Source of the DNA: Candidatus Omnitrophota bacterium
Lineage (GTDB): Bacteria > Omnitrophota > Gorgyraeia > Gygaellales > Profunditerraquicolaceae
Assembly: GCA_043823435.1 (NCBI GenBank)
Contig: JBDRAV010000013.1
Span: 1,012-65,011, forward strand
Direction of reading: 5' to 3'
Length of the DNA: 64,000 nt
A program made the translations under genes and the position numbers. This document shows positions 1 through 64,000 of this stretch, piece after piece (the first letter of the stretch is position 1; each line of letters opens with the position of its first letter). The notes beneath the pieces are model-generated. The model was not told the DNA's origin, did not search any database, and saw nothing but the letters and a program-made list of their open reading frames with translations.

Positions 1-1164
1 TTCAAAGTGGTTGTAGATCCATATGTAGGCAGGATTAATTATATCAGGGTATATTCCGGGACCCTCGAATCAGGTTCCAACATATATAATGTTTCTCGCA
101 GAGAGAAGGAGCGTGTGACTAAATTATTGAAGATGCATGCTAACCGTCAGGAGATAATTGATAGAGTTTCTACGGGCGATATTGCCGTAGCCGTAGGCCT
201 GAAAGAAACCAAGACAGGCGACACGCTTTGCGATGAATCTAGCCATATTCTTATCGAAGCGATGCGTTTCCCTGAGCCTGTAATCCAGCAAGCTATAGAG
301 CCTAAGACTAAACAGGCACAGGAAAAATTAGGTTTTGCTTTGCGTAAATTGGAAGATGAAGATCCTTCTTTTAAGGTGAAATATAACCATGAAACCGGCC
401 AGACTATAATTTCCGGAATGGGGCAGCTGCATCTAGAGATAATCATTGACCGCATAATGCGGGAGTTTAACGTGGAGGCGCAGGTCGGCATGCCGCAGGT
501 CGCATACCGGGAAACCATCACCAAAAAAGTAATCTCTATAGGAAAATTCATCCAGCAGAGCGGCGGGCGAGGGCAATACGGCCATGCGGTCCTGGAGATG
601 GCACCTCAGGAGACTCCGGGTTTAGGGATAACTTTTGAAGATAAGATAAGAAGCGGGTCTATACCGCGAGAATTTATACCTTCGGTAAAACAGGGCGTTA
701 TGGGTGCGGCGAAGAGCGGCGTATTAGCAGGATACCCGGTTACGGACGTTAAGGTCGAGTTAATAGACGGATCTTTTCATGAAGTTGATTCTTCGGAGCT
801 CGCATATCAGATGGCGGCATCCATAGCTTTTAACGACGGGCTGAAGAAAGCAGGTGCAGTTTTATTAGAACCTATTATGGACATGGAGATTGTCGTACCC
901 GAGGAATATATGGGCCAGATCATCGGGGACCTGAATTCACGCAGGGCCAAGATAACTTCCTTGACGGTACGGGCGAATGTGCGCGCGATTAGAGCATACG
1001 TGCCCTTAGCGGAAATATTCAATTACGCTACGGTATCGCGTTCTTTAACTCAAGGGCGTGCATCCTATACAATGGAGCCCTCATTTTATTCTGAGGTGCC
1101 TTCACATATAGCTGAAAAGATCACTACCGGTTTTGCATCCAGTGCTACAAGAAGAAGTCTTTAG
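1..1164 (+). CDS. fusA: Elongation factor G, C-terminal ~387 aa (5' end upstream of window)
   Basis: Frame 1 is open from base 1 ([20 protein letters not shown]...). EF-G domains II-V are recognisable. tuf follows, as in the str operon. Confidence 0.96.
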
Positions 1165-1195
1165 GTTGAGGAGATTATAAAGAGGAGGTGCTAGA

Positions 1196-2398
1196 ATGGC
1201 TAAAGAGAAATTTGTAAGGACAAAACCGCATGTCAATATCGGCACTATTGGTCATATTGACCACGGTAAGACAACGCTGACGGCAGCTATTACAAAGGTA
1301 CTGTCAAAACTCGGTAAAGCCGTGGCAAGGGATTATGCAGATATCGCCAAGGGTGGTACGGTAAGAGACGAAACAAAAGTAGTCACCATTTCGGTCGCTC
1401 ACGTAGAGTATGAGACAGAGGCGCGCCACTATGCGCACATAGACTGCCCCGGCCATGCGGATTACATTAAGAACATGATCACCGGTGCCGCTCAGATGGA
1501 CGGAGCAATACTAGTAGTTTCCGCTGCCGACGGCCCGATGCCCCAGACAAGAGAGCATATCCTTCTGGCAAGGCAGGTAAACGTTCCGTCAATGGTCGTG
1601 TTCTTAAACAAGGTTGACCTGGTTACCGACGCAGAACTCCTTGATCTGGTTGAAATGGAAGTCAGGGAATTACTGACGAAATACGGTTATCCGGGAGACA
1701 AAACCCCTATTATTAAGGGTAGTGCATCAAAGGCTATGGCGACAGATGACCCGAATAGCCCCGAAGCCAAGCCTATCCTGGACCTGATGAAGGCAGTGGA
1801 TGAGTTTATCCCGATTCCTACGAGGGACCTGGATAAGCCTTTGCTGATGGCCGTAGAAGACGTATTCAGCATCGAAGGTAGAGGAACGGTCGGGACAGGG
1901 AGGATTGAACGCGGTAAGGTAAAAATAAACGAAGAAGTAGAGTTAATAGGTTTAAGGCCTGAAGTAAGAAAGACGGTTGTTACGGGCATAGAAATGTTCA
2001 GGAAGCTTTTGGATGAAGGCCAGGCAGGGGATAATGTGGGGTTGCTCCTACGCGGTGTGGATAAAGATAGCATTGAGCGCGGTATGGTCATTGCAGCTCC
2101 GAAGTCCATCACTCCGCATACAAAATTCAAAGCCCAGGTTTACATCTTATCCAAAGAAGAGGGCGGAAGGCATACTCCGTTCTTTGCCGGTTACAGGCCA
2201 CAGTTCTATTTCCGTACTACCGACGTTACCGGGAGCACGAAACTTCCCGAGGGAGTAGAAATGGTTATGCCCGGAGATAACGTAAACCTTGAAATAGAGT
2301 TGATTACTCCTATTGCCATGGAGAAAGAATCGCGTTTTGCTATCCGCGAAGGCGGACGCACTGTAGGCGCGGGCGTTGTTACCGAAATCGTGGCGTAA
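1196..2398 (+). CDS. tuf: Elongation factor Tu
   Basis: 400 aa with GTPase motifs [26 protein letters not shown] lies upstream. Confidence 0.98.
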
Positions 2399-2456
2399 AA
2401 AACGCCTTGATATTCTCAGCCTGCAAGATAAGAAGTCCAGGAGATTTGTAAAGAGT

Positions 2457-2762
2457 ATGGATACACAAAAGATTCGCATAAAACTTAAGGCTTACGATCA
2501 TCGTCTTTTGGATCAGGCGGTAGGAGAGATAGTAGAGACCGTAAAGAGGACGGGTGCTAAGATTTCAGGCCCGGTGCCGCTTCCCACAAAAAGGGAATTA
2601 TATACGGTGTTACGCTCTCCGGTTATCGATAAGAAATCGCGTGAACAGTTTGACCTGTCCACGCACAAGCGCCTTATCGATATATTCGAGCCTACCTCCA
2701 AGACGATCGATTCGTTAAGGAAGCTGAATCTGCCTGCAGGCGTTGATGTGGAAATTAAGTAA
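2457..2762 (+). CDS. rpsJ: 30S ribosomal protein S10
   Basis: The ORF-track start 2376 overlaps the tuf tail. The internal ATG at 2457 gives the canonical [19 protein letters not shown]... (101 aa). Confidence 0.95.
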
Positions 2763-2812
2763 GCGCACAACTTAGCGAGCTATAGGCGAGCTAAGTTGTA
2801 AGCGCGAACTTA
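2755..2812 (-). repeat. Hairpin-2 module of the bipartite intergenic repeat family, inverted orientation
   Basis: GCGCACAACTTAGC (2763-2776) pairs with GCTAAGTTGT-AA-GCGC (2790-2805). The reverse complement matches the consensus GCGC-nn-ACAACTTAGC...GCTAAGTTGTGCGC plus tail. The rpsJ stop lies in the tail. Confidence 0.7.
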
Positions 2813-2895
2813 TACATGATATTTTTTAAAAGACAAAGTCAGCGGAAAATATCAGGTATTAAGTGAGTCATGTGTAAAGTGAGAGTACGATTAAT

Positions 2896-3522
2896 ATGTC
2901 CGGAATATTAGGAAAAAAATTAGGTATGTCTCAGGTTTACATTGGAAACGATAGCAGGCTCCTTGCGGTTACGGTTATCGAGGCAGGGCCATGCCCTGTC
3001 TTAGCGGTAAAAGATAAGCATATTCAGCTTGGGTTTGATGCCGCGCGCGAGAAATCCCTTAAGAAACCGATCGCAAAATATTTCTCTAAATTGAATATCT
3101 CTCCCCGCAAAGTGATCAAGGAGGTTCTGAAGGAATCGGGAAAAGAATACAAGGTCGGCGAGGAAGTAAAAGTTGATTTGTTTAAGCCGGGAGATTTTGT
3201 GGATATAACCGGTACTTCGCTCGGAAAAGGGTTTCAGGGAGGCATGAAGCGCTGGAACTGGCACGGCGGTCCAAAAACACACGGATCTACTTCTCACCGC
3301 CGTATAGGTTCTCTGGGCGCAAGTACTACCCCGGGAAGGGTCTGGAAAGGTCAGCCTCTACCTGGCCATATGGGGGCGGCCAGGGTAACGGTGCAAAACC
3401 TGGAAGTTATAAAGGTGGATATCGAGAATAATCTTTTGTTAGTGAAAGGGGCTGTCCCGGGCCATAAGAATAATTATCTTATCGTTAAAAAGGCGAAGAA
3501 GAAGAAATCGAAGGCCAAGTGA
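2896..3522 (+). CDS. rplC: 50S ribosomal protein L3
   Basis: 208 aa, MSGILGKKLGMSQV..., GKGFQG motif. Correct S10-operon position. Confidence 0.95.
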   Translation: MSGILGKKLGMSQVYIGNDSRLLAVTVIEAGPCPVLAVKDKHIQLGFDAAREKSLKKPIAKYFSKLNISPRKVIKEVLKESGKEYKVGEEVKVDLFKPGDFVDITGTSLGKGFQGGMKRWNWHGGPKTHGSTSHRRIGSLGASTTPGRVWKGQPLPGHMGAARVTVQNLEVIKVDIENNLLLVKGAVPGHKNNYLIVKKAKKKKSKAK

Positions 3523-4151
3523 TGATAACCTTACCTATATATAATACGGCAGGCAAAGAAGTAGATTCTTTTAATCTGGACCGGGTGGTCTTTGACGGCA
3601 AGATTAATAAAGATGCCATGTTCCAGGTAGTGCTCGCGTACAGGGCAAACCAGAGGAAGGGATTGGCATCGACAAAGACCATGGGAGAGGTTTCAGGAGG
3701 CGGGCGTAAACCCTGGAGGCAGAAAGGTACCGGCCGCGCCAGAGTAGGGTCCATAAGGTCGCCATTATGGAGGCACGGTGGAGTTGTCTTTGCGCCTCAC
3801 CCGAGAGATTTCTCTTACTCTGTACCCGAGAAGATAAGAAGACTGGCGTTTAAATCCAGCCTTAACGCAAAAATAAAAGAAAATAATATTATTCTGCTTG
3901 ATAATTTTAAAATCGAGCAGCCAAAAACAAAGGAAACAGTTAAGATATTGTCCAACCTTAAGATAAAAACTGAGAAAACTCTCCTTTTGCTGGAAAAGTC
4001 AGATAATGCTATAAAATTAGCTTCGCGTAATATAAAGTACTTGGCTGTTAACCGGGCTCAGGATACCAACGTATACGAGGTTTTATCGGTAAATAAATTA
4101 ATTATTACAAAAGAGGCTTTGCGCGAGTTAACTAACAGGCTGAAAAAATGA
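3522..4151 (+). CDS. rplD: 50S ribosomal protein L4
   Basis: L4-like (GGGRKPWRQKGTGRAR). ATG at 3522 overlaps the rplC TGA. An in-frame GTG at 3519 is also possible. Confidence 0.93.
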   Translation: MITLPIYNTAGKEVDSFNLDRVVFDGKINKDAMFQVVLAYRANQRKGLASTKTMGEVSGGGRKPWRQKGTGRARVGSIRSPLWRHGGVVFAPHPRDFSYSVPEKIRRLAFKSSLNAKIKENNIILLDNFKIEQPKTKETVKILSNLKIKTEKTLLLLEKSDNAIKLASRNIKYLAVNRAQDTNVYEVLSVNKLIITKEALRELTNRLKK

Positions 4152-4429
4152 TACTTCTTTCCCACGAAGTAATAAAGGCGCTGCTGAGGACCGAAAAATC
4201 AATTTTATATGAACCATACGGACAGTATCTCTTTCTGGTAGATAAGACGGCTAACAAGATCCAGATCAAGCGCGCGGTAGAAGATGTATATAAAGTAAAG
4301 GTCAAGTCGGTAAACACGCTTATATCACCAGGAAAATTAAAAAAGGTGAGGTATCAGCTTGGGAAGACGCCGGATTCCAAGCAAGCGATAGTCACGTTAA
4401 AAGAAGGCCAAAAGATAGTAACGGCATAA
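4148..4429 (+). CDS. rplW: 50S ribosomal protein L23
   Basis: 93 aa, correct operon position, ATGA overlap with rplD. Confidence 0.92.
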   Translation: MILLSHEVIKALLRTEKSILYEPYGQYLFLVDKTANKIQIKRAVEDVYKVKVKSVNTLISPGKLKKVRYQLGKTPDSKQAIVTLKEGQKIVTA

Positions 4430-4435
4430 AAGACA

Positions 4436-5269
4436 ATGGGCATAAAAAAATATAATCCAACAACACCGTCAAGGCGATGGATGACCGGGAACGACTTTGC
4501 AGAGATTACGAAGGATAAACCCGAGAAATCATTAACCCTTCCGCTTAAAAGGACCGGAGGCAGAAATGCCTACGGACGTATAACCGTAAGGCACAGGGGT
4601 GGCGGTCATAAAAGGCTGTTGCGCATTATCGATTTCAAGAGGGATTTATTCGAAGTCCCTGCAAAGGTAATCGCGATCGAATATGACCCGAACCGGACAG
4701 CAAGACTCGCCCTGGTAGAGTATCCCGATAAGCAAAAAAGGTACATAATCTGCCCTGACGGATTAAAAGTAGGCAGCGAGATCATAACTTCCAACGAAAA
4801 GAGCGCGGAAATAAATATCGGGAATACCCTGCTTTTAAGGCATATTCCGTCCGGGACCATGATACATAATATTGAATTAGTCAAGGGCATGGGCGGACAG
4901 ATCGTAAGGAGTGCCGGTTCTTCCGCACAGATTATGGCTAAAGAAGGTGAGATAGCCCACGTAAAACTTCCTTCGGGAGAGGTGAGGCGTATAAACCTGG
5001 ATTGCCATGCCACTATAGGCCAGGTAAGCAATATAGAACACGAGGCGATCTCATGGGGTAAGGCAGGAAGGATGCGCTGGCGGGGCATAAGGCCGACCGT
5101 AAGGGGCCTGGCGATGAATCCCGTAGACCATCCTCATGGCGGAGGCGAGGGAAAGTCCGGGCAGGGTAATCCCCATCCCGTAACGCCGTGGGGCAAGCCA
5201 ACTAAGGGTTACAGAACAAGAAAAAGAAGGAAATATTCTGATAAATTCATTGTTAAGAGGAGAGGATAA
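4436..5269 (+). CDS. rplB: 50S ribosomal protein L2
   Basis: 277 aa, [19 protein letters not shown] and HPHGGGEG motifs. Confidence 0.97.
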
Positions 5270-5272
5270 GAT

Positions 5273-5560
5273 ATGCCGCGTTCACTAAAAAAGGGTCCAT
5301 TTGTAGAGGGAAGATTGGTAATGAAAGCGGAAAGGGCACGGCGATCCGGAGTGCGCCAGGCGATAAAAACCTGGTCCAGACGCTCAACCATTATCCCGGA
5401 TTTCGTGGGCCTTACTTTCGCGGTATATGACGGGAAGAAACACGTACCTGTTTTTATTACCGAGAATATGGTCGGCCATAAACTTGGCGAAATGGCACCT
5501 ACTCGCATATTCAGGAAGCACGGAGGCGTGAAGGCCAAGAAGGCAGTGGAAAAGACATAG
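5273..5560 (+). CDS. rpsS: 30S ribosomal protein S19
   Basis: [11 protein letters not shown]..., 95 aa. Confidence 0.97.
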
Positions 5561-5561
5561 A

Positions 5562-5894
5562 ATGATAGCAAAAGCGCAGGTAAAATTCATAAGGATTTCT
5601 CCGACAAAAGTGAGGCAGGTAATAGACTTAATCCGTTATAAGGATATTATTTACGCGACAGCCCTGCTTAACAACCTGAATAAGGGGCCGCGTGCATACC
5701 TGCTGAAGATATTGAAGCAGGTAGTCGCTAATGCAAAAGTAAAAGGCTTCGAGCCCGGGAAACTTTACATATCTAAACTTGTCTGTAATGATGGCCCGAG
5801 ATGGAAGAGATTTAAGGCAGCTGCATTCGGAAGGGCAGCGCCTATAAAGAAAAGGACTTCACATATCATTATAGAACTGGATATAAAGGAGTAG
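5562..5894 (+). CDS. rplV: 50S ribosomal protein L22
   Basis: 110 aa, correct operon position, L22-like sequence. Confidence 0.94.
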   Translation: MIAKAQVKFIRISPTKVRQVIDLIRYKDIIYATALLNNLNKGPRAYLLKILKQVVANAKVKGFEPGKLYISKLVCNDGPRWKRFKAAAFGRAAPIKKRTSHIIIELDIKE

Positions 5895-5897
5895 TTA

Positions 5898-6590
5898 ATG
5901 GGACAGAAAGTACACCCTTTTATACAAAGAATAGGCGTTATCAGGACATGGCATAGCAGGTGGTTCGCCACTTCAAAGGAGTACGCGAAATTTATCAAGG
6001 AGGATTATGATATCAGGATGTTCATCAAGTCCAAGTTCAAGCAGGCGGCCATTTCAAAAATTATAATAGAGAGGCTTGCGGAACGCATCAGGATCAGGAT
6101 ATTCAGCGCAAGGCCGGGGTTAATAATAGGGCGCCACGGTTCGGATATTGAACGCTTGAGGGAAGATTTGAATAATATCCTTAAAAAAGAGCTCTCTATC
6201 GATATAGAAGAAGTAAAGAAACCCGCGCTGGATGCGCAATTAGTAGCCGAAAACGTGGCGTTGCAGCTTGAAAAAAGGATAGCGTTCCGTAGGGCGGTGA
6301 AACGCGCCATCGAACAGACAATGAACTCGGGGGCGGGGGGCATAAAGATAGTCGTTTCAGGCAGGCTCGGTGGCGCTGAGATGTCAAGGAGAGAGTCTTA
6401 TAAGCAGGGCAAGATCCCGTTGGCAACGTTACGCGCGGATATAGATTATGGTTTCGCAGAGAGCCTCACCACCTACGGCTTAATCGGGATAAAGGTCTGG
6501 CTTTATAAGGGCGATATACTTATCAAGAAGATCGTAAAAGAAACCGAAAATAAAGATTTAGAGTCGTCCGGTGCGCAAAATCCGGCTTAA
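5898..6590 (+). CDS. rpsC: 30S ribosomal protein S3
   Basis: MGQKVHP..., KH domain, 230 aa. Confidence 0.97.
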   Translation: MGQKVHPFIQRIGVIRTWHSRWFATSKEYAKFIKEDYDIRMFIKSKFKQAAISKIIIERLAERIRIRIFSARPGLIIGRHGSDIERLREDLNNILKKELSIDIEEVKKPALDAQLVAENVALQLEKRIAFRRAVKRAIEQTMNSGAGGIKIVVSGRLGGAEMSRRESYKQGKIPLATLRADIDYGFAESLTTYGLIGIKVWLYKGDILIKKIVKETENKDLESSGAQNPA

Positions 6591-6617
6591 TAAAGAGCGA
6601 GGATAAAAGTGGTTTTG

Positions 6618-7025
6618 ATGCCAAAGAGGGTTAAATACCGCAAGCTGCAGCGCGGGACCAAGAGGGGGGTTGCGACTTCCGGAGCGGAATTGGCTTTCGG
6701 CGAGTTCGGACTGAAGACGCTGGAGAACGGGTGGCTCAAGAATACCCAGATAGAGGCAGTCCGCGTGATCCTTGCCCGTCAACTGCACAGGGGCGGAAAG
6801 CTTTGGATAAGGGTATTCCCGGATAAGTCCATAACCAAGAAGCCTGCCGAAGTGCGTATGGGTAAAGGCAAGGGCGATCTTGATCACTGGGTTGCGGTAG
6901 TCAAAAGGGGCCGCGTTTTATTCGAATTAGGAGGTGTACCCGAAGAGTACGCGCGTAGATGTTTCCGGTTAGCAGCTTATAAACTGCCTTTTAAAGTAAA
7001 GTTCATAACACGCATGCACAGATAA
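6618..7025 (+). CDS. rplP: 50S ribosomal protein L16
   Basis: MPKRVKYRK... from ATG 6618. The ORF track uses an in-frame GTG at 6609. Confidence 0.94.
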
Positions 7026-7030
7026 ATTAA

Positions 7031-7216
7031 ATGAAGACTAAAGACTTGCGTAATCTTTCCAAAGAAGAATTATTACAAAAAGAAAAAGCACTAAAGGAAG
7101 AGCTTTTTAAACTCAATATGCAGCGTTACGGCGGCAGGGTCGATAAGCCGCATATGTTCTCCCTGTTAAGGAAGGATATCGCAAGGATAGAGACCATATT
7201 ACACGAAAATAAATAA
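7031..7216 (+). CDS. rpmC: 50S ribosomal protein L29
   Basis: 61 aa, MKTKDLRNLSKEEL..., correct operon position. Confidence 0.9.
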   Translation: MKTKDLRNLSKEELLQKEKALKEELFKLNMQRYGGRVDKPHMFSLLRKDIARIETILHENK

Positions 7217-7239
7217 TCAACCGAAAGGTATAGTGCGAA

Positions 7240-7521
7240 ATGGGTAGAAGAAAGATTTTCACGGGTGAGGTTATAGCGGATAAGATGCAGAAGACCATCA
7301 TTGTCAGGGTAACCCAGATGAGCAAACATCACAAATACGGCAAGATTATCAGGAAGTATAATAAATTCAAAGCGCACGATGAGAAGAATTCGGCCAAGAC
7401 CGGAGATATGGTAAGGATAGAGGAGACTAGGCCGCTCTCCAGGGACAAGCGCTTTAGGTTGATCGAGATTACCAGAAAAGCCGAGATACCGCATGTCGAT
7501 ATCAAGGAGCAGGTAGAATGA
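7240..7521 (+). CDS. rpsQ: 30S ribosomal protein S17
   Basis: 93 aa, S17-like, correct operon position. Confidence 0.93.
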   Translation: MGRRKIFTGEVIADKMQKTIIVRVTQMSKHHKYGKIIRKYNKFKAHDEKNSAKTGDMVRIEETRPLSRDKRFRLIEITRKAEIPHVDIKEQVE

Positions 7522-7886
7522 TACAATTACGCAGTATACTTGATGTTGCTGATAATACCGGAGCAAAGAAGGCCTCATTTATTACTGTTTTCGGCAAGAA
7601 AAATTGCGCTTTTGCCGAATTGGGAGATATTATCAACGTAAATATAAAGGAATCCGCTCCCGAGGCAACCATAAAAAAAGGCGAAGTTGCCAAGGCAGTG
7701 CTGGTGAGAACAAAGAATCCGATAAGGCGCGCGGACGGCTCGATATTAAGGTTTAATCATAACGCCATCGTGTTCATAGACGCGCTGAAGAATCCCATAG
7801 GTACTCGCGTATTCGGTCCGGTAGCAAGGGAGTTGCGGGAGAAGAATTTTACCAAGATTATATCCCTGGCCCCGGAAGTCATTTAA
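7518..7886 (+). CDS. rplN: 50S ribosomal protein L14
   Basis: MIQLRSILDVADNTGAK..., 122 aa. Confidence 0.97.
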   Translation: MIQLRSILDVADNTGAKKASFITVFGKKNCAFAELGDIINVNIKESAPEATIKKGEVAKAVLVRTKNPIRRADGSILRFNHNAIVFIDALKNPIGTRVFGPVARELREKNFTKIISLAPEVI

Positions 7887-7895
7887 GGATTACAT

Positions 7896-8207
7896 ATGTT
7901 GAAAATAAGAAAAGGCGATACGGTAGAAGTGGTAAAAGGAAAGGATAAAGGCAAGAAAGGCAAAATCCTTAGGGTCTTACTTTCTGATAACCGCGCTATC
8001 GTAGAAGGGATAAACTTAGTAAAGAAGCACAGGCGGCGCAGTCGCGATGATGAAAAAGGTGGCATCGTGCCTATCGAGATGCCGATAAACATGGCTAATC
8101 TTATGCTTTTCTGCAAGAGTTGTAACCGCGGTAGAAGGGCGGGCTTTACAATCTTAAAAGACGCCAGCAAAGCAAGGATATGCAAAACCTGCAAAGAGGT
8201 GATTTAA
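7896..8207 (+). CDS. rplX: 50S ribosomal protein L24
   Basis: MLKIRKGDTVEVVKGKDKGK... (KOW motif), 103 aa. Confidence 0.93.
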   Translation: MLKIRKGDTVEVVKGKDKGKKGKILRVLLSDNRAIVEGINLVKKHRRRSRDDEKGGIVPIEMPINMANLMLFCKSCNRGRRAGFTILKDASKARICKTCKEVI

Positions 8208-8209
8208 AT

Positions 8210-8764
8210 ATGGTACCCCGTTTATTAGAAAAATACAGGAATGAAATAGTGCCCAAGATGATAGAGGTGTTCTCATTTAAGAACAGGATGGCGGTTCCGC
8301 GTATGGAAAAGATAGTGATAAATATGGGTATAGGGGAAGCCCTGCAGGATATCAAGATTTTAGAGAAGTCGATGGAAGAACTCGGCATGATCACCGGTCA
8401 GAAGCCAATTGTAAGGCGCACAAAAAAAGCGATCGCTAACTTCAAGATTAGGCAGGGGCAGGCTATTGGGTGCAAGGTTACCCTCAGGCGCAAGATGATG
8501 TATGAATTTCTGGACAGATTAATAAGCATAGCCCTGCCGCGTATCCGTGACTTCAGGGGAATATCTCCAGATTCATTTGACCAGGCATGGAATTATACAT
8601 TAGGCATGACCGAACAGGGCATATTCCCAGAGATAGATTTTGACAAGGTAAGCAGGACACAGGGCATGGATATAACCTTTGTGATTAAAAATTCGGGATC
8701 CAAGGAAGAATCCATGGAACTGCTAAAATTGTTCGGTATGCCTTTCGGCACAGGAGAAGACTAA
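8210..8764 (+). CDS. rplE: 50S ribosomal protein L5
   Basis: The ORF-track start 8180 overlaps rplX. ATG at 8210 gives MVPRLLEKYRNEIVPKM..., a typical L5 N-terminus. Confidence 0.95.
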   Translation: MVPRLLEKYRNEIVPKMIEVFSFKNRMAVPRMEKIVINMGIGEALQDIKILEKSMEELGMITGQKPIVRRTKKAIANFKIRQGQAIGCKVTLRRKMMYEFLDRLISIALPRIRDFRGISPDSFDQAWNYTLGMTEQGIFPEIDFDKVSRTQGMDITFVIKNSGSKEESMELLKLFGMPFGTGED

Positions 8765-8780
8765 AAAGAGGATATAAGTT

Positions 8781-8966
8781 ATGGCCAAGAATTCACAGAT
8801 AGCAAGATGGAAGAGACCGGCTAAGTTTTCCGCGCGCAAATATAACCGTTGTGCTATCTGCGGAAGGGCCGGAGGTTATTTAAGAAGATTCCGGCTTTGC
8901 CGTATCTGCTTCAGGGAACTGGCCTGGCAGGGCCTGATACCCGGAGTAAAAAAGGCAAGCTGGTAA
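8781..8966 (+). CDS. rpsZ: 30S ribosomal protein S14, zinc-binding type Z
   Basis: 61 aa with CAICGRAGG...CRICFRE (CxxC...CxxC). Confidence 0.93.
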
Positions 8967-8994
8967 TAAATAAAAATACGGAATTGGGGGCAAA

Positions 8995-9390
8995 ATGTCT
9001 CGGACGGATTTGATAGCAGATACATTTACCATGATTCGTAATGCCATAATGGCAAAAAAAGAAAATCTTGATGTACCCGCATCCAAACAGATAAAGTCTA
9101 TTATGGAGATATTAAAGAAAGAGGGCTATATTGATAATTTCAAGCTTATTGATGAAGAAAAGCGCAGCCGCTTGAGGATTTATTTAAAATACGTATTGGG
9201 TAAATCTGCCATAAAAAGTATAAAGCGCATTTCGAAGCCGAGCCTACGCGTATACGTGAACCACTCAAAGATCCCCCGTGTCTTAAGGGGAAAAGGTCTG
9301 GCGATTATTTCTACATCTAAAGGCATAACAACCGACGCAGAGGCCAGGAAACTGGGCCAGGGCGGGGAAGTTGTCGGCTATATCTGGTAA
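8995..9390 (+). CDS. rpsH: 30S ribosomal protein S8
   Basis: 131 aa, S8-like (DTFTMIRNA...), correct operon position. Confidence 0.95.
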   Translation: MSRTDLIADTFTMIRNAIMAKKENLDVPASKQIKSIMEILKKEGYIDNFKLIDEEKRSRLRIYLKYVLGKSAIKSIKRISKPSLRVYVNHSKIPRVLRGKGLAIISTSKGITTDAEARKLGQGGEVVGYIW

Positions 9391-9406
9391 GCGAGGTTAG
9401 AGGACC

Positions 9407-9958
9407 ATGTCAAGAATAGGAAAGAAACCTATAGTTATTCCGAAAGAAGTTAAGGTTGAGGTCATGGAAGGCGGGATGGTTTCGGTATCGGGCCCGAAAG
9501 GTAATTTGTCCTTGCGGATATCTGAGCGCATATCCGCGGAAATAAAAGATGGCCAGCTTGTTTTGATTAGAAGGTCTGATATTAAACCGGATAAGTCCCT
9601 CCACGGGCTTTATCGCGCCCTGATCTACAATATGATTAAAGGTGTCACAGAAGGATATGTAAGGGAACTTGAGATAATTGGCGTGGGATTCCGCGCCCAG
9701 GTCCAGGGGGGTAATTTAAATATGCAACTAGGTTTTTCCCATCCCGTTATTTTCTCCATTCCTGAAGGCGTAACGATAGAGACGCCCAAACATACGCAGA
9801 TCATAATAAAGGGGATCGATAAAGAGAAGGTCGGTGAGGTAGCTTCTGAGATACGCGCCGTATGTCCTCCGGAGCCATACAAAGGAAAAGGCATACGCTA
9901 TGCCGGAGAATACATAAAGAAGAAGGTCGGTAAGGCGCAGGCGACGGCATCCAAATAA
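9407..9958 (+). CDS. rplF: 50S ribosomal protein L6
   Basis: MSRIGKKPIVIPKEVKV..., 183 aa. Confidence 0.95.
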   Translation: MSRIGKKPIVIPKEVKVEVMEGGMVSVSGPKGNLSLRISERISAEIKDGQLVLIRRSDIKPDKSLHGLYRALIYNMIKGVTEGYVRELEIIGVGFRAQVQGGNLNMQLGFSHPVIFSIPEGVTIETPKHTQIIIKGIDKEKVGEVASEIRAVCPPEPYKGKGIRYAGEYIKKKVGKAQATASK

Positions 9959-10138
9959 GTGAGGACATAAGTTATGGAGTGTTATATTAATATGAATAAT
10001 AATGCAAACGACATAACTTATCTGTCCGAACTTACACCTGACATTTCTGGAATACAAATCAATTCGAGAATGTCAGGTGTTAATTCGCGCATACAACTTA
10101 CGTCGCAGTTTTTGTTCCGTAAGTTGTGCGCTCATTAA
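9959..10138 (+). repeat. Composite copy of the bipartite intergenic repeat (rplF|rplR junction)
   Basis: Canonical linker and hairpin 2: TAATTC, then GCGCATACAACTTACG (10087-10102) / CGTAAGTTGTGCGC (10118-10131), then TCATTAA. Hairpin 1 is replaced by a perfect 12-bp stem (10034-10045 / 10069-10080). The 5' block GTGAGGACATAAGTTATG is shared with 42880. Confidence 0.75.
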
Positions 10139-10141
10139 ACC

Positions 10142-10504
10142 ATGAAAGAAAAAAAAGAAGTATTAAGACTAAAAAGGCACCGCCGCATACGGATGCATAT
10201 GTACGGGAGCGAGGAACGGCCGCGCCTGATTGTGCATCGTTCCATAAGAAATTTTTCTGCCCAGATTATCGATGACACAAATAACAAGACCATTTTTTCA
10301 TTGTCTACGCAGGATAAGGAGATAAAAGAAAAATTTCCCTCTGCAGGCAACGTAAAAGCATCGATATTTTTCGCAGGGGTCTTTGCCAGGAGGGCAAAAG
10401 AAAAAGGTATCAGCAGGGTTGTCTTTGATCGTGCGGGTTATCGCTACCAAGGTAAGGTTAGGGCTTTTGCCGAGGCATTGAGAAAAGGCGGAATGGAGTT
10501 CTAG
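10142..10504 (+). CDS. rplR: 50S ribosomal protein L18
   Basis: 120 aa, ...[25 protein letters not shown].... No SD; start lies 3 nt after the repeat tail. Confidence 0.93.
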
Positions 10505-10508
10505 TAAA

Positions 10509-10991
10509 ATGCAGGAATTAAATATTGAACAGCGTCATGAATTAGTAGAAAAGGTTATTACCATTAACCGTGTAGCTAAGGTTACCAAGGGCGGCAAGAA
10601 AATGTCTTTTAGCGCCCTGGTAGTCGTCGGAGATAGCAAGGGCCGCATGGGTTTTGCTTTAGGTAAGGCAAACGAAGTCGCAGAGGCGATACGCAAGGGC
10701 CTGATTAAAGCAAAGAAAGAACTTTTTAATGTCCCGATGGAAGGGTCATCCATACCGCACGAGATAATTGGTGAATATGGCGCAGCAAAAGTACTGCTTA
10801 AGCCTGCCTCTGAAGGAACGGGTGTAATTGCTGCCGGCCCTGTGAGGGCGGTATGCGAGGCCGCGGGAATAAAGGACATTCTGACCAAATGCCTTAAGTC
10901 GAATACTCCCCTGAACGTAATAAAAGCAACCGTTGACGGGTTAAAGAATTTGAAGGTAGAGAAGAATGAAGAAGAAGATATTAAAGAATAA
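10509..10991 (+). CDS. rpsE: 30S ribosomal protein S5
   Basis: 160 aa, S5 dsRBD plus C-terminal domain ([16 protein letters not shown]...). Confidence 0.95.
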
Positions 10992-11484
10992 AGAGAATTT
11001 AAAGGCGGGGACACGTAAAGTCAACGTAGCTAAGGATTCGATCCGGCTCGATAACCTGAAAGCGCCCGCGGGCAGCCACAAACGCAAGAAGATCCTGGGC
11101 AGGGGCACAAGCTCCGGGCATGGCAAGACTTCTACGCGGGGGAGTAAAGGTCAGACCTCGCGTTCAGGAAAGAAAAAGTATCTCGGGTTTGAGGGCGGAC
11201 AGACGCCGTTGATCCGCAGGATCCCCAAGCGTGGTTTTATAAACAGGTTTAAAAAGGAATATCAGCTCGTCCATTTAGGCGATTTAAATAAGTTAAAAGA
11301 GCAGAATATAAGCCTTGATCTGTTGAAAGAAAAAGGCTTTATCAAGGATACCGAGAAGTTAGTGAAGATACTAAGCGACGGAGAGATTAAGAATCCGGTA
11401 ATCATTCAGGCCCACGCGGTTTCAAATAAAGCTTTTGAGAAAATTAAGAGCGCGGGCGGAAACGTAGAATTAATAACCAGGTAG
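10966..11484 (+). CDS. rplO: 50S ribosomal protein L15 with ~25-aa N-terminal extension
   Basis: The L15 core begins at ...[20 protein letters not shown]. The only canonical start is ATG 10966, which overlaps rpsE by 26 nt. No L30 gene lies between S5 and L15. Confidence 0.88.
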
Positions 11485-11763
11485 ACCCTCCACCCTTTTA
11501 TAGTTATTAATAAGGTGGGGGGTAAATTCGCACAAACAACTTACGTCACTATCGTTCCGTAAGTTGTGGGTATTAACCATAGCATCCTTTTATAGTTTTT
11601 AATAAGGTGGGATGTAAATTCGCCCAAACAACTTACGTCACTATCGTTCCGTAAGTTGTGGGTATTAACCATAGCATCCTTTTATAGTTTTTAATAAGGT
11701 GGGATGTAAATTCGCCCAAACAACTTACGTCACTATCGTTCCGTAAGTTGTGGGCTCATTTAT
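11485..11763 (+). repeat. Three tandem units (92-bp period) of the bipartite intergenic repeat
   Basis: Units start at 11491, 11583 and 11675. Units 2 and 3 are identical over 80 nt. Inter-unit junction is GGGTATTAACCATAG; the last unit ends GGGCTCATTTAT directly before the secY ATG. Confidence 0.9.
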
Positions 11764-13110
11764 ATGCTAAGTGCATTAGTTAATTCATTCAAGATTCCGG
11801 ACCTTAAAAGGCGGATCCTTATAACCGCTGCACTTATTACTGTTTACCGCATCGGTTGTTATGTGCCTACACCGGGTATAGACGGCGGGGCGCTGGCTGA
11901 GTTTTTCGCCCGTATAGCCAAGACCCAGGGTGGTACGCTATTCGGAATAATCAACATGTTTTCCGGAGGCGCGATGGAGAGGCTTACCATATTCGCCCTG
12001 GGGATAATGCCGTATATCTCGGCCTCGATCATCATGCAGCTTTTGACCGCGGTCATACCGGCCCTGGAGAAATTAGCCAAAGAAGGGAAGGCCGGATACG
12101 AGAAGATAAACCAATATACACGTTACGGCACGTTAGTTCTTTCGATAATCCAGTCTTTCTTTATCGCGTTGTGGCTTGAGAACCCGGCGCGTTTTGAGGG
12201 CCTAAAGATAGTCCTGTATCCAGGGTGGGGTTTCAGGATACTTACCGTGCTCACATTGACCACAGGCACGGTATTTATTATGTGGCTGGGGGAGCAGATT
12301 CAGGAGAGGGGTATAGGTAACGGTATATCGCTAGTCATTACCGCGGGGATCATTTCCAGGGTCTGGCCGGCAATGAACCAGTTGTTTATATTGATTTCAC
12401 CTTTTTCTCCCAGCCGCCGGCAGATACAGCCTTTTACTTTGCTGATTATGGCAGTCCTGCTTGTCGGAGTTGTATTCGCCGTCATCCTAATCACGCAGGG
12501 GCAAAGGAAGATACCTGTCCAGTATGCGCGCAGGATCGTGGGAAGAAAGATATTCGGAGGCCAGAGTACTTACATACCTTTAAAAGTTGATACCTCAGGC
12601 GTGATCGCTATTATTTTTGCTCAGTCCATAATCCTTTTTCCTGCGACGATAGCGTCCTTTATACCTAACCCGGCGTTTCAGAGGTGGGCGCAAGGGCTGG
12701 TCAGGGGGCACCTGCTATATACGGTAGTATATTCGTTACTCATAATATTCTTCTGTTATTTTTATACCGCTATCGTATTCAACCCCGTGGAGCTATCCGA
12801 GAACATGAAAAAGTACGGCGGTTTTATCCCGGGGATCCGTCCGGGCGCACCGACTACCGAATTCCTGGATTACGTGATGACAAGGATAACTCTGGCAGGG
12901 GCCATGTTCATTGCTTTTATCGCGATATTCCCGGATTTTCTTATGGCCTGGCTAAAAGTACCATTTCTTATAGCATCATTCTTCGGCGGCACGGGAATAC
13001 TGATCATAGTAGGCGTAATACTGGATACCTTAAAACAGATAGAATCGCACCTGCTCATGCACCATTATGAAGGGTTTATTAAATCAGGACGAATCAGGGG
13101 CAGAAGATAA
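11764..13110 (+). CDS. secY: Preprotein translocase subunit SecY
   Basis: 448 aa, multi-TM, typical SecY N-terminus, correct operon position. Confidence 0.97.
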   Translation: MLSALVNSFKIPDLKRRILITAALITVYRIGCYVPTPGIDGGALAEFFARIAKTQGGTLFGIINMFSGGAMERLTIFALGIMPYISASIIMQLLTAVIPALEKLAKEGKAGYEKINQYTRYGTLVLSIIQSFFIALWLENPARFEGLKIVLYPGWGFRILTVLTLTTGTVFIMWLGEQIQERGIGNGISLVITAGIISRVWPAMNQLFILISPFSPSRRQIQPFTLLIMAVLLVGVVFAVILITQGQRKIPVQYARRIVGRKIFGGQSTYIPLKVDTSGVIAIIFAQSIILFPATIASFIPNPAFQRWAQGLVRGHLLYTVVYSLLIIFFCYFYTAIVFNPVELSENMKKYGGFIPGIRPGAPTTEFLDYVMTRITLAGAMFIAFIAIFPDFLMAWLKVPFLIASFFGGTGILIIVGVILDTLKQIESHLLMHHYEGFIKSGRIRGRR

Positions 13111-13113
13111 GAT

Positions 13114-13758
13114 ATGAGAATAATCTTATTAGGCCCTCCGGGTGCAGGAAAAGGGACGCAGGCAAAGACGCTGGCCGAAAGGCTGGGGTTGCCGCATATA
13201 TCCACCGGAGACTTATTAAGGCAGAATGTTTCCGGGGGCACGGAGTTGGGCGTCCTGGCAAAGGATTATATGAATAAAGGGACTCTTGTCCCTGATGAGC
13301 TGGTTACCCAGATGCTTAAAGAGCGGATTAACCGGCCCGATATTAAAAATGGTTTTATCCTGGACGGCTATCCGCGCAACAAGAGCCAGGCGGCTGCATT
13401 GGACGAGATGCTTAAAGCGATGAGGTCCGGGATAGATCTAGTGATCTACCTTGACAGCAGCGAACCGGTAATTATACAGCGTCTCTCGGGGCGCCTGGTT
13501 TGCAGCTCCTGTAGTGCGAACTTTCACGTTAAGAATATGCCGCCAAAGGTGAGTATGACCTGCGATAACTGCGGCCGTAAGCTTTATCAAAGAAGCGATG
13601 ATAAAGCAGAAACTATCAGGGAGCGCCTTAAGGTATACACAGAAGCCTCATCTCCTTTGATTAAATATTATAACGATACAGGCAAACTCCACAGGCTTGC
13701 GGCAGACGGCGATAAAGACCTGGTTTTAAATAAGATCGTCGAGTTGGCAAGAAAATAA
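13114..13758 (+). CDS. adk: Adenylate kinase (zinc-lid type)
   Basis: MRIILLGPPGAGKGTQA... with lid CSSC...CDNC. Confidence 0.96.
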   Translation: MRIILLGPPGAGKGTQAKTLAERLGLPHISTGDLLRQNVSGGTELGVLAKDYMNKGTLVPDELVTQMLKERINRPDIKNGFILDGYPRNKSQAAALDEMLKAMRSGIDLVIYLDSSEPVIIQRLSGRLVCSSCSANFHVKNMPPKVSMTCDNCGRKLYQRSDDKAETIRERLKVYTEASSPLIKYYNDTGKLHRLAADGDKDLVLNKIVELARK

Positions 13759-13759
13759 G

Positions 13760-14503
13760 GTGATTCCCATAAAGTCAGAAGAAGATATAAAAATGCTGGC
13801 GAAATCAGGAAAGATCCTATCCAGAATAATGCGTAAGCTTAATAAATTTATCCGTAGCGGAATTTCTACCATAGAGATCGACCGCATAGCACAAACTATG
13901 ATGAAAGAGGAAAACTCGATATCCGCTTTTAAGGGTTATAACGGATTCCCGGCGAACATATGTGTTTCCGTAAACGAAGAAGTCGTGCACGGCATGCCGG
14001 GAGAGAGGGTCCTTGAAGACGGGGATATCGTAAGCCTGGATGTAGGAATAAATTATCAGGGTTACCTTTCCGATTCCGCTATTACCGTGGCTGTCGGACA
14101 CATAGATCCCGGGACAAGGAAACTTATCGATGTTACCAGGATGGCATTGATAGAAGGGATAAGGCAGGCACAGGTAAATAATCATTTATCGGATATATCG
14201 TATGCCATACAGTCGTATGTGGAAGGGAACGGTTTTTCCATAGTAAGGCAATTTGTGGGTCATGGCATAGGATGCGATCTGCACGAAGAGCCGCAGATAC
14301 CTAATTTCGGGAAGCCCCATGAGGGCGAAATACTAAAAAAAGGCATGGTCCTAGCTATCGAGCCTATGGTAAACATGGGTACCTGGGAATGCGAGATTAT
14401 TGATAACGGGTGGACCGCAGTAACAAAGGATCGTTCTCCTTCAGCTCATTTTGAACACACCGTAGCTATTACTGAACGCGGCCCGCGGATACTGACTAAT
14501 TAG
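13760..14503 (+). CDS. map: Methionine aminopeptidase type I
   Basis: 247 aa, GTG start, M24A motifs (HGIG, EPM, EHT). Confidence 0.95.
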   Translation: MIPIKSEEDIKMLAKSGKILSRIMRKLNKFIRSGISTIEIDRIAQTMMKEENSISAFKGYNGFPANICVSVNEEVVHGMPGERVLEDGDIVSLDVGINYQGYLSDSAITVAVGHIDPGTRKLIDVTRMALIEGIRQAQVNNHLSDISYAIQSYVEGNGFSIVRQFVGHGIGCDLHEEPQIPNFGKPHEGEILKKGMVLAIEPMVNMGTWECEIIDNGWTAVTKDRSPSAHFEHTVAITERGPRILTN

Positions 14504-14509
14504 TATATT

Positions 14510-14728
14510 ATGGCCAAAGAAGAATTAATCGAGACCGAAGGGAAAGTAATTGAGGCATTGCCCAATGCCATGTTCAGAGTGGAACTGGAAAACGGACACC
14601 AGGTACTTGCGCACGTATCAGGGAAGATGCGCATGCATTTTATCAGAATATTGCCCGGGGACAAGGTAAAATTAGAACTTTCTCCTTACGATTTAACCAG
14701 GGGAAGAATCACCTTCAGGTCTAAATAA
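14510..14728 (+). CDS. infA: Translation initiation factor IF-1
   Basis: 72 aa, [30 protein letters not shown].... Confidence 0.97.
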
Positions 14729-14745
14729 GCGGGGGATATGAATTT

Positions 14746-14859
14746 ATGAAAGTTAAAGCGTCGGTAAGAAAGATATGCGACAGATGCAAGATCATTAAAA
14801 GAAAAGGCATCGTTAGGGTAATTTGCTCTAAGCCTAAACATAAACAGAGGCAGGGCTAA
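14746..14859 (+). CDS. rpmJ: 50S ribosomal protein L36
   Basis: Below the ORF-track cutoff. My own translation is [37 protein letters not shown], in the expected infA-rpmJ-rpsM position. Confidence 0.93.
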
Positions 14860-14878
14860 AAAACATAAGCGAGGGAAA

Positions 14879-15298
14879 ATGCCAAGAATCCTAGGTGTAG
14901 ATATACCTAAAGAAAAGAGAATCGATATTGCTTTAACTTATTTGTACGGGATAGGCAGGCATGTTTCAAGGATAATCCTTAAAGATGCCGGCATTGATCC
15001 CGCTAAGCGCGCAAAAGACCTGAACGAAGAAGAGGTTTCTTACGTAACCAATGCTATACAGAAAAGCGGTTATAAGGTCGAGGGCGACCTGCGCCGTGAG
15101 ATATCCCAGAATATAAAGAGATTGATGGATATCGGCTCCTGGCGGGGGATGCGCCATAAAAAGGGCCTTCCCGTAAGGGGTCAGCGCACGCGTACTAACG
15201 CAAGGACCAGAAAAGGTCCGCGTAAGGGCGGCATGACGGTAATAAAGAAGCCTACCGCAGATAAGAAGGCAGCACCTGCAGCTAAAAAAGGGGGTTAA
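14879..15298 (+). CDS. rpsM: 30S ribosomal protein S13
   Basis: [15 protein letters not shown]..., 139 aa. Confidence 0.96.
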
Positions 15299-15303
15299 TA
15301 TAA

Positions 15304-15693
15304 ATGGCCGTAAAAGATAAAGCAAAAAAGAAAAAGATAGCCAAAGGCATAACCAGCGGAATAGCGCATATCCAAGCAAGTTTTAATAATACCATAATCA
15401 CAATAACCGATAAACAGGGCAACGCGCTGGTTTGGTCTGCACCCGGTATCGTAGGTTACAGCGGGTCCAAAAAGTCCACTCCTTTCGCAGCACAGATAGC
15501 CGCCACCGATGCCGCAAGGAAGGCTAAAGAGATAGGGATTAAGGAAGTGGCTGTCCAGGTTAAAGGGCCGGGGTCGGGTCGGGAATCGGCGATCAGGGCC
15601 TTGCAGGCATCAGGCCTTACCATTACCTGTATCAAGGATGTAACCCCTATACCGCATAACGGTTGCCGCGCAAAAAAGAGAAGGAGAGTATAA
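15304..15693 (+). CDS. rpsK: 30S ribosomal protein S11
   Basis: 129 aa, ...[18 protein letters not shown].... Confidence 0.96.
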
Positions 15694-15698
15694 TATAA

Positions 15699-16334
15699 AT
15701 GGCTCGATATACAGATCCTGTCTGCAGGTTATGCAGGCGCGAAGGAGAGAAATTATTCTTAAAAGGCGCAAGATGCAATACCCCGAAGTGCGCTATCACT
15801 AAAAGAAGCTACGCCCCGGGGCAGCACGGTCAGGGTCAGAGGGGCCGGCAGAAACTTTCTAACTACGGGCTGCAGCTAAAAGAAAAACAGAAGGCAAAAT
15901 GGATATACGGGGTACTGGAAAAGCAGTTCCGCAGGTATTTCAAGATTGCATCCAAAACAAAGGGCGTAACCGGAAAGGTGCTGCTGCAGATGCTTGAAAG
16001 AAGGCTGGATAATGTCGTATTCAGGCTGGGCCTGGGGAATTCAAGGTCTCAGAGCCGCCAGATAGTCCGCCACAACTTTATATTCGTGAATTCAAAGCGG
16101 GTAAATATACCCTCTTATTTAGTAAAGCCGGGGGATGTTATAGAGACAAAGGCAAAAGAAAACGCGCAGAAAAAACTCAAGGAGAACCTTGAATTGTCCC
16201 GTGACAGGAGTGTCCCTGGGTGGCTTGAATTTAATGCCCAGGAGTTGAAAGCTAAAGTATTGAGGTTGCCCGAAAAAGAAGATATCGGCCATCCTATTCA
16301 GGAGCAGTTAATAGTAGAGTTGTATTCTAAGTAG
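15699..16334 (+). CDS. rpsD: 30S ribosomal protein S4
   Basis: [16 protein letters not shown]..., 211 aa, S4 domain. Confidence 0.96.
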
Positions 16335-16377
16335 TTCGTAGTTGATAGTTCATTGTTCATAGTTCATAACTGAACAA
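16332..16377 (+). repeat. Short direct heptamer repeats (TAGTTCG/TAGTTGA/TAGTTCA...) ending in a hairpin
   Basis: The rpsD-rpoA spacer reads TAGTTCGTAGTTGATAGTTCATTGTTCATAGTTCATAACTGAACAA. TTGTTCA (16353-59) pairs with TGAACAA (16371-77). Confidence 0.5.
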
Positions 16378-16394
16378 GAACCATGGAGGAATAG

Positions 16395-17384
16395 ATGGGT
16401 ATAAAATGGAGAGATTTTCAGTTACCAAAAAGATTGGAGTGTGATGAGTCTACCTATACCGATACCTACGGTAAATTTTCCGCAGCTCCATTCGAAAGAG
16501 GCTATGGTGTTACCCTCGGAAATTCATTAAGGAGGGTTTTGCTTTCTTCCATAGAGGGGAGCGCCGTGACTTCGGTTAAGATACATGGGGCGCAGCATGA
16601 ATTTTCAACCATACCGGGGGTACTCGAGGATGTCCCTGAAATAATCTTGAATATAAAGAGCCTGGTATTGAACTCGCGTTCAAAGATACCCAAGACTATA
16701 TATCTTAAAAAGAGCACAAAGGGAGAAGTAAAGGCAAAGGACATAGAGGCCGGAGAGACCATAGAGATAATCAACCCGGAGCTGCGCATTGCCACTTTGA
16801 CCAAAGATACAAAACTTAATTTAGAGATGGAAGTGGCCAGGGGAAGGGGCTATGTGCCGTCAGAATTAAATAAAGCGGAAAACCTGCCCATAGGTGTAAT
16901 CCCTATAGATTCCGTTTTTACTCCCGTAAAGAAGGTAAATTTTTACTCAGAGAATACGCGTGTCGGGCAGAGGACGGATTACGACAAGATGATACTTGAG
17001 ATATGGACTAACGGCGCAATAAGCCCGAAGGACGCGCTCCTTTATGCCTCAAATATATTACAGAGGCATCTGGATATATTTGTTAATTTCGGCCAGTTGC
17101 CCGAAGACATCGAAGAAGAACCGGAGATGAGTAAGGAAGAGACGGCCTTATATGAAAAATTAAGGCTTCCTATCTCGGAACTTGAGTTATCGGTAAGGAG
17201 TTCTAATTGTTTAAGAGAAGCCAATATCAAGACCATCGCCGACCTTGTGAAAAGGACCGAAGATGAGATGCTGGGATTCAAGAATTTCGGAAAGAAATCC
17301 CTTATCGAGATCAAGGAACTGATCGCGGGAATGGGCCTGACTTTGGGTATACAGGTAGACTCTAAAAAACTGAAAAAAACATGA
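16395..17384 (+). CDS. rpoA: DNA-directed RNA polymerase subunit alpha
   Basis: 329 aa, NTD plus CTD (ELELSVRSSNCLREANIKTIADL). Confidence 0.96.
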   Translation: MGIKWRDFQLPKRLECDESTYTDTYGKFSAAPFERGYGVTLGNSLRRVLLSSIEGSAVTSVKIHGAQHEFSTIPGVLEDVPEIILNIKSLVLNSRSKIPKTIYLKKSTKGEVKAKDIEAGETIEIINPELRIATLTKDTKLNLEMEVARGRGYVPSELNKAENLPIGVIPIDSVFTPVKKVNFYSENTRVGQRTDYDKMILEIWTNGAISPKDALLYASNILQRHLDIFVNFGQLPEDIEEEPEMSKEETALYEKLRLPISELELSVRSSNCLREANIKTIADLVKRTEDEMLGFKNFGKKSLIEIKELIAGMGLTLGIQVDSKKLKKT

Positions 17385-17953
17385 GACATGCCAAGTCCAG
17401 ATTACAGTTAAACCGTTTTACAAGCTGGCGCAATGCAACGCTGGTAAGCCTGGCCAGGAGTCTGATTATACACCAGAGGATCAAGACAACAAAGGCGAGA
17501 GCCAAAGCGGTAAAACCAGTGGTAGAAAAGCTTGTATCCTTAGGCAAGAAGAATTCACTTTTTGCCAAAAGGCAGGCCTTTCGCATTTTAGGCGATCACA
17601 GATTAGTAAGCCTACTTTTTAGCGATATAGCTCCCCGATTTACCAGTAGAACCGGCGGTTACACCAGGATGATCAATTTCGGGTCGAGGCGGGGGGATAA
17701 CGCGCAGTTGGTAATACTGGCATTGACTGAAATCAAAGAAAAGGCCCGCAGGAAGCCCAAACCTAAAGTGCACAAGGAAACACAAAAGCCCGAAGCACAA
17801 GAACGGGAACCTGCTATAGAGCAACCGCCGGAAGAAAAGAAACCCAAATCCGAGACAGCGGTTAAAGAGAAACCGCCTATTACCAAGAAACCCACGAAGA
17901 AATTCTTAGGAGGTTTACGAGGGATATTCAGAAAAAAGAGCGACTCTTTATAA
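17381..17953 (+). CDS. rplQ: 50S ribosomal protein L17 with ~70-aa K/P/E-rich C-terminal extension
   Basis: MRHAKSRLQLNR.... The L17 core ends near residue 118. ATGA overlap with rpoA. Confidence 0.92.
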   Translation: MRHAKSRLQLNRFTSWRNATLVSLARSLIIHQRIKTTKARAKAVKPVVEKLVSLGKKNSLFAKRQAFRILGDHRLVSLLFSDIAPRFTSRTGGYTRMINFGSRRGDNAQLVILALTEIKEKARRKPKPKVHKETQKPEAQEREPAIEQPPEEKKPKSETAVKEKPPITKKPTKKFLGGLRGIFRKKSDSL

Positions 17954-17971
17954 AAGAATAAAGATATCTCG

Positions 17972-19147
17972 ATGCGAATAGATATCAGGTTAGCGAAACG
18001 TCTCGAAAAGATAAATCTTTCTGCAACTTTAGCTATAACCGCAAAAGCCAAGAAGTTGAAATCGGAAGGCCGCGATATAGTAAACTTTGCTGCGGGCGAG
18101 CCTGATTTTGACACCCCGGATTTTATCAAGGATGCTGCTATAGCGGCAATAAAATCGGGGTTCACTAAATACACTCCCAGCACAGGCACCCCTGAATTAA
18201 AGAAGGTAATCTCCGAAAAGTTCAAAAAAGATAATTCCCTCGATTACAACCCTTCACAGATAGTAGTATCCTGCGGGGCGAAGCACAGTATATTTAACGC
18301 ATTATTCGTATTGCTGAACAAAGCGGATGAAGTAATAATACCTTCCCCTTACTGGGTAAGTTACCCCGAAATGGTGCATCTGTGCGAGGCGAATCCGCGT
18401 TTTATCAAAACTCTCCCCCAGAACGGCTTTAAAATAATATCCGGGGATTTAGAAAAATATATTACCCCGAAGACCAAGGTGCTCATTCTGAACAGTCCAT
18501 CCAATCCTACGGGATGTGTCTATACGCAGGAGGAGATTAAGCAGATCGCCAAGATTTGCGTGGCAAAGAAGATCTTTGTTATAAGCGACGAAATATACGA
18601 AAAGCTCATATACGATAACCTCAGGCACGTATCTATCGCGTCTTTAGGAAAAGAGATCTATAATCTGACCATTACGATCAACGGTTTATCTAAAAGCCAT
18701 TCTATGACCGGCTGGCGCATAGGATATTTAGGTGCCCCGCCGGACGTTTCCGCTGCCATATCCAGATTACAGGACCATTCTACATCTAACCCTTCATCTA
18801 TCAGCCAGAAGGCGGCTGTCGCGGCATTAAGCGTATCCGCAGATACCCCGGGGCATATGTCAGCCGAATTTCAGAAAAGAAGGGATTATGCCATCGAGAG
18901 GCTGAGCAAAATAAAAAAGATCGGGTTTGTAAAGCCGCAAGGAGCATTTTATATATTCTGTGATATCTCGCAGACCGGATTGGATTCGTCAACTTTTGCC
19001 GGACGCCTTCTAGAAGATACATATGTTAGCCTCATCCCCGGAGTGGCGTTCGGCAGGGATGATTTCGTACGCATAAGTTTTGCCACCGGGCTTGAGCAGA
19101 TAAAGAGCGGGATGGATAGGATAGAGGAGTGGATTAAAAAAATGTAA
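17972..19147 (+). CDS. Class I/II PLP-dependent aminotransferase (aspartate aminotransferase-like)
   Basis: 391 aa, ...NFAAGEPDFDTP..., PLP-lysine context LSKSHSMTGWRIGY. Confidence 0.85.
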   Translation: MRIDIRLAKRLEKINLSATLAITAKAKKLKSEGRDIVNFAAGEPDFDTPDFIKDAAIAAIKSGFTKYTPSTGTPELKKVISEKFKKDNSLDYNPSQIVVSCGAKHSIFNALFVLLNKADEVIIPSPYWVSYPEMVHLCEANPRFIKTLPQNGFKIISGDLEKYITPKTKVLILNSPSNPTGCVYTQEEIKQIAKICVAKKIFVISDEIYEKLIYDNLRHVSIASLGKEIYNLTITINGLSKSHSMTGWRIGYLGAPPDVSAAISRLQDHSTSNPSSISQKAAVAALSVSADTPGHMSAEFQKRRDYAIERLSKIKKIGFVKPQGAFYIFCDISQTGLDSSTFAGRLLEDTYVSLIPGVAFGRDDFVRISFATGLEQIKSGMDRIEEWIKKM

Positions 19148-19248
19148 TCCAAAAAAACAAAGTGCAAAAACAAAAATCACAAGCCAAAATTTGAAATCTT
19201 TTAATAAATTTTTTGATTATGATATTTGATTTTTGATATTTTATTTTT

Positions 19249-20502
19249 ATGGGAAAGACTATTGCCGAGAAAATATTAAGCAGCCATGCAGGTAAAAGAC
19301 TAAGCGCGGGAGACTTCGCCATATGCAGGGTTGATTTCTCTTTCGGGCAGGACGGGACAACATCCATTATCATAGACAGGGTAAGAGAAATGGGTTTGAG
19401 GCGCTTAAAAACAAAGTTTTGCATGGTCATTGATCATAATGCGCCTTCTCCAAACGAAGGGGTCTCCAGGATACATAAAAAGATGCGCGGATTTTCCGTA
19501 GACTACAATGCCGCTCTTTATGATGTTGGGTGCGGCGTATGTCATCAGGTTATACCCGAATCCGGCGAGGTCATTCCGGGCAGCCTGGTCCTGGGTGCGG
19601 ATTCCCATACTTGCACTTACGGCGCATTGGGCGCATTTGCTACCGGAGTGGGCTCAACCGATCTGGCTATCAGCCTGGCTGCCGGCAAAAACTGGTTCAA
19701 GGTCCCGGAGACGATTAAAATCGCAGTAAAAGGAAGGATGCCTAAAGGGGTATTCGCCAAGGATATCATCCTGCACATAATTACCGATCTTACCGCAAGC
19801 GGAGCGACATACAAAGCGGTAGAATTCAGCGGCAATATAATAGATAAACTGGATATGGATGGGCGTTTCACTATCTGCAATATGGTCGTGGAGATGGGCG
19901 CGAAATGCGGTTTTATGCCTCAGGATACAAAGACTATCCTCTGGTTAAGGTCAAGAGGCGTAAAAATAAATAAAATAAAGCCGGTGACCGCGGACAGCTT
20001 TGCGGCATATACGAAAGTCATAGAATACGATATTTCAAGGCTTACGCCAATGGTATCCCGTCCGCATAGCGTGGATAACGCAGTGCCCGTAGCCGAATTA
20101 AAAAAAATGAATATAAACGAGGCATTCTTGGGAACCTGCACTAATGGTAGATTGGAAGATTTAAAGGTATCGGCATCGATAATAAAAAACAGGAGAGTCG
20201 CTCCCGGAATAAGGTTTATTGTTTCTCCTGCTTCCCGCAGGATATTCCAGGAAGCCTTAAGGCTCGGCTTAGTGGAGGTATTCATTAAGGCAGGGGCAGT
20301 CCTAGTTTCTCCCGGCTGCGGCCCATGTGTCGGTACACATAACGGTGTTCCAGCTGACGGCGAGGTGGTCATATCTACCGCTAACAGGAATTTTAAGGGG
20401 AGGATGGGTAATCCCAGCGCCTTTATTTATCTGGCCTCGCCGGCAACCGTAACAGCTTCGGCGATCAAGGGCCGTATAGCAGATCCGAGAGAATACTTAT
20501 AA
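19249..20502 (+). CDS. Aconitase-family dehydratase large subunit (LeuC/HacA archaeal type)
   Basis: 417 aa, MGKTIAEKILSSHAG..., Fe-S cysteines (GTCTNGR, GCGPCVG). Substrate not assignable from sequence alone. Confidence 0.8.
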   Translation: MGKTIAEKILSSHAGKRLSAGDFAICRVDFSFGQDGTTSIIIDRVREMGLRRLKTKFCMVIDHNAPSPNEGVSRIHKKMRGFSVDYNAALYDVGCGVCHQVIPESGEVIPGSLVLGADSHTCTYGALGAFATGVGSTDLAISLAAGKNWFKVPETIKIAVKGRMPKGVFAKDIILHIITDLTASGATYKAVEFSGNIIDKLDMDGRFTICNMVVEMGAKCGFMPQDTKTILWLRSRGVKINKIKPVTADSFAAYTKVIEYDISRLTPMVSRPHSVDNAVPVAELKKMNINEAFLGTCTNGRLEDLKVSASIIKNRRVAPGIRFIVSPASRRIFQEALRLGLVEVFIKAGAVLVSPGCGPCVGTHNGVPADGEVVISTANRNFKGRMGNPSAFIYLASPATVTASAIKGRIADPREYL

Positions 20503-20527
20503 CTGCACGAATGTCAAGGAGGTCAAT

Positions 20528-21574
20528 ATGGAAATACGCAGCTTGCTTTTATTATGCATAGAAAAGGGTGCCTCTGACCTGCATTTAACTGAAAAAGAAC
20601 CGCCGATATTGCGCATTGACGGATTACTTGTTCGCACTAAATCATCCGTTTTGGAAAAAGAGGAATTAAAGAGGATGATATATAGCGTCCTGAACAGCAG
20701 CCAGAAAGAGATGTTGGAGAAAGACCTGGAGCTGGATTTTTCTGTCGCCCTGCCTGGTATGGACAGATTCAGGGTCAATGTCCATATACAGAAAGGGGTA
20801 GTAGAGGCCGCATTCAGGCGCGTCCCGTTAGAGATACCGAGTATCGCACAATTAGGCCTGCCGAGTATAGCAATAGACCTGTCGCGTAAGTCTAGCGGGT
20901 TGGTGCTTATAACCGGGCCTACGGGGATGGGCAAAACTACGACTTTAGCAGCAATGATCGACATGATCAATAACGAAAGGGAGTCTCTTGTAATATGTAT
21001 CGAAGATCCCATAGAATTCGTGCACGCAAACAAGAAGAGTGTTATTAAACAGAGAGAAGTTTACTCGGATACGCGTTCATTTGCCGAAGCGCTCAAGCGT
21101 GCCTTAAGGCAGGACCCCAATGTTATAGTGGTAGGAGAAATGAGGGACCTGGAGACCATATCCACGGCCCTTACCGCAGCCGAGACAGGGCATCTTGTGT
21201 TAGCCACACTGCACACGCCTGATGCGCCACAGACCGTGGAAAGGATTATAGATGTTTTTCCGCCTTACCAGCAGCAACAAGTGAGGTTGCAGCTGGCGAA
21301 CTGCCTGCAAGCCGTGGTATCGCAATTATTGCTTCCTACGGTTTCGGGTAAAGGAAGGGTTCTGGCTACTGAAGTAATGATGGTAACATCCGGCATAAGG
21401 AATCTTATCCGCGAACAGGAGATAGAACAGATACCCACGCTCATGCAAACAGGCAGTCAATACGGCATGAAGACGATGGATAAATCATTAAAGGAACTGT
21501 ATCAAAAGGGGCTTATCGGCCTGGATGTGGCGATGTCCAAGGCCAAGAACGAAGAGGAGTTCAGGCAGTTATGA
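20528..21574 (+). CDS. pilT: Type IV pilus retraction ATPase PilT
   Basis: 348 aa, Walker [11 protein letters not shown], PilT-type N-terminus (GASDLHL). No other pilus genes in the window. Confidence 0.87.
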
Positions 21575-22071
21575 AGATGGAAGGGGTAAGTGTAAAATTA
21601 GGAGATAACATAAACACCGATTTTATTATTTCCGGAAGGTATAAGTTTTCCATAACCGATATTAAAGAATTATCCAGGCACATAATGGAGGACATAGACC
21701 CTGATTTTCCTGGTAAGATAATCCCTGGAGAGTCGATAATCGTGGCAGGAGATAACTTCGGCATGGGTTCATCAAGAGAGCAGGCACCACTTGTAATAAA
21801 AGAGTGCGGTATCCAGGCTGTCCTTGCCAAGTCCTTCGCGCGGATATTCTATCGTAACGGTTTCAATATCGGCCTGCTCTTAATCGAAACCGATACCGAT
21901 AAGATCAAAGAAAAAGACTCACTTTCCATAGATACGGATAAGGGTATAGTCAGGGATACGACCAAGAACATTGAAATGAAGATCAGTCCGTTGCCTCTGT
22001 TCATGCAGGAGATATTAAAAGAGGGCGGGATCGTTAACTACTTTAAGAAATACGGGGGGCTGAAGATATAA
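21571..22071 (+). CDS. Aconitase-family dehydratase small subunit (LeuD/HacB type)
   Basis: 166 aa, [14 protein letters not shown]..., [18 protein letters not shown] overlap with pilT. Confidence 0.8.
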
Positions 22072-22160
22072 CACCCTATATAGTTCTTAATAAGGTAGGG
22101 TGTAAATTCGCGCATACAACTTAGCTTCGCTTATCGCTCGCTAAGTTGTGCGCTCATTTA
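22072..22160 (+). repeat. Single complete unit of the bipartite intergenic repeat (89 nt)
   Basis: ACACCCTA...TAGGGTGT, then TAAATTC, then GCGCATACAACTTAGC...GCTAAGTTGTGCGC, then TCATTTA. It fills exactly the gap between the leuD-like TAA and the icd-like ATG. Confidence 0.87.
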
Positions 22161-23246
22161 ATGGCACATAAAATAACTTTAATACCGGGTGATGGGATCG
22201 GGCCGGAAGTAACGGAAGCGGCAAGAAGGTGCATAGAAGCAACCGGAGTCAATGTATCATGGAATGAGGTTATTGCAGGGCAGGATGCCATCGATAAATA
22301 CGGCGAGATACTCCCGGGAAGCGTTATTGAATCGATAAAAAGGAATAAGGTGGCCTTAAAGGGGCCTATTGTCACTCCTATCGCAGGAGGATTCCGCTCG
22401 GTGAATGTAGCTATAAGGCATGCCCTTGACTTATACGCCTGTGTCAGGCCGGCAAAATCCTATCCCGGAGTGAAGAGCCTTTATAAAGATATTGACCTGG
22501 TAGTTGTGCGTGAAAACAGCGAAGATCTATATGCGGGTATAGAATTTGAGGAGGGTAGGCCCGAGACGAAAGAATTGATCAATAAAATAGAAGAGTATAC
22601 GCATAAAAATATACGTCTGGATTCCGGGATTTCAATCAAGCCTATCTCGCTATATGCTTCAGAGCGGATAGTGCGTTTTGCTTTTGAGTATGCCTTGAAA
22701 TATAACCGCAAGAAAGTCACCGCCGTGCATAAGGCGAATATTATGAAATTTACGGATGGATTGTTTTTGAAGACGGCCCGCAGGGTCGCTGGTGATTACG
22801 CGGGCAGGGTGGCCTTTGAGGAAGCAATCGTGGATAATATGTCGATGCAACTTGTGCAGAAGCCGGAAAACTACGACGTATTAGTGCTTCCTAATTTATA
22901 CGGAGACATAATTTCCGATCTATGTGCCGGATTGGTAGGGGGGCTTGGAGTTGCACCCGGGGCCAACATCGGAGACGATATAGCCGTATTTGAAGCTGTA
23001 CACGGGTCAGCGCCTAAATATAAAGGCCAAAACAAAGTCAATCCCGTAGCAATGATATTGTCTGGGATCCTTATGCTCAGGTACATAAAAGAGGATAGTG
23101 CCGCCGAGAGGTTGGAAGCAGCGGTAAAAAAAGTATTGGCTCAAGGTAAATCGGTAACATACGATTTAAAAGTAAGCCGCGATGACCCGACCAGCGTAGG
23201 AACGCAGGAGATGGCTAATGCCATTATCCAAGAGATAAAAAGATAG
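22161..23246 (+). CDS. Isocitrate/isopropylmalate dehydrogenase family protein
   Basis: The ORF-track TTG 22146 lies inside the repeat. ATG 22161 gives MAHKITLIPGDGIGPEV... (361 aa). Substrate unresolved. Confidence 0.82.
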   Translation: MAHKITLIPGDGIGPEVTEAARRCIEATGVNVSWNEVIAGQDAIDKYGEILPGSVIESIKRNKVALKGPIVTPIAGGFRSVNVAIRHALDLYACVRPAKSYPGVKSLYKDIDLVVVRENSEDLYAGIEFEEGRPETKELINKIEEYTHKNIRLDSGISIKPISLYASERIVRFAFEYALKYNRKKVTAVHKANIMKFTDGLFLKTARRVAGDYAGRVAFEEAIVDNMSMQLVQKPENYDVLVLPNLYGDIISDLCAGLVGGLGVAPGANIGDDIAVFEAVHGSAPKYKGQNKVNPVAMILSGILMLRYIKEDSAAERLEAAVKKVLAQGKSVTYDLKVSRDDPTSVGTQEMANAIIQEIKR

Positions 23247-23274
23247 CACTCCGTTAACCAATAAGAAAATAACC

Positions 23275-24210
23275 ATGAAGATCACTATAATAGGCGCAGG
23301 AAATGTCGGGGGATTGACCGCTATGCGCCTTGCCGAAGCAGGCTTTGGCGAAATAGTATTAGCGGATATAGACGGGGGCCTTGCCAAAGGAAAAGCGTTG
23401 GATCTCGAAGACAACGCTTCTATTTTAAGGCTTAACTACCGTATCTTTGGCGTGGGTGATATGGCGAAAATAGGCAATTCTGATATTATTGTCATTACCG
23501 CCGGGCTTACGCGCAAGCCCGGAATGACCAGGGAGGACCTGTTTAATAAGAATGCCCGGATATTAAAAGAGGTCTGCATAAAAATAAAAGAGATATCTCC
23601 CGGATCAATAGTAATAGTAGTGACTAACCCACTGGACTTGATGACATATCTGGCCCTAAAAGTTACTGCTTTTAAACCGGGCAGGGTATTCGGAATGGGT
23701 ATAAGCCTTGATACGGCGAGATTCGCCAACCTTATAAGCCAGGAGTTAAATCTTTCTTATGCAGATATTGAGGCCTGCGTGATAGGCAGCCACGGTGAGG
23801 GGATGATGCCGCTGCCGCGCCTTACAACAATCAAGGGTATCGAATTGAGCCAATTCCTTTCGGAAGAAAAAGTAAAGGATATAACTAACAGGACTATGGG
23901 GCGCGGATTAGAGATAGTCTCATCGTTAGGAAGCGGAAGCGCATATTTTGCTCCTTCCCAGGCGATAGCAGCAATCGTTAAAATGATCGCAAAAGACGAG
24001 AAACGCACAGTAGGTTTATCCGCATACCTAAACGGAGAATATGGGGAAAAGGATATCTGTATCGGAGTCCCCTGCCGCCTCGGGAAGAACGGCATAGAAA
24101 AGATCATTGAACTTGATTTAAACCAGCAGGAGAGGGCACTTTTTACTCAGGCAGCCGGCTCAATTCGCAGTAATCTGGAGCTTATTAAACCTTTTTGCCA
24201 TGGATTATGA
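23275..24210 (+). CDS. mdh: Malate dehydrogenase (LDH-like type)
   Basis: MKITIIGAGNVGG..., 311 aa. Confidence 0.87.
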   Translation: MKITIIGAGNVGGLTAMRLAEAGFGEIVLADIDGGLAKGKALDLEDNASILRLNYRIFGVGDMAKIGNSDIIVITAGLTRKPGMTREDLFNKNARILKEVCIKIKEISPGSIVIVVTNPLDLMTYLALKVTAFKPGRVFGMGISLDTARFANLISQELNLSYADIEACVIGSHGEGMMPLPRLTTIKGIELSQFLSEEKVKDITNRTMGRGLEIVSSLGSGSAYFAPSQAIAAIVKMIAKDEKRTVGLSAYLNGEYGEKDICIGVPCRLGKNGIEKIIELDLNQQERALFTQAAGSIRSNLELIKPFCHGL

Positions 24211-25507
24211 TCTGGCGGTAATCGGTGCGGGCTGGGCAGGATTTAACGCCGCGCTGAAAGCAAAGGCACACGGCTTAAAAGTAGTCATTATCGAGAAAGA
24301 CCAGATAGGCGGTACTTGTCTTAACCGCGGTTGCATTCCCACCAAAACGCTCTTGCAATCGGTCAAGGCGTATTCCCTCGCAAAGAAATCTGGGACGTTC
24401 GGTATAGAGGTACGGGATCCACAGATAAATTTCTCCGCTGTCCAATCCAGAAAAGAGAATGTCATGCAGCAGTTACGCCAGGGGATGAAATTAGTACTTG
24501 GCGATATGGACCTGTTGAAAGGCGATGCGCGTATACTGGACAGCAATACCATAAGGGTTGGCGAAAAAGAGATATGCACAATGTTTATACTTGTCGCCTC
24601 CGGCTCAAAGCCCCTTGAGCTAAAAGATATAAAACTAGACGGGAAGAAGATCATCTCCAGCAATGAGATATTGAACTTGAAGGAACTTCCTTCTTCACTC
24701 CTGATCATTGGAGGAGGAGTTATAGGGTGCGAATTCGCCAGTTTGTTTTCCGCTTTCGGATGCCAGGTGACGATAGTGGAACTGACTCCCCAGTTATTGC
24801 CTGGACTGGACAAAGAGGTAGCCAGAAAAATAGAGACTATTTTTAAAAAGAAGGGTGTCAAAGTCTCAACGGATACGGACGCAAAGGCTTTTAATTTCAA
24901 TGATTACGACCTGGTATTGTTGTGCGTCGGACGCGCACCCGCGACAGAGGGGCTGGGCCTTGATGAGGTTGGGGTGAGGTCGGTTAATGGTATGATCAGC
25001 GTAGACGATACCCTTAAAACCGATATACCCAATATCTATGCGGCGGGTGATTGTGCCAGTAAAACCATGCTTGCCCACTTTGCGGCTTATCAGGGGTGTA
25101 TTGCGGCTGAAAATATCGCAGAGCCATTGCGCACCCCCAGAAGGTCAGATAGTTCTTGTATCCCCAGCTGTATATTTACCGACCCTGAGATAGGGGCTGT
25201 TGGGATAACGGAAGAAGAAGCTAAGCGCGGGAATATCGATGTAGGCGTGAATAAATTCGATTTCCTTGGATCCGGAATGGCCCGTATACTTGATGAAACA
25301 AACGGGTTCATCAAGATAATCTCAAATAAAAGCTCGGGAGATATCCTGGGCGCTTCCATAATCGGGCCGCGGGCAACAGAATTGATAGGAATATTGTCCG
25401 TAGCCGTACAATCCCGTCTTAAAGTCTCTCAGATGCGCGATACCATATTAGCACATCCTACATTATCCGAGGGGATTACCAGCGCCTTAAAGGAAGATGG
25501 AATTTAG
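24200..25507 (+). CDS. lpdA: Dihydrolipoyl dehydrogenase-like FAD/NAD(P) disulfide oxidoreductase
   Basis: GGTCLNRGCIPTK redox disulfide and C-terminal HPTLSE. At 435 aa it is shorter than typical LpdA. Confidence 0.78.
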   Translation: MDYDLAVIGAGWAGFNAALKAKAHGLKVVIIEKDQIGGTCLNRGCIPTKTLLQSVKAYSLAKKSGTFGIEVRDPQINFSAVQSRKENVMQQLRQGMKLVLGDMDLLKGDARILDSNTIRVGEKEICTMFILVASGSKPLELKDIKLDGKKIISSNEILNLKELPSSLLIIGGGVIGCEFASLFSAFGCQVTIVELTPQLLPGLDKEVARKIETIFKKKGVKVSTDTDAKAFNFNDYDLVLLCVGRAPATEGLGLDEVGVRSVNGMISVDDTLKTDIPNIYAAGDCASKTMLAHFAAYQGCIAAENIAEPLRTPRRSDSSCIPSCIFTDPEIGAVGITEEEAKRGNIDVGVNKFDFLGSGMARILDETNGFIKIISNKSSGDILGASIIGPRATELIGILSVAVQSRLKVSQMRDTILAHPTLSEGITSALKEDGI

Positions 25508-26135
25508 GAGATTTGACCTGGGGTTAATCGATTTTAAGGAAGCGCTGCAATTCCAGAAAGAGATATTCGGCAGAGTAAAGGATAGTTATTTTGACAACGC
25601 ACTGATTCTCTGCAGGCATTATCCGGTAATCACCGTTGGCAGGCGCGCAAAAGGAAGAAATATTATGGTTCCTCCCGGCGAACTGCAGCGCATGGGGATC
25701 GATATACACGATATAGAGCGCGGGGGCGATATCACTTACCATGGCCCAGGGCGGATCACCGCCTATCCTGTATTTAACCTTAATTACTTAAAAAAGGATG
25801 TTCATTTCTTCCTGCGGGAACTCGAGGAATTAGCCATTGATTTCTTGAGTGATTTCAGGGTCAATGCTTCAAGGCGAGAGGGATTAACCGGCGTGTGGAT
25901 AGGCAGGCGTAAGATCGTTTCTATAGGGATTGCAATCAGGAACTGGATTACATTTCACGGTATGAGCATAAATATAAAAAAAGAAGATTTGCCTAATTTC
26001 AGGCTGATCAGGCCATGCGGGATGGATATAGAAATGACTTCTCTGGAGACGGAATCAGGTAGGGATATAGATATCGCAGGAATAAAGGGTATCCTTGCGG
26101 ATAAATTCAAAAACAGGTACTTAACCGTTCATTAA
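25497..26135 (+). CDS. lipB: Octanoyltransferase LipB
   Basis: 212 aa, ...ERGGDITYHGPGRITAYP..., ...VSIGIAIRNWITFHG.... Confidence 0.85.
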   Translation: MEFRRFDLGLIDFKEALQFQKEIFGRVKDSYFDNALILCRHYPVITVGRRAKGRNIMVPPGELQRMGIDIHDIERGGDITYHGPGRITAYPVFNLNYLKKDVHFFLRELEELAIDFLSDFRVNASRREGLTGVWIGRRKIVSIGIAIRNWITFHGMSINIKKEDLPNFRLIRPCGMDIEMTSLETESGRDIDIAGIKGILADKFKNRYLTVH

Positions 26136-26151
26136 AGAGGAGGATAACGAT

Positions 26152-26382
26152 ATGACTAAAGTGGTTTTACCGGAATTAGGAGAAGGGATAACAAAGGCCA
26201 CTGTTTCTTACTGGTATTTCAAAGAAGGGGAGAAGGTAAACGAAAAAGATGACCTGGTCGAACTCACTACAGATAAGGCCACCTTTAACCTGCCCAGCCC
26301 TTGTTCGGGGGTCATCTTGGAAGCCTACTTCCACGAAGGCGATACGGTTAATGTCGGGGAAACCCTGGTCGCAATAGAATGA
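26152..26382 (+). CDS. Stand-alone E2-type lipoyl/biotinyl attachment domain protein (76 aa)
   Basis: LPELGEGITKATVSYWYFKEGEKV...VELTTDKATFNLPSP... (attachment lysine in TDKA). No catalytic E2 domain. Confidence 0.75.
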   Translation: MTKVVLPELGEGITKATVSYWYFKEGEKVNEKDDLVELTTDKATFNLPSPCSGVILEAYFHEGDTVNVGETLVAIE

Positions 26383-26513
26383 TTCTATAAATATTCCTTG
26401 ACAATCCTAATAAAATTGATTTTTTTATATATATAATTATTGTAAGTATACATAAGTTAATTTAAATAGGCCTAAAGATAGAAAAGATCTTCCTTCAACA
26501 ATAGATAACCCCT

Positions 26514-27650
26514 ATGCATAATAAGACCAAACGCATAATCCTGATGTATATCTCGGAAGTATCGGGCCACCATAGCGCTACGATAGCGATTGAAAGGGCG
26601 TTAAAAATATTGCGGCCGGAAACTGAACTTATCAATATAAACGCGTTTAACTACACGAATCCGGTTTCTGAAAAGATCATCAACCGCCTTTATATGGCGG
26701 TAATCAAAAGGACTCCAAGGATATGGGATTATCTTTACGATAACCCTACAGTAGTAAAGAAGATTGAAAACATAAAGAAAACCATCCATAAGTTCAATTC
26801 CCCGAAATTAAAGACCCTTTTCGATAAATTCAAACCTGACGTTATTGTATGCACGCAGGCATTCCCGTGCGGGATGGTCGCGGACTTTAAAAAGACATAC
26901 AACTCGAACCTTGACCTGGTAGCGGTGCTTACCGATTACATACCCCATGCATACTGGGTATATGAGACCATAAACTACTACATTACTCCTTCGGATGAGG
27001 TGTCAGAACGCCTGATAATGAAGGGCGTGCCCGCAGATAAAATAAAATCTTTGGGGATACCTTTTGACCCCAGTTTCAACGACATTGTCTCCAGGAGCGA
27101 TATCATGCGTAAGCTCGGCATTAATCAGGACCTTCCCGTGCTCCTGATTATGGGGGGAGGCCAGGGGTTAGGCCCGATAAAGACCCTGGTCATGTCGCTT
27201 GAAAAAGCAAAGGAGGATTTCCAGGAGATCATCGTAACCGGGACTAACAGGAAGCTATATAAATCTTTAAAGAAGAAGATAGGTAAATGCGGGAAAAGGA
27301 CGTTCCTTTTTAGATACGCGGATAATATAAATGAACTGATGAATATCAGCGATATCATTATTACCAAGCCCGGTGGCGTAACTACCTCTGAGGCCCTGGC
27401 AAAAAAGATACCTATGATCATCGTAAAGCCCATACCCGGGCAGGAAGAAAGCAATACCGCCTACCTTACCAAAGAGAGGGCTGCAATCAAACTTGATGAT
27501 CCCGGAAAAATAAATCTTGTCGTTGACGATCTGTTGTTAAGCCGCGATAAGCTGAAAGCCTTAAGCGAAGCCAGCAGCCGCATAGGAAAACCAAATGCGA
27601 GCATGGATATAGCAAAGTTCATACTTAACCTGCCGCATAAACATGTTTAA
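26514..27650 (+). CDS. MGDG-synthase/UgtP-like diacylglycerol glycosyltransferase (GT28)
   Basis: 378 aa, N-terminal MGDG_synth-like region, C-terminal ...ITKPGGVTTSEALA...PGQEE.N.... Confidence 0.72.
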   Translation: MHNKTKRIILMYISEVSGHHSATIAIERALKILRPETELININAFNYTNPVSEKIINRLYMAVIKRTPRIWDYLYDNPTVVKKIENIKKTIHKFNSPKLKTLFDKFKPDVIVCTQAFPCGMVADFKKTYNSNLDLVAVLTDYIPHAYWVYETINYYITPSDEVSERLIMKGVPADKIKSLGIPFDPSFNDIVSRSDIMRKLGINQDLPVLLIMGGGQGLGPIKTLVMSLEKAKEDFQEIIVTGTNRKLYKSLKKKIGKCGKRTFLFRYADNINELMNISDIIITKPGGVTTSEALAKKIPMIIVKPIPGQEESNTAYLTKERAAIKLDDPGKINLVVDDLLLSRDKLKALSEASSRIGKPNASMDIAKFILNLPHKHV

Positions 27651-28545
27651 CTATATAATCTACAGGATAGGTCAGTTCATCGCTTTACGCTTACCTTTAA
27701 AGGTGGTTTATAAAATAGCATTGACGGTTTCCGATCTGCATTACTTTTTTGCCGCCAAGGACCGCCGGATAACAAAAGAGAACCTACGGGCGATATTCCC
27801 GGAAAAGACAGACAGGCAGATCCGCAGGATAAGGATAATGATGTTCAGGAATTTCGCCAAATATCTGGTAGATTTTTTCCGTTTTTCTAAACTGGACCTC
27901 GCGTATTCGAAAAATAATATCCGGATAGAGAATATAAGTTATATCGACGACGTGCTTTTAAAGGGTAAGGGCGCCATTGCTGTTACCGCTCACCTGGGAA
28001 ACTGGGAACTAGGGGGGGTAGTGATCGCGTTATCAGGATATCCTTTTTGGGCAGTAGCCCTGCCGCATAAATCTAAAAAGGTGGATAACTTTTTTAATTC
28101 CCAAAGGGAGATGAAAGGCGTAAAAGTAATTCCGACGAGTAAAGCGGTCAGGCGATCCCTTGATATATTAAGAGAGAATAAGGTTCTGGCCCTTGTAGGA
28201 GACAGGGTTTTCAGCGAGAAAGGGTTGGTGCTTGATTTCTTCGGCAGGCCAACCATGTTCCCTCAGGGCCCGGCAGCCTTCGCCTTGAAAACAGGCGCAA
28301 CGATTATCCCCGGATTCATGGTAAGAAACAAAGACGACACTTTTACCTTAAGATTTGAGAAGCCTCTTTATTTTACTCCTACAGGCGACAGGGATAGCGA
28401 TATGGTAAACCTGACCTTGCAGTTTAAGAATATTTTTGAAGAGTATATCAGGAAGTATCCTGAACAATGGTATGTATTCAGGAAATTCTGGAAAGATAAT
28501 CCGAATGAAGGTTTGCGTAATCATACCCACATACAACGAAGCTAG
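27643..28545 (+). CDS. LpxL/HtrB-family lysophospholipid/lipid A acyltransferase
   Basis: 300 aa, TAHLGNWELGG motif region. Confidence 0.7.
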   Translation: MFNYIIYRIGQFIALRLPLKVVYKIALTVSDLHYFFAAKDRRITKENLRAIFPEKTDRQIRRIRIMMFRNFAKYLVDFFRFSKLDLAYSKNNIRIENISYIDDVLLKGKGAIAVTAHLGNWELGGVVIALSGYPFWAVALPHKSKKVDNFFNSQREMKGVKVIPTSKAVRRSLDILRENKVLALVGDRVFSEKGLVLDFFGRPTMFPQGPAAFALKTGATIIPGFMVRNKDDTFTLRFEKPLYFTPTGDRDSDMVNLTLQFKNIFEEYIRKYPEQWYVFRKFWKDNPNEGLRNHTHIQRS

Positions 28546-29176
28546 CACCATAGCGGGGATCGTTACTAAGATTAAACAGCTGGGGCTGGAAATATTGGTC
28601 ATCGATGACGGTTCCCTAGATAACACATCACAGATCGCGCGCGATAACGGCGCGGTCATCCTGCGTAATGAAAATAATGAAGGCAAGGGCGCTTCGCTGA
28701 TCAAGGGTTTCCGTTATGCTTTAAACTCGGGCTCAGAGGCTGTTATTACCATGGACGGGGACGGACAGCACCTGCCCGAGGAGATACCATATTTCATCAG
28801 GATAGCCAAAGATTCAAAGAGCGGGATCCTTATAGGCAATAGGATGCTTAGAAATAATAGCATGCCTTTGGTACGCGTTATGACGAATAAATTTATGTCC
28901 TGGATTATATCTTTAGTAGCGGGCCAGGATATACCGGATACCCAGTGCGGGTTCCGGCTTATCAAAAAAGATGTGCTGGAGAATGTCAACCTCAGGACTT
29001 CCAAATACGAAAGTGAGTCCGAGATATTAATCAAGGCATCGCGTTTAGGCTATAAAATCGAGTCGGTCCCTATTAAGACCATATACAGCGGGGAAAAAAG
29101 CCAGATCAACCCTTTAATCGACACCTTAAGATTCATTAAATTTATAATCAACGAAGCATGGACTACACGGGATTAA
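28505..29176 (+). CDS. Family 2 glycosyltransferase (polyprenyl-phosphate sugar synthase-like)
   Basis: The internal ATG 28505 gives MKVCVIIPTYNE...DDGSLDNT...DGDGQH. The ORF-track start 28436 is probably too early. Confidence 0.8.
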   Translation: MKVCVIIPTYNEASTIAGIVTKIKQLGLEILVIDDGSLDNTSQIARDNGAVILRNENNEGKGASLIKGFRYALNSGSEAVITMDGDGQHLPEEIPYFIRIAKDSKSGILIGNRMLRNNSMPLVRVMTNKFMSWIISLVAGQDIPDTQCGFRLIKKDVLENVNLRTSKYESESEILIKASRLGYKIESVPIKTIYSGEKSQINPLIDTLRFIKFIINEAWTTRD

Positions 29177-29802
29177 GAAAGCGCATGGTCCAGGAGCAGC
29201 TGATACCCCGCGGCATAAAAAACCAGAGGATATTGGATGTCTGCTTAAGGTTAGAGCGCCATAAATTTATACCTGAAGAAGCAAGGGGTAGCGCTTATGC
29301 CGATTTCCCCATATCGATCGGAGAAGGGCAGACCATATCCCAGCCGTATATCGTTGCCTTAATGACTGAAGAGCTGGATTTAAGCGATAAACACAGAGTA
29401 CTTGAAATCGGCACCGGCTCAGGATATCAAACGGCAATACTGGCAGAATTGGCAGGTGAGGTCTATAGCATTGAAAGATTTGATTCACTCGCCGCCAAGG
29501 CAAAAGCGATAATTGATGAATCGGGTTATAAGAACGTAACGATAAAATCCGGTGATGGAACGCTCGGCTGGAAAGAGGCGTCACCTTTCGACAGGATTAT
29601 TATTACCGCGGCCAGTCCTAAGGTCCCTATGCCGCTTATTGAACAACTTTCCGATAACGGTAAGCTTATCCTGCCCTTAGGTGAAAGCTTCAGCCAGGTC
29701 TTGACCCTGGTCGAAAAAAAAGACGGCGAGCTTAAATATATTAATGTGTGTGGTTGCGTATTTGTGCCGCTGGTAGGCAAATACGGCTATCCCCCTAAAT
29801 AA
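29158..29802 (+). CDS. pcm: Protein-L-isoaspartate O-methyltransferase
   Basis: 214 aa, ...ISQPYIVALMTE...LEIGTGSGYQTA.... Confidence 0.9.
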   Translation: MDYTGLRKRMVQEQLIPRGIKNQRILDVCLRLERHKFIPEEARGSAYADFPISIGEGQTISQPYIVALMTEELDLSDKHRVLEIGTGSGYQTAILAELAGEVYSIERFDSLAAKAKAIIDESGYKNVTIKSGDGTLGWKEASPFDRIIITAASPKVPMPLIEQLSDNGKLILPLGESFSQVLTLVEKKDGELKYINVCGCVFVPLVGKYGYPPK

Positions 29803-29884
29803 CAGTAACAAGGATGTCTTTGCATCCAATCGGGCAATCGGGGGACGTCTTTGAAAGCAAAGCAAAGGGTGTCCCCATAAGAAA

Positions 29885-30382
29885 ATGATTGATCTGATAA
29901 TAAGCTGGTTAAAGGATGTACCTAAGGAATATATAGTACTGCTGGTGGGAGCGCTACCCGTGTCAGAGTTAAGGGGGGCTATTCCGCTTGCCCTGTCATT
30001 CGGCATGCCCCTTGGGAAAGCGTTCTGGCTATCGGTGACAGGCAATATAATTCCCGTATTGCCCGCGCTCTTTCTGCTCGAACCCGTTTCTAACAGATTG
30101 AGGAGGTTTAAGGTATGGTCACGTTTCTTTGACTGGCTCTTTGAGCGCACAAAACGTAAAGCAGATACCGTACAGAAATATGAGGCATTGGGCCTGGCCC
30201 TCTTTGTTGCCATACCCCTTCCGGTGACAGGGGCGTGGACCGGGATAGTAGCAGCATCTTTATTTAAAATAAGATTCAGGTATGCGTTTATTGCGATAAT
30301 AAGCGGCGTCCTTGTTGCAGGTTTAATTGTTTCTGCGCTATGCGTATTCGGCGTGGTTAGCTGGAGGTCTATAGTACAGTGA
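29885..30382 (+). CDS. Small polytopic membrane protein (COG2426 'small multidrug export'-like)
   Basis: 165 aa, ...LPVSELRGAIPLALSFGMP.... Family assignment is from memory. Confidence 0.5.
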   Translation: MIDLIISWLKDVPKEYIVLLVGALPVSELRGAIPLALSFGMPLGKAFWLSVTGNIIPVLPALFLLEPVSNRLRRFKVWSRFFDWLFERTKRKADTVQKYEALGLALFVAIPLPVTGAWTGIVAASLFKIRFRYAFIAIISGVLVAGLIVSALCVFGVVSWRSIVQ

Positions 30383-30882
30383 TACAGGTATATACCGGTA
30401 ACGGCAAAGGGAAGACTACGGCGGCTCTCGGCTTGGCGTTAAGGGCAGCGGGCGCAGGCATGAAGGTCTATATTTGCCAGTTCGCCAAGGGTAGGCATTA
30501 CAGCGAGCTTAATTCTTTAAGAAAGATCAGAAAGATAAAACTGGAGCAATTCGGGGGCACCTATTTTATCAGGAAGAAGCCCGCAACGAAAGATATAAAG
30601 TCGGCACGAAAAGGGCTTAAAAAGGCAACCAATGCCATATGCGCAGGGGCCTACGAGGTGGTAATACTGGATGAAATCAATATCGCTTTAAACCTCAAGC
30701 TCCTAAAAACAGAAGATATCACCGGGCTTATCAAAAATACGCCCCGAAAAACAGAACTAATCCTTACAGGACGTTATGCGCCACGGGAAATTTTAGAGAT
30801 CGCCGACCTGGTAAGTGATATAAAGGAAGTAAAACACTACTACAAAAAAGGTGTAAAGGCAAGAAAGGGGATCGAGTTCTAA
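30379..30882 (+). CDS. cobO: Cob(I)yrinic acid a,c-diamide / corrinoid adenosyltransferase (CobO/BtuR type)
   Basis: MIQVYTGNGKGKTTAALGLALRAAG..., 167 aa. GTGA overlap with the upstream gene. Confidence 0.85.
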   Translation: MIQVYTGNGKGKTTAALGLALRAAGAGMKVYICQFAKGRHYSELNSLRKIRKIKLEQFGGTYFIRKKPATKDIKSARKGLKKATNAICAGAYEVVILDEINIALNLKLLKTEDITGLIKNTPRKTELILTGRYAPREILEIADLVSDIKEVKHYYKKGVKARKGIEF

Positions 30883-30890
30883 GATTTAAC

Positions 30891-30919
30891 TTGACAGGTA
30901 AATCGCTTTGTATTAATAT
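30891..30919 (+). promoter_or_regulatory. Sigma70-like promoter (TTGACA-N17-TAATAT)
   Basis: -35 at 30891-96, 17-nt spacer, -10 at 30914-19, 22 nt before ATG 30941. Prediction by eye only. Confidence 0.5.
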
Positions 30920-30940
30920 ATCGAAAAACGGAGGTAGCTG

Positions 30941-31447
30941 ATGTTGGTATTGTTTCTGATCATAGCCGGAATATTATTAAGATTGGCGCCGCACGCGCCT
31001 AATTTTACTCCCGTGGCTGCGATAGCATTGTTCGGGGGAGTATACCTTAGAAAGAAATACGCGCTCATAGTCCCGCTCGCACTGATGATCATCAGTGACT
31101 TGGTGATCGGATTACACGACGTATTCATTTTTACCTGGGGAGGATTTGCCCTCGTCACGCTGATCGGGCTCTGGCTGAAGAATCGCAAGAGCGTACTTCG
31201 CACGGCATCGGCTTCCCTGGTTTCTTCGTTTATCTTTTATATATTTACCAACTTCGGCGTATGGATGATGGGTTATTACCCGCGTAATTTTAAAGGGCTT
31301 ATTGATTGCTACATAATGGCGTTACCATTTTTACGCAGCTTTACTTTAGCGACACTGTTCTATGCGGCCGTCTTCTTCGGAATATACGAATTGGCCGCCC
31401 ATTTTGTCAAAGACACAAAGTTATCTAAGGTTCTTTTAACGAATTAA
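30941..31447 (+). CDS. Hypothetical polytopic membrane protein (about 5 predicted TM segments; possibly ECF-S/vitamin-transporter-like)
   Basis: 168 aa, hydrophobic throughout, located between cobO and the B12 riboswitch. Function not established. Confidence 0.5.
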   Translation: MLVLFLIIAGILLRLAPHAPNFTPVAAIALFGGVYLRKKYALIVPLALMIISDLVIGLHDVFIFTWGGFALVTLIGLWLKNRKSVLRTASASLVSSFIFYIFTNFGVWMMGYYPRNFKGLIDCYIMALPFLRSFTLATLFYAAVFFGIYELAAHFVKDTKLSKVLLTN

Positions 31448-31453
31448 ATATAG

Positions 31454-31599
31454 TTATACCGGATAGGGAAGGCCGTAAAAGCGGCCGCAGTCCCGCTGCT
31501 GTGAAAGGGGACGAAAGCCCTCAAAAGCCACTGGCACAAGATGCCGGGAAGGCAGGGTGAGTAGGAGGATCCTTTAAGCCAGAAAACCTGCCTGTATAA
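31454..31599 (+). promoter_or_regulatory. Cobalamin riboswitch aptamer
   Basis: AGGGAAGGCCGTAAAAGCGGCC..CCCGCTGCTGT (from 31465), GCCACTGG (31527-34), CCGGGAAGGC (31544-53), B12 box AAGCCAGAAAACCTGCC (31576-92), P1 TTATACCGG/CCTGTATAA. Confidence 0.87.
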
Positions 31600-31647
31600 T
31601 GAGGAAAGTGCTTCGCGGATAAGGGCCAAGATAGAATCAGGGTGCAG

Positions 31648-31689
31648 CCCCGAAGTGGTAAAATAAGTTTACCGCTTTCGGGGTTTTTT
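31648..31689 (+). terminator. Intrinsic terminator (riboswitch expression platform)
   Basis: CCCCGAAGTGGTAAA-ATAAG-TTTACCGCTTTCGGGG followed by TTTTTT. Confidence 0.75.
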
Positions 31690-31767
31690 GTTAACCAGCA
31701 GGTTACGCCAAATGATCAGATACATTTGGGCGCTAACCAGCGGGGAGAGCACATTATCCGAGAAAGG

Positions 31768-32454
31768 ATGCAGGTGCCGGATATAAGAGTAGCGTGTTCA
31801 TGGAGCAGCGGAAAGGATAGTTGCCTGGCTTTAGACAGGGCGATTCGTTCCGGATTTAAAGTCGAGTATCTCGTTAATTTCATCTCAAAGGAATACCAGA
31901 GGGTTGCTTTTCACGGTGCACCGGCGGAATTGGCGTATCTGCAATCAGAGGCGCTGGGAATACCCCTGTTCCAGAGGGAAACCACAAAAGATAATTACGA
32001 GGCGGTCTTCAGAAGGACCATGGCAGAACTTAAAACGCTAGATATCCATCAGCTGGTGCGTGGGGATATTTTTCTTATTGACCTGCGTGACTGGGTGGAA
32101 GATGTCTGCGCAAGTGAAGGCATAAAGGTGATTTCACCGATATGGGGCTATCCCCCGGAAGATCTAATCAGGGAATTCGTCCGTTTGGGATTCAAGTCGG
32201 TCTTAACGAGCGTCCAGGCAGACAAACTGAATGAAAGCTGGATAGGCCGTACCATCGACGATAAACTCATCGAAGACTTGAAATCGGTGCCCGGAGTTGA
32301 CCTGTGCGGAGAAAACGGGGAATTCCACAGCCTTGTTTATGACGGTCCGATCTTTAAAAAAATGATCAAAATCATGCAGACCGAAAAAGTATTACGTGAT
32401 AATTACTGGTTTTTGGATATCCAGAAATATGCATTAGAAACAAAAGGAGAATAA
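31768..32454 (+). CDS. Dph6/MJ0570-like PP-loop ATP pyrophosphatase (COG2102, diphthine-ammonia-ligase fold)
   Basis: The ORF-track start 31642 lies in the terminator. ATG 31768 gives MQVPDIRVACSWSSGKDSCLA... (PP-loop) and ...DLCGENGEFHSLVYDGPIF.... Confidence 0.7.
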   Translation: MQVPDIRVACSWSSGKDSCLALDRAIRSGFKVEYLVNFISKEYQRVAFHGAPAELAYLQSEALGIPLFQRETTKDNYEAVFRRTMAELKTLDIHQLVRGDIFLIDLRDWVEDVCASEGIKVISPIWGYPPEDLIREFVRLGFKSVLTSVQADKLNESWIGRTIDDKLIEDLKSVPGVDLCGENGEFHSLVYDGPIFKKMIKIMQTEKVLRDNYWFLDIQKYALETKGE

Positions 32455-32456
32455 AA

Positions 32457-34367
32457 ATGAAGAAAAGAGCATTTGTCATAATGAGCTTGCTGGTTTTTGT
32501 GTCAGCATCTTTGTTCGCCCAGGATCATGGAGGCGATATAGAATTGGATAAAATAGTGGTCACGCCTACCAGGACAGGCGAAAACATAAAGGGCACAACC
32601 AGCGGCGTAACAGTTTTTACCCGCCGCGACATAGAAAACAGTAAGGCAGACAACATGAAAGATTTTATAGAGGATACGGTCGGCCTGGATATCTATCAGG
32701 CAGGAAGTTTCGGCGGCCAGGTATCCGTCTTTCTGCGAGGGACAAATTCGGGGCAGACCCAAATCATGATAGATAATGTAAGGGTATATGACCCTATTGC
32801 GACCAACGCCGCATTCAATCTGGCTTATGTAAAATTAGATAACATAGAGCGCATAGAAATAGTAAAAGGTCCGCAAAGCGTATTGTACGGTTCGGATGCC
32901 ATGGGAGGTGTTATAAATATCATCACCAGAGGAGGGAAAGGGAAGCCAGGCATCAACTTCTTGACCGAAGGCGGCTCCTACGACTCTCACAGGGAGTCCA
33001 TTGACTCCAGTGGCCGCATCAAGGACTTCTCTTATTCATTCGGGATATCAAATTTTAAGAGCCGCGGCATATCTAAGTTCAAGGGGACGACCGAAAAAGA
33101 CCCATATGAGAATATGGACGTTTCTTTACGCCTGGATTACGACATAAATCCTAAAAATAAGGTAGGCGTCATATCGCATTTTACGGATGCTATCTACAAA
33201 TACGATAATTCTATAGGCCTGAAGGATGACCCCGACCTGAAGGGTCATGAACAACAAACAATTTTTACGAATTACATAGAGAATGAACTTACCGATAAGT
33301 GGAAGCAGAGGATACAATTCTCTTTCATGCGCAATTACCGCCAGGACTCAAACGACAGGGATACCTCTTACCCGGATGACTACCTGCGAGACTGGTATAT
33401 AGGAGAGAACCAGCAGCTTGACTGGCAACATACCGTAAAATTGAACCGCGCCGATACTATCGTATGCGGATTCGACTGGCAAAGGGAGAAAGGTAACTAC
33501 TATTATTATACGGAATACCTGGGCGGTTCATCAGAAACGCATTTTCCTAAAGTGCTCAGCCGCACAAAAGGATATTATCTGCAAAATATTCTCAATATAG
33601 ATGATACATTCCGTCTCAACACTGGAATAAGGGTAGATGACCATTCTTATGCTGGGACGAGGGAGAGTTATAAAATAGACGCAAGCTACCTTTTTAAAAC
33701 AGGGACAAGGGTAAAAGGGGGATGGGGGACAGCTTTTAAGGCGCCGACCTTATACCAACTTCACGCTTTACCAGATCCTTGGTTCGGAGGCGGAAACCCT
33801 AACCTCCAGCCTGAAGAGAGCCAAACCTATGAAGCCGGCTTTGAGCAGAACGCATTTAGTGACAAGTTAAAATTCCAAACAGTCTATTTCCATACCCAAT
33901 TAAAGAACCTGATTGACGCAAAATATAACCCTGCCACATGGATGACGAACCAATACTCCAATGTCGGCAAGGCGCGCATCTTTGGTTATGAAAATAGCGC
34001 GAGCTTCTCTCCATTCAAGGAGATCAGGGCCGATGCCGGATATACCTGGATGGATACAGAGGATAAGAGTAACGGAGACGAATTACTCAGGCGTGCCAAG
34101 AACAAATATTTTGTGAATCTTAAGTATATCCCAAATGAAAAGTTGGATTTTAGCTTAAAATTTACCTATGTCGGACGCAGAAGTGATTCCGCAAACCGCC
34201 TGCTTAAAGCATACACAAAGCTTGATTTAAACAGCAATTATAAATTGAACTCCGGGCTTGAAGCTTTCGTAAGGATGGAGAACGTAACAGATGAAGTATA
34301 CGAAGAGGTAAAAGGTTACGCAGAACCGGGGCGCGCTTTCTATGGAGGCGTGAAACTGTCTTTTTAG
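32457..34367 (+). CDS. TonB-dependent outer-membrane receptor (BtuB-like)
   Basis: 636 aa, signal peptide, TonB box DKIVVTPTR, plug plus barrel, terminal ...GGVKLSF. Downstream of the B12 riboswitch. Confidence 0.9.
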   Translation: MKKRAFVIMSLLVFVSASLFAQDHGGDIELDKIVVTPTRTGENIKGTTSGVTVFTRRDIENSKADNMKDFIEDTVGLDIYQAGSFGGQVSVFLRGTNSGQTQIMIDNVRVYDPIATNAAFNLAYVKLDNIERIEIVKGPQSVLYGSDAMGGVINIITRGGKGKPGINFLTEGGSYDSHRESIDSSGRIKDFSYSFGISNFKSRGISKFKGTTEKDPYENMDVSLRLDYDINPKNKVGVISHFTDAIYKYDNSIGLKDDPDLKGHEQQTIFTNYIENELTDKWKQRIQFSFMRNYRQDSNDRDTSYPDDYLRDWYIGENQQLDWQHTVKLNRADTIVCGFDWQREKGNYYYYTEYLGGSSETHFPKVLSRTKGYYLQNILNIDDTFRLNTGIRVDDHSYAGTRESYKIDASYLFKTGTRVKGGWGTAFKAPTLYQLHALPDPWFGGGNPNLQPEESQTYEAGFEQNAFSDKLKFQTVYFHTQLKNLIDAKYNPATWMTNQYSNVGKARIFGYENSASFSPFKEIRADAGYTWMDTEDKSNGDELLRRAKNKYFVNLKYIPNEKLDFSLKFTYVGRRSDSANRLLKAYTKLDLNSNYKLNSGLEAFVRMENVTDEVYEEVKGYAEPGRAFYGGVKLSF

Positions 34368-34419
34368 AATCAACAGAATACTTGTCATAAAAACCTATTT
34401 GTGATAATCTAATCATAAT

Positions 34420-35115
34420 ATGTTTTCCGATAAAGCATTCTCCATAGCCTTGACCTTATCCCTGATCACGCACGGGGTTATCTTCTTCCAGAGTAATAAA
34501 TTAAACCTCAATATTTTCCCCAAAAAAGAAAATGAACCACTTTTGGAATTAAGTTACGTAAAGGTTGCCAAAAATGACCCTGTTCTGGAGGAACGCGTGA
34601 AGGCGGTCCCGGACAGGAGCGAACCTCTTCTGAGGCTATCATCAAAGATCGCTAACGCCAAAGTAACGCCTCCCCCGGCCATAAATAAGGAGGGGATCTT
34701 CAACAAAAACGGGGAAGATATCTCCCTGAAAGATTTTTTTGTCAAGCCCGTTTTTGTGAAACCGGATATCATCTCAGTAAAAAAGAAGATTTCGCTTCCT
34801 CCGATAGACCTCGATAAGATCGATAACCCTTTGTATATAAGTTATTATCAGATAGTCCGAGAGAAGATCAGGCGGGCGGCCTACCAGAATTATACCCGTA
34901 CCGAAACGGGAGAGGTCTACCTTTCTTTTCTGATATCCCAGGATGGCTCCCTAAAAACCATTAAATTCATAGAAGAAAAGTCTTCCCCCAGCTCCTATCT
35001 AAATCAAACCGCGTTAAAGAGCATAAAGGACGCATCTCCCTTCCCCAGCTTCCCCAAGGAGCTGGATTACCCCCAGCTATCTTTCAATGTAGTAATCTCA
35101 TTTGAAGTGGAATAA
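34420..35115 (+). CDS. TonB-family energy transducer (C-terminal TonB domain)
   Basis: 231 aa, N-terminal TM, proline-containing linker, C-terminal ...GEVYLSFLISQDGSL...PFPSFP.... Confidence 0.72.
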   Translation: MFSDKAFSIALTLSLITHGVIFFQSNKLNLNIFPKKENEPLLELSYVKVAKNDPVLEERVKAVPDRSEPLLRLSSKIANAKVTPPPAINKEGIFNKNGEDISLKDFFVKPVFVKPDIISVKKKISLPPIDLDKIDNPLYISYYQIVREKIRRAAYQNYTRTETGEVYLSFLISQDGSLKTIKFIEEKSSPSSYLNQTALKSIKDASPFPSFPKELDYPQLSFNVVISFEVE

Positions 35116-35320
35116 GTTCTCTAGCACTGCAGCTTAAGTCGTTCTGTACTCGTAAGTTGTGCGCTCTAAACCTATCACCCTTTTATAGTTATAATAAGGT
35201 GGGGTGTAAATTCATCCGTTGCTCTATTAAGTAGCCGCGGATGATTCCGAAGCGAAGCGAGGAACTAGCCCATACAACTTACTCGCACTATCGTGTTCGT
35301 AAGTTGTGCGCTCATTTAAA
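35116..35320 (+). repeat. Bipartite intergenic repeat: one degenerate partial unit plus one full unit with a ~56-nt insertion in the linker
   Basis: 35151-35166 CGTAAGTTGTGCGCTC with junction TAAACCTAT. Hairpin 1 plus TAAATTC at 35176-35212. Insert at 35213-35268. CCCATACAACTTAC...GTAAGTTGTGCGCTCATTTAA at 35269-35319. Confidence 0.8.
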
Positions 35321-35323
35321 TAA

Positions 35324-35352
35324 TTGACATCTGGATTAATCGGTGCTAGAAT
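35324..35352 (+). promoter_or_regulatory. Sigma70-like promoter (TTGACA-N17-TAGAAT) for rpsU
   Basis: -35 at 35324-29, -10 at 35347-52, directly after the repeat tail. Prediction by eye only. Confidence 0.6.
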
Positions 35353-35379
35353 ATATACTTTATAAAGGAGATGATCGAG

Positions 35380-35541
35380 ATGCCAGAAATTGAGATCAAG
35401 AAGGATGAGTCTTTTGAATCGGCGCTACGCCGGTTTAAAAGAAAGATCGAGCAGGAAGGTATCCTGAGGGAGCTCAGGGACCGCAAGCATTACGAAAAGC
35501 CGAGTGAACGTAAAAGGAGAAAAACCAGAGGCAGAAGGTAG
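35380..35541 (+). CDS. rpsU: 30S ribosomal protein S21
   Basis: Below the ORF-track cutoff. My translation is [62 protein letters not shown] lies 9 nt upstream; an in-frame ATG at 35371 is less likely. Confidence 0.92.
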
Positions 35542-35544
35542 GTT

Positions 35545-36468
35545 ATGTCTTTAGCGCTTTCTACCTCCTGGAATGCATTCCGTTACAGCGACGGGAAAGG
35601 ACTGCTTTCCGAAATAAGGTCCATAGGCTTTGAAGAAGTAGAATTAAGCTTTAATCTCACCGAAAACCATTTAAAAGATATCGAGAAGGAAGTACTGGAT
35701 AAGCAGATACGTGTTACAAGCGTGCATAATTTCTGCCCCATACCGCAGGGCCTGAATCGAGAAGAGGCCCTTCCTGATTATTACTCCATGGCTTCACTTG
35801 ACGAAGAAGAGCGTAAAAAATCTGTTAAATATACAAAAAACAGTATAGATACGGCCAGGCGCATGAATGCCAGAGTCCTTGTCCTGCACTGCGGAAGGTT
35901 AGATGTCAAGGACGGCACGAGAGATTTGATCAATCTTTACGAAAGAGGCCTTAAAGGTTCGAGAAGATTTCAGAAGATAAAAGAAGACGTGATTGAGGTC
36001 AGAAGCAGGTTTTGCAAACCATTTTTAGAGAAGACGTTAAAGAGCCTGGAAGAGCTAAATCGTTATGCCACAGGAGAGGGGATACTTTTAGGGGTTGAGA
36101 CCCGTTTTTATTACCGCGAGATCCCTTCGATCGATGAAATAAAGATAATCCTTGAAGAGTTCAGGGGTTCGAATATATTCTACTGGCATGATATGGGCCA
36201 CGCCCAGGTTATGGAGAATTTAGGTTTTAGCACCCACAAAGAGTACCTGGATTTATACGCTGATGATATGATCGGGGTACACCTGCATGATGTCAGCGGT
36301 TGCAAAGACCATAAGGCTCCGCTTAAGGGAGAAATCGGCTTTGAGCGCTTAAAGCCCTATATGAAAGAAGATACCTTAAAGATAATCGAAGCGCACCACC
36401 CGGCGACAGCCGTAGATTTAAAAGAAAGTAAGGCGTTCCTGGAATCCGTTTTAAATGGTAAAACCTGA
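35545..36468 (+). CDS. Sugar phosphate isomerase/epimerase (xylose-isomerase-like TIM barrel)
   Basis: 307 aa, AP-endonuclease-2/TIM-barrel-like pattern (..VLHCG.., ..HDMGH.., ..HLHD..). Confidence 0.68.
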
Positions 36469-37279
36469 AAAGATAAGGCAGCCTGTCGTAGCAGGAAAAT
36501 TTTACCCGTCATCAAGCCGGGACTTGAAAGAACAAATAGGGTCCTTCCTCAGTAAAGACGCGGAGAAATCAGATGTTATCGCATGCATGCTGCCGCATGC
36601 CGGGTATGCATATTCCGGAGCCGTAGCAGGCGAAACTCTCTCCAGGGTAAAGATTAAAGATAGGGTAATACTCTTAGGGCCGAACCATACGGGTTACGGG
36701 CCAAAATACAGTATTATGCCCGAAGGGGTATGGCAGACACCTCTCGGGGAAACCGCCATAGATTCTGAATTCGCAGGAGAGATCCTCAATCGCTGCAAAT
36801 ACCTGGAGGCGGATGACGCGGCACACGCGTATGAGCACTCCCTGGAAGTAGAGTTGCCGTTCTTGCAATATTCAAAGAATGACCTTAAAATCGTGCCCAT
36901 TATCTTTATGTCCGATGAACCGGGCCCCCTTAAAGAGATAGGTAAGGATATTGCCGGATATATCCTAGGGCGGGATATAAAAGATAGATCATTGATTATT
37001 GCCAGCTCCGATATGACCCATTATGAACCCCAGGCCCAGGCAGAGAAGAAAGATAAGGAAGCTATAAAGGCGATACTGGAATTAGACGAAGATATGCTTA
37101 TCGACAGGGTCCGTAGGTTAAATATATCGATGTGCGGATATGCCCCTGTTATAACCATGATTTCGGCCGCTAAGTCTCTCGGGGCAAAAACAGCCGAGCT
37201 GATCAAATACCAGACCAGCGGTGATGTCAGCGGGGATAAAAGCAGTGTTGTCGGTTACGCCGGCATAATCGTATACTGA
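36455..37279 (+). CDS. MEMO1-family protein (AmmeMemoRadiSam system protein B)
   Basis: 274 aa, ...[13 protein letters not shown]...[10 protein letters not shown].... 14-nt overlap with the upstream gene. Confidence 0.8.
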
Positions 37280-37283
37280 TAAG

Positions 37284-37634
37284 ATGGATGAACTCAACAA
37301 GAATATAGACGAAAGCTGGAAAGAGACGGTAGATAAGGAAAAAGCTGGCCTGGAAAAAGAAGGCAAATCCATGCCTAGAGAGCCGGATTTCGCCTTTTTT
37401 ATCACAACCCTCTCCGTACAGGCATCTGTCGACCTCGGATATCTACCTAATCCCGCAACGAACAAAAAAGAAGAGAACCTTACGCAGGCAAAATTCCTTA
37501 TCGATACCCTGGGTATGCTGAAGGAAAAGACAAAAGGAAATCTAAGCCCGGAAGAAGCTAATTATATGGAAAATATACTATATGAATTAAGGATGCAATA
37601 CATAGCGAAGACCGAAAAGAAGGAGGAGAAATGA
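37284..37634 (+). CDS. DUF1844-like protein
   Basis: 116 aa, ...PDFAFFITTLSVQASVDLG.... Family assignment is from memory. Confidence 0.55.
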   Translation: MDELNKNIDESWKETVDKEKAGLEKEGKSMPREPDFAFFITTLSVQASVDLGYLPNPATNKKEENLTQAKFLIDTLGMLKEKTKGNLSPEEANYMENILYELRMQYIAKTEKKEEK

Positions 37635-37786
37635 TAGATAAAGAATTGCTGGAGATCCTGGCGTGCCCTGCCTGCAAGGGGGATGTGGAACTGAAAGATA
37701 ATAAAATAGTCTGCAAGAAATGCATGAAGAAATATCCCATAAAAGACGGCATCCCGATAATGCTGATTGATGAAGCAGAAGGGTAA
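37631..37786 (+). CDS. Trm112/YcaR-family small zinc-ribbon protein
   Basis: Below the ORF-track cutoff. MIDKELLEILACPACKGDVELKDNKIVCKKCMKKYPIKDGIPIMLIDEAEG*. ATGA overlap with the upstream gene. Confidence 0.75.
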   Translation: MIDKELLEILACPACKGDVELKDNKIVCKKCMKKYPIKDGIPIMLIDEAEG

Positions 37787-37819
37787 TATATGTCCTCCTG
37801 GTATTTGGACTAAAAATAT

Positions 37820-38251
37820 ATGAAGAAAATATTAGTAATACACGGGCCGAATCTGAATCTCCTGGGTAAAAGAGAGCCTGATATCTACGGCAGGGTGACC
37901 CTGCAGCAGATAAACAGTGAACTAAAAAAGGCTGCCAGGAAGAGAAAGGTAAGCCTGACCATAAAACAGTCTAACCATGAAGGGGAGATAGTTGACCTCA
38001 TCGGCAGGATAAAGAATAAATACGATGCCCTCCTCATAAATCCCGCTGCCTATACCCATACGAGCGTCGCAATAAGAGATGCTATTGCCGCAAACAGCGT
38101 ATTGGCCGTAGAGGTGCACCTTTCCAATATATACTCCAGGGAAGAATTCAGGCACAAATCCCTTATCAGCCCCGTGGCAAAAGGAACAATAATGGGTTTC
38201 GGCCCAAAGAGCTATACCTTGGGGCTGGAAGCTTTGATAGACCTACTTTAA
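37820..38251 (+). CDS. aroQ: 3-dehydroquinate dehydratase type II
   Basis: [24 protein letters not shown]..., 143 aa. Confidence 0.93.
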
Positions 38252-38260
38252 AGGTGCGGA

Positions 38261-39322
38261 GTGAATTTACGCATACGCAAGATATATGCCGGGTTATCCA
38301 AAAACGGCATCGACGGTCTGATTGTAAATTCCGCGGCAAATATAGCTTATCTCACCAATTACACCAGCCGTGACTCATATCTATTAATATCAAGAAAATC
38401 AAATATCTATTTTACCGACTCAAGATATATTGAGGAGGCCAGGAAGGGTCTTAGAGGTGTTGCCTCGGTAAAGAAGATAAGCGGCTGCGCCTTCAAAATA
38501 ATAGCCAGGACCTGCTCTGGGTTCGGGCTTAAACGTATCGGATTTGAAGAAAACTATCTCGCCTGCACCGAGCATAGAAATATGAGGCGCGAATTGAACA
38601 AGAAAGCAGAATTAGTGCCTGCCTGCGGAATGGTAGAAAAGTTCAGGGAAATAAAGGGCGCCGAAGAAGTGGAGAAGATAAGAGAGGCGGTCCGGATAAC
38701 AACGGAGGCATTCAGGTTTATCGAAAGATTCATATCCTGCGGGAGGAAGGAAGCCGAAATAGCGGGAGAATTAGAGCGTTTTATAAGGTATAACGGCGCA
38801 CACTCTTCGGCATTCGACATAATCGTGGCCTCAGGGCCAAATTCAAGCCTTCCGCATCACTTGACCTCGCAAAGGAAACTCAGGGAAAACGAACATGTAT
38901 TGATCGACATGGGTGTTGAGTATAAGGGGTATAAATCTGACTTGACAAGGGTTTTCTTTTTGGGTAAAATAAACCCTGCTGTAGCAAAGATATACGAAAT
39001 AGTAGGCACGGCAAGTCGTAATGCGATAAACCAGATAAAACCAGCTGTTAATAAAAAAAAGGTCGATAAAGCTGCCCGCCAATATATAACGCGAAAAGGG
39101 TACGGCGGGTTTTTTGATCATAGTTTAGGGCACGGGATAGGCCTAGAGGTTCACGAAGAGCCGCGCATATCTTCCGGGTCAGAGGGGGATTTAATGCCAG
39201 GAATGGTATTTACTGTTGAACCGGCAATATATCTGCCGGGTAGATTCGGAATAAGAATAGAGGATATGGTTCTGGTTACCGGGAAAGGCAATGAGGTATT
39301 AAGTGGCGCTCTCGATAAATGA
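38261..39322 (+). CDS. pepP: Xaa-Pro aminopeptidase (M24B)
   Basis: 353 aa, creatinase-like N-domain plus M24 motifs (HGIGLEVHE, EDMV). GTG start. Confidence 0.85.
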   Translation: MNLRIRKIYAGLSKNGIDGLIVNSAANIAYLTNYTSRDSYLLISRKSNIYFTDSRYIEEARKGLRGVASVKKISGCAFKIIARTCSGFGLKRIGFEENYLACTEHRNMRRELNKKAELVPACGMVEKFREIKGAEEVEKIREAVRITTEAFRFIERFISCGRKEAEIAGELERFIRYNGAHSSAFDIIVASGPNSSLPHHLTSQRKLRENEHVLIDMGVEYKGYKSDLTRVFFLGKINPAVAKIYEIVGTASRNAINQIKPAVNKKKVDKAARQYITRKGYGGFFDHSLGHGIGLEVHEEPRISSGSEGDLMPGMVFTVEPAIYLPGRFGIRIEDMVLVTGKGNEVLSGALDK

Positions 39323-39869
39323 CGTAAAATCAGGCTTGACTATTATAGTTGACAATGATGTATATATGGTTATAGATACCCAGCACGTGAAGCCAGGAAA
39401 AGGCGCTGCTTTTGTGCGCGCAAAATTAAGAAACCTTAAAAACAGCAACATCCAGGAGAAAACATTCAGGGGGGACGAAAAGATAGAAGCGGCCTTCGTG
39501 GAGGAAAGAAAACTCCAATATCTGTATTCTTCGGGAGATATGTATCATTTCATGGACCAGGATAATTTCGAAGAGATAGCTATACCCGTTGAGACGCTTG
39601 CGGATAAAAAAAAATTCCTGAAAGATAACCTTGAGGTCAGCGGTTATTTCTATAAAAATGAAACCTTGAGCGTAAGCCTTCCTAATTTTATCGATTTCAT
39701 TATCGTTCATACCGAACCGGGGATAAAAGGCGACACGGCTAAAAGTGGCACGAAATCGGCAGAAATAGAATCCGGAGCCATTATCCAGGTCCCGCTTTTT
39801 ATAAATACCGGGGATAAGATCAGAGTGGATGCCCGGACAGGAGAATATATAGAGAGGTCGTATTCATAA
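39303..39869 (+). CDS. efp: Elongation factor P
   Basis: 188 aa, ...HVKPGKGAAFVRAKLRNL... (modifiable Lys loop). GTG start overlapping pepP. Confidence 0.94.
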   Translation: MALSINDVKSGLTIIVDNDVYMVIDTQHVKPGKGAAFVRAKLRNLKNSNIQEKTFRGDEKIEAAFVEERKLQYLYSSGDMYHFMDQDNFEEIAIPVETLADKKKFLKDNLEVSGYFYKNETLSVSLPNFIDFIIVHTEPGIKGDTAKSGTKSAEIESGAIIQVPLFINTGDKIRVDARTGEYIERSYS

Positions 39870-39879
39870 AGGATGGGTG

Positions 39880-39928
39880 TCCCGTTAGAAACGGTATTCT
39901 AACGGGATAACCGGGAGGATTCTAACGG
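39880..39928 (+). other. Hairpin with a duplicated 3' arm in the efp-accB spacer
   Basis: TCCCGTTAGAA (39880-90) pairs with TTCTAACGGGA (39897-907). TTCTAACGG recurs at 39920-28, flanking the accB SD GGGAGG (39913-18). Confidence 0.45.
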
Positions 39929-39929
39929 A

Positions 39930-40388
39930 ATGAATATAAAAGAAATAAAAGAAATGATCAATCTTATGAATGAGAATGGTCTGGTAGAGCTGGAGATAGA
40001 AAAGGACGGGATGCGCGTCAGATTGAAGAAGGTAGGCCAGGGGCAGGAGGCATCCGCGGGCCAGACTATAGTTATCGAGAAATCGGGAGCGCCTGCGTTC
40101 CAGACCAGAGGAGAGTCTTTGGAAGCCCTTGAGAAATCAGCTTCAAATACCATTGAAATCAAGGCCCCCATGGTAGGGACTTTTTACCGCGCGCCTTCCC
40201 CAGAGGTTCCGCCATATGTTGAAAAAGGCCAGGTAATCGAACCGGGACAGGTGATCTGTATCATAGAAGCAATGAAATTAATGAATGAAATAAAGTCTGA
40301 AATAAAGGGCAGGATCCTGGAGATCCTTGTCGATAATACTGAACCCGTAGAATTCGGACAACCTATATACCTGATCGAACCCGTCTAA
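39930..40388 (+). CDS. accB: Biotin carboxyl carrier protein
   Basis: 152 aa, EAMKLMNEI biotinylation motif. Confidence 0.93.
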   Translation: MNIKEIKEMINLMNENGLVELEIEKDGMRVRLKKVGQGQEASAGQTIVIEKSGAPAFQTRGESLEALEKSASNTIEIKAPMVGTFYRAPSPEVPPYVEKGQVIEPGQVICIIEAMKLMNEIKSEIKGRILEILVDNTEPVEFGQPIYLIEPV

Positions 40389-40521
40389 ATTTAAAACTTT
40401 GCCTCGCATTCAAAATGCTTGGCAGCAAGCGAGGTTAATTCGCGCAGATAACTTACTCACGCTTACCTGCTTATCTGATGAAAGGGGCAGGCAGGTGGTT
40501 CGTAGGTAATGTGCTCATAAA
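40389..40521 (+). repeat. Degenerate/rearranged copy of the bipartite intergenic repeat
   Basis: Divergent hairpin 1 (CCTCGC...GCGAGG), conserved TTAATTCGCGC, CAGATAACTTAC...GTAGGTAATGTGC, then TCATAAA just before the accC ATG. Confidence 0.6.
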
Positions 40522-41892
40522 ATGTTCTCAAAAGTACTTATTGCCAACCGGGGAGAAATAGCCCTAAGAGTGATCCGCGCCTGCCGTGAATTAGGTATCC
40601 GTACCGTAGCCGTATATTCCGAAGCAGATAGAAATTCACTGCATACCCGCTTTGCCGATGAGGCGATCTGTATCGGCAAGGCACAGAGCAGCAACAGCTA
40701 CCTGAATATCCCCGCGATCATAAGCGCAGCAGAGATCACCGATGTAGATGCGATACACCCCGGTTACGGTTTTCTCGCGGAAAACCCGCATTTTGCGGAG
40801 ATCTGCGAATCATGCAAGATAACCTTTATCGGCCCTACCTCTGATAATATCCGGCTGATGGGGGATAAAATGGCTGCCCGCGCCAATATGCAGAAAACAG
40901 GCCTGCCTATAGTCCCCGGAAGCATATCCATAGTCAAGAGCAAGGAAGAAGCACTTAAGACCTCCAAGAAGATAGGCTATCCCGTAATCATAAAAGCAGC
41001 GGCAGGCGGCGGCGGCAAGGGGATGCGCATCGCCCATAATGACATAAGCCTTATCAGCGGCCTGATGACAGCACAGGCAGAAGCCGAATCGAATTTCGGT
41101 AACTCCAACGTATATATTGAAAAATATATCGAAAGACCGCGTCATATCGAGATCCAGATCCTGGCGGATAAACACGGGCACATTGTACACCTTGGAGAAA
41201 GGGACTGCAGTATCCAGAGAAGGCATCAGAAATTACTGGAAGAGGCACCGTCTCCGGCAGTAGATGCAAGATTGCGTAAACGCCTCGGAGAGCTCGCCGT
41301 AAAAGGCGCCAAGACCATACATTATATAGGGGCAGGGACCATAGAATTCCTGTTAGACTCACACAATAATTTTTATTTTATGGAGATGAACACAAGGATA
41401 CAGGTCGAACACCCCGTTACCGAAATGGTTACCGGGATAGACCTGATAAAGGAACAGGTCCGCGTGGCAGGAGGAGAAAGGCTGCGTTTTCGGCAGGATG
41501 ATATTAAAGTAAAAGGGGCAGCCATAGAGTGCCGCATAAATGCCGAAGATTTTGAAAACAACTTCATGCCTTCTCCGGGAAAGATCGAGACCCTTAACCT
41601 CCCCGGGGGGCCGGGCGTACGCGTGGACACGCATATTTATAGCGGATATGAAGTACCGACGTTTTATGATTCCCTGTTAGCCAAACTGATAACCTATGCT
41701 GATTCCCGGCAAGAGGCAATACAGATCATGCGGCGCGCGCTAATGGAATTTCATATCTCCCCGATAAAAACAACCATCCCTTTTCATATTCGCCTCATGG
41801 ATAATCCTCTCTTTATAAAAGGGGAGATATCGACTCATTTAGTCCAGGAGATATTGAAAGAGGAGTGCTTTGAGCCGTCGGCAAAAGAGTAA
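40522..41892 (+). CDS. accC: Biotin carboxylase
   Basis: [20 protein letters not shown]..., 456 aa, ATP-grasp. Confidence 0.96.
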
Positions 41893-41895
41893 GGC

Positions 41896-42270
41896 ATGAA
41901 TATAACCGCAGGAACAATGCATAGAGAAGAATCAGAGACCGATCTAGGTAATATCAAGATACATAAAAATGTTATCGCTTCGATCGCATCTCTGGCGGCA
42001 TCCGAAATTGACGGCGTAAAAAAGATAGGAGGGAGTTTCAAAAGCGGGCTGTTAGAATTAATCGGAAAAAAGGCCCAGATGGCGATAAAGGTCGATATCG
42101 ATAAGAACGAGGAGATAAGACTTGAAGTCCCCCTGGTTATAAAATACGGTTTTAATATACCTGATATATCCAACAGGGTCCAGGAGAATATCCGCAATGC
42201 ACTGGAAAAAATGACAAGCCTGTCCGTAAAATATATAAATATAAATGTCCAAAGTATAGAGAGGGGGTAA
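41896..42270 (+). CDS. Asp23/Gls24-family envelope stress protein
   Basis: 124 aa, ...IKIHKNVIASIASLAASEIDGV.... Confidence 0.78.
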   Translation: MNITAGTMHREESETDLGNIKIHKNVIASIASLAASEIDGVKKIGGSFKSGLLELIGKKAQMAIKVDIDKNEEIRLEVPLVIKYGFNIPDISNRVQENIRNALEKMTSLSVKYININVQSIERG

Positions 42271-42273
42271 TAA

Positions 42274-42879
42274 ATGCGCATATTCACGGTTTTAGGGATA
42301 CTGTTCTACGCCTCGGTCCTTATTCTTATCGGAATGATCCTGATAATATTTTCTCTAGACGTATTGCAGCCTCAGGATATAAATACTATACTTGTGTATG
42401 TGCAGCAGAGCCTCAATTCAAAGGTTATCATGGGGCTATCCGGGTTTTTATTGATAGTGGTAAGTTTTTCTTTTGCGCAGTTAATCCTGGGACGTTTTCA
42501 GCGCGAGAGGACGATCGCCTTCACAACAGCTTCGGGAGAAGTGACCATTGCTCTTTCGGCCGTTGAGGACCTAATAAAGCGCCTGGCGGGACTGATTCCC
42601 GAAATAAAAGAATTGAGGCCGGATGTGATAGCGAGTAAAAAGGGTATTATTGTAGATATCAGGGTGGTGTTAAGGTCCGAGGCGAATATCCCTGATCTGA
42701 CCGCCCGGCTTCAGGAGATAATCAGGTCAAAAATACAGGAGATACTCGGGCTGGAAGAACAGATAGTGATCAAAATCCACGTAGTAAAGATCATTTCAAT
42801 CCACGACGCGGACAGAAAAATAAAAGAACAGGTAAAGGAAGAACCTGCCATACCATTTAGCGGATACGGCAGGGCATAA
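42274..42879 (+). CDS. Membrane protein, AmaP-like (Asp23 membrane anchor)
   Basis: 201 aa, two N-terminal TM segments, adjacent to the Asp23 gene. Assignment by context and memory. Confidence 0.5.
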   Translation: MRIFTVLGILFYASVLILIGMILIIFSLDVLQPQDINTILVYVQQSLNSKVIMGLSGFLLIVVSFSFAQLILGRFQRERTIAFTTASGEVTIALSAVEDLIKRLAGLIPEIKELRPDVIASKKGIIVDIRVVLRSEANIPDLTARLQEIIRSKIQEILGLEEQIVIKIHVVKIISIHDADRKIKEQVKEEPAIPFSGYGRA

Positions 42880-42996
42880 GTGAGGCCATAAGTTATGTGT
42901 ATATTCATCCTTTTATAGCTATTAATAAGGTGGGATGTAAATTCGCGCTTATAACTTACTCATACAGTCGCATTCGTAAGTTATGCGCTCATTTAA
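42880..42996 (+). repeat. Complete unit of the bipartite intergenic repeat with a 5' GTGAGGCCATAAGTTATG block
   Basis: CATCC..GGGATG, then TAAATTC, then GCGCTTATAACTTAC (42945-59) / GTAAGTTATGCGC (42976-88), then TCATTTAA. The pfk SD follows directly. Confidence 0.87.
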
Positions 42997-43006
42997 GGAG
43001 GGGTTT

Positions 43007-44038
43007 ATGTTAAAAATAGGTATCCTTACAGGGGGAGGAGATTGTCCCGGATTAAACTCTGTAATCCGGGCGGTAGTCAGAAAAGGGATCAACGAAGGTT
43101 ATGAAATCATTGGAATTAAAAACGGATGGAAAGGTCTCATTGAGAGCGACAGCACGCCTCTTGGCCTTGCGAATATATCGGGAATACTCCCCAAAGGTGG
43201 TACGGTACTGGGTACAAGCCGCACAAACCCCTACAAAAAAGAAGGCGATCTATTAAAACTGAAAGATAATTATAAAAAATTCGGGCTGAATGCCTTAATT
43301 GCCATAGGGGGAGAGGATACTTTAGGGGTGGCGGCAAAATTAATAAAGGACGGCATTACCAATATCCTTGGCGTACCCAAGACCATAGATAATGACATTT
43401 CTGCCACAGACTATACCTTTGGATTCGATACGGCATTGAATACTGCCATGGAATGCATTGATAGGCTGCATACTACCGCAGAGAGCCACCACAGGGTTAT
43501 TGTCGTGGAAGTCATGGGCAGGCACGCCGGATGGATCGCCATTGAATCCGGGATAGCAGGGGGAGCGGATGTGATCCTGATACCCGAAATACCCATTGAT
43601 ATCGAGGATACATGTAACCTTCTTAAAAAGAGGCATTTGCGCGGTAAACTGTTCAGCATAGTTGTCGTAGCCGAAGGCGCTAAATTCAAAGAAGGCGGGA
43701 TAGTGACGCAGGAAGAAAAACTTGATGCGTTCGGCCACGTCAGGCTCGGAGGTATAGCAGAGACCTTGGGCCAGGAGATTGAAAAAAGGACGGGCTTTGA
43801 AACAAGGGTGAGTGTACTCGGGCATATTCAGAGAGGCGGCAGCCCTACTGCTTTTGACAGGATACTCGGGACAAGGTTCGGAGTAAAAGCGGTCGAACTG
43901 GTAAAGGCCAACAAATTCGGCCGGATGGTAGCGTTAGTAGGCAATAAGATTACCGATGTCGCCATTGAGGACGCTGTGAACGTATTAAAAACAGCCGACA
44001 TGGAATTGTATGAAATAGCAAAAGTATTCTTTGGATAA
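43007..44038 (+). CDS. pfk: 6-phosphofructokinase (ATP vs PPi dependence unresolved)
   Basis: ATG 43007 gives MLKIGILTGGGDCPGLN...; IGGEDTLG, PKTIDND. The ORF-track start 42983 lies in the repeat. Confidence 0.92.
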   Translation: MLKIGILTGGGDCPGLNSVIRAVVRKGINEGYEIIGIKNGWKGLIESDSTPLGLANISGILPKGGTVLGTSRTNPYKKEGDLLKLKDNYKKFGLNALIAIGGEDTLGVAAKLIKDGITNILGVPKTIDNDISATDYTFGFDTALNTAMECIDRLHTTAESHHRVIVVEVMGRHAGWIAIESGIAGGADVILIPEIPIDIEDTCNLLKKRHLRGKLFSIVVVAEGAKFKEGGIVTQEEKLDAFGHVRLGGIAETLGQEIEKRTGFETRVSVLGHIQRGGSPTAFDRILGTRFGVKAVELVKANKFGRMVALVGNKITDVAIEDAVNVLKTADMELYEIAKVFFG

Positions 44039-44052
44039 AAGGATGGTGTTAT

Positions 44053-44622
44053 ATGAGAGATAAAATACAGGATATATTATTGGAAAGCATCCAGGTTAAA
44101 GAAGCATTATTGCGGACAAGCGTAGGAAAGATCAAGGAGATCTCTGACCTCCTGATAGAATGCCTGCAGAAGAACGGCAAGGTGATAGTCTTTGGAAACG
44201 GCGGCTCGGCTAGTGACAGCCAGCACATAGCGGCTGAATTCGTAGGTAGGTTCAAGAAGGACAGGAAAGGTTTGCCTGCCATAGCCCTTACCACAAACAC
44301 CTCTATCCTGACCGCTATCGCAAACGATTATGGTTACGAAGCAGTTTTCGCGAAACAGGTCGAGGCGCTGGGAACTAAAAATGATGTCGCTATCGGCATA
44401 TCTACAAGCGGTAAGGCAAAAAATGTGGCCTGCGGTATAAAACAGGCTAAAAAGATGGGGCTAAAGACTATAGCGCTTACCGGGGCAGACGGAGGGGAGC
44501 TGGTAAAGCTCGCTGATGTATCTCTCGTAGTCCCTTCATCGGTCACGGCCAGAGTCCAGGAAGCGCATATTACCATAGGCCACATCTTCTGCGAACTGGC
44601 AGAAGAAGCTCTCTGCCAGTAA
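44053..44622 (+). CDS. gmhA: D-sedoheptulose-7-phosphate isomerase
   Basis: 189 aa SIS domain, ...VFGNGGSASDSQHIAAEF.... Confidence 0.87.
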   Translation: MRDKIQDILLESIQVKEALLRTSVGKIKEISDLLIECLQKNGKVIVFGNGGSASDSQHIAAEFVGRFKKDRKGLPAIALTTNTSILTAIANDYGYEAVFAKQVEALGTKNDVAIGISTSGKAKNVACGIKQAKKMGLKTIALTGADGGELVKLADVSLVVPSSVTARVQEAHITIGHIFCELAEEALCQ

Positions 44623-44635
44623 AATCGAAATAAAA

Positions 44636-45130
44636 ATGGCTGGTTTGCGTCTACTTGAGAAAAAGATAAAGAACCCGGAAGAACTGAATAGAATAATTGC
44701 CCGCCTTAAGGCCCGGGGCAAAAGAGTAGTATTTACTAACGGCTGTTTTGACCTGCTTCATTACGGTCACATAAAGTACCTGGAAGAGGCTAGAAAGAAT
44801 GGCGATCTCCTTATCGTGGGAATAAACAGCGACGATTCGGTAAAAAGAATCAAAGGCAAGAAACGCCCGGTTCTTAACGAAAAAGATAGGTTAAGAATGG
44901 TCGCGGCATTAGAAAGTGTGGATTACGTGACCCTCTTTAAGGAGGATACGCCGTTAGAGACGATAAAGTCTATAAAGCCTGATGTGCTGGTAAAAGGCGC
45001 GGACTGGAATAAAAGCGATATAGTGGGCAGGGATATTGTCTTAAGCCGGGGCGGGCGCGTATCAGTCATAAGACTGGCTAAAGGACACTCCACTTCTAAT
45101 TTAATCAGAAAAATTGCCAAACGTTTCTAA
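44636..45130 (+). CDS. D-glycero-beta-D-manno-heptose-1-phosphate adenylyltransferase (RfaE domain II)
   Basis: 164 aa, ...VVFTNGCFDLLHYGHIKYLEEA... cytidylyltransferase fold. Confidence 0.87.
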   Translation: MAGLRLLEKKIKNPEELNRIIARLKARGKRVVFTNGCFDLLHYGHIKYLEEARKNGDLLIVGINSDDSVKRIKGKKRPVLNEKDRLRMVAALESVDYVTLFKEDTPLETIKSIKPDVLVKGADWNKSDIVGRDIVLSRGGRVSVIRLAKGHSTSNLIRKIAKRF

Positions 45131-45560
45131 TCTAAAGCCCGTATACAGGATCATCGACGCAAATATCAACAGGGCAAAAGAAGGTCTGCGGGTATGTGAA
45201 GATATAGCCAGGTTTATGCTGGATAGCCGGGGTCTGGTCTCCGGATTCAAGAAAGCAAGGCATAGGATAACCGCGATATTGAAATGCCTGCCTGTAGATA
45301 CCGGGCTCTATGAACACAGGGAGAGCGCAGGGGACGTAGGCAGAAATATCCATATTAATGAATTGAGGAGAGATAACTGGCAGGATATTTTTTATGCCAA
45401 TATGCAGCGCATAAAGGAATCCGTCAGGGTGATGGAAGAATTCGTAAAACTTATCAATAGAAATACCGCCCTTAAATTCAAGAAACTGAGGTATGATATT
45501 TACGGACTGGAGAAAGATTCCGCTAAAAAGATCTCTTCGTATTTACGTTCCCGAAAATAA
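45114..45560 (+). CDS. Hypothetical protein resembling the N-terminal extension of long-form thiamine-phosphate synthases
   Basis: 148 aa, YRIIDANINRAKEGLRVCEDIARF.... TTG start uncertain. Sits directly before thiC. Family assignment is from memory. Confidence 0.35.
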   Translation: MPNVSNLKPVYRIIDANINRAKEGLRVCEDIARFMLDSRGLVSGFKKARHRITAILKCLPVDTGLYEHRESAGDVGRNIHINELRRDNWQDIFYANMQRIKESVRVMEEFVKLINRNTALKFKKLRYDIYGLEKDSAKKISSYLRSRK

Positions 45561-46843
45561 TGACCCAATTGGAATATGCCAGGAAAAATATCATAACGCC
45601 CCTGATGAAGAAGGTTGCCCTGCAGGAGGGCATTAGCCCCTCGCGGATAGTAAAGCTGGTAAGCGAGGGCAGGGCCGTTATCCTTAATAATCTCAGGCGC
45701 CGCATAAAAATCCCCTGTGCCGTAGGATACGGGTTACGTACCAAGGTAAACGCGAACATAGGCACCTCGACCGATAAGCCCATGATCGGATACGAACTTA
45801 AGAAAACGGCGGTCGCAGTAAAATACGGCGCAGATACTCTCATGGACTTGAGCGTAGGAGGTGACTTAAGAAGAATGCGAAGAGCGGTACTGGGACATTC
45901 GCCGGTTCCTGTGGGTACGGTTCCGATTTACGAAATAGCGGTAAATTCCAAGAAGACTAAAAAGGACTTCCTTAAATTTTCCCCTGATGATATTTTTGAG
46001 GTCTTGAAGTCACAGGCCGAAGACGGCGTAGATTTCTTTACTATTCACGCAGGAGTTACAAGGAAGAGCCTGGGCGCGCTGAAGAAACAGAGGCGCTTAA
46101 TGGGCATTGTTTCCAGGGGCGGGGCAATTCTCTCCGGATGGATAACGCGCAACAAGAAAGAGAACCCTTTTTATGAATATTTTGACAAGGTATTGGAGAT
46201 AGCGCATACTTATGACATCACCTTGAGTCTGGGAGACGGTTTAAGGCCCGGCTCTATACTGGATGCCACTGATAAGGCGCAGATATCCGAACTTAAGATC
46301 CTTGGTGATCTGGCTGAACGTGCGCGAAAAAAAGGAGTCCAGGTAATTATTGAAGGCCCGGGGCATGTGCCGTTAAACCAGATAAAAAGGAATGTTGACC
46401 TGGAGAAATCTATCTGCCGTAATGCGCCATTCTATGTCTTAGGCCCATTGGTTACAGATGTAGCTGCGGGATATGACCACATAAGCAGCGCAATCGGAGG
46501 AGCTATTGCCGCAAGCTCCGGGGCCGATTTCTTATGTTATGTAACTCCTTCGGAACACCTCAGGCATCCCTCCGCAGAAGATGTCCGGGAAGGCGTTATA
46601 GCCTACAGGATAGCAGCGCACGCGGCCGATATAGTAAAGGGCGTAAAATCAGCGATAGGATGGGACAGGAGAATGTCACTGGCCCGCAGAAGGCGCGACT
46701 GGAAGAAACAGGTTGCGCTCTCCATAGACCCGGATAAGGCGGGATATTACAGGGGTTCTTCAAAACCGCATCTGTCGGATGTATGTACTATGTGCGGGGA
46801 TTATTGCTCAATTAAATTAATGGAAGAATGTGTGCGGGCGTAG
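45560..46843 (+). CDS. thiC: Phosphomethylpyrimidine synthase
   Basis: 427 aa, ThiC core, C-terminal CTMCGDYCS cluster motif. Confidence 0.96.
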   Translation: MTQLEYARKNIITPLMKKVALQEGISPSRIVKLVSEGRAVILNNLRRRIKIPCAVGYGLRTKVNANIGTSTDKPMIGYELKKTAVAVKYGADTLMDLSVGGDLRRMRRAVLGHSPVPVGTVPIYEIAVNSKKTKKDFLKFSPDDIFEVLKSQAEDGVDFFTIHAGVTRKSLGALKKQRRLMGIVSRGGAILSGWITRNKKENPFYEYFDKVLEIAHTYDITLSLGDGLRPGSILDATDKAQISELKILGDLAERARKKGVQVIIEGPGHVPLNQIKRNVDLEKSICRNAPFYVLGPLVTDVAAGYDHISSAIGGAIAASSGADFLCYVTPSEHLRHPSAEDVREGVIAYRIAAHAADIVKGVKSAIGWDRRMSLARRRRDWKKQVALSIDPDKAGYYRGSSKPHLSDVCTMCGDYCSIKLMEECVRA

Positions 46844-46846
46844 TTT

Positions 46847-46906
46847 CCCGCTAAACTATGTATTAGCGGGCGGGATCCCGCTGGCGAAACTAAAATATAC
46901 AGCGGG
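46847..46906 (+). other. Two related hairpins (CCCGCT...AGCGGG) after thiC
   Basis: CCCGCTAA (46847-54) / TTAGCGGG (46863-70). Palindrome CGGGATCCCG (46871-80). CCCGCTG (46877-83) / CAGCGGG (46900-06). No T-run. Confidence 0.45.
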
Positions 46907-46928
46907 ATAAGCTAGGCCGATAGTTATT

Positions 46929-46999
46929 GCGGGTGTAATTCAGTGGTAGAATGACAGCTTCCCAAGCTGTATATGGCGGTTCGATTCCGCTCACCCGCT
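46929..46999 (+). tRNA. tRNA-Gly (anticodon CCC)
   Basis: Hand-folded cloverleaf: acceptor GCGGGTG/CACCCGC, D stem ATTC/GAAT, anticodon stem ACAGC/GCTGT with loop TTCCCAA, T arm GGCGG-TTCGATT-CCGCT, discriminator T. CCA is not encoded. Confidence 0.92.
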
Positions 47000-47000
47000 T

Positions 47001-47067
47001 ACTTTTGCTTTTAATGTAAAAGCAAAAGTATACCGGAGCAAACCATTTCATTAATGAAATGGTTTGC
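47001..47067 (+). other. Two perfect AT-rich palindromic hairpins 3' of tRNA-Gly
   Basis: ACTTTTGCTTTTA-ATG-TAAAAGCAAAAGT (47001-29) and the 30-nt perfect palindrome GCAAACCATTTCATT/AATGAAATGGTTTGC (47038-67). Confidence 0.6.
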
Positions 47068-47127
47068 GGAGGTATCATGATGGTTTTAATGCAAAATTAA
47101 GTTTTTACTTGAGAAATATATAATTAT

Positions 47128-47796
47128 ATGTCGATAAAGCCCTCATCATATCTTATTTATCTTATCGCATGCCTGCTTTTTCTATCCGGTTGCGCCACTC
47201 CTTTTGGCCTGGGGCCGTCAAGGCAGCAATTTAACATCCCGGGTATTTACCACAATGTAGAAAGGGGCCAGACGCTCTGGAGGATATCCAGGATTTATAA
47301 TGTAGAACTTGATGAAATAGTGCGGATTAACCGTATTCCGGATGCCGCGAGCATAGAACAGGGGCAGCTTATATTCATACCCTCTGTAAAAAGCAAACCT
47401 CAGGCTACCAGATACTCTCCGGGGGAAGAATTCGCCTGGCCGATTAAGGGGATAATGATCGCTAATTTCGGGCAGACTTATAACGATATGATCAATAAAG
47501 GGATAAATATACGGCGGATAAAGAGCGGTGATGTCCTCGCCTCGCGTAGCGGAAGGATAGTTTTTTACGACCCGGAATTCGAAAGATTCGGTAAGACTAT
47601 AATCATTGACCACGGCGACGGATTTTCTACGGTCTATGCCGGAAACTCGGAAGTATTCGTCAAGTCCGGGGATAATGTCGGGAAAGGGAGCGTTATCGCT
47701 ACCCTAAGCTCATCCGATAAATACAAGAATCCATACCTGCATTTTGAGATAAGAAAGGGGCATATACCCCAAAACCCTAATTTTTATTTACCGTGA
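47128..47796 (+). CDS. LysM + M23 peptidase lipoprotein (NlpD-like)
   Basis: Lipobox LLFLSGC, LysM (YHNVERGQTLWRISRIY), M23 core (IIIDHGDGFSTVYA). Confidence 0.85.
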   Translation: MSIKPSSYLIYLIACLLFLSGCATPFGLGPSRQQFNIPGIYHNVERGQTLWRISRIYNVELDEIVRINRIPDAASIEQGQLIFIPSVKSKPQATRYSPGEEFAWPIKGIMIANFGQTYNDMINKGINIRRIKSGDVLASRSGRIVFYDPEFERFGKTIIIDHGDGFSTVYAGNSEVFVKSGDNVGKGSVIATLSSSDKYKNPYLHFEIRKGHIPQNPNFYLP

Positions 47797-49394
47797 AGAA
47801 AGATATCCTGTTCGGAAGAAAGACATATCTGGACCTACTGGACAAACGCATCAATGACCTCCGCGACGGTTACCGTCAGAACCTCGCCATCATTGGAGAT
47901 GAGCTTATAGGGAAGACTTCCATAATCTTTAATTTCCTTAATAACTTTTACGACAATCGCCTGATAATAATATACCTGGAGATAAGGCTGGAATCGCTAT
48001 CGTCTTTTGCGAAAAGATTCATCGGTGTCCTGCTCTATAATTTCCTCTCTAATAGCGGAATGCCATTAGAGGAAAACCTGGATTTTCTGGTGGCTAAATC
48101 AGAAAAATACATACCCAGAACCGTAGAGAAGGCAAGACATATCCTTGCGGCGGTGGAAAGAAGAAGAAAGAGCAATATCTTCATCGAGCTCCTTTCCCTA
48201 TTCGAAATCATCAACCAGGAGACAGATAAATGCTGCGTAGCGATATTCGATGAGTTCCATAACCTGGAAAATATGGGTATTAAAGACCTGTATCCTGAAT
48301 GGTCTAAAATACTTATCCTGCAGAAAAAAATGATGTATATAATCACAAGCTCCCGGAAGACGAAGGCAAAGGCAATATTATCCAAGAACCTTTCGTTGTT
48401 ATTCGGGAACTTCGAAATAATTACCGTAGAGCCTTTTGATACAAAAACAAGCAATGATTACCTGGACCACAGGCTCGCAGGAAGAAATTTAAACACCGGA
48501 ATAAAGAAATTCATTATTAACTTTACCGGCGGCAACCCTTTTTACCTTGATCTCCTGGCCAGAGAATTAATGCTGGTGGATTCTGCCCGTATAGCGGATA
48601 TGCTCGAGGAGCTGCTCTTCATACCCTCGGGGATATTAAACCAGAAATTTTCAACTTATCTTAAGCGTTTTTTAGATACACCTTACTGCCAGGATTATAT
48701 TGCGATCTTATACCTGGTTTCCGATGGACATAATAAACTCAAGGATATCGCTCATATTCTGCATAAACAAAGAAAAGAACTGACAGCGAGGGTGAATTAT
48801 TTGCTGGATCTAGATGCGATAAGCCGTAACGGCGATTTCCTGAAAATTAACGACCGCGTATTCGGATTCTGGATGCTGTTCGTGTACCAGGAAAAATTGC
48901 AGTCCCTGACCTTTGACGCCAAGAACCAGAAAGTCGCTTTCAGGGATAAGATAGAAAGTATGATACAGGAATTCCTTTCTAATGACCGCAAGACACCGGT
49001 AGAAAGGACAATCGAATTAATGCATCTTTTCGGTGACGACGTGATACACTTAGAAAGGAAACGCCTGAGGCTCACTCATTTCAGAGAGATAAAAACGCTG
49101 GAATTCAATAACCGCCGTCTAAGGGAAGGGGTGATCGGGCGTTCGCACGACAACCTTTGGATAATCGCTTTTAAACAGGGCCTGTTAACCGAAGAAGATA
49201 TAGTTGAGTTTTCCAGGGAATGCAAGAAATACCGCCATAAACTGCAGCGGAAGATTATAATTGTCCTGCAGGATATAGATATGAATACGCGCCTTCGGGC
49301 GCTGGAGGAAAAAGTATGGACCTGGGACTTGAATAACGTGAATCAGATCATGGACCTTTACTCCAGACCCAGGATCATAGCGTGCAGGCAATGA
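47793..49394 (+). CDS. P-loop ATPase (archaeal-ATPase/DUF234-like architecture), function unknown
   Basis: 533 aa, Walker A GDELIGKTS, Walker B VAIFDEF, wHTH-like middle region. GTGA overlap with the upstream gene. Confidence 0.55.
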   Translation: MKKDILFGRKTYLDLLDKRINDLRDGYRQNLAIIGDELIGKTSIIFNFLNNFYDNRLIIIYLEIRLESLSSFAKRFIGVLLYNFLSNSGMPLEENLDFLVAKSEKYIPRTVEKARHILAAVERRRKSNIFIELLSLFEIINQETDKCCVAIFDEFHNLENMGIKDLYPEWSKILILQKKMMYIITSSRKTKAKAILSKNLSLLFGNFEIITVEPFDTKTSNDYLDHRLAGRNLNTGIKKFIINFTGGNPFYLDLLARELMLVDSARIADMLEELLFIPSGILNQKFSTYLKRFLDTPYCQDYIAILYLVSDGHNKLKDIAHILHKQRKELTARVNYLLDLDAISRNGDFLKINDRVFGFWMLFVYQEKLQSLTFDAKNQKVAFRDKIESMIQEFLSNDRKTPVERTIELMHLFGDDVIHLERKRLRLTHFREIKTLEFNNRRLREGVIGRSHDNLWIIAFKQGLLTEEDIVEFSRECKKYRHKLQRKIIIVLQDIDMNTRLRALEEKVWTWDLNNVNQIMDLYSRPRIIACRQ

Positions 49395-49879
49395 AGATCG
49401 GGGTAATTTCAGATACGCATATACCGGACCGCACGGAAGATATCCCTGCCCCCATACTGGAAGCCTTTAAAGGGGTGGATATGGTAATCCATGCCGGAGA
49501 CCTGGTGGACCTTAGGGTTATCGATAAACTAAAGAGCGTTTGTAAAAACGTAAAGGCGGTATGGGGCAATATGGACCCCTACGAAATAAGAAAGAGGCTT
49601 CCGGAAAAAGAGATCATCGAGATAGGAAAATACAGGATAGGGCTTATACACGGCTACGGCCATCCCGGGAAATTAATAGAACTTATTACGGAAATATTCA
49701 AGAACGATAATCTCGACATGATAATTTTCGGGCACTCGCACTCCGCTATAAACGAAAAAAGGGGCAAGGTAATATATTTTAATCCCGGCAGCGCCACGGA
49801 TAAGATATTCTCCCCCTACAATTCATACGGGATCATAGAAATCAACGATAAAATAGAAGCAAAGGTCGTGAAGTTATGA
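49382..49879 (+). CDS. YfcE/MJ0936-family metallophosphoesterase
   Basis: MKIGVISDTHIP...HAGD...GNMD...GHSH.... Confidence 0.85.
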   Translation: MQAMKIGVISDTHIPDRTEDIPAPILEAFKGVDMVIHAGDLVDLRVIDKLKSVCKNVKAVWGNMDPYEIRKRLPEKEIIEIGKYRIGLIHGYGHPGKLIELITEIFKNDNLDMIIFGHSHSAINEKRGKVIYFNPGSATDKIFSPYNSYGIIEINDKIEAKVVKL

Positions 49880-50349
49880 CGATAAAGAGACTCTGGGCAC
49901 CATGGAGGATTAAATATATAAAAAGCAAAAAGCAAAAAGGTTGCATATTCTGCAAAAGCTTGAGAGCCAAAGGCGGGGACTACGTCGTGTTAAAGAACAA
50001 ATATTCCTTTGCGCTGTTGAATATCTTTCCTTATAATAACGGCCATGTTTTGGTCTCGCCTGTAAGGCATATACGCGACCTTTCGCAATTGAAGGACACC
50101 GAAGTAATGGACCTTTTTGGGACCTTAAAGAAAACAAAGAGGCTGCTGGATAAGGTCTTAAAGCCCGACGGCTACAATATCGGAATAAATACTTCCAAAA
50201 GCGCTGGCGCAGGAGAGACAGGGCATATGCATATACATATCGTCCCCCGCTGGAAAGGGGATACCAACTTTATCACTACCCTTTCAGAGACAAAGATAAT
50301 TTCGCAATCCCTTGATGAATTATATAAACAATTGAGGAAGGCATGCTGA
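49876..50349 (+). CDS. HIT-family nucleotide hydrolase/transferase
   Basis: 157 aa, histidine triad HMHIHIVPR. Confidence 0.87.
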   Translation: MTIKRLWAPWRIKYIKSKKQKGCIFCKSLRAKGGDYVVLKNKYSFALLNIFPYNNGHVLVSPVRHIRDLSQLKDTEVMDLFGTLKKTKRLLDKVLKPDGYNIGINTSKSAGAGETGHMHIHIVPRWKGDTNFITTLSETKIISQSLDELYKQLRKAC

Positions 50350-51497
50350 ATCAGGACCGTATGAAGGCACTCGAAGATTCCTTCCTGGCCCCTTACGCGA
50401 TGAAGAGCTATAACAGCCGGGGGAGGCCCCATAAAGAAAAGGAGCATCCGTACAGATCCGTATACCAGAGGGACCGGGACAGGATCATACATTCAGCTGC
50501 CTTCAGGAGGCTGGAATATAAAACCCAGGTATTCGTTAATCACGAAGGGGATTATTACCGCACCAGGCTTACCCACACCATAGAAGTCGCGCAGATAGCC
50601 AGGACCATAGCGGCAACTTTAAGGTTAAACGTAGATTTAACCGAGGCCATAGCCCTGGCCCATGATTTAGGCCACACCCCTTTCGGCCATTCCGGAGAAG
50701 ATGCCCTTGACGAATTGATGAAGAAATTCGGGGGTTTCAACCATAACCGACAGGGCTTAAGAGTAGTTGACCTTTTGGAAGAAAGATACCCTGATTTCCC
50801 CGGGCTTAATTTAAGCTGGGAGGTAAGGGAAGGAATCATAAAACATTCAACGGCCTTTGACAGATCAGTGAAGATTAGCGGGCTTGCGCCAAAGGAGATG
50901 CCGACCATGGAAACACAGGTAGTTGACATAGCCGATGAGATAGCCTATGACAACCATGACCTCGACGACGGAATCACCTCGGGCCTGCTGAAAGAAAGGG
51001 ACTTGAAAAAACTTCCGCTCTGGGATAAAATAAGTAAGGAAACTGACAAAAAATATGATAGAATATCAAGCGAGAAAAGAAAATACCTGCTTATACGCTC
51101 TTTGATCGACCTGCAGGTTACGGACCTGATCCGGGAAACAGAAAAAACGATAAGGAAACTTAATCTTAAAACCTGCTCCCGGGTCAAAGGTTTAAACAGA
51201 AAGATCGTATCTTTCAGTAACCAGATGCAGGAATTAAGGAAGCCACTACGCTCATTTCTTAAAGAGAACCTTTACCGGCATTATCGTGTAATAAGAATGA
51301 GCTACAAGGCCAAACGTTTTATCCAGGAGCTGTTTAATATTTATCTGAAAAACCCCCGGCAGCTGCCGCAACACATACAAAAGAATATACCTTCAGAGGG
51401 AGTAAGACGGGTAATATGCGATTATATCGCCGGGATGACCGATAGGTATGCCTTAGATGAATACAAAAAGCTATTTGACCCCTACGAAAAAGTATAA
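50343..51497 (+). CDS. dgt: dGTPase-like HD-domain triphosphohydrolase
   Basis: 384 aa, ...YQRDRDRIIHSAAFRRLEYKTQVF...RLTHTIEV...HDLGHTPFGH.... Confidence 0.87.
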   Translation: MLNQDRMKALEDSFLAPYAMKSYNSRGRPHKEKEHPYRSVYQRDRDRIIHSAAFRRLEYKTQVFVNHEGDYYRTRLTHTIEVAQIARTIAATLRLNVDLTEAIALAHDLGHTPFGHSGEDALDELMKKFGGFNHNRQGLRVVDLLEERYPDFPGLNLSWEVREGIIKHSTAFDRSVKISGLAPKEMPTMETQVVDIADEIAYDNHDLDDGITSGLLKERDLKKLPLWDKISKETDKKYDRISSEKRKYLLIRSLIDLQVTDLIRETEKTIRKLNLKTCSRVKGLNRKIVSFSNQMQELRKPLRSFLKENLYRHYRVIRMSYKAKRFIQELFNIYLKNPRQLPQHIQKNIPSEGVRRVICDYIAGMTDRYALDEYKKLFDPYEKV

Positions 51498-52530
51498 GGC
51501 GCTGATTTCCGCCATCCATGCCATTTACCGCCTGGTCAGTTCCACCTTTGAATTAAAGGACCTGGTGATACGGCTGGACAGACTTATCTGCCAGATATTC
51601 AATTCGCAGTATTGCCTGATAGCGCTGTTGGACACGGCAAAACACCATTATTTATTCAGGTGCCTGGCAACTGGAAGGAAAAGGTGCGTTTTAGATAAGA
51701 AGGCGGGGATATCTAACGGAATAGAAAAAAGAATCATAAAGAAACTTACTGTAGTCCGGGAGGAAAGATTGCTGGGTATACCGCTTATTTCCGAGGATAT
51801 AAGCGGTATGATCGTGATAAAAAGGGATGCAAAGGGAGAGCCTTTCGATAAATTTGACCAGGAGATGTTGATGACGTTGGGTGAGCAGGCGATAATAGGG
51901 TTAAGGACCCTGCAGTTGTATGAGGAGCAGCAGAAGATAATCCTGGGAAGCATAAAATCATTGGTCACTCTGCTAGATACAAGAGTACCTCAGGAGTATA
52001 CCCATACGCCGTATTTCAGCCACCTGGTGGCAATGATAGCTAATCAAATGCATCTTGACCTAAAACAGGTTGAGAGCCTGAAGTACGCCAGCATGCTGCA
52101 CGATGCGGGAAAAGTTGATATACCGATACAGATACTTACCAAGACATCAAAGCTTACTCCTTATGAATACAAAATCATTAAAAGGCACCCTCTCGCGGGA
52201 GCGCAGATACTAAGGCACCTGCAGATCCTAAAGCCGGTTATACCGATAATAATGCATCACCACGAGAAGTATAACGGCACAGGGTACCCTTCCAGGCTCA
52301 AGAAAGGCCAGATCCCCCAGGGGGCGCGCATCATGGCGGTCGCCGACGCCTTTGAAGCCATGGTTTACGGAAGGCCATACCGGGAAAGGATGAATATACC
52401 TTCCGCCATAAAGGAGATTAAAAAGAAGAGCGGGACCCAGTTTGACCCCAAGGTCGTAGAAGCATTCCTGAAGGTAGCTAAAAAAATAAAAACAAAAAAA
52501 TATTTGCAAATAAACAATAAAAAAAGATAA
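51457..52530 (+). CDS. GAF + HD-GYP domain phosphodiesterase
   Basis: 357 aa, HD...HHEKYNGTGYP signature. Start overlaps dgt by 41 nt and is uncertain. Confidence 0.83.
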   Translation: MNTKSYLTPTKKYKALISAIHAIYRLVSSTFELKDLVIRLDRLICQIFNSQYCLIALLDTAKHHYLFRCLATGRKRCVLDKKAGISNGIEKRIIKKLTVVREERLLGIPLISEDISGMIVIKRDAKGEPFDKFDQEMLMTLGEQAIIGLRTLQLYEEQQKIILGSIKSLVTLLDTRVPQEYTHTPYFSHLVAMIANQMHLDLKQVESLKYASMLHDAGKVDIPIQILTKTSKLTPYEYKIIKRHPLAGAQILRHLQILKPVIPIIMHHHEKYNGTGYPSRLKKGQIPQGARIMAVADAFEAMVYGRPYRERMNIPSAIKEIKKKSGTQFDPKVVEAFLKVAKKIKTKKYLQINNKKR

Positions 52531-52539
52531 TAAATACGT

Positions 52540-53076
52540 ATGGATAATCAACAACACGATCAGTTAGAGTTATTCTCGCAAACAAAAGGCCAGGCGAAGG
52601 CGCGCACGAGCGTAGGATTCAAGGCACGCATATCCAGATACGAAAAAACCATACTTATAATCATAGGGATTGCGGTTATGAGTATCGCCTCTTTCTCTTT
52701 CGGGGTGGAGAAAGGGAAGGAACTTAGTGTTTCAAACACCGCTTCCAAGCTTGATATAGCGGCTAATCCCGTCCCCCTGCCATCCATAACCCAGGCTAAG
52801 CAGGCGATCATGGAAAATGGACCTCAAGCCAAGGAAAAAGAAGAGCTCCCGGAGCAGGTCCAGGGCTATACTATTCAGGTAGCCTCCTTCTTAAATAAGA
52901 CGAACGCCCAGAAGGAAGTGTCTACTTTAAAAAACAAAGGAATGACGGCCATGGTATTGTCTAAAGGAAAATTCAGTATTGTATGCGTGGGCAGCTTCAC
53001 CGGGAAAAAGGAAGCAGAGTCTTTTCTGCCGAAACTGAAGAAACGATACCAGGATTGTCTCGTAAGGAGGTTATGA
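52540..53076 (+). CDS. SPOR-domain protein
   Basis: 178 aa, one TM segment, C-terminal SPOR-like YTIQVASF... Confidence 0.68.
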   Translation: MDNQQHDQLELFSQTKGQAKARTSVGFKARISRYEKTILIIIGIAVMSIASFSFGVEKGKELSVSNTASKLDIAANPVPLPSITQAKQAIMENGPQAKEKEELPEQVQGYTIQVASFLNKTNAQKEVSTLKNKGMTAMVLSKGKFSIVCVGSFTGKKEAESFLPKLKKRYQDCLVRRL

Positions 53077-53080
53077 GTTT

Positions 53081-53371
53081 ATGTCTATTCATCCATCATT
53101 AAAATTATCCGATAAAGATAAAAAACAGAGGTCGGTATTAAAACGCACAGAACGCCTGAGGACCATGCTGGAAAAGGAAGAATGGAAACCGGGGGATAAA
53201 GTCTGCGGTTTACCAAAAATCAAGACCCTGAAGATCAGGATCAAGAAGGAAAAGACGGCAGAAAAGACTGAAGAGGTTACCGCGGCCGAAGGCGTTGCTC
53301 CTGCCGCATCTGAAAGCAAGGAACAGCCTTCTGCCAAAGGGGCTGCGGCTAAGAAATCAGGGGAAAAATAA
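53081..53371 (+). CDS. Small basic protein (PVC-superphylum type)
   Basis: 96 aa, ...KQRSVLKRTERL...W.PGDKVCGLPK.... Family assignment is from memory. Confidence 0.5.
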   Translation: MSIHPSLKLSDKDKKQRSVLKRTERLRTMLEKEEWKPGDKVCGLPKIKTLKIRIKKEKTAEKTEEVTAAEGVAPAASESKEQPSAKGAAAKKSGEK

Positions 53372-53379
53372 CAGGATAA

Positions 53380-54207
53380 ATGCATTCGCTAAAGAAGATA
53401 GTTATATGCGCGGGGATACTGTTTGTGTTCACGCCTTGTATCTGCATTGCGCAAGATCAGGATCCTGGCGCGCAGGAATTAGCGGCCGTTATTTGGCCCA
53501 AGACAGGATCAGTATTATTCTATGGAGAAATTACCGAAGATAATATCAATATACGCACCGATTCCACGGTAAGTTCGGAAATAATATGCGCCGTTAATAG
53601 CGCAGAACCTGTGGAGGTGATCAGGGAATCTTACGAATGGTATAAAATAAGATTGCCCGTGAGGGCCCCGGCCTTTATCAGCAAAGAGATGGTCGAGCCT
53701 ATCGACGGCAAAACCGCCAAAGTAAAAAAGAACAAGGTGAACATCCGCCTTAACCCAGACCGGTCATCCCCTATACTAGGACAGGCTGACAAGAACGAAA
53801 TAATAAATATAGTTGGTGAAAAGGCGGGTTGGTATAAAATAGAACCGACCAGTGGCAGTTCAGGCTGGGTGCATAAGAAATTTGTTGCCAAGTCCGATAC
53901 CGTAGAGAAGAGAAAAGAACCTGTGTTGGCCCAAAAGACGCAAGAAGACCTGGCAACGGATGAAGGGGCATCCGCAGATGAAAACGTAGTTATTGAAGGT
54001 ATAATAAAACCGTACGGAAGGGTATTCAGGCGGATGGCAACGCATAAGCTCATCAGCATAGATAAGAAGGTATTTTTGTTAAAAGGGAACAGGTCCGGAC
54101 TTGACAGCCTAAATAACCACAAGGTGAAGATAACGGGTAAACTGATCCAGACAGAAAACCGTAAATACCCTGTTATAGAAATACAAAAGATCGAGGCCAT
54201 GTATTGA
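53380..54207 (+). CDS. Secreted protein with two bacterial SH3 domains
   Basis: Signal peptide. The pattern N(I/V)R...(P/S)...WYKI(R/E) occurs twice. Confidence 0.6.
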   Translation: MHSLKKIVICAGILFVFTPCICIAQDQDPGAQELAAVIWPKTGSVLFYGEITEDNINIRTDSTVSSEIICAVNSAEPVEVIRESYEWYKIRLPVRAPAFISKEMVEPIDGKTAKVKKNKVNIRLNPDRSSPILGQADKNEIINIVGEKAGWYKIEPTSGSSGWVHKKFVAKSDTVEKRKEPVLAQKTQEDLATDEGASADENVVIEGIIKPYGRVFRRMATHKLISIDKKVFLLKGNRSGLDSLNNHKVKITGKLIQTENRKYPVIEIQKIEAMY

Positions 54208-54833
54208 ACCTGTCCGGACTCTTCATATCCTTTTTAATATCTTTCGGTTTGTTAATGATCGCCGTGACTGTGCATGAATTCTCGCATGGCTGGGTGGCGT
54301 ATAAGCTGGGAGACCCCACCGCAAAAAATTCCGGAAGGCTGACCTTAAACCCCCTTGCGCATATAGACCCCATATGGACGTTCCTGCTTCCGCTATTCCT
54401 TTTTATCAACACAGGAGGTAGATTCACTTTTGGAGCAGCTAAACCTGTCCCTATAAATTACCTCTCTTTAAAGAGTCCAAAAAGAGATATGGTTCTAATA
54501 GGCGCGAGCGGCCCCCTGGCGAATTTCATCCTTGCCTTTCTCTTAAGCCTCTTGCTGAAGACTGCTGTTTTGGCGTTCCCCATAAGCCTTATAATCATAA
54601 GACTGATAGTGATAAATGTGGTTTTAGGAGTATTCAACCTTATACCCATTCCTCCCCTGGATGGGTCCCGGATATTAATCGGGGCATTGCCCCGGGAGCT
54701 GGCGCGCCAATACGCGTTCATTGAACCTTACGGTTTTCTTATTATTATCCTGTTACTGTATTCAGGCATCTTTGGCCGGATAATCTGGCCGATAGTAGGC
54801 CTTATATTGGGATTCATGGGAGTAGCCTTTTAA
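54204..54833 (+). CDS. Site-2 protease family (M50) membrane metalloprotease
   Basis: 209 aa, HEFSHG zinc motif, multi-TM. TTG start overlaps the upstream stop. Confidence 0.8.
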   Translation: MNLSGLFISFLISFGLLMIAVTVHEFSHGWVAYKLGDPTAKNSGRLTLNPLAHIDPIWTFLLPLFLFINTGGRFTFGAAKPVPINYLSLKSPKRDMVLIGASGPLANFILAFLLSLLLKTAVLAFPISLIIIRLIVINVVLGVFNLIPIPPLDGSRILIGALPRELARQYAFIEPYGFLIIILLLYSGIFGRIIWPIVGLILGFMGVAF

Positions 54834-54843
54834 AAAGCCGAAT

Positions 54844-55932
54844 ATGCGCACGTTAAAACTCGATTTAAATAAACGTTCCTATAATATAATAATCGGAGCT
54901 GGTATCCTCGGTGGTTTGGGCAGGCAGATACGCAGATTAGATATCGGCTCTGACGCGTATGTGATTACAAACCCTTTCATACGGAACAAATACGGCCCCT
55001 TGCTTGATAGAACGCTCACGGCATCCGGATTTACGGTAAAATTCAGGAACATTCCGGATACGGAGAAAAGCAAATCCATGGAAGTCGCCTCTTCCGTGAT
55101 AAATGATATAACCTGTTACGATAAGAAAAAGGATATCTTTATCGTTGCTTTCGGCGGCGGAGTGATCGGCGACCTGTCAGGATTCATAGCTTCTATTTAT
55201 AAGCGCGGCATCCCTTATATACAGGTCCCGACAACGCTCCTTGCCCAGGTCGATTCTGCTATCGGCGGGAAGACCGCCGTTGACTTAAGCCGGGGCAAGA
55301 ACCTGGTAGGAGCATTTTATCAGCCTCGCCTGGTATATAGCGACGTAAGGGTGATCAGGACGCTGGATAAGAGGCAGGTGCGTAGCGGCCTGGCGGAGAT
55401 AATAAAATACGGTATAATAAAGGACCCCCGGTTATTCGGTTATCTTGAGAAAAAATACCGCGATATCCTGAACCTGAATCCGGCCGCTTTGGAATTTACT
55501 GTCATGCGCTCAAGCAGGATTAAGGCCCTGGTCGTCCGTCAGGATGAACGTGAAACAAAGGGAGTGCGTACAATATTGAACTTCGGGCATACTATCGGGC
55601 ACGCTATCGAGGCTGCCGCAGGATTTAAATCCTACACTCACGGAGAAGCTGTGGCGCTGGGGATGCTCGTCGCCTCTGATATAAGCAGGGAATTGAATCT
55701 TAGCGATGCGGCAACCGTAAAAAGGATAGAGGGCCTTATAAGATCGGCGGGCCTGCCTACGACAATAAAGGGGGTATCTGTCGGCAGGATAATAAAAATG
55801 CATTATCGCGACAAGAAATTCTCCGGCCCTGAAAATAAATTCGTCCTGGTCGAAAGGATTGGGAGGATAAAGATAGTAAAAAATGTACCCCTTGAAGCAA
55901 TCCGGCGGGCTTTAAGGGAGAGGACAGGATAG
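54844..55932 (+). CDS. aroB: 3-dehydroquinate synthase
   Basis: 362 aa, ...GGGVIGDLSGF...PTTLLAQVDSAIGGKTAV.... Confidence 0.93.
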   Translation: MRTLKLDLNKRSYNIIIGAGILGGLGRQIRRLDIGSDAYVITNPFIRNKYGPLLDRTLTASGFTVKFRNIPDTEKSKSMEVASSVINDITCYDKKKDIFIVAFGGGVIGDLSGFIASIYKRGIPYIQVPTTLLAQVDSAIGGKTAVDLSRGKNLVGAFYQPRLVYSDVRVIRTLDKRQVRSGLAEIIKYGIIKDPRLFGYLEKKYRDILNLNPAALEFTVMRSSRIKALVVRQDERETKGVRTILNFGHTIGHAIEAAAGFKSYTHGEAVALGMLVASDISRELNLSDAATVKRIEGLIRSAGLPTTIKGVSVGRIIKMHYRDKKFSGPENKFVLVERIGRIKIVKNVPLEAIRRALRERTG

Positions 55933-56083
55933 CCCTATCTTGCCTTATCTAAAAGCTTGATAATCGAACTGCTAGATTCCAGACCTAACCCTTCCATAGA
56001 GATTTCTGCTGCAGTTATGCCATCTACCTTACGATCTATCCCCTTACTTAACTATAGTGAAAATAACGCTTTTTGTAAAGTAT

Positions 56084-56112
56084 TTGACATACCCAAAAAT
56101 ATATGCTATATT
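56084..56112 (+). promoter_or_regulatory. Sigma70-like promoter (TTGACA-N17-TATATT)
   Basis: -35 at 56084-89, -10 at 56107-12, about 88 nt upstream of ATG 56200. Prediction by eye only. Confidence 0.55.
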
Positions 56113-56199
56113 CCCTAAATAGAGTCGAGTGGGTTTAACAAATAAGGATATTCTGGATAAATCAGCATAAATCAACTAAAGATAAAGGGAGAAGAGTTA

Positions 56200-56517
56200 A
56201 TGGCAGATGAAACAATAAAACCGGAGACACCAAATCCGGAACCACCAAAGGAAGAACAGCCGAAGCCCGAGACACCTAAGCCTGAGGCACCGAAAGAGGA
56301 AGCGCCGAAGCCTGAGACACCTAAACCTGAGGCACCGAAAGAACAGCCAAAACCTCAGGCCCCGCAACCAAAGCCCGTAGAAGAAAAACAGACTAATTGC
56401 CTGGCCTGCAATAAACCCATCAGAAAACTAAAACGTTACTACCGCGACGGTAAATTCTACTGTAACAAAAGATGCTGGCGCAAGAGCACACAAAAGCCAG
56501 AGGAAAAAAAGGCATGA
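56200..56517 (+). CDS. Pro/Glu/Lys-repeat protein with C-terminal TRASH/YHS-like zinc ribbon
   Basis: 105 aa, PKPETPKPEAPKE repeats, then CLAC-x17-CNKRC (C-x2-C-x17-C-x3-C). Confidence 0.5.
   Translation: MADETIKPETPNPEPPKEEQPKPETPKPEAPKEEAPKPETPKPEAPKEQPKPQAPQPKPVEEKQTNCLACNKPIRKLKRYYRDGKFYCNKRCWRKSTQKPEEKKA
56260..56342 (+). repeat. 45-nt in-frame tandem duplication inside the CDS
   Basis: CCGAAGCC[C/T]GAGACACCTAA[G/A]CCTGAGGCACCGAAAGA occurs at 56260 and at 56305. Confidence 0.8.
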
Positions 56518-56876
56518 AAAAGAAGGGCAGCGAAAGAAGGCGATACCCCAGGATAGACCAAGGGCTCCCTATTAAAATAGCGGCTGACGGCTATGATTTC
56601 ATTACCAGCACGCAGAATGTCAGCTGTGTCGGGGCATATTGCCATTTAGATAAATATATACCGCCTTTTACCAAGATCGCGGTTAAGCTCAACCTCCCCC
56701 TGATGTCTGAAGGGAAGATGAAGAATATCGAAGTTGACTGTAACGGCGTGATCGTAAGGAGCGAAGATGAAACAAAGGGCGGATTCAATGTCGCCGTATT
56801 TTTTAACCATATAAATGAAAGCCAGCGTAAGAAAATAGCCCAATACGTCAATCAATTCTTGCCCAAAAACTCCTGA
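56514..56876 (+). CDS. PilZ-domain protein
   Basis: ATG 56514 (ATGA overlap with the upstream gene). ERRRYPR and QNVSCVG match the RxxxR / (D/N)xSxxG c-di-GMP motifs. Confidence 0.75.
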   Translation: MKKKGSERRRYPRIDQGLPIKIAADGYDFITSTQNVSCVGAYCHLDKYIPPFTKIAVKLNLPLMSEGKMKNIEVDCNGVIVRSEDETKGGFNVAVFFNHINESQRKKIAQYVNQFLPKNS

Positions 56877-56891
56877 AATCCTCTGGGAGAT

Positions 56892-57590
56892 ATGCCAAGC
56901 CGCGCCATTTTTAATATCTTAGGGCTTTTCGGAATAATCTTTCTCGTTATCACGACGAACAGCTACGCAGGGAGCCCGGACATGAAAATAAAATTAACTC
57001 CCGACAGGTTAGAAGGCAAAAGCCTCTCCCTATTGCTGAAAGAACGCTACTCCTGCCGCAATTTTCAGGATAAGGTCTTAAAATTAGAAAACATATCAGC
57101 GCTTCTGTGGGCGGCCTGCGGAAAAAAACATGACTCCTTAACAGGCGCTAGCAGGACAATCCCTTCGGCAGGCGCAACCTATCCTCTGGAATTATATTTA
57201 GTGACAGGAGAAAACAGCGTAAAAGGACTCCATGCCGGCGTATACCATTACCTAATTGACGAGCACGCCTTAGAGGTTATTATTAAAGGCGATGAGAGGG
57301 AAAGGTTAATGCGCGCCTGCCTAGGCCAGGATTCTATTTACGCGGCGCCCGCATCGCTAGTGATTGCAGCCAGATTCGTCAACACTACAGGCCGTTACGG
57401 CGCAAGGGGAGAGCGTTACGTACATATGGAAGCTGGTCACGCCGGGCAGAACATTTACCTTGCGTGCGTTAACATGGGCCTGGCAACCTGCGAAGTTGGG
57501 GCATTTGACGACGAGGCGGTACGCAGCGTCATAAACTCAAACAAAGACCTTGTACCCCTGCTGATTATGCCCGTAGGCTCCCCTGAATAA
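56892..57590 (+). CDS. SagB/ThcOx-type nitroreductase-fold protein with N-terminal signal/TM segment
   Basis: 232 aa, ...RYSCRNFQD...LLWAACG...AGATYPLELYLV.... Confidence 0.68.
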   Translation: MPSRAIFNILGLFGIIFLVITTNSYAGSPDMKIKLTPDRLEGKSLSLLLKERYSCRNFQDKVLKLENISALLWAACGKKHDSLTGASRTIPSAGATYPLELYLVTGENSVKGLHAGVYHYLIDEHALEVIIKGDERERLMRACLGQDSIYAAPASLVIAARFVNTTGRYGARGERYVHMEAGHAGQNIYLACVNMGLATCEVGAFDDEAVRSVINSNKDLVPLLIMPVGSPE

Positions 57591-57598
57591 AGACCCGA

Positions 57599-58141
57599 GT
57601 GGGAAAATTAAGAAAACACTATCCGGTAAAACTGGTCATCGGATTTATCTTCCGGGACAAAAAAGTATTTGATAAAGCAAGGGGCGTCCTGGAAAAAGAA
57701 TTCGGCAGGATAGATTTTGAAAGCAGGGCACTGGCCTTTACGTTCACCGATTATTACGAAGCCGAATTCGGCACGAACCTTAAAAGAAAATTTATCAGTT
57801 TTAAAGATCTCGCCCGCCCTCAGGAACTTGCCCGTATAAAAAACAGGACCAATGTAATAGAGAAAAAATTATCCAGAAAGGACAAGCGCCTTGTGAATAT
57901 TGACCCCGGTTATCTGGATATGGCAAAGCTTGTGCTCGCCTCAACCAAAGACTATAACCACCGCATATATCTGGATAAGGGTATATACGCAGAGATAACC
58001 CTTACCTACCGCAATAAAAGTTTCATCCCCTGGGAGTGGACTTATGCCGATTATAAATCAGCCGGTTATATCGGTATATTCAACCGTATCAGGGATATTT
58101 ATGCCGGACAGGCCAAAGAAAAATGTATCCCGCGTATTTAA
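57599..58141 (+). CDS. DUF4416-like protein
   Basis: 180 aa, GTG start, ...YPVKLVIGFIF...DYYEAEFG.... Family assignment is from memory. Confidence 0.45.
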   Translation: MGKLRKHYPVKLVIGFIFRDKKVFDKARGVLEKEFGRIDFESRALAFTFTDYYEAEFGTNLKRKFISFKDLARPQELARIKNRTNVIEKKLSRKDKRLVNIDPGYLDMAKLVLASTKDYNHRIYLDKGIYAEITLTYRNKSFIPWEWTYADYKSAGYIGIFNRIRDIYAGQAKEKCIPRI

Positions 58142-59076
58142 AATCGTGCCGTAACGGCAGACTGGAGAAGCTCTCCGAGGAAGCATTGATGATGCTTGAA
58201 TCCTGCCGCATCTGCCCGAGGCTCTGCAAGGTTAATCGTCTTAAGAACGAAAGGGGATTTTGCAAGACAGGGCTTAATGCCAGGGTGTGCAGTTTTATGC
58301 CCCATCACGGCGAAGAACCTCCTATATCAGGAGAGCGCGGTTCAGGAACGATATTCTTCTCAGGCTGCAATATGGCCTGTGCTTATTGCCAGAACTATGA
58401 ATTCAGCCAGTTAGGCGAAGGTAGGGAGGTCGAACCCGAAGAATTAGCCGGTTTTATGCTGCAATTGCAGAATATGGGGTGCCACAATATAAATCTGGTT
58501 ACTCCCACCCACGTTATGCCTCAGATATTAAAGAGCCTTGCTCTCGCCATATCCAAGGGCCTTAATATCCCGTTAGTTTATAATACCGGAGGGTACGAAT
58601 CAGCCCGGATGCTAGGTCTCCTTGAGGGGATAGTGGATGTATACCTCGTTGACATGCGCTATGCCGATAATGCTACGGCAATAAAATATTCTTCGGCCCC
58701 GGATTATCCAGCGTTAAACCGGAAAGCCGTGAAAGAGATACACAGGCAGGCAGGAATAGCCCAAATTGACGATAAAGGCCTGGCCAGGAGAGGAGTAATT
58801 ATAAGGCACCTGGTTATGCCTGATAATATATCGGGCACGCGCAAGACAATGAAGTTTATAGCAGAGGAGGTCTCGAGGGATACATATATCAGCCTGATGA
58901 GCCAGTATTTTCCCTGTTACAAAGCGGGGGAGATCAAGGAGCTCGCGCGCCGCATCAGGGCTGATGAATATGATGGCACCATAGGGATAATGGAAGAATA
59001 CGGATTGCATAACGGTTGGACCCAGGAAGACGGGGGGCTGGAGAGGTTTGCAGGTACTAATATAAAACCGGTATAA
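58123..59076 (+). CDS. Radical SAM protein, PflX (COG1313) type
   Basis: 317 aa, ...CRICPRLCKVNRL...GFC...; radical-SAM motif CNMACAYCQN. Confidence 0.8.
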   Translation: MYPAYLKSCRNGRLEKLSEEALMMLESCRICPRLCKVNRLKNERGFCKTGLNARVCSFMPHHGEEPPISGERGSGTIFFSGCNMACAYCQNYEFSQLGEGREVEPEELAGFMLQLQNMGCHNINLVTPTHVMPQILKSLALAISKGLNIPLVYNTGGYESARMLGLLEGIVDVYLVDMRYADNATAIKYSSAPDYPALNRKAVKEIHRQAGIAQIDDKGLARRGVIIRHLVMPDNISGTRKTMKFIAEEVSRDTYISLMSQYFPCYKAGEIKELARRIRADEYDGTIGIMEEYGLHNGWTQEDGGLERFAGTNIKPV

Positions 59077-59095
59077 AGAGGCCTTAAGGGAGAGG

Positions 59096-59590
59096 ATGAA
59101 AAGAATAACGGGTGGTATTTCGAGGTTCCTGAGATTGGTCTATCTGAAGCTCTTCAGGATCCATGATACGCCCCAGAAGATAGCCCTGGGTTTAGGGATA
59201 GGCGTTTTCATGGGGCTTATACCCGGGACCGGGCCGATTGCCGCGGTCTTCGTGGCGATAGCCCTGCGGGTGAACCGCGCCTCTGCCTTGTTAGCCAGCC
59301 TGCTCACTAATACCTGGCTAAGTATTTTAACATTCTTCTTGTCAATCAAAACAGGTTCGGCTATAATGCAAGTAGATTGGCAGGATGCGCACAGGAACTG
59401 GACACATTTCCTGAAAGATTTCAGCACCGCAACCCTATTTAAATCAGCGACTTTAAAGGTTATCCTACCGGTGATAATCGGATATCTGGTAGTGGGGTTC
59501 TGTATCGGATTAACAACTTATGCGATTGCATTATTAGTAATCACGCGGATAAGAGATGAAAATAAGGGCAGAATTAACCTTTCCGGCTGA
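59096..59590 (+). CDS. DUF2062-like membrane protein
   Basis: 164 aa, ...IALGLGIGVFMGLIPGTGP.... Confidence 0.55.
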   Translation: MKRITGGISRFLRLVYLKLFRIHDTPQKIALGLGIGVFMGLIPGTGPIAAVFVAIALRVNRASALLASLLTNTWLSILTFFLSIKTGSAIMQVDWQDAHRNWTHFLKDFSTATLFKSATLKVILPVIIGYLVVGFCIGLTTYAIALLVITRIRDENKGRINLSG

Positions 59591-59786
59591 GCTGAAAGAT
59601 AGGCCGATAATATGTGACCTCTGCAAGAAATTTGATATCATTTTAAATATAGTGGAAGCGTCTTTCTCCACGGCGACAGGCTGGTCAATATTGATACTGG
59701 AAGGTGCCGAGGATGAAGTGGAAAGGGCGTTTAGACATTTAAAAGATACGGGCGCGATAATCACGGATAAACGGGAAACCGCCTGA
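59556..59786 (+). CDS. Small NIL-domain-like protein
   Basis: 76 aa. Overlaps the upstream gene by 35 nt. Family assignment is from memory. Confidence 0.45.
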   Translation: MKIRAELTFPAELKDRPIICDLCKKFDIILNIVEASFSTATGWSILILEGAEDEVERAFRHLKDTGAIITDKRETA

Positions 59787-59821
59787 GAAAAACCTCCCGT
59801 CATTTCCGGGTAAATCTTTAT

Positions 59822-59845
59822 AAAAGAAGGGTGCCTTTTTTATTA
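59822..59845 (+). terminator. Possible weak intrinsic terminator
   Basis: AAAAGAAGG-GTG-CCTTTTTT followed by ATTATT. AT-rich stem with one mismatch. Confidence 0.35.
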
Positions 59846-59858
59846 TTAGGAAGCGCTT

Positions 59859-60644
59859 ATGCTTAAAACAAAAACCCCGCATCTATCAATTCTCCTGCCT
59901 CTTCTTATCCTCATCCTGATAGCGCTCTTGTTCCTAAGGGAAAAAATTAATATCTACACCGGTAATTCCCAGCGGCTAACCTCAAAAGCAATCCTTCCGG
60001 TTAATAATACAGAAAATGATCTATCCCATTACGTCGGGGAAAGAATAACCTATGATGTAAAGATGGGCGGGATGCGTTTGGGAAAAGCAAGCTCTAATAT
60101 TCTGGCAAATGAAAAGCTTAACGGCAGGTCTTTGAATGTCATGACCATGGATACCAGATTGACCAATTTTAATGATAGCGAGAAGATTTACAGTGACCCG
60201 AAGACGCTTTTGCCCGTAAAGGTGGAGCGGAATATACTGAATTTTATCAGCCGCGAAAAGATAACCGAGGATTACGACCAGGATAATTTTACCGTTACCA
60301 TTATCAAGCGTAAAGGCGCAAAAGATCAGAGGCTGGTAATCAAAAAAGAAGGCCATATCAATAACGCCGTACTCCTGCCTTATTATGTCCGGAGCCTGCC
60401 CGCACTTGAAGTAGGCAAGATCATAACCGCCAACCTCCCTACGCGCAACCTAGAGATAAAACTGGTCGCGATAGAAGATGTAAAGGTCCCTGCTGGGACA
60501 TTTAAGGCCTACCGTTTTCAAAGCACTCCCAAGCATATCACGATATGGATAAGCGCCGACGAGCGCAGGATCCCTCTCAAGATAGTGGGGAGCGGGCTAA
60601 TGAGTTATTCCATGTTCATGCGCGAATATACCCCCGGATCATAA
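59859..60644 (+). CDS. DUF3108-like protein
   Basis: 261 aa, N-terminal TM/signal segment, beta-rich. Confidence 0.5.
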   Translation: MLKTKTPHLSILLPLLILILIALLFLREKINIYTGNSQRLTSKAILPVNNTENDLSHYVGERITYDVKMGGMRLGKASSNILANEKLNGRSLNVMTMDTRLTNFNDSEKIYSDPKTLLPVKVERNILNFISREKITEDYDQDNFTVTIIKRKGAKDQRLVIKKEGHINNAVLLPYYVRSLPALEVGKIITANLPTRNLEIKLVAIEDVKVPAGTFKAYRFQSTPKHITIWISADERRIPLKIVGSGLMSYSMFMREYTPGS

Positions 60645-60656
60645 TATTGACCGAAA

Positions 60657-61178
60657 GTGCGCCAAAGACTATCTAAAATTACTATAGGCTTAGGTGTTTA
60701 TATTGTGATATCGGCAGCCTTTATGCTTCAGGTAAGAAATTGGCTGTTTAAGGCTTTCGGCGGCCCCGCCGTTATAACTGCTTTTAAGTTCTGTTTTATT
60801 TCAGTCTTCCTTTACGCTTTAATATACGCTTTCAGAAAACGCATCGGCCCGGCCAGGATCAGCCTGATAGCATTATTATTTGCTGGCGCCTATCTCTTTG
60901 CTGTGTGGCAACCGTATTTTTCAGAGAAGACGCATCTTTTAACCTACGGCCTGGTAGGATATCTGTCAGCAAACGATCTGGTTAAACTCCGGGAGCGCCA
61001 GCGAACGAAAATCCTGGCAGGGGGGATAATCTTCGTTTCTCTGGTAAGTGCCCTGGATGAGCTGTTTCAGGCTATGCTGCCATACCGCATTGGCGAACTG
61101 AGGGATTTTATCACAAATATAATCAGCGGGGGGACGGGAATGGCTTTATTGTTCATATTGCGTAAGCCGGGCATATGA
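60657..61178 (+). CDS. VanZ-like membrane protein
   Basis: 173 aa, GTG start, 4-5 TM, ...ALDELFQAMLPYRIGELRDF.... Confidence 0.55.
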   Translation: MRQRLSKITIGLGVYIVISAAFMLQVRNWLFKAFGGPAVITAFKFCFISVFLYALIYAFRKRIGPARISLIALLFAGAYLFAVWQPYFSEKTHLLTYGLVGYLSANDLVKLRERQRTKILAGGIIFVSLVSALDELFQAMLPYRIGELRDFITNIISGGTGMALLFILRKPGI

Positions 61179-61250
61179 AACCCCTTTACTTGTTGTATAA
61201 ATAGCGGCGGTTTGTTATAATTAAAACATTAAGTTAAAAAAGGAGTTTCG

Positions 61251-61583
61251 ATGAATTTAGTGACTATAATCATCGTGGTGGTCGTAGTGATTATTATCTG
61301 GGTGGCGCAGAGCATAAAAACAGGGAAAATGCAGATTCTCTCGGACAAAAAGAAGCAGAAAGAGGATCTGGAAACAGCAGCAAGAAGGAGTCGCCTGGCA
61401 AAAGAAGATATGCTTGAACAAAAAGAAGTAATTAAACACCGCACAGAAGTCGATAAGGCAGAACGCGAGGCCACGGAGAATAGGAAGCTCAGAGAAGAAG
61501 AATTAAGGCAGAAGATAGAAGAGAGGAAGAGGTATGGGCCCGAGGAAGACAAGACAAGAAAAGAAGAAATTGATAGAAAATAG
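61251..61583 (+). CDS. Hypothetical single-TM protein with highly charged coiled-coil tail
   Basis: 110 aa, TM IIIVVVVVIIIWV followed by a K/E/R-rich region. Confidence 0.5.
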   Translation: MNLVTIIIVVVVVIIIWVAQSIKTGKMQILSDKKKQKEDLETAARRSRLAKEDMLEQKEVIKHRTEVDKAEREATENRKLREEELRQKIEERKRYGPEEDKTRKEEIDRK

Positions 61584-61616
61584 AAGCAAAGGGAAAAACG
61601 TCAAGGGGGTGTGTTA

Positions 61617-61982
61617 ATGGCCATATTGGTAAAGTTGCTCGGTATTATTATACTGGCTCTTGGCGTTGTGTTTCTAATAAACCCGGATATGGTAAAGAAA
61701 TATATGCTTTTCTGGACAAAAGGAAGAATGATTTATGCGGGAGCTGCTGTAGCTGCCTTGATAGGCATGGTCCTGTTAATTGCTGCCTCGCAATGCAGGC
61801 TTGCCTGGTTTGTGAGCCTGATGGGGATCGTGTCGATCATCAAGGGAGCATATATTTTTGCCTTCGGGCAAAAGAGCCTGACATCCATGATGAACTGGTG
61901 GATAGAGAAACCGACTCTCGCTTTGCGTTTCGTCGGCCTCTTTGAGCTAATGCTTGGCGCGCTTTTTATCTACGCGGCATAG
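61617..61982 (+). CDS. Hypothetical membrane protein (3-4 TM)
   Basis: ATG 61617 lies 7 nt after AAGGGGG. The ORF track uses GTG 61611. Confidence 0.5.
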   Translation: MAILVKLLGIIILALGVVFLINPDMVKKYMLFWTKGRMIYAGAAVAALIGMVLLIAASQCRLAWFVSLMGIVSIIKGAYIFAFGQKSLTSMMNWWIEKPTLALRFVGLFELMLGALFIYAA

Positions 61983-62066
61983 CGCCCTATCCATACGATT
62001 GCACCTTAACAGAAAAAACGATTTCAGCATTACCTCTTCTCTGGTATACTCTTTTTAGGGATTACG

Positions 62067-62489
62067 ATGGGATCCGGTATCAGCAAATTTAAAGAAAAGC
62101 AGTTAAGAGAGAAGATGCACCGCCTGGGTATCCGCGAGCAGGACCTGGAAGAGAAATTTATCCGCTCAGGCGGCAGGGGAGGCCAGAACGTCAACAAGGT
62201 ATCCACCTGCGTCTATCTAAGGCATATACCCACCGGCATAGAAGTAAAATGCCAGAAGGAGCGCTACCAGGGAATAAACAGGTTCCTGGCCAGGAGGATC
62301 CTGGCGGATAAGGTAGAGGCAATAATACTTGGCAGATTATCCGAAGAGAAAAAACGCATAGCAAAGATAAGAAAACAGAAACAAAGGCGCTCTAAGCGGA
62401 CAAAAGAGAAGATATTAAGGCTCAAGAAGAAACGGGCAGAGAAAAAGAAGATGCGCTCCTTCCGGCCCGGGGCAGATGAATTTCATTAA
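62067..62489 (+). CDS. GGQ-domain peptidyl-tRNA hydrolase (ArfB/RF-1-domain-like)
   Basis: 140 aa, [14 protein letters not shown] plus a long basic C-terminal tail. Confidence 0.75.
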
Positions 62490-62504
62490 ACAGGGAGAGT
62501 GGTT

Positions 62505-63572
62505 ATGGCAAAGAGAACAAAAAGATCACTGAGAATGTCTGGATTAACGCCCGGGACGATACTGCACGCGGGGAAGAAGAAACCCGAAGGGATAAGGGTT
62601 ACCATTATCGATTACAATGAGGCTCAGTTCCAGGAGAAGGAAGTGAAGAAAGCTGAAGAGTGTTTCCCCTTTAAAGATAAGCCTACGGTGACCTGGATAA
62701 ATATAGACGGCCTGGATGATTTTGCAATTATGGAGAAGGTGGGCAAGCACTTTAATATGCACCCTATGGTGCTGGAGGATATAGTCAATACCACCCAGCG
62801 CCCGAAGTTCGAAGAATTCGAAGAGTATCTCTATATCGTCCTGAAGATGTTCTATATTAACGAAAATGATAACGAGATACACACAGAACAGGTGAGCCTG
62901 ATATTAGGCCCAAGCTTCGTCATCTCCTTCCAGGAGAGCCAGGGTGGTGACGTTTTTAATCCGGTCAGGGAGCGTATCAGGACTGCCAAAGGCCGCATCA
63001 GAAAGATGGGAGCTGACTATCTTGCCTATGCGCTCTTTGATTCCATAGTGGACAGCTACTACCAGATAATGGAGAGGATGGGGGAGAAGATAGAGGAGAT
63101 TGAGGATGAACTGGTGTTTAACCCTACCCCTGAGACCCTGCAGACGATACACGACTTAAAGAGGGATACGATCTTCCTGCGCAAGTCTGTCTGGCCCTTA
63201 AGAGAGGTAGCCGGCGGCTTACAAAGGTCGGAATCAAAACTGATACAGGAATCAACCGAGATATATTTAAGGGATGTCTATGACCACACCATCCAGGTAA
63301 TAGATACCATAGAGACCTTCAGGGATATGATCTCCGGGATGCTCGATATCTACCTCTCCAGCCTGAGCAACAGGATGAACGAGGTAATGAAAGTACTCAC
63401 CATTATCGCCACAATATTCATCCCCATTACCTTTATCTCCGGGGTTTACGGAATGAACTTCAGGTATATGCCGGAATTAAACTGGCACTGGGCTTATTTC
63501 GGGGCACTGGGCCTTATGCTTATGGTTGTTATCACCATGCTCATCTACTTTAAAAGGAAAAAGTGGATTTAA
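62505..63572 (+). CDS. corA: Magnesium/cobalt transporter CorA
   Basis: GVYGMNF motif and two C-terminal TM segments. ATG 62505 (the ORF track uses GTG 62499). Confidence 0.93.
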   Translation: MAKRTKRSLRMSGLTPGTILHAGKKKPEGIRVTIIDYNEAQFQEKEVKKAEECFPFKDKPTVTWINIDGLDDFAIMEKVGKHFNMHPMVLEDIVNTTQRPKFEEFEEYLYIVLKMFYINENDNEIHTEQVSLILGPSFVISFQESQGGDVFNPVRERIRTAKGRIRKMGADYLAYALFDSIVDSYYQIMERMGEKIEEIEDELVFNPTPETLQTIHDLKRDTIFLRKSVWPLREVAGGLQRSESKLIQESTEIYLRDVYDHTIQVIDTIETFRDMISGMLDIYLSSLSNRMNEVMKVLTIIATIFIPITFISGVYGMNFRYMPELNWHWAYFGALGLMLMVVITMLIYFKRKKWI

Positions 63573-63584
63573 GTTTTTGGAGGT

Positions 63585-63788
63585 ATGCCGGTGTATTTTA
63601 AATGGTTTCTTGTGCTTCTGTTGCTGCTAATCTTGGTGGTCTTTACCGCACAGAACTATGAAGTGGTCAGGATACATTTCCTCTTCTGGTCCTTTCAAAC
63701 CAGCAGGGCGATCATAATATTCTTGGCTTTACTGATAGGGATTATTATCGGGTGTATCGGCTGCGCTGTTATGAAAAGAAGGGGATAG
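63585..63788 (+). CDS. LapA/DUF1049-like small membrane protein
   Basis: 67 aa, two TM segments. Confidence 0.5.
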   Translation: MPVYFKWFLVLLLLLILVVFTAQNYEVVRIHFLFWSFQTSRAIIIFLALLIGIIIGCIGCAVMKRRG

Positions 63789-63793
63789 TAAGG

Positions 63794-64000
63794 ATGTTCG
63801 TAAAGGTATATTCCACTCCCAATCAGGGAGAGGTAGCGCTTATCAAGTCTCTCCTGGACGCTCAAGGAATATCCTATTATATCAAGGGAGAGAATTTCGG
63901 CTCCCTTTACGGTGCCGCAAACGGGCTCTCCTCAATGGACATAATGGTCAATGATGACCGCTTGGAAGAATCAAAAGAGCTGTTGAAAGAATTTATAAAA
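63794..64000 (+). CDS. DUF2007-like protein (3' end beyond window)
   Basis: ATG 63794 after SD AAGGA, open to the window end: MFVKVYSTPNQGEVALIKSLLDAQGISYYIKGENF.... Confidence 0.45.
   Translation, partial: MFVKVYSTPNQGEVALIKSLLDAQGISYYIKGENFGSLYGAANGLSSMDIMVNDDRLEESKELLKEFIK

Follow-up and report, generated by a model that had tools for sequence, protein, structure and literature searches.

The TAA-bracketed repeats found between genes in the window, i.e., the whole 64,000-nt stretch of Candidatus Omnitrophota DNA analyzed here, are probably (probability of about 0.62) members of a modular, non-autonomous family of interspersed hairpins, specific to Omnitrophota and widespread there, which inserted between tightly spaced genes and whose TAAs are the ends of their own hairpins. 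The family motif, a 16-mer (TAAGTTRTGSGCTCAT, ≤2 mismatches), was matched seven times in the window against 0.08 expected, and a covariance model (R1) yielded nine matches >40 bits within the window; the core hairpin had no match in Rfam. This core unit (C) is an imperfect hairpin of ~65 nt, in which an outer stem (T-N-AAT / ATT-N'-A) is followed upward by a TC/TC mismatch, a GCGC/GCGC stem, a 2-nt bulge, an upper stem (AyAACTTAyG / CrTAAGTTrT), and a variable tip. A small variable hairpin with G-rich ends (B, or middle hairpin) usually lies 5' of it, often together with an inverted C-like hairpin (C', TAA-R-T...A-Y-TTA). In an alignment of 58 cores (A1) used for pairing and covariation statistics, 98.2% of cells were paired, and two-sided changes affected 79 cells compared to 26.5 ± 4.3 after shuffling, with none of 500 shuffles reaching 79; the R/Y position of the C' outer stem covaried as well. 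At rplF/rplR, the composite is predicted to fold as RNA into three adjoining hairpins spanning exactly 9956 to 10138 (z = −9.0). The reverse complement gave the better fold for 78 of 88 copies, G-U pairs favored the sense strand (71 vs 32), and all genes of the window lie on the positive-GC-skew strand; these GC skew, fold, and G-U data do not discriminate between RNA and single-stranded DNA, and the two cannot be separated.

Table 1 Copies and remnants of the hairpin repeat in the window, with the basis for each
Feature	Position	Strand	Basis
Inverted core hairpin, rpsJ/rplC spacer	2753..2816	-	R1, 60.9 bits
C' hairpin (TAAGT/GA/GGAC...GTCC/GA/ACTTA)	9956..10034	+	RNA fold; R1 minus-strand match 9954-10038, 40.2 bits
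Small variable middle hairpin (CACCTGACATT...AATGTCAGGTG)	10035..10079	+	RNA fold and inverted repeat I2
Core hairpin C, tail CATTAAA	10080..10139	+	R1, 77.8 bits at 10076-10141
Three tandem 92-nt units, each B + core hairpin, rplO/secY spacer	11485..11763	+	Tandem repeat finder and R1
Probable deletion remnant, only 3' arm of middle hairpin (ATGTCAAGG) in spacer	20503..20527	+	Alignment with L225
B + core hairpin, Aconitase_C-like/Iso_dh	22072..22161	+	R1, 75.4 bits at 22099-22163; sequence reading
Degenerate core, then B hairpin, insert, intact core	35113..35319	+	R1; repeat families D4, D5, D8
Divergent copy, accB/accC: small hairpin + core with long apical insert, tail CATAAA	40389..40521	+	R1, 25.2 bits at 40438-518
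Half C' arm (TAAGTGAGGCCATAAGTTATG, opens with stop codon) + B + core hairpin	42877..42998	+	Repeat family D15; R1, 72.7 bits at 42934-98

An earlier, sequence-only reading had described six forward loci bracketed by stop-like triplets, and all twelve of its coordinates are correct when read directly from the sequence. The upstream stops (TAA at 9956-58, 22069-71, 35113-15, 40386-88, and 42877-79; TAG at 11482-84) each close the upstream ORF, the tails hold TAA at 10136-38, 22159-61, 35317-19, 40518-20, and 42994-96 or TAT at 11761-63, and downstream ATGs stand at 10142, 11764, 22161 (overlapping the tail TAA), 40522, and 43007. Its gene names were upheld by Pfam (L6/L18, L15/SecY, Aconitase_C/Iso_dh, TonB_C/S21, AccB/AccC, and Asp23-family/PFK). 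That the element starts right after the upstream TAA is one choice of boundary, and at least four loci have the stop inside the repeat: the rpsJ stop (2759-61) lies in the tail of the inverted core and within its R1 match, the rplF stop forms the first three bases of C' and lies within the R1 match there, the stop at 42877-79 falls within a repeated arm (42876-97), and the tonB-like stop is provided by the head (TAAGTTC) of the degenerate copy at 35113. A 5' TAA at five of the six loci is by itself not statistically unusual (p ~0.18) because TAA ends 51 of the 91 ORFs in the window. At rplO/secY, the tandem repeat finder reported a period of 92, 2.8 copies, and a 97% match, with R1 matches at 11519-79, 11611-71, and 11703-65. 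The copy at 35113 has a weak R1 match (13.5 bits) at 35124-66 and another of 45.9 bits at 35257-321, and is followed by the rpsU promoter, with S21 confirmed downstream; the SD GGAGG lies 3' of the tail of the copy at 42877.

Each bracketing TAA supplies the outermost base pairs of a terminal hairpin. The 3' TAA forms the foot of the core stem, ATT-N'-A(A), so that the caution that it could simply be part of the element was right. Head N and tail N' were complementary in 62 of 77 copies (T:A 27, A:T 21, C:G 14, and G:C 0), and the tail contained a stop codon in 73 of the 77. The inverted hairpin (TAAGT...ACTTA) starts with the 5' TAA. Left ends of the GTGA(G/A)G type were preceded by TAA in 16 of 16 cases, and these TAAs are in-frame stops in 12 of the 14 assessable ones, L034 and L080 being the two exceptions, with no gene ending at the TAA. 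The type of tail does not depend on which stop codon lies upstream, which argues against a TAA duplication, and TGA tails follow upstream TAA, TGA, and TAG alike.

Comparison with relatives supports the earlier suggestion that the elements were inserted secondarily at junctions that would otherwise be tight: in a junction matrix, which junctions are expanded varies from one relative to another, and usual operon spacers measure −30 to +30 nt. In the closest relative, L225, rplF/rplR reads AAA-TAA-CC-ATG where the window has 181 additional bases (9959-10139, C' + middle + C), and the upstream C-terminus is unchanged by this insertion 3' of the native TAA. The empty site reconstructed for this pair does exist, but its proposed form, TAA-ACC-ATG, is off by one A, because a TAA duplication on the L225 site predicts CATTAA-CC and the window has CATTAAA-CC, the extra A being a conserved element position. 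Copies were gained as clean blocks without TAA duplication and lost through internal deletion, with footprints remaining, e.g., TAATTCCATTAAGT and ATTCGCACTTATAA at accB/accC (14-nt remnants in L229 and L230), a junction filled by a full composite in L097. Within the window, the remnant at 20503 probably derives from a deleted composite, judging from the alignment; the orthologous aconitase/T2SSE junction holds a full composite in L225. The rplO/secY junction has a single unit in L118 and L225 and none in L120, L123, L125, and L074, while that at 42877 is also filled in L016 and empty in L229, L230, and L231. The rpsJ/rplC spacer of L225 contains a C'-type hairpin whose GTGAGG includes the TGA stop of rpsJ, and L079 reads ATTAAA-TGA-GCAC there; the C' architecture seen at rplF/rplR recurs in L097, L120, L118, and L232. 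Some sites that look empty have lost their copy secondarily, which leaves the direction of change ambiguous in places.

Element and downstream gene shared a strand in 96 cases and lay on opposite strands in 22. Of 59 elements, 29 had the start codon −2 to +3 nt from the model end, and the remaining 30 had it at a distance of 5-21 nt. The tail ends 0-3 nt from the next ATG or directly 5' of its SD. This downstream SD or ATG is the constant neighbor even for copies in 5' leaders, and the upstream stop is commonly the TAA of the element or target, or a TGA within GTGAGG. The view of stop codons as preferred sites is partly true, many copies being located in 5' leaders far from stops. Genes downstream are often of highly expressed kinds, including PFK, DnaK, RpoC, AccC, GAPDH, RRF, and EF-Tu, as well as enolase, trigger factor, S7, S10, L5, and L31. 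The core is present in about 50 genomes of Omnitrophota, an uncultured phylum. The 72 genome loci with a full hairpin were labelled Omnitrophota/Omnitrophica or bore uninformative or other-phylum labels (uncultured Planctomycetia/-ales, Planctomycetota, unnamed bacterium, and one Neomarinimicrobiota bin); 45 loci without the hairpin belonged to other phyla or held a partial copy only, and none of 27 viral-contig matches to the 16-mer included the hairpin's 5' arm or a full copy. The L18 protein encoded in the window has an identical counterpart in an Omnitrophota MAG, and L069 carries the element although its EF-Tu is only 74% identical to that of the window. A selfish repeat seldom keeps its core so well conserved over such deep divergence, and this counts against our preferred explanation.

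The hairpin ends, the lack of duplication, and the strand bias point to an HUH/Y1-like mechanism, in which an enzyme recognizing a folded single strand would disperse the copies. IS200/IS605 elements transpose as single strands and insert 3' of a short target, and it is possible, if doubtful, that the left TAA is itself the target or cleavage site, a Y1 enzyme inserting a single-stranded, hairpin-ended element 3' of it without duplication and stops of coupled genes being frequent targets. The clean block directly 3' of the native TAA relative to L225, the constant TAA before all 16 GTGAGG-type left ends, and the subterminal hairpins at both ends fit this scheme, and the way in which the tail pairs next to the foot of the stem may recall IS608, in which a guide sequence pairs with the cleavage site. 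However, the same left TAA pairs with the element's internal TTA, the end hairpins are mutually inverted, unlike those of IS200/IS605, which share one orientation, single-unit copies lack a constant left flank and many are far from TAA stops, and losses leave footprints instead of precise excisions. Y1_Tnp genes are common in Omnitrophota, but are flanked by a different inverted repeat (C flanked 0 of 6 examined copies); neither tnpA nor any other mobilizing enzyme was linked to the Omnitrophota repeat, a search of ~1 Mb of element-bearing loci with approximate query sequences found no Y1 gene, and no locus examined held an autonomous partner of the repeat.

Also tentative is a reading as a host cis-acting mRNA element, intercistronic or in 5' leaders, which a phylum-specific protein or RNase would bind to control mRNA processing or stability, or the start of translation, for the next gene, copying being secondary. 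Compensatory changes in a core conserved across deep divergence, tails adjoining the SD or ATG even in roomy long leaders (L082, L052, and L103), bimodal start distances, the many highly expressed housekeeping genes downstream, essential secY, rplR, and rplQ beginning right after the tail with no intervening SD, and successive cistrons each with one copy (L101, L077, and L089) all favor it. Conversely, presence varies at the same junction among close relatives, copies also occur in tandem, inverted, truncated, or reduced to footprints, and no gene strictly needs the element, since L229, L230, and L231 have none in the 50 kb examined.

The first option of the sequence-only reading, a classical MITE moved by a DDE transposase with a 3-bp TAA duplication, is very improbable. 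Bacterial MITEs with TA or TNA duplications include Correia/NEMIS, RUP, and IS5- or IS630-derived elements, and the Omnitrophota repeats resemble them in size (60-280 nt), inverted ends (inverted-repeat-like outer 20 nt in the composite), modular variants, and operons unbroken by insertion, with TAA...TAA at five of six window loci and in several composites elsewhere. Yet a test for a duplication did not find one: tails covary with heads as stem complements rather than direct copies, TGA tails occur downstream of TAA stops, the L225 empty site fits only with an additional 1-nt indel, and no autonomous partner turned up at any of the loci. Integron attC-like sites or intrinsic terminators/attenuators, suggested by stable, imperfect palindromes with variable centers and AAC...GTT triplets, co-directional with genes right after stops, are hardly credible given syntenic S10-spc-alpha core-operon neighbors instead of cassettes, no intI gene seen, a stem not followed by a T-run, terminator-like sites in no excess, and elements inside essential operons.

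Among known systems, REP elements carry a GTAG-type 5' motif, which the Omnitrophota elements lack. REP/BIME/REPIN elements, mobilized by RAYT (Y1) transposases, are otherwise comparable, as short extragenic multi-copy palindromes occurring as singlets, inverted doublets with a spacer, and tandem clusters, forming hairpins in single-stranded DNA or mRNA, with several subfamilies per genome, long lineage persistence, and no target duplication (PMC3116915, PMC3337134). REPINs are described as randomly placed in extragenic space (PMC3116915), unlike the Omnitrophota elements adjoining the next gene's SD or ATG. The latter also differ in a core conserved phylum-wide rather than at species or genus level, and in that they do not flank the one Y1 family found in Omnitrophota. 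MIRUs of Mycobacterium tuberculosis are intercistronic tandem units, read as small ORFs, with ends overlapping the stop and start codons on either side; the Omnitrophota repeats share the co-oriented position between operon cistrons, these overlaps, and variable tandem copy number (e.g., 3 x 92 nt at rplO/secY), but are unrelated in sequence and hairpin-defined, with tail stops in varying frames and hence no conserved frame. Phage T7 RNase III sites are experimentally shown, single functional intercistronic sites. The same holds for the plastid intercistronic expression element, IEE (PMC2230500). Like both, the Omnitrophota element would be structured RNA between cistrons, just 5' of the next ribosome-binding site and compatible with expression of both neighbors; unlike them, it is repeated and polymorphic, with a function that we only infer.

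We infer both a mover and an mRNA role for the Omnitrophota repeats. Once inserted, copies may persist because the adjoining hairpins, when transcribed, would keep the stop near the start and terminate stray reading frames, which would make them harmless or even useful between coupled, highly expressed genes.

The repeat is built around a constant, imperfect hairpin of about 65 nt, here called the core C, for which an alignment of 58 copies (A1) gave the consensus GGGn T-N-AAT / TC / GCGC / A-n / A-y-AACTTAyG ... variable tip ... CrTAAGTT-r-T / GCGC / TC / ATT-N'-A A, where the 5' end (T-N-AAT) is referred to as the head and the 3' end (ATT-N'-A(A)) as the tail. In A1, 98.2% of stem cells were paired and four stem positions had changed on both sides (see Table); double-change cells numbered 79 versus 26.5 ± 4.3 after shuffling, with 0 of 500 shuffles as high, although the search pattern behind the alignment partly fixed the 3' arm and left the 5' arm free. 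The 16-mer TAAGTTRTGSGCTCAT matched the window seven times with ≤2 mismatches, versus 0.08 matches expected, and a covariance model of the core built after this search (R1) detected nine window units above 40 bits, two of them inverted, and 141 matches in the 988 kb of collected loci. Overall, the 64 kb of the window carry 12 hairpin units of this short palindromic extragenic repeat at seven junctions.

A small hairpin ending in a G-run stands 5' of the core, in the window mostly in a form denoted B (CAyCCTTTTATAG..TAATAAGGTGGG). Since this G-run forms the 3' arm of that hairpin in every class, its interpretation as a split Shine-Dalgarno (SD) sequence was set aside. Further 5', composite elements include an inverted, core-like hairpin, C' (TAA-R-T / GA / GGnC ... 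GnCC / GA / A-Y-TTA), whose R/Y position covaries. Such composites, i.e., inverted doublets of C' and C with a middle hairpin as spacer, were found in the window between rplF and rplR and in loci L097, L120, L118, L232, and L225 from other genomes. The rplF–rplR block folds into three abutting hairpins (−68.9 kcal/mol, z = −9.0), so that hairpin 1 opens with the rplF stop codon and hairpin 3 closes with the tail TAA. The rplO–secY spacer consists of about three tandem copies of a 92-nt B+C unit. A common middle hairpin, CCCTTGACATC...GATGTCAAGGG, occurs in L074 rplE–rpsN and in the L066, L120, and L225 composites, and together with the head TAAATT it reads TTGACA-16 nt-TAAATT, a putative sigma-70-like promoter directed outward into the core hairpin.

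Table. Positions of hairpin units, covarying stem columns, stop codons lying deeper in the element, and other features.
Feature	Location	Detail
Covarying stem pair	A1 columns 6:67	U-A 25, A-U 13, C-G 10
Covarying stem pair	A1 columns 14:59	G-C 41, C-G 15
Covarying stem pair	A1 columns 19:56	U-A 32, C-G 25
Covarying stem pair	A1 columns 26:49	C-G 40, U-A 15
Inverted core unit	window 2753-2816	
Inverted core unit	window 9954-10038	
Composite, rplF–rplR	window 9956-10138	
Hairpin 1 of rplF–rplR block	window 9956-10034	
Hairpin 2 of rplF–rplR block	window 10035-10079	
Hairpin 3 of rplF–rplR block	window 10080-10138	
Stop deeper in element	rpsJ, L225	TGA of GTGAGG
Stop deeper in element	rpsJ, L079	TGA of ATGAGC
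Stop deeper in element	rplE, L119	ATGAGGCCA-TAA-CTTACGG
Stop deeper in element	rplE, L074	TGA of TTGACA hairpin
Stop deeper in element	rpoA, L120	head TAATTC
Cobalamin riboswitch	window 31413-31609	95.6 bits, Rfam
tRNA gene	window 46929-46999	Rfam
Three tandem 45-nt coding repeats in ORF	window 56218-56352	rich in Pro, Glu, Lys codons
Weaker copy of the 45-nt coding repeat	window 17786-17830	

The termini of these elements are stem bases that bear stop codons. The tail reads ATT-N'-A followed by A, and N' complements the head base N (T:A 27, A:T 21, C:G 14, and G:C 0 in 77 copies), which accounts for the tail variants ATTAAA, ATTTAA, and ATTGAA/G; a stop codon lies within 73 of the 77 tails, and the stem variant without a stop codon in the tail has no occurrence among them. 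Head and tail are thus in an inverted (stem) relation rather than a direct repeat: the flanking bases are complementary instead of forming the identical repeats of a MITE. Reading of the sequences also ruled out a conserved small ORF that terminates in the tail, the stops of ATTAAA and ATTTAA being in different frames. Across 61 elements, the upstream stop codon was independent of tail type, TGA tails being preceded by TAA nine times, TGA three times, and TAG three times. TAA stands directly 5' of all 16 GTGA(G/A)G-type left ends, and in 12 of the 14 assessable cases a long ORF ends at it in frame; in L080 it overlaps the CAT of an opposite-strand start codon, and in L034 it ends no ORF. As this TAA pairs with the TTA of ACTTA inside the element, it may itself be internal. 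Single units have no fixed left flank, and at some junctions in other genomes the stop of the upstream gene lies deeper in the element. The core tail GCGCUCAUUAAA (e.g., window 10128-10139) resembles the boxA antitermination motif GCUCUUUAA, a likeness of doubtful relevance given that the tail is drawn as paired.

The sequence-only reading had located every upstream stop codon and tail trinucleotide correctly, the upstream ORF ending at each stop when the sequence is read, and its gene names are backed by Pfam (L6/L18, L15/SecY, Aconitase_C/Iso_dh, TonB_C/S21, AccB/AccC, and Asp23-family/PFK). Its count of TAA at five of six upstream stops was likewise accurate, but by itself this count is unremarkable, as TAA ends 51 of 91 window ORFs. 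Its caveat that the 3' TAA could be internal to the element was well placed, the tail being a stem base complementary to the head.

Comparison of orthologous junctions bore out the proposed insertion. In L225, the closest relative found (L18 83% identical, same gene order), rplF–rplR reads ...TTCGAAA TAA CC ATG AAAGAAAAAAAAGAA, and the window reads ...ATCCAAA TAA, then the insert GTGAGGAC...GCGCTCATTAAA, then CC ATG AAAGAAAAAAAAGAA; the 181-nt block absent from L225 is directly 3' of the native TAA, with a placement ambiguity of ≤2 nt (AA). Four further relatives have a 2-nt spacer or a TAATG overlap. The ancestral junction had been reconstructed almost correctly, as TAA-ACC-ATG where L225 reads TAA-CC-ATG, and the error is informative. 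Duplication of TAA would be expected to yield CATTAA-CC; the window carries one A extra, at a tail position shared by at least 90% of copies. Overall, the sequence-only reading had recognized a real feature and rightly suspected both insertion and an internal 3' TAA, but the 3-nt TAA target duplication it proposed fails on the head–tail covariation, the independence of tail and upstream stop, and the empty site in L225. A TAA-duplicating MITE was rejected on the same direct-repeat and empty-site tests.

The elements are secondary, duplication-free insertions, and they are also lost. Spacers of the S10-spc-alpha operon usually range from −30 to +30 nt, and expansions of 65-290 nt occur at junctions that differ from relative to relative. 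The rplO–secY junction is empty in L120 (TAA-ATG), overlapping in L123, L125, and L074, and occupied by a single unit in both L225 and L118. The L225 unit combines a B hairpin orthologous to that of the window with a core interior from another subfamily, and the rpsJ–rplC hairpin of L225 shows the same pattern, indicating that copies are replaced or converted. Losses include accB–accC in L229 (TAA-TAATTCCATTAAGT-ATG, i.e., head plus tail with the interior gone) and in L230 (TAA-ATTCGCACTTATAA-ATG, a remnant of the head), and probably window spacer 20503-27, where a single arm is left of a middle hairpin that is whole in L225. In L231, TTAATTCGCA is kept and fused to the −35 box of rpsU; in both L230 and L231 this box is a remnant TTGACA. 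Genomes of the L229, L230, and L231 type seem to be devoid of the element. In L232, the entire SD-containing pfk–SIS spacer has been replaced by a composite. Precise excision restoring the target was not seen in these comparisons, which are between species rather than between alleles of one population, relatives keeping the partial remnants TAATTCCATTAAGT and ATTCGCACTTATAA and the window that at 20503-27. Separately, the 16-17-nt rpsH–rplF spacers of the window (9391-9406) and of L118 and L120 look like collapsed C' hairpins and read TAA-GCGAGGACATAAGTTT-ATG and TAA-GTGAGGACACCGAACTT-ATG, with GAGG then at SD distance; elements may decay into ordinary SD spacers, or these spacers may be the source of C'.

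The constant neighbor of the element is the start of the next gene. Elements point in the same direction as the cistron that follows and lie directly against it. In 96 of 118 cases the element shares the strand of the downstream gene; the 22 exceptions include several pseudo-symmetric composites, in which the far end is turned toward an opposite-strand start. Among the 59 elements whose downstream ORF is clear, 29 have the start codon between −2 and +3 nt of the model end (e.g., CATTAAATG and CATTTAATG, which have no SD); in the remaining 30 it is 5-21 nt away, usually as CATTNAAGGAGG...ATG with the tail mostly just before the SD. This proximity persists in long, promoter-driven 5' leaders (L082, L052, L103), and crowding alone thus does not explain it. 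Genes downstream include PFK, DnaK, RpoC, AccC, GAPDH, RRF, EF-Tu, enolase, trigger factor, S7, S10, L5, and L31, along with S14, L10, L11, L27, S20, S16, L17, AcpP, and SecY as recognized by eye from N-termini rather than by a tool. At window 42983-43006, a mechanical pfk ORF call takes as its start an ATG within the core hairpin (GTTATGCGC) that shares its frame with the genuine start at 43007, so that automatic annotation may stretch N-termini into the repeat.

A distribution scan with one genome per species returned >117 loci. Among those listed, the full hairpin was present in 72, labeled Omnitrophota or Omnitrophica (including Ca. Zapsychrus) or bearing uninformative or other-phylum labels (uncultured Planctomycetia/-ales, Planctomycetota, an unnamed bacterium, and one Neomarinimicrobiota bin); the 45 listed without it were other phyla with chance 16-mers, or had partial copies only. 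A protein whose name assigns it to a Candidatus Omnitrophota MAG matches the window L18 at 100% identity, and L069 carries the element although its EF-Tu is only 74% identical to that of the window. Several loop subfamilies coexist within one genome (e.g., UBA1562), and the same ones recur across species. At L045:5880-6450, a long low-complexity spacer (runs of CAGACGACAGA and AAACAAAAAC) leads into three core units in tandem, and L115 from the same MAG has a similar cluster. Other short repeats in operon spacers of relatives are unrelated to the core, namely ACGCAGAT-type repeats in L118 rpsN–rpsH (about 1256-1389) and L121 (about 1218-1301), and CACGAAT/ATTCGTG-type repeats in the rpsH–rplF and rplP region of L227. 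Virus-borne spread was rejected, the 5' arm being present in 0 of 27 viral-contig matches to the 16-mer. A known RNA family was likewise rejected: Rfam matches at gathering score in the window were limited to a cobalamin riboswitch and a tRNA, and a permissive scan of 9900-11800 returned only sub-threshold miRNA-hairpin noise. No published account of these repeats turned up in the literature searched, and this phylum-wide hairpin repeat with unusual positional rules is apparently undescribed so far.

Among known systems, the closest kind is REP/REPIN, as in REP/REPIN-RAYT systems, which share short palindromic units, many extragenic copies, and inverted doublets with a spacer forming hairpins. 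Unlike these, the Omnitrophota core is more deeply conserved, and no RAYT gene was flanked by the repeats (one Y1_Tnp family, six copies). Their placement also differs: REPINs are described as randomly placed in extragenic space (PMC3116915), whereas the Omnitrophota elements have their tail at a start codon or SD and are co-oriented in 96/118 cases. An IS200/IS605-type insertion is possible for composites, whose left ends lie 3' of TAA in 16/16 cases, as the window block lies directly 3' of a native TAA, but losses leave partial remnants and single units lack a fixed left flank. MIRUs share the overlap with stop and start codons, a resemblance that is functional only. Intrinsic terminators were rejected, as the three terminator-like sites (versus 2.0 expected) do not include the core hairpin and tails read CATTAAA or CATTGAAGGAGG with no T-run 3' of the stem. 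Integron attC sites were dismissed because their neighbors are syntenic core genes, not cassettes, and keep one order across all relatives.

The combined features of the element would fit the profile of HUH/Y1 systems. Hairpin ends with conserved irregularities (TC/TC mismatches, 2-nt bulge), the lack of duplication, the strand bias, and the TAA that is constant at the left end of composites suggest that the mobilizing activity recognizes a folded single strand. A 228-aa Y1_Tnp gene adjoining rpsU was met by chance in a close relative of the window genome (L230:209-895); its best NCBIfam match, the REP-associated tyrosine transposase model, scored 73.5 bits, below the cut-off of 80. This family is widespread in Omnitrophota (58-82% identity), and the six copies examined have a separate inverted repeat, CAAGACGCTKTTGMTAAC...GTTATCAACAGCGTCTTG, on their flanks. 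R1 matched in the flanks of 0/6 of these copies, and CAAGACGCTKTTGMTAAC was absent from the window and every core-bearing locus. A conserved GCGTTAGATT...ACGTCTATTA motif precedes the genes (L230, also L233-L240), and many copies are on ~1-kb contigs. GGTTGC and GATATT runs, again short repeats unrelated to the core, occur beside Y1 genes. Searches of Omnitrophota loci by tblastn with approximate IS200 and IS608 TnpA sequences returned nothing, and no minus/plus hit pair enclosed a transposase gene in the collected loci; a candidate pair 1.1 kb apart in L048 merely flanks rpoA. Every window gene is on the positive GC-skew strand. In 78 of 88 copies folding is more favorable for the reverse complement, owing to the greater stability of GA/GA over UC/UC mismatches, but G-U pairs favor the sense strand (71 vs 32), and with these conflicting signals fold asymmetry was dropped as a means of deciding between RNA and single-stranded DNA.

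In the boldest reading, to which we assign a probability of roughly one in four, the repeat would be a phylum-wide mobile junction cassette: a structured mRNA element with its own stop codons at both ends that docks where translation of the following gene begins. It would either fold away and so preserve, or recruit a phylum-specific protein or RNase and so control, how highly expressed operon mRNAs are coupled, processed, or stabilized. As the favored guess at function, the stacked hairpins would, after transcription, hold the upstream stop and downstream start near each other and close two reading frames within the last 20 nt, so that insertion between translationally coupled genes (coupling is reviewed in PMC12548453) could be tolerated or even beneficial.

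Because Omnitrophota are uncultured, genomes are the sole handle on their biology, and this hairpin repeat is among the most conserved non-coding sequences of the phylum, inside its most essential operons. In practical terms, the 16-mer TAAGTTRTGSGCTCAT is a sharp marker for Omnitrophota contigs, including bins filed as Planctomycetia and one as Neomarinimicrobiota, and the repeats explain assembly breaks and cause gene-start miscalls, such as that at ATG 42983 inside a hairpin. If the elements are merely tolerated, they show how a compact genome absorbs insertions between translationally coupled genes, with hairpins that fold out and stop and start codons that are supplied or kept adjacent. 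If they are used, they would represent a new dispersed mRNA signal, and should the cassette reading be true, Omnitrophota would have a dispersed system of post-transcriptional punctuation spread by transposition.
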